Positions 1 to 57,151 of a DNA stretch of 57,151 nt are shown here, piece by piece. This stretch comes from an uncultured Syntrophaceae bacterium (GTDB lineage Bacteria; Desulfobacterota; Syntrophia; Syntrophales; UBA2210), in contig CAZNBR010000002.1 in assembly GCA_964571315.1 (NCBI GenBank), positions 1 to 57,151 of the forward strand. Reading direction: 5' to 3'. The first letter of the stretch is position 1. The number at the start of each line of letters is the position of its first letter. The notes beneath the pieces were generated by a model that made no database searches, was not told where the DNA came from, and saw only the letters and a program-made list of their open reading frames with translations. A program made the translations under genes and the position numbers.

Positions 1-268
1 CCAAAGGTTGCTTATGCCGCATAAAATTGACATGTTCAATTGCCGGAGTAATAATATACGACAGGTAGAATGAAACATCGGGGGCGCTCAACCGGTTCTC
101 TCCCCTCTCTCTCAACTGGGAGATCAGATTCGCCATCTCTCTTCGCAGTCTTTCCAATGTTTCTTTCTCACCATCGAGGCGTCTTTTCATATCCGCAAAT
201 TCAAGCATCAGTTTATCCTCCAACAGTTTTCTGTAATCCAGTACCGGCTGCAATCTGAAATGAAACAT
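1..268 (-). CDS. fliJ: FliJ-like flagellar export chaperone (partial, runs off the left edge)
   Basis: Not in the ORF track because it is truncated by the window edge. Minus-strand ATG at 268..266 is preceded by GAAGGTGG. It translates MFHFRLQPVLDYRKLLEDKLMLEFADMKRRLDGEKETLERLRREMANLISQL..., a coiled-coil N-terminus typical of FliJ. It lies immediately downstream of fliI, the canonical position. Confidence 0.6.
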   Translation of the reverse strand, partial: MFHFRLQPVLDYRKLLEDKLMLEFADMKRRLDGEKETLERLRREMANLISQLRERGENRLSAPDVSFYLSYIITPAIEHVNFMRHKQPL

Positions 269-293
269 ATACCCACCTTCGAGCGGTTTCGCT

Positions 294-1619
294 TTATCCC
301 GTAGAGTCAAAGAGCGCGAGGAGCTGTGCCCTGCCCTCCTCAAAACCGACCTTTTCGCTAATATCCTGCCTCAAGAATCCATTGATCATGTCTATCATTC
401 GTATCGCATTGTCTATCTCCGGATTGCTCCCCTCCACGTAGGCGCCGATATTAATCATATCTTCCGCCTTTTTATAGACAGCTACGGCATTGATAATATC
501 ATTCGCCCTTTTTCTGTGATCTTTATCCACAATATCGATCATGACCCTGCTCCTGCTCTCCAGGATATTGATCGCAGGATAGTGATTCCGTGCGGCCAGT
601 TCGCGGGAAAGGGTTATGTGGCCGTCAAGGATTGACCGTGCCGCATCGGCGACCGGTTCATTAAAATCGTCCCCTTCCACAAGAACCGCATAGATACCTG
701 TGATGCTTCCGTGGCCCTCCACGCTTCCCGCTCTCTCCAGGAGTTTCGGCATCAGACTGAAGACCGAAGGCGTATACCCCTTTGTGGTCGGAGGCTCTCC
801 GACGGAGAGACCGACCTCTCTCTGGGCCATCGCAAACCTGGTCAGTGAATCGATCATGAGGAGGACATCCATTCCCTGATCCCTGAAATATTCCGCTATG
901 GCAGTCGCCACATACGCCGCCCTCATCCTGACCAGGGGATGCATGTCCGATGTTGCCACAACAAGCACGGACCTGGCCAGCCCCCCTTTGCCGAGGTTCT
1001 TCTCGATGAATTCGCGGACCTCCCTTCCCCGCTCGCCGACGAGTCCGATCACATTGATATCGGCTCTCGTGTTTCTGGCAATCATGCCGAGGAGAACGCT
1101 CTTGCCGACCCCTGAACCTGAGAAGATCCCCATCCTCTGGCCCTTGCCACAACTGAACAACCCGTTGATCGCCCTGATCCCGAGGTCTATCGGTTCAGTT
1201 ATCCTGCTCCTCTTCAGGGGATTGATCGGATCGGCATACACCGGATATTCACCTTCCGCTTCTATCGGCCCCCCGTCATCGATAGGGTTGCCCCGACCAT
1301 CAATGACCCTTCCCAGAAGACTGCGACCCACCCGTACGTTCGACTTTTTCCCCGTGGAGAGTATCCTGCAGCCGGGTCCCACGCCGTCAAGGCCTCCGAA
1401 AGGCATGAGGAGAGCCTTTTCTTTCCTGAATCCGACGACCTCCGCGGAGATTGTCCTGCCGGTGCCATCCGGGTACACCCGACACATTTCACCTATGGAC
1501 GCTTCAGGGTTGTGGCCTTCCAACAAAAGACCGATGACCCCGCTCACCTTTCCATAGGTGTTGAACGGATTTGTGCCCTCGATCGTTCTCCGATATTTTT
1601 CAAAATCTATGTTCATCAT
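294..1619 (-). CDS. fliI: Flagellum-specific type III secretion ATPase FliI
   Basis: 441 aa. Walker A GSGVGKS, Walker B-like VLLMIDSLTRFAMAQRE, and F1/T3SS-ATPase architecture. It follows fliH with a 20-nt overlap. Confidence 0.95.
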   Translation of the reverse strand: MMNIDFEKYRRTIEGTNPFNTYGKVSGVIGLLLEGHNPEASIGEMCRVYPDGTGRTISAEVVGFRKEKALLMPFGGLDGVGPGCRILSTGKKSNVRVGRSLLGRVIDGRGNPIDDGGPIEAEGEYPVYADPINPLKRSRITEPIDLGIRAINGLFSCGKGQRMGIFSGSGVGKSVLLGMIARNTRADINVIGLVGERGREVREFIEKNLGKGGLARSVLVVATSDMHPLVRMRAAYVATAIAEYFRDQGMDVLLMIDSLTRFAMAQREVGLSVGEPPTTKGYTPSVFSLMPKLLERAGSVEGHGSITGIYAVLVEGDDFNEPVADAARSILDGHITLSRELAARNHYPAINILESRSRVMIDIVDKDHRKRANDIINAVAVYKKAEDMINIGAYVEGSNPEIDNAIRMIDMINGFLRQDISEKVGFEEGRAQLLALFDSTG

Positions 1620-2271
1620 ACAATGTTTCTCTGATCTTATCTAACTGCCGATCCAGCCTGGCATCCACCGCCCCTGAATGCGCCTCTATCACAGCCCCCC
1701 CCCGACCGATTTCTTCATCCTTCTCAATCGGAATGTCGCCGTAACTGCCCAGAAAATCGGGGTTTGCCTCCGTTATGTAGCGGTAGTCTTCGGGGTTCAT
1801 CCGGACCCTGACATCTTCCTTTCCCCGCATGGTTCTCATCGCATCTCTCAGGACAGAGAGGATAATTTCCCTGTCGGCGTTCACCTCCTTGTGTATCACC
1901 TTACCGGCTATCAGAAAGACGAGATCGAGTATCTCCTTTTCAGAACTCTCCAGCAGCTTCTCTTTCAAGGTCCCTATTTCTCTGATCAGTTTCGCAACCG
2001 ATTCCGAGGCCATAGACAAATTTCTCTTGTCCCGGTCGATGCTCTCCATTAATCCGTCATAGGTCTTTTTCTCTGCGGCCTTTTTTCTCGCGGTTTCCTC
2101 TACCGCAATTTCTGGTCCTTCCGCTGACTGTCCCCCTGTTTCTTCACGTTCATCTGCCGGGGAACCGCAGAGGCCCCGAACAAATCCGGTCCGGGCTTCC
2201 TCCCGCAGATCCGTCAGCTTTACATCCTGGGCCTTTATAATCCTGCTATACGAATTCATCTTTTTGGCCAC
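1600..2271 (-). CDS. fliH: Flagellar assembly protein FliH
   Basis: 223 aa. Charged coiled-coil centre and C-terminal GGAVIEAHSGAVDARLDRQLDKI, a FliH/T3SS stator signature. It sits between fliG and fliI with overlapping ends. Confidence 0.8.
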   Translation of the reverse strand: MAKKMNSYSRIIKAQDVKLTDLREEARTGFVRGLCGSPADEREETGGQSAEGPEIAVEETARKKAAEKKTYDGLMESIDRDKRNLSMASESVAKLIREIGTLKEKLLESSEKEILDLVFLIAGKVIHKEVNADREIILSVLRDAMRTMRGKEDVRVRMNPEDYRYITEANPDFLGSYGDIPIEKDEEIGRGGAVIEAHSGAVDARLDRQLDKIRETLYDEHRF

Positions 2272-3250
2272 TTCCCGAAAACGTTATCTTGTCCTCAGAT
2301 TCAAGCCTCTTTGCGATGTCGATAATCGCCCTCTGGCTCTTTTCCACCTCCGACAGCCGTATGGGGGGCATAAGGGATATATCTTCCCTGAGCATCTCGG
2401 CGGCGCGCTTTGACAAATTATCAAAGACCTTTTCCTTCGTTTCATCGTCGACTACCTTGAGGGCGCGGGGCAGATCTTCACGATCCACTTCCTCCAGCAG
2501 TACCCTCATGCTTCTGTTATCCAGTTTGAAGATATCATCAAACGTAAACATGCGGTTTCTGATCTCGGTTACCAGCTCCGGCTCCGTTTCCTCGAGCGAT
2601 TCGAGAATTCCCTTCTCACTCGCCCGGCTCATCCTGTTCAGAATCTCCGCTATCACCTGAATTCCCCCGGCATGTTCTTCGCTCTCCCCCCCCCTGATCA
2701 TCTCCGATTCAAGCGTTTTCGTCATCTCCTCAAGAAACTCGCGCGGGACGCTCCCCAGCGTCGCAATCCTCTTGATAATATTTTGCTGCCTGTCAGGAGG
2801 GAGGTTCTCCATGATCTCCGCCACCTGTTCAGGTCTCAGATACGACAGTATAAGGGCTATGGTCTGGGGATGCTCCGTCTTTGTAAAATCCGCCAGGATC
2901 CTCGGATCCGCGGTCCTCAATTTTTCAATGATCGTTCCGCCATCGGACAGGAACTTTTCCCCTTCGATGGTCTTTATAAACTCCCTTCCTCTGGTTTCTC
3001 CCAGGGCCTTCAATATAACATTTTCAACATACTTGCCCTGACCCGATATGGATCCTTCTCTCTTCCCCCTGACAAGAGCGTTAAATTCCCTGGCGGCATA
3101 TTCGATATCCTTCCGAGATGACCCTGTCAGATTGTTCATCCACTTCCCGACACGTCTGATCTCATTCGTTTCGAGATTCTTCATGACACTGGCAGCCGTT
3201 TCCTCGCCCAGGGATAAAAGGACCAGCGCCGCTTTCTCTTCGTTTGTCAT
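2246..3250 (-). CDS. fliG: Flagellar motor switch protein FliG
   Basis: The ORF track begins at 3313, but the FliG-like N-terminus MTNEEKAALVLLSLGEETAASVMKNL starts at the internal ATG at 3250, with GAAGGAGA upstream. The C-terminal torque-helix region LKVVDDETKEKVFDNLSKRAAEMLRED is present. Confidence 0.92.
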   Translation of the reverse strand: MTNEEKAALVLLSLGEETAASVMKNLETNEIRRVGKWMNNLTGSSRKDIEYAAREFNALVRGKREGSISGQGKYVENVILKALGETRGREFIKTIEGEKFLSDGGTIIEKLRTADPRILADFTKTEHPQTIALILSYLRPEQVAEIMENLPPDRQQNIIKRIATLGSVPREFLEEMTKTLESEMIRGGESEEHAGGIQVIAEILNRMSRASEKGILESLEETEPELVTEIRNRMFTFDDIFKLDNRSMRVLLEEVDREDLPRALKVVDDETKEKVFDNLSKRAAEMLREDISLMPPIRLSEVEKSQRAIIDIAKRLESEDKITFSGSGQKDEFV

Positions 3251-3358
3251 ACCTGCTACACGTCTCCTTCGTAGAATCAAATGCCCCGTGCAAAAGCACA
3301 GGAGAGAATGCAATGGTGCCCGGCTCTTTCTTTATGCCTCGCATAAAGGGATTGACAG

Positions 3359-4954
3359 TTATCGGAGCCAGGTTTTCAATAATTCCGCAAACTCACGGGC
3401 ATCCTGCCCGGCCAGGGTCCTCAAGTGATCTATCTCCCTGAACCCTTGGGTCTCAAGCTCCGCTCCAGCGCCTCCTTCTTCCAACCGAGCACGTTCAGCT
3501 TCCAGTTGAGGACCGCCAACACTCACAGACGTCAATCTCCTGACGCCGCCCGCGCCTCCCCCCCCCGTTGCCAGGATAAACGTGATTAAAGGGCGCAGGA
3601 CAAAAAACAGGACAAGCATCAGGGCGGCCAGCGAGGCAAAGTATTTGATAAAGGGCACTGCCGCAGACAATCCCGCCCAGAAACCTCCCTGGGCAGGGGT
3701 TATTTCCAGGTCAAGTTTTCTGAAGGGGATACTGGTGACCGCCACCTGGTCTCCCCTCGCGGCATCAAAACCAACCGATTTCTTGACAAGACCCTCAAGG
3801 GTCGCTATTTCCTCTTTCGATCTCGGCTGAAATTCTTCGGCACCCGTATCGCTTTTCTTGTAAACACCGTCCACCAGCACAGCCACGGATAACTTCTCCA
3901 TCTCCCCCACCGGCATGACTGTCTTGCTGACAACCCGGTTTATCTCGTAATTGACCACCTCATTCATCTCTTCGCGGCCGGCGCCAGAGGCCATTGCGCC
4001 CCCTGCGCCGGTGGGGGCGACGGTGGACTCCCCTCCCTCGACCGGCACGCTCGACTTCTTGCTATTACGGCGGAGGCTCCTCACCACCGGTTCTTCGGGG
4101 TCGTAGGCCTCCTCGGTTTTTTCCACAAGCTTGAAATCAATGGCCGCGGAAACCTTTGCCACAACCTTTCCCTCTCCCACCACCTTCTCCAGCATGGACT
4201 GGATCCTGTTCGCCAGGTCTTTTTCTATGTTTCTCTGATATTCAATCTGTGAAGAAGCCCGCCTCGAAAACGGAGAGCCGTCGCTGGCCTTGGTCGTTGA
4301 CAGGATACTGCCGCTGCTGTCCACCACCATTACCTCTTCCGGAGAAAGTCCCTCCACGCTGCTGGACACGAGGGCAACGATCCCCTCTATCTGAGATGCC
4401 CGGAGCTTCCTCCCTGCCCGTGGTTTTATAATAACGGAAGCGGTTGGTTTTGCCTTTTCATCGACAAAAAGCGATTGCCGGGGTATGACGATATGGACCC
4501 TGCTCTGCTGAACCTCATCCAGACCGTTGATCGTGCGCGCCAATTCACCCTGGAGCGCCCTCTGGTAGTTCAGTTGCTGCACAAAATCGGTAACACCAAA
4601 GTTCTTATTGTCAAATATCTCAAAGCCTATTCCTCCCCCACTGGGAAGCCCGGAGACCGCCAGCTCGAGTCGTAATTCAGAAATATGTTCTTCGGGGACC
4701 GAGATGGCATCGCCGGCGCTGGACACCTTATAGGGGACCTTCTTTTCCTGCAATCTGGCGACAATCCCCCCCGCATCCTCCGTGGAAAGGTTGGAAAAAA
4801 GTGTCCCGTATTCTTTCTGATTTACGGAAACGACGAATACCGCAATGCTCACCAGGACAACAACGGTGACAGCAATGATGGATACCCTTTTCGCAGGGGC
4901 CAGGGAGTTAAAAAGCTTCCCCAACTGAGAAAAAAAATGAACCGCTGAATCCAT
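3359..4954 (-). CDS. fliF: Flagellar M-ring protein FliF
   Basis: 531 aa. N-terminal TM segment, then YGTLFSNLSTEDAGGIVARLQEKKVPYKV...LRLELAVSGLP (YscJ/FliF fold), and a second TM near the C-terminus. Confidence 0.93.
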   Translation of the reverse strand: MDSAVHFFSQLGKLFNSLAPAKRVSIIAVTVVVLVSIAVFVVSVNQKEYGTLFSNLSTEDAGGIVARLQEKKVPYKVSSAGDAISVPEEHISELRLELAVSGLPSGGGIGFEIFDNKNFGVTDFVQQLNYQRALQGELARTINGLDEVQQSRVHIVIPRQSLFVDEKAKPTASVIIKPRAGRKLRASQIEGIVALVSSSVEGLSPEEVMVVDSSGSILSTTKASDGSPFSRRASSQIEYQRNIEKDLANRIQSMLEKVVGEGKVVAKVSAAIDFKLVEKTEEAYDPEEPVVRSLRRNSKKSSVPVEGGESTVAPTGAGGAMASGAGREEMNEVVNYEINRVVSKTVMPVGEMEKLSVAVLVDGVYKKSDTGAEEFQPRSKEEIATLEGLVKKSVGFDAARGDQVAVTSIPFRKLDLEITPAQGGFWAGLSAAVPFIKYFASLAALMLVLFFVLRPLITFILATGGGGAGGVRRLTSVSVGGPQLEAERARLEEGGAGAELETQGFREIDHLRTLAGQDAREFAELLKTWLR

Positions 4955-4975
4955 ACCATCCTCTCTCGGCAGGCA

Positions 4976-5278
4976 TTATACCTGCATCCGCATGACCTCT
5001 TGATAGGCCTCCAATATCCTGTTCCTCACCTGCAACATCGCCCTGAACGAAATATCCGCCTTTTCCAGGGCAATCATTGCCTCATGAATGCTCCCTGAAT
5101 CACTGAGTTCGACCTTTGCGACGGCATCATCGGCCTCTAATTTCAGCTGGTTGATCTCCGCGATCTTGCTGCGCAGGAGGGTACCGAAAGAATCCCCATC
5201 TCCCCTGACGCTGCCGCTTTTCCCCCCGGAATCTGAAATCGAGGGCACCAGATCGCCCCGAATCGTTATATCGTTCAT
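4976..5278 (-). CDS. fliE: Flagellar hook-basal body complex protein FliE
   Basis: 100 aa. C-terminus IHEAMIALEKADISFRAMLQVRNRILEAYQEVMRMQV matches the FliE signature. Position is between flgC and fliF. Confidence 0.85.
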   Translation of the reverse strand: MNDITIRGDLVPSISDSGGKSGSVRGDGDSFGTLLRSKIAEINQLKLEADDAVAKVELSDSGSIHEAMIALEKADISFRAMLQVRNRILEAYQEVMRMQV

Positions 5279-5293
5279 CGTGAAGCCACCCCC

Positions 5294-5707
5294 TTATTTC
5301 CCAAGTTCCAGCGCCTTCAGCGCCATATTCTTTGTTGCGTCGAATGCGGTGACACAGGCATCATATGCCCTGTTGGCCGTGATCATATCCGCCATTTCGC
5401 TGACCGTATTGATATCGGGCATGGCCACAATGCCCTTCTCATTCGCATCGGGATGAGCCGGATCGAAGACCATCTTTACGCTCTCTTTGTCCTCTGCGAT
5501 ACGATCCAGCTTGACCATCCGCAGGGTATCATCAAAACTCCCCCCCACCGGTTCGGAAGAAAAGACGGCTACTTTTCTTTTGTATGCCCCCCCCTCCGGC
5601 GTGCGCGTCGTGTTAACGTTGGCAAGATTCGACACGATGGCATCCATCTTCGCCCTCTGGGCCGCAAGCCCCGATGCGCAAACCCTGAAAGTCGACAGGA
5701 ATTCCAT
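5294..5707 (-). CDS. flgC: Flagellar basal-body rod protein FlgC
   Basis: 137 aa. N-terminal SGLAAQRAKMDAIVSNLANVNTTRTP rod-protein motif and C-terminal ANRAYDACVTAFDATKNMALKALELG. Confidence 0.93.
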   Translation of the reverse strand: MEFLSTFRVCASGLAAQRAKMDAIVSNLANVNTTRTPEGGAYKRKVAVFSSEPVGGSFDDTLRMVKLDRIAEDKESVKMVFDPAHPDANEKGIVAMPDINTVSEMADMITANRAYDACVTAFDATKNMALKALELGK

Positions 5708-5708
5708 A

Positions 5709-6092
5709 TTATTTCGCCTCCCTTAAAACAGTATTCAAGCCCTTGAATTTTCTTGCCAGCAATTCCACGGCAAGATTATACATAAGATTGTTTTCCGCCA
5801 GTTTTGCCATTTCACTGTCAAGGTCGACCCTTTCTCCGGCCTCGACCACCTCAAAATCGGCTTCACCGGGAACCCTCTGTCCGGGCAGGTGTCCTCCTTC
5901 GCTCCCGGTCATTCTCATCCCCTCTCCACTCTCGATCATGTCTTTCAGTTCATCCTTGAAGACAAGATCCTTCGGCCGGTAATTCGGAGTATCTATATTT
6001 GCGATGTTTGAGGTTATTACCTTATGCCTCTCCGATCGAAAATCCAGGACTGCGGATAACATGCCTATGGTTTTTCCAAATAGTGCGTCCAT
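5709..6092 (-). CDS. flgB: Flagellar basal-body rod protein FlgB
   Basis: 127 aa. RSERHKVITSNIANIDTPNYRPKDL motif. First gene of the flgBC-fliEFGHIJ block. Confidence 0.9.
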   Translation of the reverse strand: MDALFGKTIGMLSAVLDFRSERHKVITSNIANIDTPNYRPKDLVFKDELKDMIESGEGMRMTGSEGGHLPGQRVPGEADFEVVEAGERVDLDSEMAKLAENNLMYNLAVELLARKFKGLNTVLREAK

Positions 6093-6103
6093 AATTATTC
6101 CTT

Positions 6104-6182
6104 TCAGGGTTATCAGGGATCAGGGATCGGGGGTCAGGGGATGGAAGACCTGACAGGTTGATCCCTGACATCTGATCCCTGT
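6104..6182 (-). repeat. Repeat-rich flgB leader: several copies of CAGGGAUC and its complement GAUCCCUG
   Basis: Plus strand reads tcagggttatcagggatcagggatcgggggtcagggg (6104-6140) and ttgatccctgacatctgatccctgt (6158-6182). In the minus-strand mRNA, CAGGGAUCAG near the 5' end is exactly complementary to CUGAUCCCUG just upstream of the GAAAGGAA Shine-Dalgarno. Confidence 0.6.
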
Positions 6183-6194
6183 AAACTGTTTCTA

Positions 6195-6210
6195 TGCAAT
6201 GCCCGTACCA
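6195..6210 (-). promoter_or_regulatory. Sigma54 (-24/-12) promoter-like element upstream of flgB
   Basis: Minus strand reads TGGTACGGGCATTGCA. GG and GC have the canonical spacing of TGGCACG-N4-TTGCW. It lies about 100 nt upstream of the flgB ATG and is embedded in a perfect 8-bp inverted repeat, ATGCCCGT/ACGGGCAT (6199-6220). Confidence 0.7.
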
Positions 6211-6249
6211 GAACGGGCATAGAATAACGAAAAACGCCCCTGTCTTGCA

Positions 6250-7650
6250 TCATCTGACCCCTGACTCCTGATTTCCACCCCCTGTCTCGCTCTTATACTC
6301 ATTGAGCTTATTCCGGATGGTCCGCACACTGACGCCCAGGATCTCCGATGCCCTGGTCCTGTTTCCCTTCTCACGCTCCAGGGTTTTACATATAAGGTTT
6401 TTTTCCATCTCTCTCAGTGTAGTGCCTTGCGAGGCAACCAGTTCCAATGCCGCTTCCGCCGGTTGTCTGTTCTCCTCATCTTCGTTTTCCAGATAGAGGT
6501 GCTCCGGAAGGATCGTCCCACCACCGGAGAGCAGTACCGCCCTCTCAATCACATTTTCCAGTTCCCTCACATTGCCCGGCCACCGATGAACTTCCAACAT
6601 GCACGCAACCTCCTCCGATAGCGTCGGTTTCGCTGCTTTGCCGAGCCTGCTGTACTTTTCCAGAAAATACTCGCCGAGAAGAGCAATATCTCCGTTTCTC
6701 TCCCGCAGGGGGGGGATCTTGACCGGGATAACATTCAATCGGTAATAGAGATCGACCCGAAATTTTTTCTCCTCAACGCATTTCCTTAAATCTGTATTTG
6801 TCGTGGCAATGATCCTGACATCCACAGGTACAGGCCCCCCACCACCCAGCCTGTCAACCTCGGATTCCTGTATAACCCGGAGGAGCTTTGCCTGAAGTTG
6901 CATATCCATTTCGCTGATCTCGTCCAGCAGCAAGGTCCCGCCGCTGGCCAGCTCGAATTTTCCCAGCCTTCTCCGTGACGCGCCCGTAAAGGCACCCCTT
7001 TCATGTCCGAACATCTCACTCTCGAGGAGATTGTGGGGAATGGCTGCACAATTGACCCCTACAAACGGCATATGCACCCTGTCGCTGTACCGGTGTATGT
7101 GCCGCGCAATCAGTTCCTTACCCGTGCCGCTTTCTCCCTGTATCAGAATGCCTGACTTGCTCCTGGACACGCCCTTCAGGAATTCAAGAAGGGTCAGCAT
7201 CGGTTTATCCTGCGTAACAAACGTTTTCCCCCGGGATAGAGAGCCCCTTGGATCATGCCCTGGTTCACCTCGCCCTCCCCCATCTTTTTTGGCCATCACT
7301 TTCCTGACAACCGCTTCCAGGTGATCCATTGAAAAGGGCTTCATGATGAAATCTTCGGCCCCCTCTTTCATCGCTTCAACCGCGGTGTTAACCGTCCCGT
7401 AAGCCGTCATGACTACAACGGGGATCTCGAAAGAAATCTTTTTAACGCCCCGCAGGACCTCCATGCCGTTTATCCCGGGCATTTTCATGTCGGTTACAAC
7501 AACGTCAAAGGCATCCTCCTGAAATTTCTCCAGGGCATCCGCACCGTTCTCTGACGTTACAACCGTATATCCGCAGCTCTCCAGGGACTCGGAAAGAACC
7601 ATCCTCATTGAGGGATCATCATCAACAACCAAGATCGTTTTTGTTTTCAT
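6250..7650 (-). CDS. Sigma54-dependent response regulator (NtrC family; FlgR/FleR/FlrC-like)
   Basis: REC domain (ILVVDDDP...VVVTDMKMPG...KPF). AAA+ sigma54-interaction domain (GESGTGKE, GAFTGA loop in ESEMFGHERGAFTGA, NVRELEN). C-terminal Fis-type HTH RASEILGVSVRTIRNKLNEY. ATG at 7650 is preferred over the TTG at 7662. Confidence 0.93.
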   Translation of the reverse strand: MKTKTILVVDDDPSMRMVLSESLESCGYTVVTSENGADALEKFQEDAFDVVVTDMKMPGINGMEVLRGVKKISFEIPVVVMTAYGTVNTAVEAMKEGAEDFIMKPFSMDHLEAVVRKVMAKKDGGGRGEPGHDPRGSLSRGKTFVTQDKPMLTLLEFLKGVSRSKSGILIQGESGTGKELIARHIHRYSDRVHMPFVGVNCAAIPHNLLESEMFGHERGAFTGASRRRLGKFELASGGTLLLDEISEMDMQLQAKLLRVIQESEVDRLGGGGPVPVDVRIIATTNTDLRKCVEEKKFRVDLYYRLNVIPVKIPPLRERNGDIALLGEYFLEKYSRLGKAAKPTLSEEVACMLEVHRWPGNVRELENVIERAVLLSGGGTILPEHLYLENEDEENRQPAEAALELVASQGTTLREMEKNLICKTLEREKGNRTRASEILGVSVRTIRNKLNEYKSETGGGNQESGVR

Positions 7651-7961
7651 AGCTCGCCACAACCAATGGAATCAGTAGATCCGGAAACAAGAACAGGAGA
7701 ATATACACCGCCACGAAACGCTGACCCCCCTATTATCAAGCACGCAACATCCCGCACGGCGGGATTCGAGGAACAGGCCACGGATCACTTGATCTTTAGG
7801 GTCTTTCCCGGACGGTTCTCATTTTTTTATTCTGTTTTCTGAATTCCGGCTTCTGCCCGTTGTAAAAACAGGTCCTCCGCCGGCCCCTTTCAGCCGCGCT
7901 CACTCAGAATGACAGCACGCGGTGTGTCTTCATAACCCTTTACGAATGCGTGACCGTGAGT

Positions 7962-10490
7962 CTACGAGTCCTGGATATACGGCCCATATTTCTCAGTCCA
8001 GTCTTCATCGGCTCGGTAGTAATCCAGCACCCTCAACCAGAATTCATCACCGCCTCCCCCTTGCAATGGGCCGGATGATTCGCCGGCCACAGGCCTCTCG
8101 CCCAGTTTTGCGTATCCCCGCCCGATATTGACTATGGTCCACCTGCTGCGCTGCCCTTCGGGAATGCCGTCCAGAGACTGCTGGTACACCTGTATTGCCT
8201 GCTGGTATCTTCCTTGACGGTACAAACAATCCCCCAGCCCCTCATAAGAATTCATAACCACGGGAACGGGAGATTGCTGCGCGGCACCGCCGCTCTTTTT
8301 GAGGACCCTCCTGTAGTTTACAAGCGCGGACGCGTACATCCCCATCTCCCTCAGCGCATCGGCATATTTTTTACGGACAGCCACATCCCCATCGGGGTCC
8401 GTCCCGGAACCCAGAACGGCAGAGTAGAAACCGGCCGCCTCTCCGTAGAGCCCCTCTTCGCAAAAGATATCCCCCATCAGGGTCCTGGCAGCCGCCATCT
8501 CGTTATCAACTCCGGAGCCCTCTTTAATCAGGGCTTGCAATCTCTTCTTCGCATCTTTATACCGGCCCCTGCCATAATCGATCTGTGCCATGTCGAGCGA
8601 AAGCCCGCGGACCCTCGCATCCTTCCCGAATACCCGGATCATCTCCTCGAAGAATCCGGCCGCATGATCCAGCAGGCTCATCTCCTTCAGGCTCCTCCCG
8701 ATCTGAGACAACATGCCGAAATCGCCACTCCTGAACAGAACGTCCCTGTCAAGATCAAAGTACAGATCCACTACAGAGATATAATCTTTTTTTGCATAGT
8801 GCCCGTCGATCAGGCGGCCCGCCGCCACTATGAGATTTTCCTCACCCGCTTTTCTGTGCGTCCCGTGGGGAAAGCTTGCAAGCAGGAGACGCCCGGCGTC
8901 AAATGCCTCCCGGTACCTTTTCTTTTTTATCAGGGCGGATCCCCTCCGGAAGACCGCCTCTTCCTCCATCTCGGGATCGGAAAGGTTCCTCTCCATTGCG
9001 CCGTATGCCTCGATCGGGTCCTTGTAACAGTCCATTCCCGCAAAGATATATGTCGGCACCTGAATCCCCGGATTATTGACCCCGATGTTGGCCATCATGA
9101 GTTCGCTCTCTTTGGCTTCCCTGCTTCCGGGATACCGCTCAATCACCAGACTGAGCGTCATGACGGCGGGTTGCAGTTGACCTGTCTTCTCAAAGGAGCG
9201 GGCGATCGCGTAGAGGGCATCCTTCGAATGCTTGCCGTCGGGGAAAAGATTCAGATAGACAAAAAGAACTCCCAAAGCATCGTCGTATTTCCCGGTTTGA
9301 AACCGATGTGACCCCAACTTCAGGAGGGCATCCCCTGGAATATCTTCCAGGGCGGGCCATTTTTTCAGGGCGTTATCGTACCAGGCATCAGCGTCATTAA
9401 ATTGGCGCATTCGGGAATAGCAATCCCCCACGCCGAAATACGCGTCTCTGGCATGGTTGCCGTCGGGGAACCTTTGTATGTATTCCTTAAACATCTCGAT
9501 TGTCTCATCAAATCTCTTTGTCTCATACAATATTGTCCCTCTCGTGTACAAAGATTCGGGGGTGTACTCTGACTCGGGATAGTTGGAATAGATATTCTTA
9601 AGCTCTATGAGCGCTTCGTAATGGAGCTTCAAGCGCCTGTAATTTTCGGCAAGCCGGTACGTAGCCTGGGCATTTTCCTTATTGAGGCCGGGGTAGTTTC
9701 GGATGATGTCTCTGTAGTGGTCAATGGCTTCCGAGATATGCCGTTTATCACCCTTTTCTCCCAAAAAATAATGGCAATCAGCTATACGTCTCAGTGCGGT
9801 CTCATCCTTTTCAGTCTTGATGATCTTCTCGAATTTATGTAAGGCATCCTCGTATCTTCCGGACGTGAAATCGTTCAAAGCGCTGTCATACAGGCTTCTG
9901 TCCGTGATCGGGGCCGCCATATCTTTGCGAGGCGGTGCACCGTCTCCGGTATTGTGTGGGCCCGTCTTCTCCTTTGCTGGAACTGGATTGGAGGGGATCT
10001 GCTTCCTCAATAAAACAGGGGGCACGAGGGCATCCTGAGTGTCATGTGTGTTCTGGCCTAACGCGGGGTCCTGTGCGTTCTTGACCAATGCGGAGGCTTT
10101 TGTGTCCCTGTTCAAAGCAGGTTCTTTCTTCTCGGGGCCGATCTTTACTATTACGAAATGCTTGATTATTCCCGTTTCTCTCAGTTTCTCCCCGGCCTTC
10201 AACGCCTCGTCCCTGCTCGTATACTCCCCCACACAGATGCGTTGCCACGTTCCCTTCCCGGGTATTTCCACCATTCTGCAGAAAGGATCATAGCCCTGCG
10301 CCTTGAGCAGGTCGCCCAATGCCGCAGCACCATCAAAATTTCTATACGAAGCCACCTGGACGCTGTACCGTCCATCTCCGGCCTCGACGCCGAAACCCTC
10401 TGCACCCGGCGAACAAATAAAGAATGCCACCAAGGCAAGGAGGATACGGACGTTACCGCGTACTGTTTCTGGTCTTAAAAAAGTCATCAC
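7962..10490 (-). CDS. Secreted SPOR-domain plus multi-TPR protein
   Basis: 842 aa. N-terminal signal-like segment RILLALVAFFICSPGAEG. SPOR-like module YSVQVASYRNFDGAAALGDLLKAQGYDPFCRMVEIPGKGTWQRICVGEYTSRDEALKAGEKL (about 10140-10370). The remaining ~650 aa are TPR/YbgF-like repeats (many A..Y..G.CY, YP.S..A motifs). Confidence 0.85.
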   Translation of the reverse strand: MMTFLRPETVRGNVRILLALVAFFICSPGAEGFGVEAGDGRYSVQVASYRNFDGAAALGDLLKAQGYDPFCRMVEIPGKGTWQRICVGEYTSRDEALKAGEKLRETGIIKHFVIVKIGPEKKEPALNRDTKASALVKNAQDPALGQNTHDTQDALVPPVLLRKQIPSNPVPAKEKTGPHNTGDGAPPRKDMAAPITDRSLYDSALNDFTSGRYEDALHKFEKIIKTEKDETALRRIADCHYFLGEKGDKRHISEAIDHYRDIIRNYPGLNKENAQATYRLAENYRRLKLHYEALIELKNIYSNYPESEYTPESLYTRGTILYETKRFDETIEMFKEYIQRFPDGNHARDAYFGVGDCYSRMRQFNDADAWYDNALKKWPALEDIPGDALLKLGSHRFQTGKYDDALGVLFVYLNLFPDGKHSKDALYAIARSFEKTGQLQPAVMTLSLVIERYPGSREAKESELMMANIGVNNPGIQVPTYIFAGMDCYKDPIEAYGAMERNLSDPEMEEEAVFRRGSALIKKKRYREAFDAGRLLLASFPHGTHRKAGEENLIVAAGRLIDGHYAKKDYISVVDLYFDLDRDVLFRSGDFGMLSQIGRSLKEMSLLDHAAGFFEEMIRVFGKDARVRGLSLDMAQIDYGRGRYKDAKKRLQALIKEGSGVDNEMAAARTLMGDIFCEEGLYGEAAGFYSAVLGSGTDPDGDVAVRKKYADALREMGMYASALVNYRRVLKKSGGAAQQSPVPVVMNSYEGLGDCLYRQGRYQQAIQVYQQSLDGIPEGQRSRWTIVNIGRGYAKLGERPVAGESSGPLQGGGGDEFWLRVLDYYRADEDWTEKYGPYIQDS

Positions 10491-10532
10491 TTTCGCTACG
10501 ATACTATTTTTTTTCGTGCACTGTCAGTACAA

Positions 10533-10548
10533 AGCAATTTATATACCA
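10533..10548 (-). promoter_or_regulatory. Sigma54 promoter-like element upstream of the SPOR-TPR gene
   Basis: Minus strand reads TGGTATATAAATTGCT (TGG-N9-TGC spacing, TTGCT -12 box), about 45 nt upstream of the start at 10490. Confidence 0.55.
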
Positions 10549-10604
10549 AGTGTCCCGTCATCGAAAATCGCTGACCCTTCACCGGCGGAAACGCAAAATT
10601 TGTC

Positions 10605-10631
10605 TAAAGTTTTAAATCCTGATGCCGATTA
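10605..10631 (+). promoter_or_regulatory. Sigma28 (FliA) promoter-like element
   Basis: TAAAGTTT-taaatcctgat-GCCGATTA differs at one position from the enteric consensus TAAAGTTT-N11-GCCGATAA. It lies 50 nt upstream of the GTG at 10681. Confidence 0.7.
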
Positions 10632-10680
10632 GGCAGGTAAGAGCATTCGATCGGGGTGTATCCGCAAAGGGAGGAGTGTC

Positions 10681-10890
10681 GTGACGATATCGACGTATCA
10701 TGTGGAAGGTGTTCTTAAGGCATACAGCAAACAAACCAGAGAGGAAAACTCGATCCGGCAGGAGCCTGAGGGCTCAACCAGATATACCGATATGGTAACC
10801 CTGTCCTCCGGAGACAACAAGAAAGAGGCCTTTGAGAGGATCTCCTACAGTCTGATGGATATCCTGCTCAAAAACGAAAAATCCTTTTAA
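10681..10890 (+). CDS. Small 69-aa protein, possibly a FlgM-like anti-sigma28 factor (weak)
   Basis: GTG start with GGGAGGAG 6 nt upstream, directly behind a near-consensus sigma28 promoter. It contains DMVTLSSGDNKKEAF, resembling the D-x-V-x-L-S core of FlgM, but lacks the usual C-terminal G-x-Y-x-V-D motif. Confidence 0.45.
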   Translation: MTISTYHVEGVLKAYSKQTREENSIRQEPEGSTRYTDMVTLSSGDNKKEAFERISYSLMDILLKNEKSF

Positions 10891-10920
10891 ATAGCTGTCA
10901 ACCCGCATTCCCGAGAAGAT

Positions 10921-11976
10921 ATGAAAGATACAAGCTTAAACCATACCATCAAGAAGTTGTCCACGATGGATTACATATATGACTCGATCGAACGCATGAG
11001 CGGTGAAAACGATGATATCTTTCAGGCGGTCGCCGCGCTTGCCCTTCAGATAACCGGTGGAAAGGGGTGTCTCCTCGCGCTGCTCGACGAGGGAAACGAC
11101 AGGTGCCATTTCAGGGTTGTCGGAGGTCCTGAGGAGGGACAGTATCGGGAAGCCCATATCTCCTCCTCGCTGGATACACTATTCAGAGATGTTGTCCGGG
11201 ATAAAGTGGCGATCCTCGCGGGTTCTGATGACGGATTCCCTGAGTCCGCGATCTGCGCGCCCCTGATGATACGGGGCCAGGTCTTCGGCGTACTGAGTCT
11301 GACCGGCAAGAGAAACGGGAGCACATTCACCCGGGAAGAGCTGAAATATATAAGCACCCTGGCGAAACGGGCCTCCCTGAACATGGAAAACAAGATATTA
11401 TACGAAAGCGTCTACTCCAACATCACCGATATTTTTCAATCACTGGTTACATCGATCCAGCTTCGAGACCACTATACCAGAAGGCATTCAGCGAATGTAA
11501 CCGAAACCGCCGTCAAAACCGCGGAGGCCCTCCACTGCTGCGAGCATGAGATTGAATCCATCAGGAGAGCGTCCATGCTGCATGACATCGGGAAGATCGC
11601 CATACCGGATAAGATACTCCTCAAAGAGGGGCGGCTGACGGATGAGGAATATAACGTTATCAAAGAACATCCGGCCATCGGGGGGGACATACTCAAAGCG
11701 GTTACGCTTATGGACACCGAACGGGAAATTATCCTCCATCACCACGAGAGATGGGACGGCAGGGGATATCCCGACGGGCTCGCGGGGGAAAATATTCCTC
11801 GTCTCTCAAGGATTCTGAGCGTGGCTGACTCCTTCGATGCCATGATAACCGACCGTCCCTACCGGGGGGCGCTCATGATGGATGTGGCGATAGACGAACT
11901 GCAAAAAAACAGCAACAGTCAGTTTGACAAAGACGTTGTGGGCACATTCGTATCGGCCCACTGCGGCTCCTGTTAG
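10921..11976 (+). CDS. GAF-domain HD-GYP c-di-GMP phosphodiesterase
   Basis: 351 aa. N-terminal GAF-like region. HD motif MLHDIGKIAIP and HHERWDGRGYPDGL (HD-GYP signature). Confidence 0.9.
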   Translation: MKDTSLNHTIKKLSTMDYIYDSIERMSGENDDIFQAVAALALQITGGKGCLLALLDEGNDRCHFRVVGGPEEGQYREAHISSSLDTLFRDVVRDKVAILAGSDDGFPESAICAPLMIRGQVFGVLSLTGKRNGSTFTREELKYISTLAKRASLNMENKILYESVYSNITDIFQSLVTSIQLRDHYTRRHSANVTETAVKTAEALHCCEHEIESIRRASMLHDIGKIAIPDKILLKEGRLTDEEYNVIKEHPAIGGDILKAVTLMDTEREIILHHHERWDGRGYPDGLAGENIPRLSRILSVADSFDAMITDRPYRGALMMDVAIDELQKNSNSQFDKDVVGTFVSAHCGSC

Positions 11977-12074
11977 ATTCCACGCAGGGCACAGCACAGC
12001 CCCTCCCGCGAAAGAGCGCGGCACACCCGCGGTATCCCATCCCCCGGCACGGAAAAATTCGGACGCGGGAAACC

Positions 12075-12090
12075 TGGCATAAAAAATGCT
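12075..12090 (+). promoter_or_regulatory. Sigma54 promoter-like element upstream of the PilZ gene
   Basis: TGGCATAAAAAATGCT has correct GG/GC spacing, but the -12 box is ATGC rather than TTGC. It lies about 205 nt upstream of the ATG at 12297. Confidence 0.4.
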
Positions 12091-12296
12091 TCTTGATCCA
12101 TGAGATTTATTAAAGACACGGAGTCTGAAGGCAGACGGGGGACTATGGATGCCAATGTATCTCGGGCGGCAAAGCAATAAGGGAAAAGGGTTGCATACAA
12201 CGTTTCTCGGATACGGCAGCATCACCGAGCGGAGCACAGATGACGGAAAAATGACACCCCCCGGCGGATCCCGGGTATAGGGAGAGACAGTACACC

Positions 12297-12902
12297 ATGA
12301 TCGATTCAAAACGTTCTCCGGAAGTGAAAGTGGGCAGGGCAAACCGCAGAAGTTACGCGCGGGTGGATGACCTGCTGCGAGTTGATTACCGGAAGATTTC
12401 ACAGAAAGAGTATGAGCGGTACGAAGGCAACCCGGACGGTATCTTTAAAAATATCTTTGGCGAGCCCCTCATGATGCCCGAAATCGGAGAGATTAATCTG
12501 GCACTGCTCTACAAGCTTATATATCAGGCAAACCTGAAGATGGACCGTATCCTGGAGATACTTGAAAGTAGAGATAATGACAGATATGCATCCGTCGGCA
12601 CGGAACATGTCAATATCAGCGGTTCCGGGATGAGCTTCACCGCAAACCAGGGTTTTTCGATCGGCGATATTATCGCGCTCAAGGTCTTTCTCCCCCTGGC
12701 CTCGAGCACATGGATGACGGTACTGGGAAAAGTAATGTCGTCCACGGAATTATCCCCGAAAGAAGGATACCGCACTGCCGTTCGTTTTATAGGATTGTCC
12801 GCGGACGATCGGGAAATGATCATCAGGTATGTGTTTAAGAGACAGAGGGAACTCCTCCGGTTTACCTCCGACATGAAAGACCGGGAATCCGAGAACGCAT
12901 AA
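12297..12902 (+). CDS. PilZ-domain c-di-GMP receptor (atypical motif spacing)
   Basis: 201 aa. RxxxR (RSYAR, aa 18-22) and NxSxxG (NISGSG, aa 106-111) motifs are both present but separated by about 83 aa. Confidence 0.8.
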   Translation: MIDSKRSPEVKVGRANRRSYARVDDLLRVDYRKISQKEYERYEGNPDGIFKNIFGEPLMMPEIGEINLALLYKLIYQANLKMDRILEILESRDNDRYASVGTEHVNISGSGMSFTANQGFSIGDIIALKVFLPLASSTWMTVLGKVMSSTELSPKEGYRTAVRFIGLSADDREMIIRYVFKRQRELLRFTSDMKDRESENA

Positions 12903-12909
12903 CACCCCG

Positions 12910-13281
12910 CTATAACCTTCCATCAAAGACCATCCCCACCATCTCTTCTATCTTGCCGGATAATCGCTGGAGTTCTTCCGAGGGGATCTCCCGTATGACC
13001 TCCCCCGTGTTCTTATCACTCACCGTGACAGAGATCTTATCATTCTCTTTCCCGTATGTGGAGAAGGACAGGCTGATACTTCTGTCGTCCATACGCTTCT
13101 GGATCTTTGCCGCCAACGCCTGAGCGGCTTGACGGTCAGCGGCCGGCCGGTCGGTCGACCCGACCTGCACCGGAGGGGAACCCCTGGATGCACCCCCAGC
13201 CTGCTCGGCGGGGCGAGTTTCCGCAGCTATCGGAATCTGTACGCTGGTTCCATTAACCGTAATGTCCATGACACCGCACAT
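12910..13281 (-). CDS. flaG: FlaG family flagellar protein
   Basis: 123 aa. C-terminal half ISLSFSTYGKENDKISVTVSDKNTGEVIREIPSEELQRLSGKIEEMVGMVFD matches the FlaG family. The true start may be ATG 13269. Confidence 0.8.
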   Translation of the reverse strand: MCGVMDITVNGTSVQIPIAAETRPAEQAGGASRGSPPVQVGSTDRPAADRQAAQALAAKIQKRMDDRSISLSFSTYGKENDKISVTVSDKNTGEVIREIPSEELQRLSGKIEEMVGMVFDGRL

Positions 13282-13313
13282 CCTTATATTTAAATCACAG
13301 AGCCTTGCCTATT

Positions 13314-13340
13314 ATATCGGCATTTTTTGCTCAGACTTTA
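13314..13340 (-). promoter_or_regulatory. Sigma28 promoter-like element upstream of flaG
   Basis: Minus strand reads TAAAGTCT-gagcaaaaaat-GCCGATAT (N11 spacing, two mismatches to consensus). Confidence 0.6.
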
Positions 13341-13356
13341 ATGCCGATGCACTATT

Positions 13357-13806
13357 TCATAGCGTCATATCCAAAAATTTGGGCTGTCGTGTCCTGTACG
13401 CCTTGTCGGCACGGCTATGGATACCGTTCCGACCCTGTCGGATATGTATCATTTGATTCTTTATATCGTCATGCCAGAGCGTGAGCATCGCTTCACATTC
13501 TTTGGTTATCTGTCCTGCCTTTGTCGCAATATCCCCAATCATCGTCGCCAGTCTTGTGATCTTTCCCCTTGTTTCATTCGGTACCCGTGAAACAAGGGAT
13601 GGGCCCTCTCTTCGTATCTTGTGTATCCGGCCGTCAATCTTGTCGATCGTATTGATACACCTCTGGCGTTCATTGATAAGCGATGCGATCTTTTCTCTGT
13701 TATTCTGAAAATCTGGCATATCCCTGAGCGATGTCGTCGCGGAAAGAAACCTTTCGAAGGCATTCAGTTTCTGTTCCAGAAGATCATAGATTCTCATTTC
13801 TTTCAT
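13357..13806 (-). CDS. Hypothetical helical protein downstream of fliS (FliT/FlgN-like chaperone candidate)
   Basis: 149 aa. Its start lies 1 nt after the fliS stop. Predicted helical and charged (MKEMRIYDLLEQKLNAFERFLSATTSLRD...). No diagnostic motif was recognised, so the call is by position only. Confidence 0.5.
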   Translation of the reverse strand: MKEMRIYDLLEQKLNAFERFLSATTSLRDMPDFQNNREKIASLINERQRCINTIDKIDGRIHKIRREGPSLVSRVPNETRGKITRLATMIGDIATKAGQITKECEAMLTLWHDDIKNQMIHIRQGRNGIHSRADKAYRTRQPKFLDMTL

Positions 13807-13807
13807 C

Positions 13808-14269
13808 TCAATACGCTCCGGCTATCTTGGCCCTTTTCGTTTCTCCTTCTGCACTGTTCCGAACTGGATCGAAGACCGGGGCATGATCCTGGCGGGGGGC
13901 CGAACCGATCTTCTCCCATCCTGACTCGAGCTCTTTGAGCATCGCGGTCACTTCGTCAAACGCCTGCACGTCCTTTTGAAGGTCTCCTTCGGTTATGCGA
14001 CGCGCCATGTATGTATAGAGGGAGTTCAAGTTGTTGGCTATTGCTCCCCCCTTTTCAAAATCAAGGGATTGCATCAGAAGGGACAGGATATCCTGCACCT
14101 TCTGAATTGCCTTTGCTTTGGCTTCGTATTCTTTGGAGGCAAACTTCACCCGTGCGATTTCAAGATTGCTTATCGCTCCCTCATAACACATCATCACCAA
14201 CCTCAAGGGGTCTGACGTTGTTACCTGTGTCCGTTTGTACCTATCGATCCCATTTCCGTTTCCATACAT
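13808..14269 (-). CDS. fliS: Flagellin-specific export chaperone FliS
   Basis: 153 aa. YKRTQVTTSDPLRLVMMCYEGAISNLEIA...LYTYMARRITEGDL matches the FliS four-helix signature. Confidence 0.9.
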   Translation of the reverse strand: MYGNGNGIDRYKRTQVTTSDPLRLVMMCYEGAISNLEIARVKFASKEYEAKAKAIQKVQDILSLLMQSLDFEKGGAIANNLNSLYTYMARRITEGDLQKDVQAFDEVTAMLKELESGWEKIGSAPRQDHAPVFDPVRNSAEGETKRAKIAGAY

Positions 14270-14317
14270 GAATTGCTGTCCCCCTCACGTAGTAAATTTT
14301 CAGTTACATCAATGGAC

Positions 14318-17300
14318 TCATGACCAGGCGCTGAAGGAAGCGCTGATCTGGCCGCTCAGCCAGTTGCTCTGACTCTGCAGTTGGCTCATTGCCAGTTCCA
14401 TGGCCACGAAGCGGTTGATCATCGTCTCCATCTTACGCGCCAGCATTGCCTCCATATCCTCAATCCGGTCCTCATAGTTGTCGATACTGTTCTTGAGAGA
14501 TGTTTGCTTAAAGGTCACATACCCGTCAGAGGTATCGGTTATGAAACCGAGTTGCCGGTTGAGCAGTTCCGCTATACCCAGGGTCAGCGTAAAGGTGGTG
14601 TTTGCCGATTCGGTACCGGTATACATGACGGAAAGACCGGCCGCATTGTTGCCGCTGGTGCTGGCAAGAGTGAGAAGCTGGCCGCTGCCGGCAGCCGCCT
14701 CGCCGTTGATGGTCCCCGCGACATTGACACCCCACACCTTCGTGGAGGCGGTTCCATTCAACCCCAGAGGGTCGCCCCCGCTGCTCCCGGCTGTGATAAT
14801 GTGTCCGGTACCGTAAGCGGTGTGGGTGAGCACAAGCCTGTTATCCACGGTCTTTGACGCGGTAATGTCCATCGCATACCGCCCCTCGGTGGTGGTGAGC
14901 GTTCCGAAATCGAGCCCCGAAACCGCCGACGTATCGATATTAAACGAAATCTGACTGTCTCCGACCTGTTTTTCGGTAATAACGAGCCTGTTGCTGTCGT
15001 CCAGCCCCGCCGTGATCTCGTTGTCAAACAGGTCCTCAATACTGTCCAGCAGATCCCCAAGCGTTGCCGTGGTATTGACCGCATAGTTCCCTGAAACGGT
15101 GACTCCGCTCCGCTTCATTCCCGAGAAGGTGATGGAATCACCGTTGTCGGCCCCGCCTACGGCGCTCCAGAGGGTTGATGCGGTGAAACCGGTATCGGTA
15201 TCCCCCTGGATCTGCTCCGTGATCTCATTCGCAAACTCCGAATTCAGGGCATTGACAACGTCGTCTATGTCCATTCCGGCGACATCGACATCCTCCGCCT
15301 GCCTCCCCGTGGCAAAGTCCGTAATCGTCAGCGTTACCCCCCCGCCGATCGTTCCCGCAAGGGCCGTCCCCCCCGTCACCGTCGTCTGCGTGCCCGCCGT
15401 CGTGATATTGACCGCATAGCTTCCCCCCTCGGTATCGTCCGTATGGCCGACATACTGAAACAGGGCGCTGGGGGCGGACCCGTAGGCGGTGAACAGCTTT
15501 TTCACATAGTCAAAATTCGTTTCAAGCGCCTCCGTCAGGTCGTCATCATCGATGGTCATATTGACGCTGTCATCAAGAGAAATGCCGATAAGGGGAAGCC
15601 TGTTGTAGTCACTCGACAGACCTGTAATGATTTGTGTCACGGTGCTGATCAGCTCCGCCTTGACGGAACGGAGCGTCCCGTCCCCGAACAGGGCTCCTCC
15701 TTTCTCTTCTTCATCCTCATCATAGCTGAACTGGGTGTTGATATACCCCATAACGGTATTATAGGCACCCGCCATGCCCTGGATCTTCGACTTGACGGAG
15801 GCGAGATCCCTTGCAACCTTCAGTGTAACCGTCGTGGTGTCGCTTGCCCCGACGAGATTCAGGGTGGCGCCTTCAATGATGTCCGTGATCGTATTTGAAT
15901 CCTTCGTAATGACCGCGCCGTCGACGGTAACCCGGGCATCTTCCCCCGCAACCAGCTGCATCTCCCTGCCTTCGGTGGTCACGGAGATATCCCCGAAGTT
16001 GAGAGTACCGTTCCCTTCATTGTTCGCGATCAGGGTAAGGGCAAGCCGGCTGTCTCCGGCGGTACCATCGGTAATTATAATTTTTCCACCGGAAACGGTG
16101 GCCGTTGCGGTCTGCGTACCGGTTTTACCAAAGCCATCCGTAACGTTATTTATCTTATCCAGAAGCTCCTGTATTGTGTCTGTTCTGGCGATCGTATATG
16201 TAAGGGTACTGACCGTTGTTCCGTCCCCCCGTGTTCCCGAGATGCTGATGGTGTCGTTGTTTGAGATATTGTTGCCAAAGGCGCTGTCGGTGACCGTGTT
16301 GAATTTCAGGGCGGTATTGTTGGGGGTCACGATAACCGACATCTGGCTGCTCCCCGACTGGAGATCCTCTACGATCAGTCTTCCGGTGGAATCGAAAGAG
16401 GCGTCAACCGTGGTAGAGTCTCCATACAGGTCCTCCACCCAGGCCAGAAACACGCTCAGCGTCTCGCCCCCCTTACCGGCCAGGCTGTAGGTATCGCTGA
16501 CGGCGACACCGTCGTGATCCTTCCCGCTGACCGTAATGGTTTCGTCATTGTCAAAATCACTGGCGTCTCCGCCCGTATCGATCCAGTTCCACTGGGTCGA
16601 CCCTGAAACGTGGTCGCCTCCCTGGGCCGAAATCTCATGGTTTTCCACATCACCCCGGAGGATACCGGTGAATATCTCCGAAAAGATCGTTGCGGCCGAA
16701 ACGGGATCGCCCGCTTCACCCGTTTTCATGCTGTAAAGCGCGCTTCCCGCATGCACCTCCGCGATGCTCTCGTATGTCCCCTTCTCGATACCCAGGATCT
16801 GAAGGACATTCCCGGTGTCTGAAAAGGAGGTCGTCCCGCTGATATCGATCCGGTATTTGGTCTCTCCGCTCACCGTTTCCGAAACGACGGAGGCCGATAT
16901 GCCGGCCATCGCATCTATGTTTTGCGCGATGGTCGTTATGGACTGGCTGGCCAGATTGATAACCAGATCTTCTCCACCTATCTGAACGGTGGTATTCCCC
17001 GGAGCGCCGGTCAGTTCCAGCAGTGTGCCGACGGCCGTGGATGAGTTGCTGAAAAGGGCGCTTTTGGCGCCGTCGCTGGTCGGTGTCGCCGTTTCGGTGC
17101 CCGCACCGATAAAACCCATCGCCCGCAGGATCCCGTCGGAAGAACCCTCTCGGATGTCAATGCCTTCGTCACCCGTTTCGTCGCTCGTCAGCACCAGATG
17201 GTAATCGGTGGAAGAGTGCGTAACAATCGTTGCCGTTACCCGGGATGGGTCATTCCCCGTATTCAGGGCGTTAATCTTGCCCTTGATGTTTGCGAGGGTG

Positions 17301-17743
17301 TCGGTTCCGGCGATCTGGACCACCTGCCCCGATATCAGGATATCCCCGGACAGAGACAGCGCGGTATTTGTCGCGGTATAGCTGTTGGAGGAGATCTTTT
17401 CCGCCTCGGCAAGGTTATCGACCCTGATATTGTATGTTCCGGCGGACGCCGCGGAACTGGTGGAAACCGTGAGCAGGCTGGAAGCGGCCGTCGTCGTATT
17501 CGTGGTGGTGGAGGAGGTAAAAAGATCAAAGGCCTCCCCTGTGGTCAAGGCGGACGCCGCTGTCTTGAGAGACAGGAGCATGGTGTTCACGCCCTGCCAT
17601 TCGCTCAGCTTGTCCTCATACCCCTGTTTCTGGTCCGTGAGAAGATCGACGCGACGGTATTCTATATTCATCAGTTCGTCGACCACGCTTCTCCAGTCAA
17701 AACCGCTTGCAAGACCGCTTACGAGGTTGGTGCTGGCTGGCAT
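14318..17743 (-). CDS. fliD: Flagellar filament cap protein FliD, unusually long (1141 aa)
   Basis: FliD N-terminus GLASGFDWRSVVDELMNIEYRRVDLLTDQKQGYEDKLSEWQ. FliD_C-like core ARVTVDGAVITKDSNTITDII...LFGDGTLRSVKAEL...IGISLDDSVNMTIDDDDLTEAL. Terminal coiled coil NYEDRIEDMEAMLARKMETMINRFVAMELAMSQLQSQSNWLSGQI. It also carries several flagellin 'IN'-type motifs and three ~70-aa internal repeats. Confidence 0.9.
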   Translation of the reverse strand: MPASTNLVSGLASGFDWRSVVDELMNIEYRRVDLLTDQKQGYEDKLSEWQGVNTMLLSLKTAASALTTGEAFDLFTSSTTTNTTTAASSLLTVSTSSAASAGTYNIRVDNLAEAEKISSNSYTATNTALSLSGDILISGQVVQIAGTDTLANIKGKINALNTGNDPSRVTATIVTHSSTDYHLVLTSDETGDEGIDIREGSSDGILRAMGFIGAGTETATPTSDGAKSALFSNSSTAVGTLLELTGAPGNTTVQIGGEDLVINLASQSITTIAQNIDAMAGISASVVSETVSGETKYRIDISGTTSFSDTGNVLQILGIEKGTYESIAEVHAGSALYSMKTGEAGDPVSAATIFSEIFTGILRGDVENHEISAQGGDHVSGSTQWNWIDTGGDASDFDNDETITVSGKDHDGVAVSDTYSLAGKGGETLSVFLAWVEDLYGDSTTVDASFDSTGRLIVEDLQSGSSQMSVIVTPNNTALKFNTVTDSAFGNNISNNDTISISGTRGDGTTVSTLTYTIARTDTIQELLDKINNVTDGFGKTGTQTATATVSGGKIIITDGTAGDSRLALTLIANNEGNGTLNFGDISVTTEGREMQLVAGEDARVTVDGAVITKDSNTITDIIEGATLNLVGASDTTTVTLKVARDLASVKSKIQGMAGAYNTVMGYINTQFSYDEDEEEKGGALFGDGTLRSVKAELISTVTQIITGLSSDYNRLPLIGISLDDSVNMTIDDDDLTEALETNFDYVKKLFTAYGSAPSALFQYVGHTDDTEGGSYAVNITTAGTQTTVTGGTALAGTIGGGVTLTITDFATGRQAEDVDVAGMDIDDVVNALNSEFANEITEQIQGDTDTGFTASTLWSAVGGADNGDSITFSGMKRSGVTVSGNYAVNTTATLGDLLDSIEDLFDNEITAGLDDSNRLVITEKQVGDSQISFNIDTSAVSGLDFGTLTTTEGRYAMDITASKTVDNRLVLTHTAYGTGHIITAGSSGGDPLGLNGTASTKVWGVNVAGTINGEAAAGSGQLLTLASTSGNNAAGLSVMYTGTESANTTFTLTLGIAELLNRQLGFITDTSDGYVTFKQTSLKNSIDNYEDRIEDMEAMLARKMETMINRFVAMELAMSQLQSQSNWLSGQISASFSAWS

Positions 17744-17792
17744 ACATCTTCTCCTTCACCCGGGTAGGCAATTTATGACCTGTTCACTGATA

Positions 17793-17820
17793 GTATCGGA
17801 AAATATTGCCCGAAACTTTA
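17793..17820 (-). promoter_or_regulatory. Sigma28 promoter-like element upstream of fliD
   Basis: Minus strand reads TAAAGTTT-cgggcaatattt-TCCGATAC (N12), about 50 nt upstream of the fliD ATG. The -10 variant and spacing match the fliC element. Confidence 0.55.
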
Positions 17821-17946
17821 AGGTCGAGTGATCAGATATTCGCCCTTCTTAAAATAATATGTCAGTAATAACAAAACATTATATGCAACATTTTTCGCCT
17901 GTCTGTTCGGCTTCCCCCCTCTTTCGGAGTCACCATTCATAGGAGT

Positions 17947-17962
17947 AGCAAGATATCTGCCA
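17947..17962 (-). promoter_or_regulatory. Sigma54 promoter-like element upstream of fliD (distal)
   Basis: Minus strand reads TGGCAGATATCTTGCT (TGGCAG-N5-TTGCT), about 205 nt upstream of the fliD ATG. Confidence 0.5.
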
Positions 17963-18089
17963 GACTCCGTGTTCGCTCGGGACCGTCCTCTGGGAGGGCT
18001 GCTTGTGCGGGAAGGGGGTCCCGAGTTCCCGCAGGAGATGGGACGCCGTACCCGACAGCCCATGAACGGAACGTCTCTTGAGAGTAATT

Positions 18090-18122
18090 GGAAAGCCCGT
18101 CCCTTGAGGGGGCGGGCTTTCC
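18090..18122 (-). terminator. Stem-loop terminator candidate after the flagellin gene
   Basis: GGAAAGCCCG...CGGGCTTTCC gives a 10-bp perfect stem, extendable by a CCC/GGG pairing with a short loop. It begins 36 nt after the fliC stop. The trailing sequence is not U-rich. Confidence 0.55.
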
Positions 18123-18157
18123 GGTTAGAAGTTTCTCTGAGCCTTCAGATCATCATA

Positions 18158-19606
18158 CTATCCGAACAGCGACAGTATCATCTGAGGCGCCATGTTGGCC
18201 TGGGCAAGCATCGCCGTACCCGCCTGCATGAGGATCTGGCTCTTGGTAAAGGATGTCATCTCCGACGCCATATCCACGTCACGGATGAGTGATTCGGCAG
18301 CCTGCGAGTTTTCAATCGTTGCCGCGAGGTTCGCAGCCGCATAGCCCAGCCTGTTCATGTAGGCGCCGATATCACCCCGCCTGTCGGACAGCGTGCTGAC
18401 GGCGCTGTTGATCGTCGTGAGCATAGTCTGTGCCTCAGCCGTGGTATCAAGCTGATCCATGACGAGACTCAGGCCCGATGTCCCTGACGTGGTGTCGCCG
18501 ATGGTGATGGAGATTCGGTTGTTCGTGTCATTTTCGGCACCGATCTGAAAGGTCGAACCGGAAGAACCGGAACTGCTCACCGTGATGGTCATGGCCTCGA
18601 GATCATCTTCATCATACCCTTCGGTAGCCCCGCTCAGGTAGAAAGAGATGCCCAGCTTGCTGAAGGTATGAGTAGAGTTGGCAACATAGGAGATTTCTTC
18701 CGTAATTGTGCCGTCACCGAGGACAAGCTTGTTGTCAGCCGTTGAAGCGAAAGTGTAAACGCCGGTGTTAGCTCCCGCCGCCTCCAGAGAAGAGAGCCCG
18801 GTACGTTTGAATGTCACACTGGAACTGAATGTCCCCGCCGCACCGGTGAGCGCCTCTAATCCTGCCAGAGAACCGGTAATTGTCAGAGTAACGCCAAGGT
18901 TCGCGAAGGCGATGGCGGTGTTGGCGGCAGTAAAATCTCCGGTAAAAGCTTCCACGACGGTTGCAGTGGAATATGTCGTTGCATTCTGGAGGTACAACGT
19001 ATCGGCAGCCGAATTAGTACCAAGGAACCATTCTTGTTCCTCTACACCGCTGCCCAGTGCCACGACAACAGCAGAAGACAAAGCGGCAACCCCATTCCCG
19101 CTCATGATATATGCGTCATTCGTGGTTCCAATCATCCCATCTTCGGATCCGACTCCCACTGCTCCTGTTTTCGAAGCGCCGAACGATCCGTCAAGCAGGT
19201 TCGTGCTTCCGTACTTGGTGGAGTTTGCGATTCGGTCGATTTCCGAGATGAGCGCGTTTCCTTCCGCGTTGATCTTTGCCCGCTCGGTGGACCCGACGTT
19301 TGCAGAGGCGGCCTGGGTGGCCAGCTCTTTGAGACGGGTGAGCATGTTTTCGATCTGCTCCATACCACCTTCAGCGACCTGCAGAAGGGCATTCGCCTCC
19401 GATGAATTTCGTGAGGCAACGTTAAAACTCGCTATATTCGCCCTGAAGTTTGACGAAATAGCCAGCCCGGCGGCATCATCCGCCGCCCTGTTGATCCGGT
19501 AACCGGATGAGAGCCGCTCAAGTGATTTGCTGAGCTGTATGTCATTGGTACTCAGCCAGCGATGTGCGTTCATCGCTGCAAGATTATTCTGAATTCTGAA
19601 ACCCAT
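18158..19606 (-). CDS. fliC: Flagellin
   Basis: 482 aa. Conserved N-terminus MGFRIQNNLAAMNAHRWLSTN...LERLSSGYRINRAADDAAGLAIS and C-terminus GAYMNRLGYAAANLAATIENSQAAESLIRDVDMASEMTSFTKSQILMQAGTAMLAQAN. The variable centre is Ser/Thr/Gly-rich. Confidence 0.95.
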   Translation of the reverse strand: MGFRIQNNLAAMNAHRWLSTNDIQLSKSLERLSSGYRINRAADDAAGLAISSNFRANIASFNVASRNSSEANALLQVAEGGMEQIENMLTRLKELATQAASANVGSTERAKINAEGNALISEIDRIANSTKYGSTNLLDGSFGASKTGAVGVGSEDGMIGTTNDAYIMSGNGVAALSSAVVVALGSGVEEQEWFLGTNSAADTLYLQNATTYSTATVVEAFTGDFTAANTAIAFANLGVTLTITGSLAGLEALTGAAGTFSSSVTFKRTGLSSLEAAGANTGVYTFASTADNKLVLGDGTITEEISYVANSTHTFSKLGISFYLSGATEGYDEDDLEAMTITVSSSGSSGSTFQIGAENDTNNRISITIGDTTSGTSGLSLVMDQLDTTAEAQTMLTTINSAVSTLSDRRGDIGAYMNRLGYAAANLAATIENSQAAESLIRDVDMASEMTSFTKSQILMQAGTAMLAQANMAPQMILSLFG

Positions 19607-19790
19607 GATTCAATCCTCCTTGATTTTTCGTTTTGAGCTTCCAGCTATCAGCTTTCAGCTTCTTTTGGCATCCTTGCCGTCTGATCAAAGTGCGGACAGC
19701 CCGTCAGGGACCGTCCGTTACGCCTATCCCTTGTTCGTATCGTCCCTCCTTTCTTTACAGATTGATGAGTATCGTTTACCTCTGGTGGGG

Positions 19791-19818
19791 TTATCGGAAG
19801 AAAGGGGAACAAACTTTA
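19791..19818 (-). promoter_or_regulatory. Sigma28 promoter-like element upstream of flagellin
   Basis: Minus strand reads TAAAGTTT-gttcccctttct-TCCGATAA (N12), about 185 nt upstream of the fliC ATG. Confidence 0.55.
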
Positions 19819-19926
19819 GGGATTATTTGACATGCACGGTTGACGAACCGGCAACCCCGAAGATTCGGGACGGGAACCCTTTTCGGTACACCCGCAACGG
19901 CACAGGATTTCTGAGCGGTTGGACCG

Positions 19927-21258
19927 TTACGAATCCGTCAGGGTTAGGTTTTCATGCTGGCCGATCTGTTCGAGGTGCTTCTTTGCGGCAGGATCATCTG
20001 GTTTGATGGTCAGGACCTTTCGGAAAAACTGCGTCGCACTCTGTATGTCTTTGAACGTGAGACATATTTCCCCGAGCAGGTTATAAGCGGCAGCCGGATT
20101 GCTCCCGGCTTTAATTTCCCGCTCAAGGGCATGTACGGCATCATCATACTGTTGAGTATTCAGAAAAACAACGGCTCGGCAAAGGTGAATATCCTGATAG
20201 TCCGGCTGGATCTCGAGAACGCGATCGAAGGTATCGAGTGCTTCTTTCCAATGCCCCGCGGCGCTAAAGGCCCGGCCGAGGAGAAAAAAGACAGCCGGAT
20301 GACGGACACCCTTCTCAACACCTCGGCTGATCAGTTGGATTGCCTGTCCAACCTTATTTTCGTCAAGGTAGATCCGGCCCAGGTTGTGGCAGGCCCCGAC
20401 ATGATCCGGCATCCTCCCCAGGACCCACTCGTAGTCACGCTGCGCCTCCCCGGGGCGGTCCAGCCGGTCCAGGGCCTGTCCCCGGTTGAAGCGGAGCTCG
20501 ACCAGATCCGGAAATCTGGCAACACCTTCGGCCAGAACATCGAGGGCTTTATGCGGCATTCCCGATTCCAGATACTGATCCGTCAACCCCTTGTAGGCCG
20601 AAGGATTATCAGGTTGCTGCCGGAGTTTCTCTTCTCCCAGATTCAAATAGATTTCGGCCTTTCGTGAGAGGCAATTATTTATTACCTTCCCATAATGATG
20701 GATGGGAATTTGGGTATCCACAAACGATAACCCGAGCTTCCGGAAAGATGCATTCACTGTTTCGTGAACCGTTCCGGTAAAACAGATCTGTTTTTTATTT
20801 CGAAAGAGTCTGATCAGCCGGACGGGAATGAAACCGAGAAAGCCTCGCCCTTCTTCATAATCACCGGGGTTAAGGGTCAAATTAGCGAGAGCCGGGTTGT
20901 TTTCATAATTTCTCAGAATGAAACGGTAGCCGTCCGCTTTGGGATCACGAACAAGCTCTCTGATCTTTTCTATGTCCTGCCTGGCAACGACCTCGTCGGC
21001 ATCCATAATAAGAATCCAGTCGCCGCGGGCATATTCGACGGCCTGGTTGCGGTGTGTGCTGAAGTCATCTTCCCAGGGATGCGTATATACGCCGGCCCCG
21101 AATCCCCTGGCGATGTGAACGGTCCCGTCCGTGGAACCCGTATCGACCACGATCATCTCATCGACCAGCCCCTGCACGCTGGCAAGGCACCGACCCAGGA
21201 CGGCCTCCTCATCTCTGACGATCATGCACAGTGATATCTGCGGTCTTTCAGCGGACAT
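19927..21258 (-). CDS. GT2-family glycosyltransferase fused to C-terminal TPR repeats
   Basis: ISLCMIVRDEEAVLGRCLASVQGLVDEMIVVDTGSTDGTVHIA...WILIMDADE (GT-A fold with DxD), then TPR repeats (GQALDRLDRPGEAQRDYEWVL, GRAFSAAGHWKEALDTF...). ATG 21258 (MSAERPQ) is preferred and overlaps the upstream stop. Confidence 0.85.
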   Translation of the reverse strand: MSAERPQISLCMIVRDEEAVLGRCLASVQGLVDEMIVVDTGSTDGTVHIARGFGAGVYTHPWEDDFSTHRNQAVEYARGDWILIMDADEVVARQDIEKIRELVRDPKADGYRFILRNYENNPALANLTLNPGDYEEGRGFLGFIPVRLIRLFRNKKQICFTGTVHETVNASFRKLGLSFVDTQIPIHHYGKVINNCLSRKAEIYLNLGEEKLRQQPDNPSAYKGLTDQYLESGMPHKALDVLAEGVARFPDLVELRFNRGQALDRLDRPGEAQRDYEWVLGRMPDHVGACHNLGRIYLDENKVGQAIQLISRGVEKGVRHPAVFFLLGRAFSAAGHWKEALDTFDRVLEIQPDYQDIHLCRAVVFLNTQQYDDAVHALEREIKAGSNPAAAYNLLGEICLTFKDIQSATQFFRKVLTIKPDDPAAKKHLEQIGQHENLTLTDS

Positions 21259-22795
21259 CTTCGCACCGACCTCCTGAAGTGTGCCTTGCAGATAATGAGC
21301 CCTCCAGCAACGGTTTAAACCCGTACTCGATGGCATCCATCAGGGTCACCGTATCCCTGCTCTTGAGGGCCTCCAGGCATCCCTGGAGAAGCCCCGGGAT
21401 TGTTTCGATGCCATCCCGGCCCTCCGTCAGGGTGCCCCTCAGGGCCAGCCACTGACCCAGATAGTCCGAGAAACACAAAAACCCCCTCTCACACTCCCCC
21501 TCCAGAAAGGCCCGGATGATCTCATCTCCTTTTTCGAGCAAAATCCACGGGAGGTATCTTTTTTCATCCACATCCACCTTGAATCGATCTCGCCGCGGCA
21601 GGGAATCTTTTAGGTTTTCAGGATAGAGCAGGACTTGTTCCCCCTCTGCGTCGCGGGAAGTCACAAAAAGCTTCACGGCTGCGGCGGCGTACTCCCAGTT
21701 GATGGGTTTGTTTTTCTGAAATGCCTCAAACGCCTCGAATGCCCTCATAACCACCGATGGACCCATCATCTCCTTGCATTCGTGGCCCCTTTCGCAATGC
21801 TCCAGATCGGAGCAGGGGGCGCAGGGGACGTCGGAATACAGGACGAAATGTCCGGGGCCATAAGGGCCCGTCTCCCAGGGATATGCGGTGCCGAAAAAGA
21901 GGGACAGGACCGGAGTACCCACCGCCGCCGCCATATGCATGGGGCCGGTGTCCCCCGTAATGAGAAGTTCACACCTCTCAAGGACGGCCCCTGTCACCTT
22001 AAGCGATGTTTTTCCTATCAGGTTTATGAGATTATTCCCTTCTCCAACGAGTTCTTGCTCTACACGTGTAAACAACTCCCTTTCATCTTCGCTTCCGATG
22101 AGAATTACTTTTTTTTGTTTCTCATTGATGAGCCAGTTGATGACTTCCGTAAAATTATGTTCTCCCCATTGCCGGAAGGATTTGGCCGCCCCTATCTGAA
22201 TCCCGACAAGGGCTCTTTCATTCTCAGTTTCAGTATTACAAATAAGCCTTCCTGCTTCCTTTCGGGCCCCGTGACCGGTATGAAAGTGCATCTGCCTGTG
22301 ATTTCCGGAAGGTACTCCCGCAATTCGGCAGGCCCAGTCAACAAGGTTATATCTGTTTGCTTTTCGATCCCCTTTGATCGCAGCAAAGAGATCTTTCGAT
22401 GGTTGATCCTCAAAATAAAAGCCCTTTTCCGATGAATATGTCCCGCCGACTATCTTCTCGGCTCCGATAAGATAGGCAAAAACAGCTCCCCATTCGTACT
22501 GCCGGTTGATGATAAGGTCGAAGTCTTTTTGCCTCAGCTCGCAAAGGAGGTCGTAAAGTTCATTGAATATCGATGCATATCTATCCGGCTTATTTTTCAA
22601 CACATATCGATATTCCTTTTCCGGGATCGAAATGATGGCATCGACATCAGGGTTCCCCTCGATCAGCGGAGCAAACTCCTCTCCCGTCAGAAAGTAAACC
22701 CTGCTTTCCGGATATGCCTCCCTCAGCCCCCTGAACATGGGGGTCAACTGAAGGATATCACCTAATCTGTGGGTTCGGATGACCAGTATATTCAT
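21248..22795 (-). CDS. GT9 (heptosyltransferase-like) glycosyltransferase with a ~170-aa C-terminal extension
   Basis: MNILVIRTHRLGDILQLTPMFRGLREAYPESRVYFLTGEEF (GT9 N-terminal signature). LITGDTGPMHMAAAVGTPVLSLFG (nucleotide-sugar binding). Cys cluster CAPCSDLEHCERGHEC. The tail has no recognised domain. Confidence 0.85.
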   Translation of the reverse strand: MNILVIRTHRLGDILQLTPMFRGLREAYPESRVYFLTGEEFAPLIEGNPDVDAIISIPEKEYRYVLKNKPDRYASIFNELYDLLCELRQKDFDLIINRQYEWGAVFAYLIGAEKIVGGTYSSEKGFYFEDQPSKDLFAAIKGDRKANRYNLVDWACRIAGVPSGNHRQMHFHTGHGARKEAGRLICNTETENERALVGIQIGAAKSFRQWGEHNFTEVINWLINEKQKKVILIGSEDERELFTRVEQELVGEGNNLINLIGKTSLKVTGAVLERCELLITGDTGPMHMAAAVGTPVLSLFFGTAYPWETGPYGPGHFVLYSDVPCAPCSDLEHCERGHECKEMMGPSVVMRAFEAFEAFQKNKPINWEYAAAAVKLFVTSRDAEGEQVLLYPENLKDSLPRRDRFKVDVDEKRYLPWILLEKGDEIIRAFLEGECERGFLCFSDYLGQWLALRGTLTEGRDGIETIPGLLQGCLEALKSRDTVTLMDAIEYGFKPLLEGSLSARHTSGGRCEDVR

Positions 22796-22808
22796 GCCGT
22801 TTCAAGCC

Positions 22809-23435
22809 TCACTGTATCATTTCCGAAAGCAATTTCCGGATGCCCTGGCTGAAAATCGGGGCTTTCCGCAGACGGCGCTCGAAGATGTGTTCCTCTAACA
22901 TGCCCCGGATCGGTTGATAATAATCCGGATGCAGATCAGTTGCCGGGGAATATACCCGATACCGCAGGGTGCCCGGATGCAGATGATTGAAAAATTCTTT
23001 GATTGGTTCCGGATTTTCTTGGACAAACCATTGAGTTCGTGGATCTTCTAAGACGGGTTTCAGGGCAACTGATCGCAGGGCACGTTGAAACAGCCCTAAA
23101 TCCGCCTCAATAATTATCAGAAGACCTCTGTACTTTTGCTTTTTTAAGGCAAGCGTATGATAACCGAGGCCAAATCCAAGAACGGTCAGAATTTCAGTTC
23201 CCTGGGGGATGAGTCTCGCCCATTGCCTGGCTTCCTTTTCCGGATTATGACGACTGTGAACATATCTCACAAGCCCTTCTCCCAAAATCTTCCTTGCCGT
23301 CACCTGTCCGTTATGAGCGGGGTGGGTCTCCCAGCACTGTTGAACCGTATGTCCTTCCAGTCTACCAGCAAGGACAGGATTTCTTTTTCTGAGAATGCTC
23401 AGATTCTTTTCTAAAAGTTCCATTTTGATATTCAA
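22809..23435 (-). CDS. Stand-alone paralog of the Maf N-terminal domain
   Basis: 208 aa. It aligns by eye with residues ~5-150 of the adjacent 636-aa Maf: LEKNLSILRKRNPVLAGRL vs FKNNLTALSEKYPKLAKKI; VLGFGLGYH vs FMGLGLGYH; LLIIIEADLGLFQRAL vs VIIYERDVELFRLAL. It lacks the DUF115 catalytic part. Confidence 0.6.
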   Translation of the reverse strand: MNIKMELLEKNLSILRKRNPVLAGRLEGHTVQQCWETHPAHNGQVTARKILGEGLVRYVHSRHNPEKEARQWARLIPQGTEILTVLGFGLGYHTLALKKQKYRGLLIIIEADLGLFQRALRSVALKPVLEDPRTQWFVQENPEPIKEFFNHLHPGTLRYRVYSPATDLHPDYYQPIRGMLEEHIFERRLRKAPIFSQGIRKLLSEMIQ

Positions 23436-23473
23436 TGTCTGAGTTGGAGAAGGCTATCGTTCATTTTCTTTTC

Positions 23474-25384
23474 CTACATACTTTGCATCTCTTTTTTTAA
23501 CGTCATTTCGGTATCTTGCAGGACATTTCTCGTAAAGACAAGAAAGCTCGCCACAACGGAAAACCATTCTGTCATCTTTCTAACTCGTGCCATGGATAAC
23601 ATGTCCTTATTCGTGTAAATATCTTTGAGAAAGGAAAGCTCACTTGCCAGCCATACGTCATAGGCCTGAAGCGTCTGCCCTGTAATCTCATACAAAGGCC
23701 TATTGTCGTTGACAGTTGCACTCAATTCCAGCCACTTTCTTTCAACAGACAAAAGCCTACTCATATCAACGCTGGAATCCGTTTTGTCTTTTATATAGGG
23801 TTCGATTATCTCTCTATCCACTCCGTGCGCCTCATTCAGGGCCGTCTCAAAACAATCAATTACTGCTTCTACAATTTTACGTGTATCCTGCGTCTTGTGG
23901 TAAATCCTTTTCATCTCATCCTTTGTATTGCTCCGACACACAAAATGATCATAGACCTCGTTAAGGATTGTTCGAGGGTGGAATGGTTCCTGGCAGTACC
24001 TTTCGATTGCTTCTTTGAAGGGCATGATCTCTGCTCCTTTTATCTTTGCTCCTCCTTCGGTTGCATTGATACACGTACCGGGATAAGCGACTATATCCTC
24101 TTCATATATGAGTTTCATAACCTCCCAGAGTTTTTCCGATTTGACAGGCTTACCATAATTTCCTTCGATTTCGATAACGGGCTTTGATAGAATAGTCTCA
24201 TCCCGTTCTCCGAATATGTTTCCTTTAACATGGGTCTCTCCGTCATCCGCGTAAGCCAAGTCCTGACCGATCAGGATTATCGGGTCACACTCAAAGAGCG
24301 TCAGAATCTTGAATGCTAAATTAGCAACAGAAATCCCGACGTTCAATGTACCTTTATCTATTTCCAGCCATTTAAAATAAGGATAATTTCTATAAGCAAT
24401 GAATTTTCGTCCCTTAAAGGCATCGATCACCTCGGGCATAATGACCGGAAGGGCGACAAAGTAAATGTCTTTGAAGTTATCTACGCTGGTATAGAAAAGA
24501 TCGACACCAGGTGTCCTCTCGAGAGAGGTCACTATGTGCGGCCGGATTCCCTTTTGCATCAACGGGCCAAAACTTGCGTCACAACTTATAATCAGGGCTT
24601 TATCTCTCAGCCCTTTCAAGAAATGCATATTTTTGTTCAATGATGGTCCTGCTGCCACCAAGACCCCGGGGGTTTTCTTAAATCGTCCGTACAATTCGTT
24701 AATTCCTGGATTTGAAAAAACATGCTTGAGATTTCCGAACATATTTTCAAGGCCGAGCAGTGAATCGAAGGAATCATTGCCCACCATGATCATAACCTGA
24801 CGGAGAGCCTGCCTGATTGTTTTCATAACCCCTTGGTAATATGAACAATCAAGGACGATGCTCGAGGGTATTGGAACAATCTTAACGGAACGCAGAGCAT
24901 ATATGTCCCGTATAAAGATATCCGTGCGGAGCTTCACGAAACTATCCTCAGGATCTCCCCCTATAAAAAAATGAATGTTTGGATGTCTTAAAAGTTGTGT
25001 ATAATCGCCGGAAAAGAGTGCAAGTCGGAATAATTCCACGTCTCTTTCATAGATGATGACTTCTTCTGCCCCCCACTCGTGGCTGAGCAGTCTCATGAAT
25101 ACATCCAGGTGGTAGCCAAGGCCAAGTCCCATAAAAAAGACAAGAGGGGCATATTTGATCTTCAGCTCTTCCAAGAATTGTTGAGCCGATTGCACAGGAT
25201 CATTTACATCATAGAATAAAACCCGATCTGCTTCCCTTTCTATCAGGACATTGGGATAGCCTGTTTTTGATCTGATCAGCTTATAACTGCCGCTTCCTCT
25301 TGTTTCACCTATTTTCTTTGCCAGTTTGGGGTACTTCTCAGAGAGTGCTGTCAAATTGTTTTTAAAAAACATCTCACTTTTCAT
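23474..25384 (-). CDS. maf: Motility accessory factor (Maf, DUF115/MptE-like): candidate flagellin nonulosonic-acid glycosyltransferase
   Basis: 636 aa. Central VLVAAGPSLNKNMHFLKGLRDKALIISCDASFGPLMQKGIRPHIVTSLER matches the DUF115 core of Maf proteins. It sits in a Pse biosynthesis cluster next to flagellin. Confidence 0.8.
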   Translation of the reverse strand: MKSEMFFKNNLTALSEKYPKLAKKIGETRGSGSYKLIRSKTGYPNVLIEREADRVLFYDVNDPVQSAQQFLEELKIKYAPLVFFMGLGLGYHLDVFMRLLSHEWGAEEVIIYERDVELFRLALFSGDYTQLLRHPNIHFFIGGDPEDSFVKLRTDIFIRDIYALRSVKIVPIPSSIVLDCSYYQGVMKTIRQALRQVMIMVGNDSFDSLLGLENMFGNLKHVFSNPGINELYGRFKKTPGVLVAAGPSLNKNMHFLKGLRDKALIISCDASFGPLMQKGIRPHIVTSLERTPGVDLFYTSVDNFKDIYFVALPVIMPEVIDAFKGRKFIAYRNYPYFKWLEIDKGTLNVGISVANLAFKILTLFECDPIILIGQDLAYADDGETHVKGNIFGERDETILSKPVIEIEGNYGKPVKSEKLWEVMKLIYEEDIVAYPGTCINATEGGAKIKGAEIMPFKEAIERYCQEPFHPRTILNEVYDHFVCRSNTKDEMKRIYHKTQDTRKIVEAVIDCFETALNEAHGVDREIIEPYIKDKTDSSVDMSRLLSVERKWLELSATVNDNRPLYEITGQTLQAYDVWLASELSFLKDIYTNKDMLSMARVRKMTEWFSVVASFLVFTRNVLQDTEMTLKKEMQSM

Positions 25385-27837
25385 GTATCCGCTCCCTCAA
25401 TCAATGTGGCCCGATTTGTATCATTCATGTTCTTCATGCTCGTATCGATGTCTCCTTCTTTTACTCTTTCAGCACGAATTAGATAGGAGAGGACCTTTTC
25501 ACATATCATCGCTTCATCCTTTCTTCCTGAGCCTGCGAAATGCCGCAATAATATAAGAACAAGACGACCGACGTCAGAAAAATCCTGGATTTCAAAATCT
25601 ATCTCTATTTCTTCCTGTTCGATGATCTGTCTGGAGACTTCAAAAAACGCTTTCCACTGATCAGCCCTTGCAAATGCATAAAGACCAGCCATGTGATATT
25701 TAGTATCCAGTGGATTTCTTTCGAGGGCCTGGGCAATATGGTCTATCCCCTTGGCAATCTGACCCGTCTCCAACAGAGAAAACCCACTGTAGTAGAAAAT
25801 CTCCGATACAGCTTCCGAGTCCACAATGTCAAAGCTATGGTCGATCAATTTTGCCACAGCCCCATGTACCTCACCATACCGTTCCTCTTTTAAGCAAATT
25901 TCTGCCAGGGCAAGGTGAAGCGCGAGCGAGTCGGGAGAATCTTTAAGCGCTTTTCTAATGATCCTCTCGGAACAGTTGTAAAGATTCTGTTTTGTGTAAA
26001 GCATGGCAACCTTTGCTACCAGCCCAGGGTTTGCCTGTTCGAGCCTCTCAAACCACGAACAGGCCTCTTCAAGATCCCCCAATCTCAGGAAAAACAATCC
26101 TCCCTCAAGGATATCTGCCGGGCTCTCAATGACATGAAAAGATTTTTTGACTGCTTTTATCTTTCTTGCATTCCTGAATTCCTTGTTTACATTGCCATGC
26201 GTAATGTTAAACAATTGGACGGTTGCTATCTCCATATGTATATGACGGAGTGACGGTTCCACTGACTCAAATGCGGCTCCCGAAAAAAACACCTCACGCA
26301 GACGCGGAAAGAGCCGCACTCTATATTCAATTGGTTCCTGTTTGAGTAGTCTATTCAGATAAGAAGCCGACATGTTCTGGGTGGTCTCCTCAAGCGCAAT
26401 CTTTAATCTGTAAGCGACATTACAGCTTCGTGGAAGGAGCTTTTTAAATAAGGCCACGTTTAATCGATCTCGGACATGAATGAATTCATCGGCGTCAAGG
26501 GTAAAAACGTAATCACTCTGTGCTTCTTCCAGAGCACTGTTCCTTGCAGCCGAAAAGTCATCGTTCCATTGCGATTCGATTACTCTCCCTCCATACTCTC
26601 TCACGATTTCCATGGTTCTGTCAGATGAGCCTGTATCCACAACGACTATCTCATCAACAATATTTTTCACTGATGCCAGTGTCTTTTCGATAGTATTTTC
26701 TTCATCTTTGGCGATCATGCACAGACCCACCGTCAATGGTCGCCATTCGTCGCCTTTAATGATAGAAAGGATAAGCTGATGAAAGGTATCTGGTTGCATC
26801 TCAATCGATTTTTCAATAAACGAGGCCGCTTTTTCTCTCTCCCCTTTAATGAGATACAATTTGCCAATGGTTGCGAAGATATCCGGATCCATGGAAAGTT
26901 CAATCGCCTTTTCATAACAGGAGATCGCTTCATCCAGTAAGAAGAGGTTCGCGTTAATTATACCACCCGCAGTGTGAATCCTCTTTGTCTCTTCACCGTT
27001 TCGGTTTCTGACCCACGCTTCGAGAAGGTCTTTTGATTCTCTGTAATCTCCTTTTCGATTGAGGAATTCGAGCATAGGAAGGTACATGGCGTCGATTCCG
27101 AAACCCCGTTCAGCGTTTTCCATAAAACCGTCTAGGTAGCCCTTATGAAGTATTCTAAAACCTATGTAAGCAGAGCTGAGCTCATCCAGATCCTCTCCGG
27201 GAGCAGGTCCGTAGTAGATCTCATTTGATAAACAACGCCTGTCATGTTCCTTCTGATCTTCCTGCTCTTGTGATTCTTTTTCTGTAGAAATAGGTTCGAT
27301 GAGCAGGCTGGCGGCTGTTTTTGATCCATTGAACGGAATCTTGCGTTGATGACCGAGCAGGACATTCAGGCACTCATTAGCAAAATCTGTTCTGACTAGT
27401 CGAACCTCATCTCTTGTGACACAAGCGGAATCAACAACCCAATCATACTGCCCCAGATTGCCTATCAACTGATAGTTTTTAAGCAGAGAGGTTGTGTCAT
27501 CCTTTATACGAATCCAATATCCAGCACAGGTTTTGTCGCTCAATAAGGAATAAAGCTTTTCCGGAGACGAAAAGTTGAATCGTTCATTTGTCTTCAGAAA
27601 CAGCACCCACTCAGATTGCACTGTGGATTGAAGAGAATCCGGATCCACCGGATGTGCGCCAAGCTCAGCTGCTCTCGATCGAACATCTCTTGAACCGGAA
27701 TCAACAAAAAAAACCTTCGCTGCCAATTTTGCAGCAAGTCTTACACAGTCGACGAACTCCGGCACACACTCATTTCCGAAAATACAAATCGATAGGACCT
27801 CTTTCAATTTTGAATTCACAGGCATTCTACTCCTCAT
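25381..27837 (-). CDS. 818-aa multidomain protein: degenerate GT2-like, TPR, intact GT2, TPR
   Basis: The central domain LCMIAKDEENTIEKTLASVKNIVDEIVVVDTGSSDRTMEIV...YVFTLDADEF is a complete GT-A/DxD. The N-terminal domain LSICIFGNE...VFFVDSGSRDV...WVLFLKTNERF keeps the fold signature but lacks DxD. TPR-like repeats flank the intact domain. Confidence 0.85.
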   Translation of the reverse strand: MRSRMPVNSKLKEVLSICIFGNECVPEFVDCVRLAAKLAAKVFFVDSGSRDVRSRAAELGAHPVDPDSLQSTVQSEWVLFLKTNERFNFSSPEKLYSLLSDKTCAGYWIRIKDDTTSLLKNYQLIGNLGQYDWVVDSACVTRDEVRLVRTDFANECLNVLLGHQRKIPFNGSKTAASLLIEPISTEKESQEQEDQKEHDRRCLSNEIYYGPAPGEDLDELSSAYIGFRILHKGYLDGFMENAERGFGIDAMYLPMLEFLNRKGDYRESKDLLEAWVRNRNGEETKRIHTAGGIINANLFLLDEAISCYEKAIELSMDPDIFATIGKLYLIKGEREKAASFIEKSIEMQPDTFHQLILSIIKGDEWRPLTVGLCMIAKDEENTIEKTLASVKNIVDEIVVVDTGSSDRTMEIVREYGGRVIESQWNDDFSAARNSALEEAQSDYVFTLDADEFIHVRDRLNVALFKKLLPRSCNVAYRLKIALEETTQNMSASYLNRLLKQEPIEYRVRLFPRLREVFFSGAAFESVEPSLRHIHMEIATVQLFNITHGNVNKEFRNARKIKAVKKSFHVIESPADILEGGLFFLRLGDLEEACSWFERLEQANPGLVAKVAMLYTKQNLYNCSERIIRKALKDSPDSLALHLALAEICLKEERYGEVHGAVAKLIDHSFDIVDSEAVSEIFYYSGFSLLETGQIAKGIDHIAQALERNPLDTKYHMAGLYAFARADQWKAFFEVSRQIIEQEEIEIDFEIQDFSDVGRLVLILLRHFAGSGRKDEAMICEKVLSYLIRAERVKEGDIDTSMKNMNDTNRATLIEGADT

Positions 27838-27902
27838 ATCTCCCCTTATTCAGGTTGCCATTCAGCCAGCTTTGCATAATGGATCATTTAACATATCCAG
27901 AT

Positions 27903-28583
27903 TCAGCATATATGCCGGATTAACTGAAACGCCTCAGCCGCATCCAACCCTGCTACGCTTCCCCACCGTCTTGCATTAGCCCGCAGTGATTCGGAAGAGC
28001 GAGGGTGTGGAAAAGATCGAACTTCGCTTTCGTACATTAACATCGCATTAACCTTGGTCTCCAGTGTGGTATTGATGTCCACGAACATGGTGGGATGAAA
28101 AGGTGGTTGTAACTGGTTAAATGCCCACTCGGTTGAAGAGGGTACTTCAAAGGCATAGATTTTTCTTACCAGACAGTCGATCACGGGGCGTGAGGCTGTC
28201 AGCACGGCCCGATGCACTACCATGTGATCAACGTTCAAGTCGCCTCCATGATGTGTATAGATGACCTCCGGTTTCAGACGTTCTATAAGCTCTTCAACGA
28301 TCTTTATTACATCGAGCAACGGTACGGTATCAAAGCGGTTGTCCGGCAGATCGTATGTGAAGAGTTCCGTTACGCCTAGTAACTCAGCCACCTTTTGGCT
28401 GCGAGCGTGAAGCGCATCGACCAGTGTCTGATCGGCCCCTTCTCTATGTTCAAAACGGGAGGTGATTCCTTCTCCCAGGATAGCGATGTAGACGGTATTT
28501 CCTTCCCGGGTCATCCTGGCAATAGTGCCTCCACAGCCGAGGACTTCATCATCGGGATGGGCGACTACGATCAACACATCCAT
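27903..28583 (-). CDS. PIG-L/LmbE-family N-deacetylase
   Basis: MDVLIVVAHPDDEVLGCGGTIARM (AHPDDE signature) and HHGGDLNVDH. Start ATG 28583 overlaps the upstream stop (TAATG). Confidence 0.85.
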   Translation of the reverse strand: MDVLIVVAHPDDEVLGCGGTIARMTREGNTVYIAILGEGITSRFEHREGADQTLVDALHARSQKVAELLGVTELFTYDLPDNRFDTVPLLDVIKIVEELIERLKPEVIYTHHGGDLNVDHMVVHRAVLTASRPVIDCLVRKIYAFEVPSSTEWAFNQLQPPFHPTMFVDINTTLETKVNAMLMYESEVRSFPHPRSSESLRANARRWGSVAGLDAAEAFQLIRHIC

Positions 28584-29365
28584 TACAGCGCACCTCTCTT
28601 TTTGAAATTTTTGTACCAGGAAACAATGAGCGTGCATGCACTTTGAGACGCGGCCGCGACAAGGCCCTCGTATTTATTGTCACCATCAAATCGTATCTTC
28701 TCGCCACGACAATCCCTCATGACCCCTCTCGCTTCTTCGAGGACCAGTTGCGGGGCCGCTATATCCCAGTCTCTTACGATTACGTTTTTAAAGAATATAT
28801 CTGCTGTACCATCGGCAACTTTGCATATTTTCAAAGAAATGCTTCCGCATTCGATGTATCTAAGAAAATTCAAGTCTTCATAGGCCGCGCGCGCGACACC
28901 CCTGGGTTCGGGGTAGTTGTCGATCAGTATTGTTGGGTTCCTGTCAGAAGAAAGATGCAGTGGTCGGCCGTTAAGGGTGGCACCTTGTCCTCGTCTGGCA
29001 AGATAAAGAGAACCGAGGACAGGAGCATAGATTGCAGCCATGCAAGGATAACTGTTTTTAATAAGTGCCGCCTGTGTAACAAAGCCTGGAAAACCACCGA
29101 CAAAACTCGCCGTACCGTCAATCGGATCAATAAGCCAGTAATAGTCGGGCCGATTTCGAACAATCGTGTCCGTATCTTCCTCACTTATGATTGGAATGTG
29201 AGGTGCAATATCTTTTAACCGATTTGTGAGGGCCACATGTGCCATCTGGTCGACCTTAGCTTTAAATTGGTAACCCTCCCATGTCCCTTCGAATATTTCA
29301 GCATTGCGCCATTTTAACAGCAATTCACCGATATCATAAACAATGTTTGCAAGTTGTCTGATCAT
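28583..29365 (-). CDS. Inositol-monophosphatase/CysQ-family phosphatase
   Basis: 260 aa. Metal-binding motifs IISEED, WLIDPIDGTASF and WDIAAPQLVLEEA. Confidence 0.8.
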   Translation of the reverse strand: MIRQLANIVYDIGELLLKWRNAEIFEGTWEGYQFKAKVDQMAHVALTNRLKDIAPHIPIISEEDTDTIVRNRPDYYWLIDPIDGTASFVGGFPGFVTQAALIKNSYPCMAAIYAPVLGSLYLARRGQGATLNGRPLHLSSDRNPTILIDNYPEPRGVARAAYEDLNFLRYIECGSISLKICKVADGTADIFFKNVIVRDWDIAAPQLVLEEARGVMRDCRGEKIRFDGDNKYEGLVAAASQSACTLIVSWYKNFKKRGAL

Positions 29366-30093
29366 TTCTTAATTAAATATGCTGTAGGCTGACGTGCAAA
29401 TGGGATGTTATGCATCGCATACTCACCGGCACCGGCATCGGCAAGAAATTCTACGAGAGCTTTCCCCTCTCCCGGCCAGAAGTTCGTTAATGCCTCGTCA
29501 AAAACTATAATCCCACCGGGGGCTAGTCGTTTTCCCACATATTCAAGTGCAACCCTGCATGGTTCGTAAAGATCGAAATCTATATAAACGAGAGAAAACA
29601 TAATATGTGGATAATCTTTTTCAAACTGCGGAATGGTTTCTAGCGCATCCCCTTTAATAATGTGGACCCATTCATCCATACCGAAGAAATCAATTATGGT
29701 TCTAAGCACTTCTTCATTGCCTTTGTATTTCCCGGAAGAATCTCGGGCATCGCCATCCTCGGATGTAAATGTCTGCAAACCCTCAAAGCTGTCGAAACCA
29801 TATACATGCTTATATGTATTAGGTTGGAGTAATTGAAGAACCTTCGCCATAGACATTAAATTGGCTCCGTTCCAACAGCCGAACTCAACAAGATGCCCCG
29901 GTATATTGATACATTGCTTCATAATTTCAAAAACAGCAAGATGATGGCCCATCGTCTGTATGCCGACATAAAGACCAAAGTGGTCAATAATTTGCCAGAG
30001 GTTAGGAAGATTCAACTTTTCCGATAGATCATGACGCTTTGATAAGTAAATCTGGTCGTTACGTTGAAACTTTTCTATTCTTTTTTCAGGCAT
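29362..30093 (-). CDS. TylF/MycF-like class I SAM-dependent O-methyltransferase
   Basis: 243 aa. GHLVEFGCWNGANLMSM (SAM motif I) and YIDFDLYEP (metal/substrate motif of the macrocin-O-methyltransferase family). Confidence 0.75.
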   Translation of the reverse strand: MPEKRIEKFQRNDQIYLSKRHDLSEKLNLPNLWQIIDHFGLYVGIQTMGHHLAVFEIMKQCINIPGHLVEFGCWNGANLMSMAKVLQLLQPNTYKHVYGFDSFEGLQTFTSEDGDARDSSGKYKGNEEVLRTIIDFFGMDEWVHIIKGDALETIPQFEKDYPHIMFSLVYIDFDLYEPCRVALEYVGKRLAPGGIIVFDEALTNFWPGEGKALVEFLADAGAGEYAMHNIPFARQPTAYLIKK

Positions 30094-30124
30094 GCTAAAT
30101 CTCCTTTTATTTATGTGTTCTAAA

Positions 30125-31039
30125 CTAATTCTGTAAATTGCTTATCATTGTTGAGAGCCTTTCACGACGCGATACGGCCCTCCATCCCAAAACAGAATTC
30201 GCCTTTGAAGAATCCATGCACACAGTTGGCTGCGGTACACCAGAAAAATGCACCTTACAACCCGGAACAAGTTCCGCAATGGAATCTGCCAGTATATTCA
30301 GGTTGCACGCTTCACCAGTCGAAATATTAAGGCAGTTCCATTGAAGACCACCGAAATATATTGTTTTTTCAATGGCGCTAACCACATCATCAATATGAAT
30401 CACATCGAGGGGTAACGGAAGGTCCGCCTGCACATCAATCTTCCCCTTTTGTAGAGCAGACTTGCAAAACCCATAAACAACGCCTTCGGTTCGATTTTCA
30501 CCGTAAAGTCCAGGAAAACGGAGTACTGTAACAGCAATGCCCTGTCGTACACCGATCTGAAGCAGCTGTTCTGCACAAAGTTTACTGGCTGCGTAATGTT
30601 CGAGGGGATCACACAGAGATTCTTCGGTAAGTATATCACGTGCAGGCATACCATAGACTGCTTGTGATGAAGCAAACACGAGATGTTTCACTCCCTTTTG
30701 AAGACAATAATCAAGAATATTTGCAGTCGAAATGACGTTCGCCAAATAAATTGATGAAACATCTTCACGTCCAGGCACGGGGGGTAGATGAATAGATTCA
30801 GAATTTGCTACTAGAGATATCTCAATACGTCCAGCCAGATGGACGAGCGTTTGTGGAACCTGCACATGCTTTTTAAGTTGCAGCATATGTTCTGGCTTTA
30901 TAAGGTCAGCTTCCCATTTATGCTTCTTAATTTTCAATTCTGAACTGCGATACAATGGCACAACTTCTATCCCTTCAGATAGTAAACGGTCGACAAGATG
31001 ACGTCCAAGAAAACCACCGGCGCCCGTTACAAGAATCAT
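30125..31039 (-). CDS. NAD-dependent sugar epimerase/dehydratase (extended SDR)
   Basis: MILVTGAGGFLGRHLVDRL Rossmann motif and YAASKLCAE (YxxxK). Confidence 0.85.
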   Translation of the reverse strand: MILVTGAGGFLGRHLVDRLLSEGIEVVPLYRSSELKIKKHKWEADLIKPEHMLQLKKHVQVPQTLVHLAGRIEISLVANSESIHLPPVPGREDVSSIYLANVISTANILDYCLQKGVKHLVFASSQAVYGMPARDILTEESLCDPLEHYAASKLCAEQLLQIGVRQGIAVTVLRFPGLYGENRTEGVVYGFCKSALQKGKIDVQADLPLPLDVIHIDDVVSAIEKTIYFGGLQWNCLNISTGEACNLNILADSIAELVPGCKVHFSGVPQPTVCMDSSKANSVLGWRAVSRRERLSTMISNLQN

Positions 31040-32061
31040 GATCGTTGGCCTCCAAAGATATTATCATTTCGAGAATTAAAATCAGATTCATCAATAAATT
31101 CATCGAGCGTCTGACGTACTAAAACAACACCTTCACGCCATTCACCAAAATTATAGCAATTTCTTCCGTTAACAGCCTGTTTGACGAGCCCTCCCAATTC
31201 ATCTATGCCCGCTGCAGTGGTCAGTGAAATCGTCGTTGAGAATCGTGGGTTTATCTCAAAGGGAACTGGTTCTCCGGTATCCTCGTCAACTCGCAATTGC
31301 ACATTAAAGGGACCATCTGCTTGCAAGCATACTTGTATTTCTCTGCAAAGCTGATCAATTTTATTGTTTTGCCTTGTAACGGCCAAATGAGTTATTCCTT
31401 TTTTACTAATAACCTCTTTAGGAACGACTGCCTGTACTTTTCCATCCCGCCAAGCAACAACAGACACAGTGAATTCAGGGCCTTGGATGTTCTCTTGAAG
31501 GATTAATTCATCCTCTGAATAAGGGCTGTTTCTAAGATAAGAATGCAACATTTCATTCGACTCAATTATTCCTAAACCGCGACTCCCTCTGCCTGTACGC
31601 GGTTTAACTACTATAGGAAATCGCATCTGATCAGGTCCTTCGCTTGCAAGTCTGGTATAGGGAACATTAATGTTGAATTTACCTAATTGCTGCATCAGTG
31701 AAAACTTATCTAAGCAAAGAGCAACGAATTCTTGCCTGGGCAACATTACAATTATACCCTCGTCCTCAAGCTTCGAAGTGGCCATCAATTCTTCATCAAC
31801 AAGAGGAACGACAACGTTAACCTTTTCTTGACGGCAGATCCGGCGGAGTGTCGGCAAGAAGTTTGGAGATTTCCCAGGGGGTATTATGAATCCAGTGTCT
31901 GCTATAAATAGTCCAATAGCATATTTATCCATATCAGCGGCTAAAACCCGATAGCCATCATTGCGAAGACCTTTAATGAGTCCGGGTAATGCCGCGCCGC
32001 CAGCTCCCGTCAACATTACAGTTGTCATATGATTTATTCCTTCCCTCCAACCAAATCCCAA
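31036..32061 (-). CDS. ATP-grasp family ligase
   Basis: 341 aa. N-terminal pre-ATP-grasp Rossmann (VMLTGAGGAALPGLIKGL), FPIVVKPRTGRGSRGLGII, and EINPRFSTTISLT (Mg-ATP site). The alternative start ATG 32028 removes the overlap with pseI. Confidence 0.75.
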   Translation of the reverse strand: MGFGWREGINHMTTVMLTGAGGAALPGLIKGLRNDGYRVLAADMDKYAIGLFIADTGFIIPPGKSPNFLPTLRRICRQEKVNVVVPLVDEELMATSKLEDEGIIVMLPRQEFVALCLDKFSLMQQLGKFNINVPYTRLASEGPDQMRFPIVVKPRTGRGSRGLGIIESNEMLHSYLRNSPYSEDELILQENIQGPEFTVSVVAWRDGKVQAVVPKEVISKKGITHLAVTRQNNKIDQLCREIQVCLQADGPFNVQLRVDEDTGEPVPFEINPRFSTTISLTTAAGIDELGGLVKQAVNGRNCYNFGEWREGVVLVRQTLDEFIDESDFNSRNDNIFGGQRS

Positions 32062-33095
32062 GAAAGTGGAGTCCCTCGCTCGATATTACAGGTAGCATAA
32101 CGTCCTATGATATTATTAAAAAAGCGAACCGAAAGACCATAACCTGGACGGATAGACTTAATATTTTCGGCCGAAAACGCTTCTCCTTTGCTCATATCTT
32201 TCACTACAAAAAGAGACCGTCGAAAGACCCTGCTTGGGGCTTCACGTTTACTTGCTCCATAATACACCGAGCCTAATGCCTTTTCTGCTGTGCGCACTGC
32301 ATCGACCATGGCACGAAAGTCGTGAGGTTCGAGCGAGAAAGCGCTATCCAGGCCGGGAATGTCCCGGGACAAAGTAAAGTGCTTTTCCACGATGCAGGCT
32401 CCAAGAGACACGGCAGCCACCGGTACAGCAATACCCAATGTATGATCAGAAAGCCCGGATGGTACTCCAAAGGTCTCCGCCAAGTGGGGGATGGTACGCA
32501 GGTTCATCTCTTCCGGCGGAGCAGGATAGGCGCTGTTACATTTCAACAGGGCTATCTGGGTCGCCCCCGCCTTCCGAGCCCGCCGAACTGCTTCGTCAAT
32601 TTCTGCAAGATCAGCCATCCCGGTCGAGATAATTAGTGGTTTTCCTGTACTGCCCATCTTCTCAATCAGCGACAGATCGGTAATTTCAAATGATGCAATC
32701 TTATGAACGGGCACATCCATCTCCTCCAGGAAATCTACACTTGTGGCGTCTACAGCGGCAGAAAATAAATCTAATCCAACTTTGTTTGCAATTTTCTTCA
32801 GCTTGGGTTGCCATTCCCAAGGCATATAGGCCTCGCCATACAAATCATAAAGCGTCCGTCCATCCCAGAGTGTTCCTCCATCAACACGAAAATATTTTTT
32901 GTCTGACTGTATTGTGTGCGTATCTGGAGTGAAGGTTTGCAGCTTCACTGCGTCTGCACCAGCTTCTTTGGCAGCTTTAATAATTTTTACCGCCTGATCA
33001 AAATCCTGATTATGGTTAGCCGACATCTCGGCAATGATGTACGTCGGTAAGCCGAACCCGATTCTACGGCCATTTATTTCAATAAACGGTTTCAT
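32034..33095 (-). CDS. pseI: Pseudaminic acid synthase (NeuB family)
   Basis: 353 aa. PTYIIAEMSANHNQDFDQAVKIIKAAKEAGADAVKLQTF, LSDHTLG, and a C-terminal SAF/antifreeze-like domain. PseI is preferred over NeuB/LegI from the PseB/C/G/H context. Confidence 0.85.
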   Translation of the reverse strand: MKPFIEINGRRIGFGLPTYIIAEMSANHNQDFDQAVKIIKAAKEAGADAVKLQTFTPDTHTIQSDKKYFRVDGGTLWDGRTLYDLYGEAYMPWEWQPKLKKIANKVGLDLFSAAVDATSVDFLEEMDVPVHKIASFEITDLSLIEKMGSTGKPLIISTGMADLAEIDEAVRRARKAGATQIALLKCNSAYPAPPEEMNLRTIPHLAETFGVPSGLSDHTLGIAVPVAAVSLGACIVEKHFTLSRDIPGLDSAFSLEPHDFRAMVDAVRTAEKALGSVYYGASKREAPSRVFRRSLFVVKDMSKGEAFSAENIKSIRPGYGLSVRFFNNIIGRYATCNIERGTPLSWDLVGGKE

Positions 33096-33101
33096 TGTTT
33101 C

Positions 33102-35264
33102 CTATCCTTTTTCAACCTTCAGCAGATACCGTGCGCCATCAAGTTCAAAATATGCCGGGTATCGTTCGTTATCCACTACACGAAGAAGATTAAACTGTTC
33201 CCGGATTGTCTTATCGGGATCAAATCTTGAATCGTCCGGACCACGCTTTTTATAATAAGATGATTTGCCAGACTGATCTGTCCCTCTTGAAATAATCCCG
33301 GGGTAACCTTCGACAAAAGATACACACATTTTAATGGTGTATTCAGCCTGTTTTTGCCTCAGTTCTTCTACCAGCTCTGTCCCGTTAAAATGCATTGTGT
33401 CACGAATGTATATTTTTCCACTATCTACGGATTTTTCAGCCTCAAACAAAGTTATCGGAATCTCATTCTTGCCTTCAAGAATTTGCCAGGTCAGCGGCGA
33501 CCAACCTTTTCCCCGAGGCAGAGCACTTTCATGCACAACAAGATTATATTTGTTTCTTGATAAAATATCCGGTGGCACAATCTGTCCGCATCCCAGGCAA
33601 AAGACAATATCGCCTTCTTTAATTTGTGAAACATTATGTTCCCAGACAACAGTATGACCCAATAAGACAAATTCTGAGATCAAGTTTGGTATATATGCAT
33701 TTATCCAGCTTTCCTTATCGGAAAGAATTGTAATTGATAAACGATGTGTGTGTGTGTTGGTTACATCATTTTCATCAATGGCTTTCTCGCCGGCTCCAAG
33801 AAACCCGACACCCTGAACAGCCCGATTTGACGGTTCATTTTCCCTTTTGACACATCTCTGAATCGTTATAGTCTTTTCTTCTTCTGCGCAAAAGAGTCCA
33901 ATTCCTCTTTTCAGAAGTATTTTCCCCAATCCCATCTCTCGAAAATCTTTATCAATTGAATAATCAACCTCAACAATTAAATCCTTAATATCAAAACGGA
34001 TCTGACCTATAGGAACATCATGACTGTTTAATGCTATATATTGGATACAGTTGGAATCACTTCGCTTATCAGAAAACCACATCAGATGGTCTTCCCATGC
34101 AATATTTTTAGAATTGAACGCCGCTTGCCGCACTGCAGTATCGTTTGCCCATTTCCAAAGAAGTTCACAGTCATTTTCTTGTGCTCTGCGTAATTTTATC
34201 TGCCCGGCAAGCATAGCTCTTATGATCTTTTGTCTGCCTTTGCCATTTACTAGCTTTTGTCCTTGTTCAGAAAAACGCGACCTTTTGTTCTTGTCTTGTA
34301 AAATTTCTTTTAATGCCTGGACATATTGTTTGATCGAGATATTTTCGTGCCACCCCGAATCAATAGCGGTGCCAGCCTTGTCCAATCCTTCTGCGATGCC
34401 AGCCTGATTATCGGCGACAGTTATAATTAAACTCGGCAAACCCATAAACGCAAGTTCCCAGCATGTGCTCCCTGCCGCAGAAACTGCCACGTCGGCCCAT
34501 GCCATAAGCTCTGGCATGTTGCTGACGTCGGGTAAATGGTGGACGGTAAACGGTGAACAGAGAAGCTCCTTTCTAAGGCTTTCAGTATTCGGATTTACGG
34601 AACCGATGACAATTTTCACTTCAAGATCCGGATTATTCAAACTATTCAAAGCCCTTATAACTTTCAACGTCACATTATCCGGATCTGAGCCACCCATCGT
34701 TACCAGAATTTTCTTTGCCTTATCGGGAATCTCCCGTTTCCAATCCTTATACTTTAGAAATTCCCTGCGAAGTAAAGCATATTCACAGCCCAAAAGTTTC
34801 ACTGTCTCCCCGTCACAGGAGTAGTTTAGACTTGGAGCATGAATGTTCTGATTGAGCAACATATCCGCGTGGTAATGATCCTGATGGGCCATGTCGTCAA
34901 TAACCAGCAGTCTGTAACCATTTTTTCTTATGGCTTTCTGGTAATCCGGGGTGAAGTGGTAGCCGTCGAGGACAAGCCATGGACTTGCAGTTGATGGCTG
35001 CCGACTGATAGCTGATAAGCCTTCTAGTGTGGAGTGCAAATCACTCGGATGAGGGTGCTGTTTTTCTATCGAGATAAAATTACAGCCTTCATCAATAATA
35101 CGCTGGCGCAAGGCTTTGCTATCACAGCGGCTCAGAAAAGTTACATCGCCGCCTCGATCCTGCCAGGCCTGGGCCAATGCGATACAGCGCATTACGTGGC
35201 CTGTACCCGTACGAGTGTCAGCATCGGCCCTAATTACCAGATTTTTGTGCGTTATGGTCATCAA
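33102..35264 (-). CDS. pseG: Triple fusion: PseG-like UDP-sugar hydrolase, GNAT N-acetyltransferase (PseH-like) and formyltransferase domain
   Basis: 720 aa. N-terminal LVIRADADTRTGTGHVMRCIALAQAW...GGSDPDN...AAGSTCWELAFMGLP (PseG/GT28-like). Middle LRRAQENDCELLWKWANDTAVRQAAF...REMGLGKILL (GNAT). C-terminal DIVFCLGCGQIVPPDIL..NLVVHESALPRGKGWSPLTWQILEG (Fmt/PurN-type formyltransferase core, H-E-S/ALP-x-G-x-G). Confidence 0.85.
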   Translation of the reverse strand: MMTITHKNLVIRADADTRTGTGHVMRCIALAQAWQDRGGDVTFLSRCDSKALRQRIIDEGCNFISIEKQHPHPSDLHSTLEGLSAISRQPSTASPWLVLDGYHFTPDYQKAIRKNGYRLLVIDDMAHQDHYHADMLLNQNIHAPSLNYSCDGETVKLLGCEYALLRREFLKYKDWKREIPDKAKKILVTMGGSDPDNVTLKVIRALNSLNNPDLEVKIVIGSVNPNTESLRKELLCSPFTVHHLPDVSNMPELMAWADVAVSAAGSTCWELAFMGLPSLIITVADNQAGIAEGLDKAGTAIDSGWHENISIKQYVQALKEILQDKNKRSRFSEQGQKLVNGKGRQKIIRAMLAGQIKLRRAQENDCELLWKWANDTAVRQAAFNSKNIAWEDHLMWFSDKRSDSNCIQYIALNSHDVPIGQIRFDIKDLIVEVDYSIDKDFREMGLGKILLKRGIGLFCAEEEKTITIQRCVKRENEPSNRAVQGVGFLGAGEKAIDENDVTNTHTHRLSITILSDKESWINAYIPNLISEFVLLGHTVVWEHNVSQIKEGDIVFCLGCGQIVPPDILSRNKYNLVVHESALPRGKGWSPLTWQILEGKNEIPITLFEAEKSVDSGKIYIRDTMHFNGTELVEELRQKQAEYTIKMCVSFVEGYPGIISRGTDQSGKSSYYKKRGPDDSRFDPDKTIREQFNLLRVVDNERYPAYFELDGARYLLKVEKG

Positions 35265-35273
35265 TCTAATATC

Positions 35274-36056
35274 TCAGTCAATCTTCTTTTTAGGCAGCAT
35301 TTTATCTTCTGCCAGAGATTTCAGTAATCCTTCATTCCGTTTAATATGGATGTTGATTTTAGCTAAATCCGGCCTTTGATAAACAAGCTCCAGAACATCA
35401 TTCATGCGGAAATTCCTGTTTACAGGATAAAGTTTCTCAATCACCTGCCTTACGAATTCAAAATCTTCCGGTTCATCCACCGTCCATCTCAACTGAGAGA
35501 AATTTTCATGATATGTCCAATTACCTGTTTTGAAAATCTCAGGATGATTTCTGATATATGGCGTAACATGTTCAAGTTCCGAAGGAAGTAAGGCGTGCTT
35601 ATAGGCATAATCAAGCGTCTCGAAATTGAAAATCTCCGCGTCCAGGCCATCCGGAAGTGTCGGATAGAGGCAGTTGCTCGCATAGTCCAGATTTTCAGAA
35701 AAATAATATTCAATAAGCATCGCTAAAATATCCGGGTCAATCAGAGGGCAATCTGCGGTAACACGCATGATATGCCCGGCACCAAACATTGTCGCCGCTC
35801 CGTGAAAACGTTCTAAGACATTTTTTTCTGATCCCCTGAATACCTGTACGCCTTTATTACTGCCAAATATGGCTATAGAATCATCTTCAGAATTCAAAGT
35901 AGTGGCAAGTACAATATCCTTGATGCCCTTACAGCATCGCACACGTTCAATTAAATAACTCAGCAAAGGCCGCCCGAGGACTTCCTTCATAACCTTGCCC
36001 GGAAGTCTGGCAGATGTCATTCTTGCCTGGATGATTGCCGTGACTTCAGGTTCCAT
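35274..36056 (-). CDS. SpsF-type cytidylyltransferase (candidate CMP-nonulosonate synthetase)
   Basis: 260 aa. AIIQARMTSARLPGKVMKEVLGRPLLSYLIERV is the SpsF/CTP_transf_3 N-terminal signature. It is the only cytidylyltransferase in the cluster. Confidence 0.8.
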   Translation of the reverse strand: MEPEVTAIIQARMTSARLPGKVMKEVLGRPLLSYLIERVRCCKGIKDIVLATTLNSEDDSIAIFGSNKGVQVFRGSEKNVLERFHGAATMFGAGHIMRVTADCPLIDPDILAMLIEYYFSENLDYASNCLYPTLPDGLDAEIFNFETLDYAYKHALLPSELEHVTPYIRNHPEIFKTGNWTYHENFSQLRWTVDEPEDFEFVRQVIEKLYPVNRNFRMNDVLELVYQRPDLAKINIHIKRNEGLLKSLAEDKMLPKKKID

Positions 36057-37381
36057 TATGCAAGCCTCTTAAACCCAACACCGGAAGGTTTTCCAATGAG
36101 TTTTTTATCGATATCGTTCTGCTCGATTGATCGCGCTATTTCCGCAAAAGCCTTGTCAACCGACTTAAAATAGTCCTGAACATTCTCGTCAGTATGTGCA
36201 TACATCGCATAAAACAAATTAGATGCAAGAAAGCCCTGTTCCAGCATGAGTTGAATAAAATATGCCTTGATCGACTGAGCCTTATCATGGGCAAAAGCAA
36301 AATGACTCATGGGTTTCATTCCACCAACTTCTATAGACAGGCCGTGGTTACCCGCCATTTTTTTCCAGCCGGATTGTACCTGTTCGCCAAGCCAGACAAG
36401 ATGTTTTCCGGCATCAACTCTTTCGTGCTTTTTAATCATCGCAATTGCCGCGGTTGGCCCTATACGCTCAGTCCAGTTGGTACTGCTGATAAATGTCTGT
36501 TGGGCTGCCTGCATAACATCAGTCTTGCCAATAACGGCTGCTATCGGATAGCCGTTCCCCAAGGCCTTGGAAAAGACAGCTATATCAGGCTCTATCGTAA
36601 AAAACTTCATGTGAGCCCCGCCGGTGTTGTATCTGAATCCAGATGAGATCTCGTCAATGACAAGCACCGCCCCGGTTTCATCGGCCAAATTACGAACCCC
36701 TTCACCAAATCCCGGCTCAGGTTCATAATTGCGCAGCGGCTCCATTACGATAGCCGCCAAATCTTTACCATGCCCGGCTACTATTTCCTCAAGCTCCATG
36801 AGATGATTGTAGCGAAAGGGAAGCGCTGTGCCCTCTAAAGCATGAGGGACACCTGCCGGGTCGAGGCCTGAGAGGAGGTGCTCTCCCAAAGCATTTTCCG
36901 TACCGAGATTGGCGGATAAATACCAGTCGTGCCAACCGTGATAGCCGCAGACCGCTACTTTATCTTTTCCTGTATAAACACGGGCGATACGGACTGCAAT
37001 GGCCATGGCCTCACCTCCCGTTCGGGCGAATCTGACCATTTCTGCCCATGGATGAAGGTTACATAGAAGTTCAGCCAGATCGACCTCTTCAGGACAATTC
37101 AGAGAGCAACTTGTTCCATTTGCTATGGCACTTCGCACTGCGTCATCCACATCAGGGTCGGCATAACCCAGGATGTTGGCCCCGATACCGCCTATACTCA
37201 TGTCAATGTATTTGTTTCCGTCAAGATCCCATACGTTAACACCTTTGGCCTTGCTGAAATAACCGGGCCATACTCCCAATGAAAACATGTCAGGCCTTTT
37301 GGATAATAGCTGGGTCATGCCTGGAATGAGCTTCTTCGCACGTTCCTGCATTTTCAGGCTATTTTGGATGTTCATTTTCAT
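36056..37381 (-). CDS. Class-III PLP aminotransferase (glutamate-1-semialdehyde aminomutase-like)
   Basis: 441 aa. GANILGYADPDV, VLVIDEISSGFRY and AVFSKALGNGYPIAAV (PLP-lysine region). Confidence 0.85.
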   Translation of the reverse strand: MKMNIQNSLKMQERAKKLIPGMTQLLSKRPDMFSLGVWPGYFSKAKGVNVWDLDGNKYIDMSIGGIGANILGYADPDVDDAVRSAIANGTSCSLNCPEEVDLAELLCNLHPWAEMVRFARTGGEAMAIAVRIARVYTGKDKVAVCGYHGWHDWYLSANLGTENALGEHLLSGLDPAGVPHALEGTALPFRYNHLMELEEIVAGHGKDLAAIVMEPLRNYEPEPGFGEGVRNLADETGAVLVIDEISSGFRYNTGGAHMKFFTIEPDIAVFSKALGNGYPIAAVIGKTDVMQAAQQTFISSTNWTERIGPTAAIAMIKKHERVDAGKHLVWLGEQVQSGWKKMAGNHGLSIEVGGMKPMSHFAFAHDKAQSIKAYFIQLMLEQGFLASNLFYAMYAHTDENVQDYFKSVDKAFAEIARSIEQNDIDKKLIGKPSGVGFKRLA

Positions 37382-37428
37382 GAGATTTCCTTTATAAAAG
37401 AATAGATTTCAGTACATGTGTCAACAGG

Positions 37429-38106
37429 TCATTTCCCATACGGCCCGGTAGGATACGCATATTCTTCACTTTTCCGAAGCACGTCTATAGCAATCCTTTC
37501 GTCCGGATTATTGTTGTATTTCCCATCACCTGGTGCAAAAGATTCATGATGCGCTAATGTATAGACAGGATTCCACGTAAACATATTTTTATAGTTCATT
37601 TTATAACTATATATTCCCTTACAGTGGGAATATTCATTTTTGTATGCAAAGTTCGGGTTGAAATCTAATATGAATAAATTGCCATTGTTTTTTAACACCC
37701 TGTCAACTTCGAAAGCTATTTTGAATAATTTGTCTCTTTCACATAGGTATAGACAAAAACCCATTATTATGGTGTCAAAGAAATCGTTTTTATATGACAA
37801 ATTATCTGCCGTTGATATTGTAAGCTCCGTCTCGGGATATGATTTGTTGCCATAACTGATTGCTTTTGAAGAAGGATCTATTCCTGAACACCTGCACTTA
37901 TATTTTTTCCTCAAACCCTCTAATCTCCAGCCGCTGCTGCATCCTATTTCTAAGACATTTTTGGGGATTATGTCCAAGTACTCGAAACATGTTATAATTT
38001 TATCGTTTGCAATGCGTTCTTCCAAACTGACTTCGGAATCTATGAGATTTCTTTCAAACCATTTGTCACCTTCTCCATTTAGGAATATATTTCCCTGATT
38101 TGCCAT
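37429..38106 (-). CDS. Class I SAM-dependent methyltransferase (Pse-cluster-associated methylase type)
   Basis: VLEIGCSSGWRLEGL (motif I) and FDTIIMGFCLYL. Start ATG 38106 is preceded by AAGGAGA at 5-nt spacing, so it is preferred over the ORF-track start at 38139. Very AT-rich. Confidence 0.8.
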   Translation of the reverse strand: MANQGNIFLNGEGDKWFERNLIDSEVSLEERIANDKIITCFEYLDIIPKNVLEIGCSSGWRLEGLRKKYKCRCSGIDPSSKAISYGNKSYPETELTISTADNLSYKNDFFDTIIMGFCLYLCERDKLFKIAFEVDRVLKNNGNLFILDFNPNFAYKNEYSHCKGIYSYKMNYKNMFTWNPVYTLAHHESFAPGDGKYNNNPDERIAIDVLRKSEEYAYPTGPYGK

Positions 38107-38117
38107 GGTGTCTCCTT

Positions 38118-39014
38118 TTATGTAATATCTTTGGGCCAAAAACAGGGATCCAGTAACGTCTCGTCTATATCCTTAAATTCCTTTTGAATCTTTTGACCCA
38201 ACGCTTTGGGCCAGGGCATATCCCAGTATTTCATGTTTTCTTTTATTTGCATCGGTGATTCTGCACCAAAAACAAGCATTGATTGAGGAAAAGTATTTTT
38301 AATGTATCCTATGCATAAAGCATGAACACTTAATCCGACGTCGCGCGCGAGAGATTGCAAGGGCTTGAGAACCCGAGCCGCAAAGTGCATATTGCCTGGA
38401 AGGGAGTAAGGATCCATGAGGAGCAGTCCCTGCAAAAAAACACTCCGAACATAAATTGTCTTCTCTCTGATTTGCGCACAATCGAAAACCCCTGCCTGTT
38501 CAAATCTTCTGTCTAAAATGTTCGTCGGTAGCTGTACGATGGTAATTCCATCTGTCTCAAGCGCCTGTATGGCTTTGGAAGGCGAATATACTGAGACACC
38601 CAGATGTTTTACCTGTCCTGATCGCACAAATTTTTCGAGGGTTCCCCCTAATCCTTTATCCCATAAGTCCAAAGATTCTTCTCTATGGAGTAAAAGACCA
38701 TATACCTGTGAGATTTTTAGACGGGAAAGAGTTTCCTCCAAAGCCTGTTCCATATCTGCATGGTTTAGGTGATCAAGGTTGGGATGAAATTTGCTGATGA
38801 TTTTGACATCGTTGCCTATTCCCACTGAATTCAGTGCTTTTCCAAGAACCTGTTCACTTTCACCATACGCTGCTGCTGTATCAAATTCACATATGCCGGA
38901 TTCCCAGGCTGTATGTATGATGGAGATAGCTGTTTTGAGATCGGGCTTTCCGCTCCGATTCGCTATTCCATAATTCATTCCCAACTGTGCCGTGCCGAGT
39001 ACAAGTCGTCTCAT
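38118..39014 (-). CDS. Aldo/keto reductase
   Basis: 298 aa. LVLGTAQLGMNYG..., FDTAAAYGESEQVLG and IVQLPTNILDRR are typical AKR (Tas/YajO-like) motifs. Confidence 0.85.
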   Translation of the reverse strand: MRRLVLGTAQLGMNYGIANRSGKPDLKTAISIIHTAWESGICEFDTAAAYGESEQVLGKALNSVGIGNDVKIISKFHPNLDHLNHADMEQALEETLSRLKISQVYGLLLHREESLDLWDKGLGGTLEKFVRSGQVKHLGVSVYSPSKAIQALETDGITIVQLPTNILDRRFEQAGVFDCAQIREKTIYVRSVFLQGLLLMDPYSLPGNMHFAARVLKPLQSLARDVGLSVHALCIGYIKNTFPQSMLVFGAESPMQIKENMKYWDMPWPKALGQKIQKEFKDIDETLLDPCFWPKDIT

Positions 39015-40291
39015 ACGTAAAATTGGTTTAAATCTCGCAAGGGTTTTCCCCGCCCCAAGGGGCGTTCAATACTCTTAATGATACCCCGCTGCGGCGGAGA
39101 GTTGGTTTGTAGTTGTTCACCTATTGTTTCAATTACTGCTGTAATGACTCTTTCCACATCATCATCTGTCATTCCCGGAAACAAAGGGAGGGAGATGATC
39201 TGTTCATATGCTCTTTCCGCCACAGGGCACAGTCCCGGGCCGGTAAGAAATGTTTTCCTGTAAAATGGATGAAGATGCACTGGAATATAATGGACGTTTA
39301 TACCGATGTTCTTTTCACGGACGATTTTAAAAAATGTAGACCGATCAATCTCGAGTTCTTTAAAATTTATTTTGACAACATAAAGATGATATGCATGAAG
39401 GATATTTGGACCGACTGAAAGAGGTGTAATTTCCGGAATGTCAACAAATACTTCGTCATAGCGTCCGGCAATCTCCTTCCTCCGAATGATCCAACCGGGA
39501 AGCTTTTTAAGTTGGCTCATCCCCAGGGCGCACTGGAAATCGGTTAACCGGTAATTATAGCCAAGATTGATCATTTCATAATGCCAGGTGCCTTCTTTTT
39601 CACGTTGGTGGTGCTCGGTGGTGATGCCGTGGTTACGAAACGTACGCATCTTCTTTGCCATGGAAGATTCATTCGTTGTTATCATTCCACCTTCACCGGT
39701 CGTTATATGTTTTACGGGATGAAAACTAAACGCGGTCATATCTGCCAGACTGCCGGTTTTCGCCCCATTATATTCTGCTCCGAGGGCATGACAGGAATCC
39801 GCAATCAGAGTCAGGTCATACCTTGAGGCAATAGATTGAATGATGTTGTAATTGCAAGGTTGCCCGGCAAAGTCTACTGCAATGATTGCTTTTGTATGTG
39901 GTGTAATTTTCGCCTCCACACATTTCGGGTCAATGAGCAATGTATCCTGCTCAACATCTGCAAAAACAGGCGTTCCTCCTTGAAACACAACAGCATTGGC
40001 TGTAGCCACAAAAGTCATCGGCGGAACAATAACCTCATCTCCAGGACCAATACCGGCAGCATACATGGCAGCATGCAACGCTGCGGTTCCGTTGCTTACG
40101 GCTACCGCCTCTTGTGCCCCCACAAAACCAGCAAAAGCCTGTTCAAATTCAGACACCTTTGGCCCAGTGGTAAACCAGTCAGAGCGAAGAACCTCCGCCA
40201 CAGCCCGGATGTCGTCCTCATCAATCCACTGATGCCCGTAAGGAATGAAATGTTGCTCAGGTTCCGCTATTTGATTTTTAGGTATTTTCAT
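39011..40291 (-). CDS. pseC: UDP-4-amino-4,6-dideoxy-N-acetyl-beta-L-altrosamine transaminase (DegT/DnrJ/EryC1 family)
   Basis: FIPYGHQWIDEDDIRAVAEVLRSDWFTTGPKVSEFEQAFAGFVGA and SFHPVKHITTGEGG (PLP-Lys). About 40 extra C-terminal residues. Confidence 0.88.
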   Translation of the reverse strand: MKIPKNQIAEPEQHFIPYGHQWIDEDDIRAVAEVLRSDWFTTGPKVSEFEQAFAGFVGAQEAVAVSNGTAALHAAMYAAGIGPGDEVIVPPMTFVATANAVVFQGGTPVFADVEQDTLLIDPKCVEAKITPHTKAIIAVDFAGQPCNYNIIQSIASRYDLTLIADSCHALGAEYNGAKTGSLADMTAFSFHPVKHITTGEGGMITTNESSMAKKMRTFRNHGITTEHHQREKEGTWHYEMINLGYNYRLTDFQCALGMSQLKKLPGWIIRRKEIAGRYDEVFVDIPEITPLSVGPNILHAYHLYVVKINFKELEIDRSTFFKIVREKNIGINVHYIPVHLHPFYRKTFLTGPGLCPVAERAYEQIISLPLFPGMTDDDVERVITAVIETIGEQLQTNSPPQRGIIKSIERPLGRGKPLRDLNQFYV

Positions 40292-40302
40292 TCCTTTGTC
40301 CT

Positions 40303-41670
40303 TTATCGAATTGCAGTGGATATACTTTCACTGTCAGGAATACATTCTTCTTCGTTAATCATGCCCAAAATGATTTTTTCATTCAGACGATGTATCGTAG
40401 AAGCAAGCTGGGAGATTGCACTATTGTCATCAATAGACGGCTCATAAATGAGTTTTCTTAACTCGTCGACACCAAGCCATTGATCATTTTTATTGCTGGA
40501 ATATACAAAGCCTTCCGGTAAGTTTTGCCCCGATTTGTAATTCTGCCTTTCCCACCAGGGATAGTTTGGCAAGATGACATATAAACCATCATGCGCTACC
40601 GTGTTTCTCCCTTCCTCTTCGGTAACAAGAATTTCGTGGAGTTTTTCCCCTGGCCTTATTCCAATAACTTCGATCTCGCACTCCGGCGCTACGACTTTAG
40701 CAAGGTCTGAAATATTCATGCTGGGGATTCTGGGAATAAATATTTCCCCTCCCTGCATGTGACTGAGTGTATGAACCACCAGTTCAACGGCCTGGTCGAG
40801 AGTGATCCAGAATCTCGTCATTTCTTTGTCCGTTACCGTTATTTTCCCCGTCTTTTTCTGTTCCTGGAAGAGGGGGACAACACTGCCACGGCTTCCGATT
40901 ACATTCCCATATCGGACACAGCTGAACCTTGTACCACGAGGGCCTGTGTAAGAATTCCCCTGAATGAAGATCTTTTCGGCGCAGAGCTTGGTCGCCCCAT
41001 AGAGATTAACGGGGTTTGCCGCTTTATCGGTACTCAGGGCAACGACCTTTTTGACACCCGTATCAATCGCGGCATCAATAACGTTTTTCGCTCCGAGGAT
41101 GTTTGTTTTTACGGCTTCAAGCGGGTTGTATTCACATGCGGGAACCTGCTTGAGCGCCGCGGCATGGACTACGATATCGATTCCTTCCATCGCTCTTTTT
41201 AGACGTTCCCCATCACGTACATCACCTATAAAGTACCTTATTTTATCTTCGCCAAATTCCTGACGCATTTCATGCTGTTTTAATTCGTCCCGGCTGTAAA
41301 TCCGAATGACCTCGGGATTGTATTTCTCCATCATGACCTTACAAAAATGTCTTCCAAAAGAACCGGTACCTCCCGTCAATAAAATGGACTGTTTTGCCCA
41401 ATTGATTTTTCCTGTATCTTCATTTCCGTTTCTGAGAAGTATTTTTGCCTGTGAAATGGTTTTCTTTTTTATGTGAAGCAACTCTCTGATTTGCATGAAT
41501 TGTTCAACGTCTCTTTGAGAGTATCTCCGCTGTTTTCCCTGGGTCTTTTTGGGTTTTATAAATCCACCAAACTCCGCCTCCCAATAGCGGACAGTGGAAG
41601 CGGGAACCTCTACTTTTTCACTGACTTCCTGTATTTTGTATGCTGCCTTCGTATCCATATTGTTAACCAT
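40303..41670 (-). CDS. pseB: MerR-type HTH domain fused to UDP-GlcNAc 4,6-dehydratase (inverting), PseB
   Basis: aa ~10-75 YKIQEVSEKVEVPASTVRYWEAEFGGFIKPKKTQGKQRRYSQRDVEQFMQIRELL is a MerR/HTH_17-type helix-turn-helix. From aa ~95, ILLTGGTGSFGRHFCKVMMEKYNPEVIRIYSRDELKQ...YGATKLCAEK is the PseB/FlaA1 SDR. The start may be ATG 41658. Confidence 0.88.
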   Translation of the reverse strand: MVNNMDTKAAYKIQEVSEKVEVPASTVRYWEAEFGGFIKPKKTQGKQRRYSQRDVEQFMQIRELLHIKKKTISQAKILLRNGNEDTGKINWAKQSILLTGGTGSFGRHFCKVMMEKYNPEVIRIYSRDELKQHEMRQEFGEDKIRYFIGDVRDGERLKRAMEGIDIVVHAAALKQVPACEYNPLEAVKTNILGAKNVIDAAIDTGVKKVVALSTDKAANPVNLYGATKLCAEKIFIQGNSYTGPRGTRFSCVRYGNVIGSRGSVVPLFQEQKKTGKITVTDKEMTRFWITLDQAVELVVHTLSHMQGGEIFIPRIPSMNISDLAKVVAPECEIEVIGIRPGEKLHEILVTEEEGRNTVAHDGLYVILPNYPWWERQNYKSGQNLPEGFVYSSNKNDQWLGVDELRKLIYEPSIDDNSAISQLASTIHRLNEKIILGMINEEECIPDSESISTAIR

Positions 41671-41700
41671 CCTTATGTAACGTATTAACTGATATTCTTC

Positions 41701-41727
41701 TTTTCGGCTTTGAACAGAGAAACTTTA
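41701..41727 (-). promoter_or_regulatory. Sigma28 promoter-like element upstream of pseB
   Basis: Minus strand reads TAAAGTTT-ctctgttcaaa-GCCGAAAA (N11, a single mismatch in the -10 box), about 30 nt upstream of the ORF start. Confidence 0.55.
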
Positions 41728-41767
41728 ATATAAGTTTCAGATTAACTTTAACGTATGGCAATGAAGG

Positions 41768-41783
41768 AGCAATAAATATGCCA
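41768..41783 (-). promoter_or_regulatory. Sigma54 promoter-like element upstream of pseB
   Basis: Minus strand reads TGGCATATTTATTGCT (TGGCAT-N5-TTGCT), about 100 nt upstream of the pseB start. Confidence 0.55.
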
Positions 41784-41872
41784 CGATTTTTGATGGGGAA
41801 TTCACATTTAAAATCAGGATATTAAAGCAAATGGGTGCACTGTATGAAACCTTGGCAGGAAAATTTTTCCGG

Positions 41873-43525
41873 TCAGGGGTGTGTGGTAGTGCCCTCAATT
41901 TCCTGCAGCGTTGAGCCAAAGTGCCTCACGATTTCGAGCAATGTTTTGTACTTATTCAGAAACTCCCGGGCAAGTTTCGGAAAATCGCAGATCTCGGTTT
42001 CGTACATATGGAATTCATGAATCTCTTTCAGGATGGGCAGCGGACCCTCCAGGTTCTTTATTTCTTCTTCACCGTGTGTCAGGAGATCTATCAATTTTTG
42101 TATGAACTTGAAATTTGGTTTCTTTTTAGAGAATTCATTGAGAATTTTCCGGGAGGTATCCATCCCCCTTGTATATATCTCTTCATAGGACAGACAGGCG
42201 CTCTGAAAATCAGCAATGATATCGCCATGCTGTTCCCCAACCCCTTCGAACCGGGTACCGGAGAGTGGATCGTCGATACCCAGCCACCTGTCCCACAGGG
42301 CCTGGCCGACCGTTGCCTGTGCGTGGTTGAACGATCCAAGCCAGGGCAAAAAGCAATCCGTACGTCCACTCACCAATTCATGTCGCATCGTTCCATTGCT
42401 GTGGAAGAAAGATCTATAAATACTCGCTCCGAGAGTACCCTCAGATATGTTGTCATCCAGATCCAGTGCCAGCCTTACCCCCTGGAGGACCGCCTCGGGG
42501 GTGATGCCTTCCCTGCAGAGCGGATTGCAGCAAACGGTCGAATCCAGGCAGGGTGAGCACGGATAGGCCGATTGGACGACCACATGGCCGGGGCCGTAAG
42601 GCCCGGTAATACTGAAAAACGCCGTGCTCATAAAGATTCCAACCACTTTGGTGCCGACGGCCGAGGCAATGTGCATCGGACCGGTATCGTTGCTGACCAA
42701 AAGATCGATCCCCCTGAAAAAGGATGCCAGCTGCGGAAGTGTTGTCTTACCGACAAGATCTACGAAAGGGAACGGTGAGATCTGCTGAAACTCCTCGGCA
42801 AGCCCCCGTTCCCCCGGAGACCCGAACAGGACGATCTGGGCATCGAGATCATCGATAAGGGCTCCCCCAAGCCTTACAAAGTATTCTATCGGCCACCTCC
42901 TCGCGGCCATGTTCGCCCCGGGCTGAAGACCGACGGTGAGCCTGTCCGCATCGATACCGAGCTTTTGCAGTCGGGAGGTGCGGATCATATCCTGCTGCGG
43001 ATCGGCAGGCAGGAAATTGACAACGGGTCTGTTCTGAACACCGACCATCCCCACATACAGATCGACGAGGTTTAACAGGTTGTCTTTGCGGTTTTTCGCG
43101 ACGGCAAAAAGATACTTTCCCCAGTCTCCGGATACGACAATCTCGTTATTCGCCGAAAAGAGCCTCCCCCTCTTTTCCTCGGCATCGATCCGTTCCGACA
43201 GATAACTGCTGCTCCAGTCGTGGGTCAGGTTGATCAGCAGATCATACCGTTCACCGAGCTCAGGGATCATCTGAAAGAACCTGTCCAGCGCGTCCGTATG
43301 GTTTTCGCCTTTTTCACCCATAATCTCCCTGATTCCCCACCAGGGAACGGTCACCAGGCGGTCAATCCAGGGATTCCCCTTCAGCAGGACGCAGAAATCC
43401 TCAATCCCGAGGTATGTGATGGTGCCTTCGGGATCTTCTTCCTTCAGCAGCTTTACGGCGGGGAGACTCTGAATCGTATCGCCGAGCCGGCTCAGGTGGA
43501 TAATCAGGATCGCTTTACTCGACAT
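41873..43525 (-). CDS. GT9 (heptosyltransferase-like) glycosyltransferase with a ~200-aa C-terminal extension
   Basis: ILIIHLSRLGDTIQSLPAVKLLKEE, LLVSNDTGPMHIASAVGTKVVGIF and Cys cluster CSPCLDSTVCCNPLC. The tail has no recognised domain. Confidence 0.85.
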   Translation of the reverse strand: MSSKAILIIHLSRLGDTIQSLPAVKLLKEEDPEGTITYLGIEDFCVLLKGNPWIDRLVTVPWWGIREIMGEKGENHTDALDRFFQMIPELGERYDLLINLTHDWSSSYLSERIDAEEKRGRLFSANNEIVVSGDWGKYLFAVAKNRKDNLLNLVDLYVGMVGVQNRPVVNFLPADPQQDMIRTSRLQKLGIDADRLTVGLQPGANMAARRWPIEYFVRLGGALIDDLDAQIVLFGSPGERGLAEEFQQISPFPFVDLVGKTTLPQLASFFRGIDLLVSNDTGPMHIASAVGTKVVGIFMSTAFFSITGPYGPGHVVVQSAYPCSPCLDSTVCCNPLCREGITPEAVLQGVRLALDLDDNISEGTLGASIYRSFFHSNGTMRHELVSGRTDCFLPWLGSFNHAQATVGQALWDRWLGIDDPLSGTRFEGVGEQHGDIIADFQSACLSYEEIYTRGMDTSRKILNEFSKKKPNFKFIQKLIDLLTHGEEEIKNLEGPLPILKEIHEFHMYETEICDFPKLAREFLNKYKTLLEIVRHFGSTLQEIEGTTTHP

Positions 43526-44570
43526 GCGGCCCTCCTGTGGTGTACTGATCTTTCAATGGATTATCTCTTCGTCCTTCTTCCAGAAGACCGACAATCTCCC
43601 GCGCCCGGTGCAGGTAGGTGTGCTCCCGCAAGACGCGAGCCTGAGCCCTCTTTGCGACAGCCTCGCGTTCCTCTTCATGGTCAAGGAAGTACTCCGCGGC
43701 CTTCGTCATCTCTTTCCAGCCGGATACGGCAATAACCTCCTGCGCCGGATCAAAGTGCAGGGTCAAAAGTTTCCGCATATCGGTCAGCTGAAAGCACCCC
43801 ATCCCCGCCAGTTCAAACGTCCTCGGATTAACAAAGTCACCTTCTCCCAGCTTCCCGGGGAAGGGGGACGAGTGGAGGTTCAGGTTGATACGGGAGCGGC
43901 GATAGATCGAACGCGCCTCATCCTCGGTAATCCGACGATCGCCGATCACAACAAACGGGTTGGGATACCTGTCCCAGTCTTCACCGTAGATCTGGAAACC
44001 GCTGCCGGGAAACCGGCTCAGGAAATGAATCCGGTTGGGATAGGGCGCCCCCACGAAGGAGACCGGAATCTCCGGTTCGGTCGTTTCGTCCGAACAGCCC
44101 GGACGGGGATCGAAGGCCATGGGAAGATAATGGTAGGTGCGGCACCCCGCCCGCTCCAGTTCCTGCCAGAACGGCTCCCTCTGCAGGGTAAAAAAATGGT
44201 CAAACCAGGGCGCGATCGTTTTCCAGTACTCGAAGATTCGATAATCCTCCGTAAACCAGTAGCACAGAACGATCCTCGCTTTCTTCAGCTCCGACAGGAC
44301 CGCAACGTCGTCGAGGGGAGATTGGGCAATCCCGAAGATAACATCCGGCCGGAAATCAGTAATCCTGTCAAGGAGCATAATTTTCTTCTGTATGTGAAAC
44401 CGACAGGAACGCTCTTCATCCTGCGCCGCCCAGAGCTCCCTGAACTCCTGCTGCAGCGTCGAGAAATCAAGAAAGTCCGCCTCGACCCCCGCCTCCTTAA
44501 ACGCCCTGTAGATCGAACCGCCTATCGGGACGGTACCGCCCAGGACGGCTCCCACCACTAGAATACGCAT
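43515..44570 (-). CDS. CgeB/DUF3880-like glycosyltransferase
   Basis: Start taken at MRILVVG (ATG 44570, GGAAAGAGGAA upstream). The C-terminal INLNLHS...VNPRTFELAGMGCFQLTD...AEYFLDHEEEREAVAKRAQARVLREHTYLHRA resembles the CgeB-type GT-B C-domain. Confidence 0.75.
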   Translation of the reverse strand: MRILVVGAVLGGTVPIGGSIYRAFKEAGVEADFLDFSTLQQEFRELWAAQDEERSCRFHIQKKIMLLDRITDFRPDVIFGIAQSPLDDVAVLSELKKARIVLCYWFTEDYRIFEYWKTIAPWFDHFFTLQREPFWQELERAGCRTYHYLPMAFDPRPGCSDETTEPEIPVSFVGAPYPNRIHFLSRFPGSGFQIYGEDWDRYPNPFVVIGDRRITEDEARSIYRRSRINLNLHSSPFPGKLGEGDFVNPRTFELAGMGCFQLTDMRKLLTLHFDPAQEVIAVSGWKEMTKAAEYFLDHEEEREAVAKRAQARVLREHTYLHRAREIVGLLEEGRRDNPLKDQYTTGGPHVE

Positions 44571-44745
44571 ACAGTTCCTCTTTCCGTTTTCCTTCCTGCC
44601 TATAATCTCGCGCCCCCGACGGACGGATCGGCGCGCCCTCTGCGGCGGTACAATTGACCTCCGATGCCGCGACCGGTTTCCCTGTATCTGCCGGTGACAA
44701 AAGCGTTCGTATGACATCCCTGCACGATGCGCTCACTCCCGGGTA

Positions 44746-44916
44746 TCACGCAAACTCCATACCCTGTGCCGGGCCTTCCGCGCAGGAACAAGGAACGGAA
44801 ACCTCATACCCTATCTCGCGAAAGGCGCACTGCAGACCGAGTGCAATCTCATCAAAGGCACGGCTGTGACTATATCCGTGAGGGCTGACCACCCATATAC
44901 AGTATTTTTTAGCCAT
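44746..44916 (-). pseudogene. 56-codon ORF resembling the N-terminus of a Rossmann-type glycosyltransferase; possible gene remnant
   Basis: Below the ORF-track length cut-off. Its ATG overlaps the upstream GT9 stop (GATGGCTAA), with GAGGGAGA upstream. It translates MAKKYCIWVVSPHGYSHSRAFDEIALGLQCAFREIGYEVSVP...*. The remaining ~175 nt up to the next gene has no long clean frame. Confidence 0.3.
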
Positions 44917-46180
44917 CCCAAGTCTCCCTCGGTTCTGCGGATATAATTCCTGCCTGACACCTCAAAAAGACTGCCGCTCCGGGATCTCCGGTCCAGCCGT
45001 CTGTGATCACCTCGAGGGCCGCCAGCACATCATCCGTATCAATCGCCTCGAAACAGGGACTCACGGTATCGGGGGCATACCCTACCTCGGCGCACCCGCG
45101 GTGCGTCTCCAGACACGGTCCCCGGCACACCTTCCCCCGGAAGGGGGCCCTGACCGGGACGACGGACGGATAGTCGGCAACATGGGTCTCCGGCGGGAAT
45201 GGTCCAAAGAGCGCAACCCCGGGAATCCCCATGGCTCCCGCGGCATGAACGATTCCCGTATCCACGGACACGAAGGCGTCGACCAGAGACAGGGCCGCGA
45301 CCGTGTCGTGAAAATCATGAATAAGGCAGGAAAGATTGATGATCGGTGCATTGAAGGCGTCAATCTCTTTTTGCATGATTTTGGAGGCACCCTCATCTTT
45401 GAATAAAAGCGCCTGGTATGTATCCTGTAATCTGCTCGCAACCTGGGAAAAGAGAGACGCCGGAGCGTTCTTATGGGGGGCTCGTGATTTCCAGTTGACG
45501 CAGAGCAATTTTTTGCCGGTTTCCCTGCGAATCCGATCAAGGGCCGGTTTGATCCGTGAGACCCTTGCGGGATCGGGCCTCATCGAAGGGGGATCATTCC
45601 CCCCCCATTTGGGACCGAGGTTGAGGATCTCAAGGCAGAGATCCCTCATGGAGCGTGTGGCCGTTCGCTGATGATTCACCGGCAGCAGATTGACCAGGAC
45701 GTCAAAGGAGCACAGCTGCGCCAGGGTCAGAATATTGGGGATCACCCTGTCGACATACCCCGCATCGGGATAGGGGAAATTGCTGATCCAGTTGCACCCC
45801 AGGGTGATCCGAGGAGGTTCGCCCGTGGATGCCGTCATCCGGTAAAGGGCTTGTATTGCAGGCTGGATAAGTATCATATCGCCCCAGCCGTTCAACATAA
45901 GGATCAGGACCTTTTTGCCATGAAGTCTCTGTGTCCCGTCATAGATCTCCGGCACGGCCAGGTTGTCGGGGACCGGGATTTTGTCGAAAAGGGAAATTGC
46001 AGGGATTTCGGTCATGCGGTGCTGCTGTACATGAAGCCGTGCCAGAACCAGGATATGATCGGCATCAATACTGCGGGAGCCTGTCGGTTCGAAACGTGTT
46101 ACGTACCCATCCGTGTCAAACTCCAACTGAATGGATGAGGTAAGGAAACATATGCCGGGGATTGTCAGATCCATAACCAT
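44909..46180 (-). CDS. GT9 (heptosyltransferase-like) glycosyltransferase with a ~90-aa N-terminal extension
   Basis: KKVLILMLNGWGDMILIQPAIQALYRM, FVSVDTGIVHAAGAMGIPGVALFG and Cys motif CRGPCLETHRGC. Confidence 0.8.
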   Translation of the reverse strand: MVMDLTIPGICFLTSSIQLEFDTDGYVTRFEPTGSRSIDADHILVLARLHVQQHRMTEIPAISLFDKIPVPDNLAVPEIYDGTQRLHGKKVLILMLNGWGDMILIQPAIQALYRMTASTGEPPRITLGCNWISNFPYPDAGYVDRVIPNILTLAQLCSFDVLVNLLPVNHQRTATRSMRDLCLEILNLGPKWGGNDPPSMRPDPARVSRIKPALDRIRRETGKKLLCVNWKSRAPHKNAPASLFSQVASRLQDTYQALLFKDEGASKIMQKEIDAFNAPIINLSCLIHDFHDTVAALSLVDAFVSVDTGIVHAAGAMGIPGVALFGPFPPETHVADYPSVVPVRAPFRGKVCRGPCLETHRGCAEVGYAPDTVSPCFEAIDTDDVLAALEVITDGWTGDPGAAVFLRCQAGIISAEPRETWDG

Positions 46181-46245
46181 GTACCCATTTCCACGCTATA
46201 TATCCCTTGTTGGACAAGGTGATCCGATATGACCCTTTGAGAAAC

Positions 46246-46261
46246 AGCAACTTGTATGCCT
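46246..46261 (-). promoter_or_regulatory. Sigma54 promoter-like element upstream of the GT9/CgeB-like operon
   Basis: Minus strand reads AGGCATACAAGTTGCT. GG and GC are correctly spaced and the -12 box is TTGCT, but the first T of TGG is A. It lies about 70 nt upstream of ATG 46180. Confidence 0.45.
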
Positions 46262-46470
46262 CAGGCAGGATCCTTTCAATTTTTCACTTCCAGAAAAGGG
46301 CTAACTGTCCGGAGAAAGGGTTATTTCTGCACATACTGACGGTGTTGAGGATTCCCGCACGGATGTGCTCAGAAAGATGAAGGATACACCGGCCCGTCAT
46401 ATCGTTGACAATGAATGTCAGATAATGATCCCCGTTCCATGCGGAGAGTTCTCTCGGGGGAAGGCCCCGT

Positions 46471-46923
46471 TTAGAGATAGTCGCCCCTGTTGAACTTGAT
46501 GGCTTCAACCGTTGCAGTGACGACCGCCCTGTTGAGGATATCCTTCAGTTCATCCCCGGCAGGGAGTGAATCCAGAAGGGGCTTGATCTTCGCTGCCTCG
46601 CCTTCCATGCTGGAAACGAGAGGATAAAACTCTTTCAGGGTGGAGTTGGTATCCCCCAGTTTCCTGTGATACTCTTCAAGAAGATTAAGGAACTGTTCCA
46701 CCCGCTCTATGCCCTGTGCGGTACCAATATTCAAAATCTGATCAAACTGTATGGTCGGTATGTTTTGCACCGGCGGCAGAGTCATGACATGTCCCTCCGG
46801 CTTCGATGATGTGGCAATCTTTTCTTGGAGAATGTCATGGAATTCATTCCCCGTGGTCCGCCGGCCCGCACCGGTTTTCTGCTGTTCGGTACTTCCTGAA
46901 ATGTTGTGTGGCAGTATTTTCAT
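46471..46923 (-). CDS. 150-aa hypothetical protein, YaaR/DUF327-like (from memory of the family)
   Basis: MKILPHN...GNEFHDILQEK...ERVEQFLNLLEEYHRKLGDTNSTLKEFYPLVSSM... parallels the MKI...F.E.MQ.K...LL..IE..G..L......L..YK.LV layout that I recall for B. subtilis YaaR. A sigma28-like promoter lies upstream. Confidence 0.55.
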   Translation of the reverse strand: MKILPHNISGSTEQQKTGAGRRTTGNEFHDILQEKIATSSKPEGHVMTLPPVQNIPTIQFDQILNIGTAQGIERVEQFLNLLEEYHRKLGDTNSTLKEFYPLVSSMEGEAAKIKPLLDSLPAGDELKDILNRAVVTATVEAIKFNRGDYL

Positions 46924-47002
46924 GTCACTCTATCCTTTCTCACGGCCATTGTGGCCTCGTATTCTTTGTATCCCTTTCCTCAGATGGGAAAACTTTACGT
47001 CT

Positions 47003-47029
47003 ATATCGGCAAAGAATGCACATTTTTTA
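47003..47029 (-). promoter_or_regulatory. Sigma28 promoter-like element upstream of the DUF327-like ORF
   Basis: Minus strand reads TAAAAAAT-gtgcattcttt-GCCGATAT (N11; good -10 box, TAAA kept in the -35 box), about 80 nt upstream of ATG 46923. Confidence 0.5.
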
Positions 47030-47341
47030 GGCGATACTCATCCCCTTGTGCATAGAATTCTTTTGTATACCTCGGCCAATTATCGGGGCTGGCCGAGGTG
47101 CCCCCTTCCGGCAGCGTCTTCTATCCTATTGATAATTCTATATTACACAATGACCGACCCTCCGTTTCTGCCACGCTGCTCGAATGATGGCCGGGCGCAA
47201 CACCTGCCTGCCCTGTCTCGTTTCCATGGAGGCTTGTGCCTTATAAAAAGCACAGAGTGTGCCAGTATCCGCTGCTATGTGATCCCTACGGACAAAAATA
47301 GTGCCACGCTGGCACGGTATTTGATAGGTTAGGAGGCGGCA

Positions 47342-48106
47342 ATGAATAGTTCCGTCAGGGAGGTCGTCATGAAAATTCTCTACGGGTTACATACTCGATC
47401 GTTCCAGCACGATCTGACTGCCCCTGGTGAAAGATATCCGGGGAAGGAGGTGCCCGGCAATCTGCGCTTCGATATGATCCTGAATAATGCCGCACATGCC
47501 GTGCAGAAAGAAAATGAGGCCCTTCTGGGAAAGGGCGCGCTTGAAGCCCTGATCAGGATTATTGAAAAGCAGGTTAGCGATCACTGTTTGCACTCCATAC
47601 GGGCAAGCTCCGGAGGGTGGGCGTATGCGGGGGCATGGGGACCGGGGCTGCGGTATCTGTCCGGCCTGCCGGCGTCAATAAACCGACACCCGCCGCAGCA
47701 GAAACAGGATACTCCGACGGCACCGGATACCATGGATCGTATCATCAATCGTTCTTCCGAGAAACACGGGGTTGATGCAGATCTCATACGGGCGGTTATC
47801 CGGACCGAGAGCGATTTTGATCCTCGGGCCACATCGCCCAAGGGGGCAATGGGGCTCATGCAGCTCATGCCCGAAACGGCACGGGATCTTGGCGTCAAGG
47901 ATCCCTACGATCCCGCCCAAAATGTGATGGCGGGCACGCGATATCTGAAGATGCTCCTGGATCGGTATGACGGCAATGCGAATACCGCGCTGGCCGCCTA
48001 CAACTGGGGAATGGGAAATGTGGAGAGAAATCCCGCCGGGTTGCCTGAGGAAACGAAGGCCTACATCACCCGGGTTACTCAATACCGCGATCAGGCAACG
48101 GTGTAG
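47342..48106 (+). CDS. Soluble lytic transglycosylase (SLT domain) protein
   Basis: 254 aa. LIRAVIRTESDFDPRATSPKGAMGLMQLMPETARDLGV...AGTRYLKMLLDRYDGNANTALAAYNWG carries the catalytic E-S and AYNxG motifs of family-1 LTs. AGGAGG lies 6 nt upstream of the ATG. Confidence 0.85.
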   Translation: MNSSVREVVMKILYGLHTRSFQHDLTAPGERYPGKEVPGNLRFDMILNNAAHAVQKENEALLGKGALEALIRIIEKQVSDHCLHSIRASSGGWAYAGAWGPGLRYLSGLPASINRHPPQQKQDTPTAPDTMDRIINRSSEKHGVDADLIRAVIRTESDFDPRATSPKGAMGLMQLMPETARDLGVKDPYDPAQNVMAGTRYLKMLLDRYDGNANTALAAYNWGMGNVERNPAGLPEETKAYITRVTQYRDQATV

Positions 48107-48159
48107 TCAGGGACGCATGGGTTCCCGCTTCGCGGGGATAGACGGACACAACGCAGCAC

Positions 48160-48178
48160 CTCCAGTCAATGACTGGAG
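48160..48178 (+). terminator. Hairpin after the SLT gene
   Basis: CTCCAGTC-aat-GACTGGAG is a perfect 8-bp stem with a 3-nt loop, 54 nt after the stop. No U-tract follows. Confidence 0.3.
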
Positions 48179-48285
48179 ACCCTGGTAGTGATCAATGATG
48201 AATCCTCGAGTAATTCAAAGGCTGAAAAAAGATTCTCACGTTTGTCTTTGTAGAAGTTCTTTCATACCTGTGTCTTTCATGCCTG

Positions 48286-48314
48286 TTGACTGCTCCGCCT
48301 CACTCATATATATT
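48286..48314 (+). promoter_or_regulatory. Sigma70-like promoter upstream of the sensor kinase operon
   Basis: TTGACT-N17-TATATT, about 140 nt upstream of ATG 48455. Confidence 0.4.
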
Positions 48315-48454
48315 TACGACCGGGGGTGTTGTGAGAAAACGGGCTGAACGCAGATCTGATATGTATCCGCGGGTCGGAGCGGCAGCACGAAACTTCCGGT
48401 CTGTGATCATGACCGTTAATATGAAAGGGCAGTAGACGGGGGGGTGTTTTTCAT

Positions 48455-49927
48455 ATGATCACTAAGGTATATCGAGGACACGAGGAAGTATATAAGATTG
48501 CGGTCATAGCAATTTCCCTGGCAGGCGCCGTGTGCCTGATCCTTTACGCCCACGTGCTCCTCAAGACCGGTGTCCTCTTTACACACCTCTTTTATATCCC
48601 GATCGTCCTGTCGTCAATCTGGTGGAAGAGAAGGGGTCTGGTCGTGGCTGTATGCCTGGGCGGAGCCCTGATTGTGAGCAGCGCCATCTTTCTTGAGACA
48701 GATCTGTCAAACAACGTCCTCCGCGCATCCATATTTGTGTTGATTTCATCGGTGGTTTCCATTTTGAGCGAGCGGATCGCAGCGAGGGAAGAAGCGCTGA
48801 GGGAAAGCGAGGAAACATTCAGGCTCCTCTCGGAGCAGTCGCTCGTGGGCATCGCAATCATTCAGGATGACCTATGCAAATATGTCAATCAGGTATCATC
48901 CGAGATCTTCGAATATCCAGTCGAAGAGATATTGAAATGGGACCTGGAAGAATTGTCAGAAGTCGTTCACCCCGACAGCCGGGCCTTTGCGGTGGAGCAG
49001 GCGAGGGAAAAGCAGCGTGGAGGAAAAGATACCGTCATCAATTATGATTTCAGGGTAATTACAAAGACCGGAAAGGTAAAATGGGTTGACCTGTATTCGA
49101 AAACGATATCTTTCGGCGGCAGGAACGCGGACTTTGTCATACTGCTCGACATCACCGACCGCAAACTGGCGGAGGAGAAGCTGACTGAGTATTCACAAAA
49201 CCTTGAAGAGAAGGTGGAAGAGCGCACCAAGGAACTCAGGGATGCTCAGGATCAGCTGATCAGGAAGGAAAAGCTGGCCATAGTGGGGCAGCTTGCCGGG
49301 AGTGTGGGGCATGAGCTGAGAAACCCCCTCGGAATCATCGCCAACGCCGTATATTACCTGAAGATGACACACCCCAATGCCGATGACACCACGAAAGAGT
49401 ATATGGATATCATCTCTTCAGAGATCCGTATTTCAGAGAAGATCATCTCAGACCTCATGGATTTCTCCCGCATCAGAAAAGGGAAGAGGTCGGAAATAGA
49501 TTTAAACAGGCTGGTCACACAGGCGCTGAAAAGACAATCTCCGCCGGACAACATCGAGGTTGTAAGAGAAATACCCTCCGGCCCTTTATCGATCCGTGTG
49601 AATACCCGTCAGATCATCCAGGTGTTGACAAACCTTTTGTCCAACGCCTATCAGGCAATGCCCGAAGGGGGAACGCTTACCATACATGCGGAGAACGGTG
49701 GTGACACTGTCCGGCTGTCCGTCACCGATACCGGTTCAGGTATTCCCGGGGATGATATGGGGAAGATCTTCGAACCCCTCTTTACCTCCCGTGCCCGCGG
49801 CATCGGGCTCGGCCTCACCGTCTCCCGGGACCTGGCCGAGGGGAACGGGGGCACCATTGAGGTTCAGAGCGAAGAAGGCAGGGGAAGCACCTTCACCATC
49901 ACCCTCCCCGCCAAGGAGGAGGGGTAA
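48455..49927 (+). CDS. Membrane-anchored PAS sensor histidine kinase
   Basis: 490 aa. About 4 N-terminal TM segments, a PAS domain (FRLLSEQSLVGIAIIQDD...), the HisKA H-box GQLAGSVGHELRNPL, and the HATPase N/G boxes LSNAYQAM and DTGSGIPGD...GIGLGL. Confidence 0.9.
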   Translation: MITKVYRGHEEVYKIAVIAISLAGAVCLILYAHVLLKTGVLFTHLFYIPIVLSSIWWKRRGLVVAVCLGGALIVSSAIFLETDLSNNVLRASIFVLISSVVSILSERIAAREEALRESEETFRLLSEQSLVGIAIIQDDLCKYVNQVSSEIFEYPVEEILKWDLEELSEVVHPDSRAFAVEQAREKQRGGKDTVINYDFRVITKTGKVKWVDLYSKTISFGGRNADFVILLDITDRKLAEEKLTEYSQNLEEKVEERTKELRDAQDQLIRKEKLAIVGQLAGSVGHELRNPLGIIANAVYYLKMTHPNADDTTKEYMDIISSEIRISEKIISDLMDFSRIRKGKRSEIDLNRLVTQALKRQSPPDNIEVVREIPSGPLSIRVNTRQIIQVLTNLLSNAYQAMPEGGTLTIHAENGGDTVRLSVTDTGSGIPGDDMGKIFEPLFTSRARGIGLGLTVSRDLAEGNGGTIEVQSEEGRGSTFTITLPAKEEG

Positions 49928-50703
49928 TGAGGAGGAGGGTTCATATCCTGGTTGTGGATGACGACCGCCTGATGGTCAGGACCCTTGTTGACATCCTCAG
50001 GATCAAGGGATACCATGCCCACCCCGCCCACTCGGCACAAGAGGCCCTGGAGAAGATGGAAAAGGAAAAGATAGACTGCGTCCTGAGCGACATCAGGATG
50101 CCGGGAGTCAGCGGGGTCGAACTCTGCCGTGCCATCAAAGAGAGAAACCCCCTTCTTCCGGTAGTCCTCATGACGGCCTACTCCGATGACGGACTGATAA
50201 GGGACGGGCTCAAAGAGGGCGCCATAGCGGTGCTTCTCAAGCCGCTGAATATCAACGCCATCCTTACCTTCTTCTCCTCCCTTCGCACAAAACGCTCCAT
50301 CGCCATAGTCGACCATGATCCCGACTTCTGCAGAACCGGTGGAGACATACTCAGGGAAAGGGGTTTTTCGGTAACCACGCACACCGATCCCCTGAAAGCG
50401 CTGAAGAGACTCGATGGAAAAATCGACATGATCCTTCTGGGCATGAAGCCGGGCGGGGTCAATGGTCTGGATACCCTTAAGAAGATCAGGGAACAATATC
50501 CCCACATCCCGGTGATCCTCGTAACGGGCTGCCGGGAAGATATGGCGGAATCGATAGGAAGCGCCCTTGCGATGGGCACGCATACCTGTCTGTACAAGCC
50601 GCTGCAGACAGAAGAGCTGCTTGAGACAATAACCGAAGTGTATTATTGGGACCTTGGCAGAGTCCTGCAGCCTGGAAGAAAGAGAGATAGGAACAAAGGA
50701 TGA
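49927..50703 (+). CDS. Tandem-receiver response regulator (REC plus degenerate REC, no output domain)
   Basis: REC1 is canonical: VVDDD, acceptor D in CVLSDIRMPG, and LLKP. REC2 (aa ~124-250) has IAIVDHD but G172 (ILLGMKPGG) in place of the phospho-acceptor Asp. Its start overlaps the upstream stop. Confidence 0.9.
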   Translation: MRRRVHILVVDDDRLMVRTLVDILRIKGYHAHPAHSAQEALEKMEKEKIDCVLSDIRMPGVSGVELCRAIKERNPLLPVVLMTAYSDDGLIRDGLKEGAIAVLLKPLNINAILTFFSSLRTKRSIAIVDHDPDFCRTGGDILRERGFSVTTHTDPLKALKRLDGKIDMILLGMKPGGVNGLDTLKKIREQYPHIPVILVTGCREDMAESIGSALAMGTHTCLYKPLQTEELLETITEVYYWDLGRVLQPGRKRDRNKG

Positions 50704-53321
50704 AAACAAATCGAATTCTTATCGTGGACGATGACCCCAAAGTCAGGAAGATCCTCTCCGATATTCTCGGCGGCGGCGGGTATGAACCCGTAACGGCCGC
50801 TACCGGAAGGCAAGCCGGGGCCGTTCTTCAGGGGGAGACGCCCGGTATCGCCGTTGCTTTGGTTGACCTCAGGCTCGATGACATGCACGGTCTTAAGCTG
50901 ATAAAAGAGATCAAAAAGGTTTCGCCCGATACCGAATGCATCATACTCACCGGTCATGCGTCACAGGAGGCGGCCATCGAGGCGGTGAACCTGGGCGCCT
51001 ACGGTTTTGTCCAGAAGCCATACGAGATGGAGTCGTTGCTGCTGACCATCCGCAGGGCCTGTGACAAGCGAAGCGCCGAACTCGCGCTCCGCGAATCGGA
51101 GGAGAAATACCGCTCCCTGGCATCAACCGCCGACTTGATGTACCTCGTGGACAGGGATACCCGGTTCCTCTTTATGAACGAAGGATATCGGACACGGCAC
51201 GGCGTCGCGCTTGAAGATATCATCGGAAAAACCTACGGCGAGTTGCACTCCAAGGAAAAAGCGGACAGCTTTGCCCTGAAGGTGGGAAAAATATTCGAAA
51301 CGGGCAAGCCGATCCAGTATGAAAGCTACGGCAGGGATGGTCATTGTTTTCTCAAGACACTGAGCCCCGTCAAAGATCAAAACGGCAGGACACGGTCCGT
51401 AACCACGGTTTCAAAAGACATAACCTCACACAAGGAGGTTGAGGAGGCACTGCGGGAAAGCGAAGCACGGTACCGGAGCGTGTTTGAAAACACAAACAAG
51501 GCCACCGTGATTATTGAAGAGGACATGAGGATCTCTATGATGAACACCGCATTTGAGAAACTGAGCGGATATTCAAAGGAAGAAGTGGAAGGGACGATGC
51601 ATTGGACGGATTTTTTCGCCCCGGAAGAGATCGACAGAATGAAGGCATATCACGGCAAGAGGAGAAAAAAGAAAGGGGTTGCACCGACAGAATATGAGTT
51701 TTGCTTTGTTGATAAGGAGGGAAATACCAGGGATATATTTGTAACGGCGGGGATGATTACCGGGACAAACAGAAGCGTGTGCTCCCTGATGGACATCACC
51801 GAGAGCAAGCGCGCCGAGACAGCCCTGCGGGAAAGCGAGGAGCGGTACCGTGCGCTATTCGACAACAATCCGATTGAGACTATAATCGTGGACCGTGAGG
51901 CAAAAGTAACGGGATACAACCTCGCGAAGAAGCTGTCCGGCAACAGACTACCCACTATTAATAAGGATGTCATGTATAAGGATTATGCCGCGAAGCACAA
52001 AAACAATATGTTCGAGGAACTGAGTGAATGTATCAGATCGGGCATATCAAAGGAGTTCCTCGAACAGGAGTATGAGGATAAATTTCTTGACATAAAGATA
52101 GCTCCATTCTCCGAGGGAGCTATCATGACATCAATAGACGTCACCAACCGCAAGCGGGCGGAGGCGCACCGAAAAAATCTCGAATCCCAGCTTCAGCAGG
52201 CCCAGAAGATGAAGGCCATCGGCACGTTAGCCGGCGGTCTTGCCCACGACTTCAACAATCTTCTCATGGGCATTCAGGGGAATGCCTCGCTCATCCTTCT
52301 GGATATGGGCCCCTCACACCCCCATTACGAGAAGTTGAGAAATATTGAACAATATGTCCGGGACGGGGCGGAACTCACCGGGCAGCTCCTGGGTTTCGCC
52401 AGGGGAGGAAAATACGAGGTCAGACCGACTGACCTGAACAAACTTGGACAGAAGAGTTCCGACATGTTCGGCCGTACCAAAAAGGAGATAAAGATACACA
52501 AGAAATACCAGCAAGACATCTGGATGGTGGAGGCGGACCAGGGTCAGATAGAACAGACCCTTCTCAACATCTATGTCAATGCCTGGCAGGCCATGCCCGG
52601 TGGCGGTGAGATCTATCTTCAGACGGAGAATGTCATTCTCGATAAGGACTATCTGGAGCCCCATAACCTCGAACCCGGCAATTACGTAAAGATATCCATT
52701 ACAGACACCGGCACGGGAATGGATGCAGAAACGGCGAAGAGGGTGTTCGATCCCTTTTTCACCACCAAGGAGATGGGAAGGGGTACCGGGCTGGGGCTGG
52801 CCTCTGCTTACGGAATCATCAAAAACCACAACGGTATCATTAGTGTATACAGTGAAGAGGGCATCGGGACCACCTTCAATATATATCTGCCTGCACTGGG
52901 TGCGGCAGTCAGCGATCAGGGGTCGGTGATCAGGAGAGAACAGCCGCTGATGGGGCATGAGACGATCCTTCTTGTAGATGATGAGGAACTGATCATCGAT
53001 GTCGGCGGAGAGATACTGGAGTTCCTGGGCTACACGGTATTCCTCGCACGAAGCGGGAGAGAGGCCATTGCCATCTATAAAGAAAAACAGAACACGATCG
53101 ACCTGGTTATCCTGGATATGATTATGCCCGATATAGGAGGCGGAGAGGCTTACGATATCCTCAAAAAGATCAATCCCGACATAAAGGTTCTTCTGTCAAG
53201 CGGATACAGCATCAACGGCAAGGCGAGGGAGATACTGGAACAGGGCTGTGACGGTTTTATACAGAAGCCATTCAGCATAGAACAAATCTCGCAAAAAATA
53301 AGGGAGCTTCTAACAAAATAG
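50700..53321 (+). CDS. Hybrid sensor kinase: REC, three PAS domains, HisKA, HATPase, REC
   Basis: 873 aa. N-terminal REC (ILIVDDDP...ALVDLRLDDMHG). Three PAS repeats each introduced by LRESEE(K/R)YR. H-box LAGGLAHDFNNLL. HATPase DTGTGMD...GTGLGL. C-terminal REC (ILLVDDEE...LVILDMIMPDIGG). Confidence 0.9.
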   Translation: MKTNRILIVDDDPKVRKILSDILGGGGYEPVTAATGRQAGAVLQGETPGIAVALVDLRLDDMHGLKLIKEIKKVSPDTECIILTGHASQEAAIEAVNLGAYGFVQKPYEMESLLLTIRRACDKRSAELALRESEEKYRSLASTADLMYLVDRDTRFLFMNEGYRTRHGVALEDIIGKTYGELHSKEKADSFALKVGKIFETGKPIQYESYGRDGHCFLKTLSPVKDQNGRTRSVTTVSKDITSHKEVEEALRESEARYRSVFENTNKATVIIEEDMRISMMNTAFEKLSGYSKEEVEGTMHWTDFFAPEEIDRMKAYHGKRRKKKGVAPTEYEFCFVDKEGNTRDIFVTAGMITGTNRSVCSLMDITESKRAETALRESEERYRALFDNNPIETIIVDREAKVTGYNLAKKLSGNRLPTINKDVMYKDYAAKHKNNMFEELSECIRSGISKEFLEQEYEDKFLDIKIAPFSEGAIMTSIDVTNRKRAEAHRKNLESQLQQAQKMKAIGTLAGGLAHDFNNLLMGIQGNASLILLDMGPSHPHYEKLRNIEQYVRDGAELTGQLLGFARGGKYEVRPTDLNKLGQKSSDMFGRTKKEIKIHKKYQQDIWMVEADQGQIEQTLLNIYVNAWQAMPGGGEIYLQTENVILDKDYLEPHNLEPGNYVKISITDTGTGMDAETAKRVFDPFFTTKEMGRGTGLGLASAYGIIKNHNGIISVYSEEGIGTTFNIYLPALGAAVSDQGSVIRREQPLMGHETILLVDDEELIIDVGGEILEFLGYTVFLARSGREAIAIYKEKQNTIDLVILDMIMPDIGGGEAYDILKKINPDIKVLLSSGYSINGKAREILEQGCDGFIQKPFSIEQISQKIRELLTK

Positions 53322-53416
53322 GGGGCATTGCGCTTCCGAGATGTGGACCCTCTCGGTACACGCGGCAATTGTATCAAAAAGAAACAACCGAACGGAGGAT
53401 CTTGAAGGAATGGTGT

Positions 53417-55528
53417 CTATGTGTCTAATTCATGCCTGACAGCCCTTCCGATCTGTTCCAGCCCAAAAGGCTTCTTTATATAAGCCCCGACACCGAGGCT
53501 CTGGGCTTCTTTGACACGCTTTGTTTCGGAGAATCCGCTGGCAATGAGGGCCTTCTGGCCGGGATGGGTCTTGAGGATTCTCTTGTATGTCTCAAGCCCG
53601 TCCATACCGGGGTCCATGATCATATCAAGAAGCAGGAGATCGGCCGAACAGGTTTTCAGGTACTTGACCGCCTCCTCTCCGCTTGGGACGGACGAGACGG
53701 CATACCCAAGGCTGCCGAGCATGCCGGAGACGATCTCTCTCTGCTCCTCCATATCATCAACAATCAGAACCGTCTCCCCTTTTCCCCTGTACACTTCGAT
53801 GGGCACAAGGGTTTTACCCTTTTCCGTCTCTCTCCTGGTTACGGGGAAATATATGGTAATTGTCGTCCCCTTTCCCTCGGTACTCTGAATATCGATATAT
53901 CCGTTATGATCCTTTACAGTCCCCCACACGACCGCCATGCCCAGACCCGTCCCGCTCCTTCCCATGACCTTCTTCGTATAGAAAGGCTCAAAGACCCGTT
54001 TCCTTTCCTCCTGCGACATACCGGTCCCTTCGTCAGAAACCGTGAGAGTCGCATATTCCCCCTCGCTGACCGTATCGTACGCCGCCAGGGGTCGGTCGAC
54101 ATACCGGCTTCCGGTAGATATGGTAATCTTGCCGCTATCGGACATGGCCTCCGACGCGTTTGACAGTAAATTCATGACCGTCTTGGACAGGTGAACCGGG
54201 GAACCCACAATATCCGGCAGATTTTCTTCAAGACTGATCTCGAACTGTACATGGGGGTGGATGGATTGGATCTTTTCATGTTCGGGTGTCTTGAAGTGAT
54301 CGGATACGACATCGTTCAGGTTTACGACCTCCGCAACGGGGACCCCCCTCCTGGCCAGTGTCAGCAGATCCTGGACAATGGCCGCGGCCTTTTTCCCCGA
54401 TTTCTGAATGGTCAGCATAGGTTTTCTCAGCGGGCTGTCATCCGGGATCTGCATCAGCAGCAGATCGGGGTAGCTCACAAGACCTCCCAGGACGTTGTTC
54501 AGGTCATGCGCCACGCCTCCCGCAAGGGCGCCGATGGCTTCCATCTTCTGAGCCTGCCGGAGTTCGGACTCGAGTCTCTTTTTCTCCTCATCTTCCCTCT
54601 TCCGATGGGAAAGGTCTCGATTGTAAACCACATACCCGACAAACTTCCCCCCTTTATCATAAACCGCGCTCCCCTTCCTCGATACGGGGATAACGGTCCC
54701 ATCCTGACTGACAAGCTCTATCTCATCCTCAAACCAACCCCTCTCCTTCAGACTGCGCATCCTCTCTTCAAATAGGGCCTCGCTGCCATTCCAGAAAAAC
54801 TGCGTCGTGTGATTTCCGATGAGATCCTCATGGTTATACCCCAGCAACATCCCCTGGGTCTTATTGCAATCCACGATATTCCCCCGCGCGTCAAGGACCT
54901 CCACCCCGTCAGGTGCCGCTTCAAACAACATCTTATAATTTTTCTTCTTTTGAATGTTTTCGTTGATCTCCCGTATCATGTTGTACAGTTCTCGGCTCTC
55001 CAATGCATTAGAGCTGTTCAGGAGAATAATGGAAAGCATCGATAGAGATACGTCGGGAATGCTGTCCCCTCCTTCTTCCAGCAGGCCGACGAACATTCCC
55101 CGTATCCGGGAACTGGTAGTCATGACATGGAGAATAAAGCGGCGTTCGTGTTGTTTTGATGAAACGATAACAGGCCGTTTCTCTCTCAAGGCCCAGGCGA
55201 ATATTCCATCATCAATAAAGAAACCAACCTCTTTGTCGATATATGATTCGTAATGCGGGGGATCTGCCTTGGAGACGACAAATTCCTTGCTGTCTTCGTC
55301 CACGAGATAAAAAGCCATGGCCTTGAGTGGTATCAACGTGCGTATCCGCGACTTTGTTTCGTCCAGAATGACAGAGATGTCCTGCAGCTTACTGATACTT
55401 GTTTGAAAGTCTCCAAGAGAGGCCGCTATTTCCAGCGCGTCCAGCGTAAAGCGATTGACGTCTTCCAGATACCGGACCCGCTCTTCAAGGTATGACGTGT
55501 TTTGTTTTTTTTTGTTTTTAGTCTTCAT
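53417..55528 (-). CDS. Hybrid sensor kinase: GAF-like, PAS, HisKA, HATPase, REC
   Basis: 703 aa. H-box LAGGVAHDLNNVL. HATPase DEGTGMS...GTGLGM. C-terminal REC VLIVDDMEEQ...LLLLDMIMDPGMDG. Confidence 0.9.
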   Translation of the reverse strand: MKTKNKKKQNTSYLEERVRYLEDVNRFTLDALEIAASLGDFQTSISKLQDISVILDETKSRIRTLIPLKAMAFYLVDEDSKEFVVSKADPPHYESYIDKEVGFFIDDGIFAWALREKRPVIVSSKQHERRFILHVMTTSSRIRGMFVGLLEEGGDSIPDVSLSMLSIILLNSSNALESRELYNMIREINENIQKKKNYKMLFEAAPDGVEVLDARGNIVDCNKTQGMLLGYNHEDLIGNHTTQFFWNGSEALFEERMRSLKERGWFEDEIELVSQDGTVIPVSRKGSAVYDKGGKFVGYVVYNRDLSHRKREDEEKKRLESELRQAQKMEAIGALAGGVAHDLNNVLGGLVSYPDLLLMQIPDDSPLRKPMLTIQKSGKKAAAIVQDLLTLARRGVPVAEVVNLNDVVSDHFKTPEHEKIQSIHPHVQFEISLEENLPDIVGSPVHLSKTVMNLLSNASEAMSDSGKITISTGSRYVDRPLAAYDTVSEGEYATLTVSDEGTGMSQEERKRVFEPFYTKKVMGRSGTGLGMAVVWGTVKDHNGYIDIQSTEGKGTTITIYFPVTRRETEKGKTLVPIEVYRGKGETVLIVDDMEEQREIVSGMLGSLGYAVSSVPSGEEAVKYLKTCSADLLLLDMIMDPGMDGLETYKRILKTHPGQKALIASGFSETKRVKEAQSLGVGAYIKKPFGLEQIGRAVRHELDT

Positions 55529-56783
55529 CTGAATAGAAAAATTTAAATATCTCCTCGATGTGGCGATCCGCCTGTTTCATGATCACGTCCAGAACATTTA
55601 CCGACAGCCCTATACATTCCCAGGCACCCGAATCCAGCGGCGAGACAAAGCGTTCCCCGCTCGAACCGATTCCCATGGCATTTGCCATGATATCTGCCAG
55701 ATGCACAATGGAAGGTTCCAGGGGATAGCGGGATTTTTGCGGGTCATGATGATATTGAACGGCATGCTCCATCAGAACGGGCAATTTCCACCTCTTTAAA
55801 AGCAACCCGCCTGTCTCCGCATGGTCAAAATCCAGGTCTGCACATTCTATTTCGCGTACCATGCTCCGGGCGTGTTTCGCTTTCGTAAGGGCGTACACGG
55901 CGTGATCCGGTGCGTAATTGTACAGGATCAAACGGCCGATGTCGTGAAGCAGGCCGGAGAGAAACAGACGCTCCGTGTTTTGTATCCCCTGATAACTCGC
56001 GATAATCCTCGCATGGACACCACAGGAGACACTGTGCTTCCAGAACGATTTCATATCAATAATATCAGACGGAATGTCCCTGAACATGTTGATGATGGTC
56101 ACCCCGGAGGCTAACGTACTCAGCTGTCTTGTTCCGATGATGGCCACTGCCCGGGATACGCTGTCAATCTTGGATGGAAACCCGTAGAACGCACTGTTGA
56201 CGATTCTGAGAAGCCGCGCGGAGAGAGTGGTATCCTTGCTGATCACTCTGGCAATATCGTTTGCCGAGCTGCTGGGCTTGGCTATGGTTTCATTCATTTT
56301 CAAGAATATCATCGGCAGCGTCGGAAGCTCCAGGATATGACGCCGTATAAATTTATGAAAATCGATTTTATCGATCTCCACTGCCGTCATCTCATCCGAA
56401 TCCGTATCCTCCTCAGGGCGGTCACCACGTTCGGCATCCTCCTCGCGCCGTCTCTGCATCTCTTCTGCCTTACGGAGGGTACAGAGGCGGAACAGTTCCT
56501 GGGTAGCCGGATGATCAGTGCCGGAGTAACGGAAGCGCCTGCAGACTATCTTCTCGGCCATCTCCATCAGTGCGGGATCAATCTCACGTGTGGCGGTATC
56601 TTCCACGTCCTCCGCGGCTATGCCCTCGATGTTTGCCTCAATCACCCCCCACATCTTGAGCACTCTGATGTGTCGTGCCGTGAGACCTGCTCCGCTTGCC
56701 AGGAGAAACCGGCCCCTGGAATCTCTCAAATCTTCGGCCAACGCCATCCCGGGACTTATCTGATTAATCTTAACGAGACCCAT
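55518..56783 (-). CDS. HDOD-domain signalling protein with an N-terminal extension
   Basis: 421 aa. LPTLPMIFLKMNETIAKPSSSANDIARVISKDTTLSARLLRIVNSAFYGFPSKIDSVSRAVAIIG...LLHDIGRLIL...HAETGGLLLKRWKLP is the HDOD signature. Its end overlaps the downstream hybrid kinase. Confidence 0.85.
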   Translation of the reverse strand: MGLVKINQISPGMALAEDLRDSRGRFLLASGAGLTARHIRVLKMWGVIEANIEGIAAEDVEDTATREIDPALMEMAEKIVCRRFRYSGTDHPATQELFRLCTLRKAEEMQRRREEDAERGDRPEEDTDSDEMTAVEIDKIDFHKFIRRHILELPTLPMIFLKMNETIAKPSSSANDIARVISKDTTLSARLLRIVNSAFYGFPSKIDSVSRAVAIIGTRQLSTLASGVTIINMFRDIPSDIIDMKSFWKHSVSCGVHARIIASYQGIQNTERLFLSGLLHDIGRLILYNYAPDHAVYALTKAKHARSMVREIECADLDFDHAETGGLLLKRWKLPVLMEHAVQYHHDPQKSRYPLEPSIVHLADIMANAMGIGSSGERFVSPLDSGAWECIGLSVNVLDVIMKQADRHIEEIFKFFYSDED

Positions 56784-56885
56784 GTATTACCGAAATCCCC
56801 CTTGCGCATACCCCGCGTGATGATTTAAAATACCTGTGTAACCCCTCACATCTCTCCTCCCTTGATGGACAGCATACGTATGGTT

Positions 56886-56913
56886 TCATCGGTATTCTTA
56901 TCGATAAACTTAA
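56886..56913 (-). promoter_or_regulatory. Weak sigma28-like element upstream of the HDOD operon
   Basis: Minus strand reads TTAAGTTT-atcgataagaat-ACCGATGA (N12, three mismatches), about 100 nt upstream of ATG 56783. Confidence 0.25.
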
Positions 56914-57151
56914 GGATTTTTGATCTTCGGCAACCCTTTGTCCGATAATTATGAAACAACTCACTGGTCTTCGCATTGGTACGTGGTCGTCTTGCTATCG
57001 TATATGTATCTTGATTCCGAAGTGTTAGATTCTGAATACGCCTTTCCGCTGAGAGATTATAGTGGGGTTCCTCTTGTGTGTCAACGAGAGAAACAAGAGC
57101 GAATTGCCTCATATTAAATGTTACCGAAGGGGGTGAATAAAAAGGATCGTT

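Follow-up and report, generated by a model that had tools for sequence, protein, structure and literature searches.

A putative flagellar O-glycosylation locus combining a pseudaminic acid-type sugar cassette with a conserved transferase module in an uncultured Syntrophales-type bacterium

A stretch of DNA of 57,151 nucleotides (hereafter the window) from an uncultured Syntrophales-type bacterium (Thermodesulfobacteriota) probably contains, with an estimated probability of about 70%, a flagellar O-glycosylation locus built in two layers, a cassette for a pseudaminic acid (Pse) derivative and a glycosyltransferase module, with a composite promoter. The entire window is a flagellar supercluster and includes FliI/H/G/F, FlgB/C, FliS, FlaG and a sigma54 activator (response regulator gene at 6250–7662).

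All features located below lie on the minus strand. Between 19927 and 41670 the open reading frames (ORFs) of this strand run uninterrupted, with overlaps or gaps of at most 65 nt at their junctions for the longest ORFs and at most 77 nt for refined starts, in agreement with the tight packing described in an earlier note on this DNA. The 22 genes counted there are, however, 18 ORFs: the intergenic gaps leave no room for further genes, the plus-strand ORFs of this interval are short and overlap block genes, and the higher number is reached only by splitting three fusion proteins into domains (MerR and PseB; PseG, GNAT and formyltransferase; degenerate GT2, TPR, GT2 and TPR in a protein of 818 aa). 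The block adjoins the flagellin gene (18158–19606) as claimed, and a sigma28-type promoter (TAAAGTTT-N13-CCGATAA, 19791–19818) lies between the two, 108 nt past the stop codon of the last block gene. Of the proposed borders (19927–41783) the upstream one is functionally arbitrary, with three more minus-strand transferase genes of the same conserved locus beyond it; it falls exactly where a sigma54-type -24/-12 element begins. The block may be read as a single transcript. Consensus scans speak neither for nor against internal signals, as counts matched the shuffled background both for sigma70-like promoters (29 vs. 27.2 ± 4.6) and for terminator-like structures (21 vs. 18.6 ± 4.9). GC3 is 0.35–0.52 in genes 1–16 (22809–41670) compared with 0.58–0.70 on both sides, and this low value of the sugar cassette relative to its flanks suggests a cassette swap in this window.

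The core enzymes of the cassette support the claim of a Pse-type island beside fliC, as PseB, PseC, PseG and PseI exceed their NCBIfam equivalog cut-offs. Gene 1 (40303–41670) encodes a MerR-type helix-turn-helix domain (residues 11–80; PF13411 MerR_1, E 2e-16) fused to the inverting UDP-GlcNAc 4,6-dehydratase PseB (TIGR03589, 502.6 bits, cut-off 407.75), a combination present in 120/120 of its best homologues. It is followed by the aminotransferase PseC (gene 2, 39011–40291; TIGR03588, 471.4 bits, cut-off 423.5) and, farther downstream, by the pseudaminic acid synthase PseI (gene 8, 32034–33095; TIGR03586, 471.7 bits, cut-off 340.25). Gene 7 (33102–35261) is a triple fusion, recognized by HMM and PDB matches, of PseG (residues 8–292; TIGR03590, 246.2 bits, cut-off 153.55; PDB 3hbm, PseG), a GNAT domain (356–488) and a formyltransferase domain (540–715; PF00551; PDB 6ci2, PseJ), the last being 69% identical to a stand-alone gene in locus L025. 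An assignment to legionaminic or neuraminic acid pathways, named beforehand as evidence against such an island, was not obtained: the LegB model gave 63.7 bits (cut-off 475), LegC 251 bits on gene 2 (cut-off 420) and NeuB 308.4 bits on gene 8 (cut-off 399.65). The GNAT domain is only PseH-like, as had been proposed (PseH model 32.7 bits, cut-off 93.1). Gene 6 (35274–36056; PF02348, 103 bits) is likewise the expected SpsF/CTP_transf_3 cytidylyltransferase and not PseF (28.6 bits, cut-off 205.7); as the sole cytidylyltransferase of the cassette it is presumed, by analogy, to be the CMP-nonulosonate synthetase. With scores below the PseH and PseF equivalog cut-offs, acylation and CMP activation are proposed by family-level analogy.

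The predicted set of tailoring functions is present in full, including the formyltransferase domain of gene 7. Gene 3 (38118–39014) encodes an aldo/keto reductase (PF00248, 121.7 bits), gene 4 (37429–38106) a SAM methyltransferase (PF13649, PF08241) with its likely start at the ATG at 38106, preceded by the Shine-Dalgarno sequence AAGGAG, and gene 5 (36056–37381) a class-III (GSA-like) aminotransferase (PF00202, 137 bits). In L023 the counterpart of gene 5 forms a pair with a CTP_transf_3 gene, and in L024 the two are fused; the trio of oxidoreductase, class-III aminotransferase and CTP_transf_3 is conserved and uncharacterized. Genes 9–13 (27903–32028; Pfam, NCBIfam) encode an ATP-grasp ligase, an SDR epimerase/reductase, a TylF-type O-methyltransferase, an IMPase/CysQ-like phosphatase and a PIG-L deacetylase; L025 has their equivalents in identical order at 71–82% identity.

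Five candidate transferases had been proposed inside the block, four of which stand as catalytic candidates (Maf, two TPR-GT2 proteins and a GT9 enzyme). Gene 14 (25381–27825; 814/818 aa) comprises a degenerate GT2-like domain, TPR, an active GT2 domain (PF00535, 77.8 bits; DxD motif DAD at 448) and TPR; it shows internal similarity to gene 18 and is present in 10 related loci. Gene 18 (19927–21258; start taken from the ENA gene call, 443 aa) combines a GT2 domain (PF00535, 84 bits; DAD at 112) with C-terminal TPR. For both, the best non-TPR PDB match of the GT2 domain is GmaR (22ao; E 7.9e-20 and 1.7e-28, respectively), with SunS also matched, so that these proteins are GmaR/SunS-like GT-A enzymes and differ from FlmG; GmaR is the flagellin O-GlcNAc transferase of Listeria. 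Gene 15 (23474–25384) encodes Maf (motility-associated factor; PF01973 MptE-like, 150 bits; PF20157 Maf_flag10_N), with a PseD model match (E 1e-64) that stays below the cut-off and a weak match to the Maf structure 5mu5 (E 6.6e-4), and is presumed from these domains to be the nonulosonic acid transferase acting on flagellin. The fifth candidate, MafN (gene 16, 22809–23423), consists of a Maf N-terminal domain by itself (PF20157 only; hhalign to the N-domain of Maf, probability 99.8%, E 2e-29). The domain search found no catalytic MptE-like domain in it, which argues for an accessory role and against transferase activity. It lies directly upstream of GT9a in 18/21 loci; an adaptor role is a guess, since the Maf N-domain has no assigned function even in characterized Mafs (PMC11339370).

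GT9a (gene 17, 21248–22795; PF01075, 98 bits) is a long-form GT9 (515 aa); its Cys4 motif, C325-x2-C-x5-C-x5-C340, is invariant, being found in 18/18 orthologues. GT9 enzymes are classically LPS heptosyltransferases; GT9a falls below every heptosyltransferase equivalog cut-off (WaaC/F/Q) and the locus contains no genes for ADP-heptose synthesis. Its AF2 model (pLDDT 82.7) has a C-terminal helical bundle of 170 aa, and the best Foldseek matches are 3tov, WaaF and WaaC. In silico work had already pointed to GT9 genes in the flagellin glycosylation regions of flag-2 loci in Enterobacterales.

Upstream of the block lie GT9b (41873–43525; 550 aa; PF01075, 110 bits), a long-form GT9 paralogous to GT9a (32% identity over 353 aa) with the motif CxxC-x5-CC-x3-C at residue 323, a CgeB-like glycosyltransferase (43515–44570; Glyco_trans_1_2 + DUF3880; PF13524, 121 bits; likely start MRILVVG at 44570) and GT9c, a GT9-like enzyme of 423 aa (44909–46180; PF01075, E 1.9e-10). 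Orthologues of GT9c (59–74% identity) head the corresponding locus in L020/L023, L024 and L025, those of the CgeB-like enzyme (61–77%) lie between GT9c and GT9b in L011, L020, L024 and L025, and in these same four loci the trio adjoins the module or the cassette. The three genes (41873–46180) belong to the island, bringing the catalytic candidates to seven.

Comparison with about 20 loci from Syntrophales metagenome-assembled genomes (MAGs; all relatives are MAGs) separates a conserved transferase module from a variable sugar cassette, the first gene of which is always MerR-PseB. The module order (TPR-GT2, Maf, MafN, GT9a, optionally the GmaR-like GT2-TPR, fliC, fliD, fliS, x, flaG) is found again in about a dozen of these loci, although their proteins are only 40–65% identical to those of the window. 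The transferase set, the diversity of which was regarded as unusual in the earlier note, is not specific to this genome: Syntrophales MAGs share it as a conserved syntenic module.

The presumed acceptor is FliC (482 aa; PF00669, PF00700), the central region of which is 27% Ser+Thr. A possible second acceptor is the cap protein FliD (14318–17820 including its sigma28-type promoter at 17793–17820; FliD_N, FliD_C), which is indeed giant, as claimed (1141 aa, 24% Ser+Thr), with orthologues of 1140–1178 aa in L003, L005, L006, L012 and L016. Ser+Thr content is 22–27% in FliC and FliD vs. 10% in other proteins of the locus, and with seven transferase candidates a multi-sugar or multi-target glycan is plausible.

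The block is headed by a composite element made of a sigma54 -24/-12 site (TGGCAT-N5-TTGCT, 41768–41783), three tandem 11-bp direct repeats (TAAAGTTAATC / TGAAACTTATA / TTAAAGTTTCT, 41718–41750) and a sigma28-like promoter (TAAAGTTT-N12-CCGA, 41704–41727) whose -35 box is the third repeat. The pattern GGCAY-N5-TTGCW occurs only twice in the window (0.55 expected), both times upstream of minus-strand gene blocks; the other match, a weaker candidate, precedes GT9c (GGCATACAAGTTGCT, 46246–46260), and visual inspection of the 300 nt preceding GT9c in L025, the closest relative, showed no equivalent. The repeat block is unique in the window (0 matches expected) and near-invariant in alignment A2, and the sigma28-like pattern has four occurrences, upstream of fliC, fliD, gene 1 and a GAF-HD gene. 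The sigma54 site occupies the equivalent place upstream of MerR-PseB in L023–L025 and seven metagenome contigs, CCGA is conserved in every aligned relative, and site, repeats and CCGA are kept together in four aligned loci and seven further contigs. The composite element is found in 10 other contigs, and MerR-PseB is the next gene in 9/9 of those with downstream sequence (6/6 for the six of the seven further contigs that extend downstream). In H. pylori the Maf gene jhp0106 is under RpoN control (PMC5368276), and CarH, a protein with a MerR-type DNA-binding domain, recognizes 11-bp direct repeats arranged in tandem and taking in the -35 box (PMC9304148). The repeats are a candidate operator for the MerR domain of MerR-PseB; they differ from the TnnACA consensus of CarH, and may instead be a mere part of the sigma28 promoter or a site for another regulator.

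It is conceivable, although unlikely, that only Maf acts on flagellin and that the GT9, GT2/TPR and CgeB-like enzymes serve other acceptors (LPS core, other surface or secreted proteins), their place being due to co-regulation or history. The LPS-heptosyltransferase fold of GT9a, the lack of an assigned function for the Maf N-domain and the occurrence of MafN-GT9 in L017, where the surrounding 10 kb lack a flagellin gene, agree with this, and we know of no GT9 shown to glycosylate a flagellin. Against it, the loci retain their tight synteny with fliC despite the low protein identity, and GT9a combines its subthreshold WaaC/F/Q scores with extra modules (the Cys4 motif and the 170-aa helical domain). 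Moreover, its constant neighbor MafN is homologous to a domain that to our knowledge is known only from flagellin glycosyltransferases, and GmaR is the nearest match of the GT2 domains.

Pse also occurs in O-antigens and capsules, envelope glycan loci commonly encode GT9, GT2 and CgeB-like enzymes, and the cassette is foreign in composition, all of which would fit a surface polysaccharide locus (O-antigen, capsule, S-layer glycan) merely adjoining flagellar genes. This is highly improbable given that the locus has no gene for Wzx/Wzy, an ABC exporter, an initiating phosphoglycosyltransferase or a ligase, includes Maf and MafN, carries flagellar-regulon promoters of the sigma54 and sigma28-like types and is conserved inside clusters of flagellar genes (flgK-flgL-csrA-fliW precede the cassette in L023). 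It is equally doubtful that the sugar is another 5,7-diamino nonulosonate (legionaminic, 8-epi-legionaminic or acinetaminic type), with the SpsF-type enzyme and class-III aminotransferase marking a different pathway. SpsF-type enzymes serve a legionaminic pathway in B. subtilis, and the subthreshold PseF and PseH scores and the conserved uncharacterized trio point the same way, but inverting PseB, PseC, PseG and PseI all exceed their equivalog cut-offs and the LegB, LegC and NeuB models fail.

In the favored reading, flagellar O-glycosylation, the 13-gene cassette (27903–41670) would convert UDP-GlcNAc into a CMP-activated pseudaminic acid derivative through MerR-fused PseB and PseC, N-acylation by one or both of the domains joined to PseG (GNAT, formyltransferase), hydrolysis by PseG, condensation with PEP by PseI and activation by the SpsF-type cytidylyltransferase. 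In further tailoring, PIG-L may act as de-N-acetylase and the ATP-grasp ligase may re-acylate the sugar, besides methylation and a step by an oxidoreductase and the class-III aminotransferase. In the transferase layer (19927–27825 plus the three upstream genes), Maf would act in the cytoplasm, ahead of export, and transfer the nonulosonic acid to Ser/Thr residues in the central domain of flagellin. The two GmaR-like proteins would hold flagellar substrates by their TPR arrays and add a second kind of sugar, and the Cys4-bearing long GT9 enzymes, with non-catalytic MafN as their likely adaptor, would attach additional sugars to FliC, and possibly to FliD, or extend them. Expression would begin at the composite promoter, 35–115 nt upstream of gene 1; since this combines sigma54 and sigma28-like elements, the enzymes would be made within the flagellar hierarchy, before or alongside sigma28-driven fliC and fliD, and the MerR domain of MerR-PseB would probably bind the repeats and feed back on its own operon. 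The system is of a known kind; its mix of enzymes and its conserved control region are what make it unusual.

The minus-strand run from 19927 to 41670 is an unbroken series of 18 ORFs, consisting of a sugar-synthesis cassette (genes 1–13, 27903–41670) and a transferase module (genes 14–18). Neighboring genes overlap or are separated by at most 65 nt when the longest ORFs are taken, and by at most 77 nt once starts are chosen to agree with ribosome-binding sites and with an independent gene call (made on a 19.8-kb contig from ENA assembly ERZ27248937, identical to the window over 19927–33095). The remaining gaps are too small for a further gene, and the 22 genes counted in the earlier note are reached only by splitting three fusion proteins into their domains. 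The flagellin gene fliC begins 320 nt downstream of the block, and its sigma28-type promoter (TAAAGTTT-N13-CCGATAA; 19791–19818, minus strand) lies 108 nt beyond the last stop codon. Scans for sigma70 promoters and intrinsic terminators gave counts equal to those of shuffled sequence and were uninformative on internal signals. Directly upstream, on the same strand (41873–46180), are three more glycosyltransferase (GT) genes: the GT9-like GT9c (44909–46180), a CgeB-like GT (43515–44570) and a second long GT9, GT9b (41873–43525). They form part of the island, the borders of which had been drawn too narrowly, and bring the locus to seven catalytic GT candidates plus MafN, a stand-alone Maf N-domain protein (gene 16). 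The general picture given in the earlier note was largely right, but the gene count, the borders, the nature of the Maf N-domain protein and the distribution of the transferase set need correction.

GT9c and the CgeB-like gene are separated by a non-coding gap of 338 nt (44571–44908). At this position L025, from the closest relative, has an extra gene whose 413-aa product shares 29% identity with the TPR region of gene 18, and the gap was probably left by a deletion. Read as its longest ORF (start at 44717), the CgeB-like gene reaches into the gap, and the N-terminus that results is Arg-rich and implausible.

The enzymes of the pseudaminic acid (Pse) core were assigned by NCBIfam equivalog models and their cut-offs. 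The PseB part of gene 1, an inverting UDP-GlcNAc 4,6-dehydratase (residues 92–407), reaches 502.6 bits with TIGR03589 (cut-off 407.75), gene 2 (PseC) 471.4 bits with TIGR03588 (423.5), the PseG part of gene 7, a UDP-sugar hydrolase, 246.2 bits with TIGR03590 (153.55; PDB 3hbm, E 3e-11) and gene 8 (PseI) 471.7 bits with TIGR03586 (340.25). The NCBIfam models for LegB, LegC and NeuB all remain under their cut-offs on the block proteins. Since the four Pse equivalogs are passed and these three are not, the core is of the pseudaminic-acid type, as first proposed, and does not fall in the legionaminic or neuraminic acid pathways. The two other steps depart from the canonical scheme. For PseH there is a GNAT domain (PF13302) at residues 356–488 of gene 7, which scores 32.7 bits with TIGR03585 (cut-off 93.1), and the PseF model TIGR03584 gives 28.6 bits (cut-off 205.7). 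Gene 6 encodes an SpsF-type cytidylyltransferase (CTP_transf_3, PF02348, 103 bits) which, we infer by analogy, would do the job of PseF.

Two of the core proteins are fusions: in gene 1 a MerR helix-turn-helix (residues 11–80; PF13411, E 2e-16) is joined to PseB, and gene 7 combines PseG, GNAT and a formyltransferase domain, the PDB matches of which are the sugar N-formyltransferases ArnA, VioF and PseJ. The tailoring genes encode an aldo/keto reductase (AKR), a SAM methyltransferase, a class-III aminotransferase, an ATP-grasp ligase, an SDR, a TylF-type O-methyltransferase, an IMPase/CysQ-like phosphatase and a PIG-L deacetylase. The genes for the cytidylyltransferase and the class-III (GSA-like) aminotransferase adjoin in the window (35274–37381) and in the related locus L023 (13540–15638), and in L024 (13914–15959) they form a single 681-aa fused protein; from this adjacency and fusion it can be argued that both enzymes act on the same intermediate. 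Alongside the pair there is usually an oxidoreductase (AKR or GFO/IDH), and a literature search for such an SpsF/class-III aminotransferase/AKR cassette found no report.

The pathway of Campylobacter jejuni and Helicobacter pylori (PseB, C, H, G, I, and F, with the Maf proteins PseD/PseE and Jhp0106) resembles that of the window in the PseB, PseC, PseG, and PseI equivalogs and in a full-length Maf beside the flagellin gene. In contrast, the window has the SpsF-type enzyme in place of PseF, for PseH only a GNAT domain fused to PseG and the formyltransferase, a PseB carrying a MerR domain, and additionally six non-Maf GT candidates and the stand-alone Maf N-domain.

Gene 15 encodes a full-length Maf, with the MptE-like domain PF01973 (150 bits) and the Maf N-domain PF20157 (52 bits); the PseD model spans it from end to end (E 1e-64), yet under its cut-off. 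It lies beside flagellin and nonulosonate synthesis genes, as is usual for the Maf family, and a Maf gene is found upstream of fliC in 12 related loci. This Maf presumably transfers CMP-nonulosonate to Ser/Thr residues of flagellin. MafN (204 aa) is a free copy of the N-domain of gene 15 (hhalign 99.8%, E 2e-29) in which only PF20157 is present. It had been counted among the candidate transferases as a Maf-N paralog but, as the catalytic MptE-like domain is absent, it is an accessory protein and not a transferase. The literature continues to describe the role of the Maf N-domain as unclear (PMC11339370). MafN is directly upstream of GT9a (gene 17) in 18 of 21 loci, including MAGs labelled as Nitrospirota. 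One Nitrospirota-like locus with the pair (L017) contains PilZ, unknown proteins and a GT1, with no flagellin within reach, and does not reveal the role of the pair; a literature search found no description of the pairing in surveys of the Geobacillus, Clostridium and Enterobacterales flag-2 islands.

GT9a has a GT9 domain (PF01075, 98 bits), and its homologs are long-form GT9 proteins of ~500–530 aa from Thermodesulfobacteriota, mostly Syntrophales MAGs; GT9b is 32% identical to it. Despite the GT9 fold it is not placed among WaaC, WaaF or WaaQ orthologs, as it stays under the HepI, HepII and HepIII equivalog cut-offs (87.4 vs. 185.3, 93.8 vs. 134.6 and 99.4 vs. 170.2 bits, respectively). Two parts of the protein do not align with heptosyltransferase structures: a Cys4 motif and a C-terminal domain of 170 aa. 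The four cysteines (C325, C328, C334, C340) follow immediately after the nucleotide-binding GPYGPGH motif and are invariant in an alignment of 15 family members, and the pattern C-x2-C-x5-C-x5-C was found in all 18 GT9a orthologs recovered. The AlphaFold model (mean pLDDT 82.7) shows a GT-B fold, after which come a small beta element and a bundle of four helices (409–507). Foldseek matched this model to the GT9 structure 3tov and then to WaaF and WaaC (E 1e-19 to 1e-13; for 3tov, 1psw and 6dfe, 1e-19 to 1e-16). Comparison of the helical domain with the Maf C-terminal domain, FliS and the GT9b C-terminus by hhalign gave probabilities of 7.7%, 0.1%, and 0.1%, which lend no support to homology with any of them.

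A four-cysteine motif in an enzyme of this kind recalls TibC, a heptosyltransferase that acts on protein and has an iron finger built from four cysteines (C339/C342/C358/C370; PMC4358343). Both TibC/AAH (BAHT) and GT9a are heptosyltransferase-related GT-B enzymes with a four-cysteine insertion late in the C-lobe, and the BAHTs set a precedent for a heptosyltransferase-like enzyme that acts on protein. However, the cysteine spacing differs, and GT9a adds the helical bundle and lacks the N-terminal beta-barrel, its model opening directly with a Rossmann strand. GT9a was not assigned to the TibC/BAHT family, since phmmer against PDB gave no TibC match and in Foldseek TibC (E 3e-8, TMt 0.55) ranked behind 3tov, WaaF, and WaaC; the likeness is a functional analogy based on the Cys4 motif. 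GT9 genes in flagellin glycosylation regions were catalogued earlier in silico in the Enterobacterales flag-2 VR1 loci (PMC6993521), and the literature search on GT9 enzymes acting on flagellin found nothing beyond this list.

The TPR-containing transferases represent a third type. The GT2 domain of gene 18 (DAD at 112, TPR at 240–460) and the active GT2 domain of gene 14 (DAD at 448) have as best non-TPR PDB match GmaR, the Listeria flagellin O-GlcNAc transferase (E 1.7e-28 and 7.9e-20, respectively); SunS is the next match for both. Gene 14 (818 aa) is composed of a degenerate GT2-like domain without DxD, a TPR array, an intact GT2 domain and a second TPR array. An FlmG-type arrangement (N-terminal TPR, C-terminal GT-B) was also considered. 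As the domain of FlmG is GT-B and those of the window TPR proteins are GT2 (GT-A) with GmaR as match, genes 14 and 18 are GmaR-like and not FlmG-like. Gene 18 shares the GT2-then-TPR order of Listeria monocytogenes GmaR, a GT2 + TPR O-GlcNAc transferase and anti-repressor, whereas the window has two such proteins, one of them with the extra degenerate domain and second TPR array, and both coexist with a nonulosonic-acid system. With Caulobacter crescentus FlmG (TPR + GT-B pseudaminyl transferase) the common logic is a TPR array that holds flagellins for the attached GT domain, but Caulobacter has no Maf, which the window locus also has.

The transferase set is not confined to this genome but belongs to a syntenic module conserved order-wide. 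At least 21 loci were collected by scanning GTDB species genomes and annotated by BLASTP against the window proteins; about a dozen of 21 have the order TPR-GT2, Maf, MafN, GT9a, (GT2-TPR), fliC, fliD, fliS, x, flaG, with 40–65% protein identity. In two of them (L011 and L020) the TPR-GT2 gene comes directly after GT9c-CgeB-GT9b, which marks the 13 sugar-synthesis genes as a variable insert. The cassettes were compared by fetching the regions around MerR-PseB homologs on the same contigs, and MerR-PseB was the first cassette gene in every region. Their contents vary: a GFO/IDH oxidoreductase may replace the AKR, L023 has a radical SAM enzyme, L024 the fused CTP_transf_3 and class-III aminotransferase, and L025 a separate formyltransferase and a second DegT. 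The position varies as well: the window, L024, and L025 have the cassette between GT9b and TPR-GT2, and L023 has it ahead of GT9c, following flgK-flgL-csrA-fliW. Geobacillus and Clostridium flagellin islands and Enterobacterales flag-2 VR1 likewise combine variable sugar cassettes with assorted GT families beside flagellin genes; in contrast to these, the GT set of the window stays fixed and syntenic throughout an order, variation being confined to the sugar cassette. A literature search on flagellin glycosylation in Syntrophales found nothing relevant.

The closest relative, Syntrophaceae UBA6078 (L003/L025), has the same layout (FliD 79%, FliC 77%), and the GC3 of its cassette (0.58–0.69) equals that of its own flanks. 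In the window, genes 1–16 (22809–41670), thus including Maf, MafN and the 818-aa GT, have a GC3 of 0.35–0.52 vs. 0.58–0.70 in the flanks. Rfam and tRNA scans of the window gave no matches, so that the low-GC cassette has no tRNA-linked integration site and no known riboswitch or leader, and no tRNA, integrase or Rfam element flanks the low-GC3 block. Given the GC3 shift and this absence, the cassette, along with Maf, MafN and the 818-aa GT, is most simply read as having been exchanged by homologous replacement for the allele of a lower-GC relative.

The region preceding the block contains a candidate control element. In the 57-kb window the sequence GGCAY-N5-TTGCW has only two copies; each is on the minus strand, in one of the two intergenic regions ahead of gene blocks. 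One of them, a sigma54-type site (41768–41783), heads the 18-gene block. The other, a sigma54-like site at 46246–46260, is kept as a weak candidate only, since the closest relative showed no equivalent within the 300 nt that precede its GT9c gene. When the MerR-PseB upstream sequences of four genomes were aligned, a nearly invariant composite element stood out within otherwise diverged DNA, consisting of TGGCAY-N5-TTGCW, a tandem array of three 11-bp direct repeats sharing the core AAAGTTA and, 12–13 nt on, CCGA. In the window the repeats occupy 41718–41750 (minus strand), and the third, TAAAGTTT, contains the −35 box; together with CCGA it has the same architecture as the sigma28 promoters of fliC and fliD. 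The 28-nt repeat pattern occurs once in the window, where 0 matches are expected, and once in each of L023, L024, and L025. An exact-pattern scan of metagenome contigs yielded at least seven further copies, each preceded by the sigma54 motif, and MerR-PseB was the next gene in all six contigs that extend downstream. Searching the first 22 loci with a strict sigma54 pattern had given few matches, mostly on the wrong strand, and the conserved site appeared only with the MerR-PseB upstream regions. Three of the metagenome contigs (L027, L029, L032) have, ~60–150 nt downstream of the repeats and before the MerR-PseB start, a conserved stretch of ~90 nt (GTTAGTGATTAGAG...CTCTGTGTTCTCTGAGGGCTCTAGCGATC...) that is absent from the window, perhaps as a mobile repeat or else a structured leader of these contigs.

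The MerR-PseB fusion is the rule among Thermodesulfobacteriota MAGs: it was present in 120 of the best 120 homologs of gene 1, although the sources name these proteins simply as the dehydratase, and a literature search, including flagellin-island surveys (Geobacillus, Clostridium, flag-2), found nothing relevant on it. The DNA-binding domain of CarH is of the MerR type, and CarH binds 11-bp direct repeats, arranged in tandem, that include the −35 box (PMC9304148). The locus shares with CarH operators three tandem 11-bp repeats, one with the −35 box, beside a gene for a MerR-type helix-turn-helix fused to a larger oligomerizing module. Conversely, its repeats do not fit the TnnACA consensus, the partner domain is an SDR dehydratase and not a B12-binding domain, and the promoters are of sigma54/sigma28 type, the operator being a candidate from sequence. 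Control of the island by flagellar sigma factors fits with the RpoN dependence of the H. pylori Maf gene (PMC5368276). On the basis of the conserved element and both precedents, tandem sigma54/sigma28 promoters and autoregulation of MerR-PseB via the repeats are proposed; MerR-PseB would bind the 11-bp repeats, the conservation of which is observed, and regulate its own operon.

The rest of the window is flagellar (fliI, fliH, fliG, fliF, flgB, flgC, flaG, fliS and a 1141-aa fliD) and includes a sigma54-activator response regulator (6250–7662), a PilZ protein and a GAF-HD phosphodiesterase-like gene. FliC contains 22% Ser+Thr (27% in its central region) and FliD 24%, compared with an average of 10% in the other locus proteins; by composition, both are plausible O-glycosylation targets. 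The giant FliD (14318–17743; 1141 aa, no Cys) measures 1140–1178 aa in L003, L005, L006, L012, and L016 and is shorter in other Syntrophales MAGs. The FliD of Pelotomaculum, another syntroph, reportedly signals to methanogen partners, from which the expanded cap may matter for partner contact.

Several minor features accompany these genes. A fourth sigma28-like promoter (10605–10628, plus strand) precedes the GAF + HD (HD_5) gene at 10921–11976, and the PilZ-domain gene (12297–12902) adjoins flaG, with a similar PilZ gene near MafN-GT9 in L017; these hint at a link between cyclic-di-GMP signaling and the late flagellar regulon. Two proteins without Pfam match, one of 149 aa between fliS and flaG (13357–13806), found in most related loci, and one of 150 aa upstream of GT9c (46471–46923), 65% identical in L025, are likely uncharacterized flagellar accessory proteins. 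The fliD sigma28 promoter is overlapped by an 81-aa minus-strand ORF between fliC and fliD (17818–18063), whose Arg/Pro/Ser-rich sequence is implausible and which probably does not represent a gene.

Taken as a whole, the locus probably (about 0.7) directs the synthesis of a pseudaminic acid that is CMP-activated, N-acyl-modified and possibly methylated and that Maf moves to flagellin ahead of export. Further sugars would be added to FliC, and perhaps to FliD, by the GmaR-like and GT9 enzymes. That Maf alone works on flagellin is considered unlikely. An envelope polysaccharide locus is a far more improbable reading, against which argue the flagellar nature of the promoters and the lack of any genes for export or for a polymerase, and the chance that the product is a nonulosonate other than Pse is equally slight given the HMM results. 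Beyond Pse synthesis and its transfer by Maf, a more tentative proposal, held as doubtful in its two parts taken jointly, is that MafN and the Cys4 GT9 constitute a two-part flagellar protein glycosyltransferase and that MerR-PseB is both enzyme and transcription factor.

The type of system is already known, and the locus differs as a variant by its enzyme mix and control element; what stands out most is the pairing of MafN with the Cys4 GT9, and the MerR-PseB fusion with the conserved sigma54/repeat/sigma28 element. The locus offers a natural dissection of Maf, with the N-domain standing alone beside a GT9 that carries a metal-finger-like motif. If the proposal holds, MafN-GT9 would be a new filament or cap glycosyltransferase conserved from Syntrophales to Nitrospirota, in which the Maf N-domain would give substrate or partner recognition and the heptosyltransferase-like GT-B domain catalysis. 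MerR-PseB, acting on three repeats wedged between sigma54 and sigma28 promoters, would likewise couple flux via the first committed Pse step to expression of the whole glycosylation operon, and with this element would provide a model tying sugar supply to the flagellar transcription hierarchy. Pseudaminic-acid glycosylation of flagellin is required for filament assembly in several bacteria. Three mechanistically distinct classes of candidate protein GTs (Maf, GmaR-like GT2/TPR, and GT9) have been retained together across an order and, as the hosts are syntrophic anaerobes with a giant Ser/Thr-rich cap protein, the glycans of the flagellar surface may bear on partner recognition.
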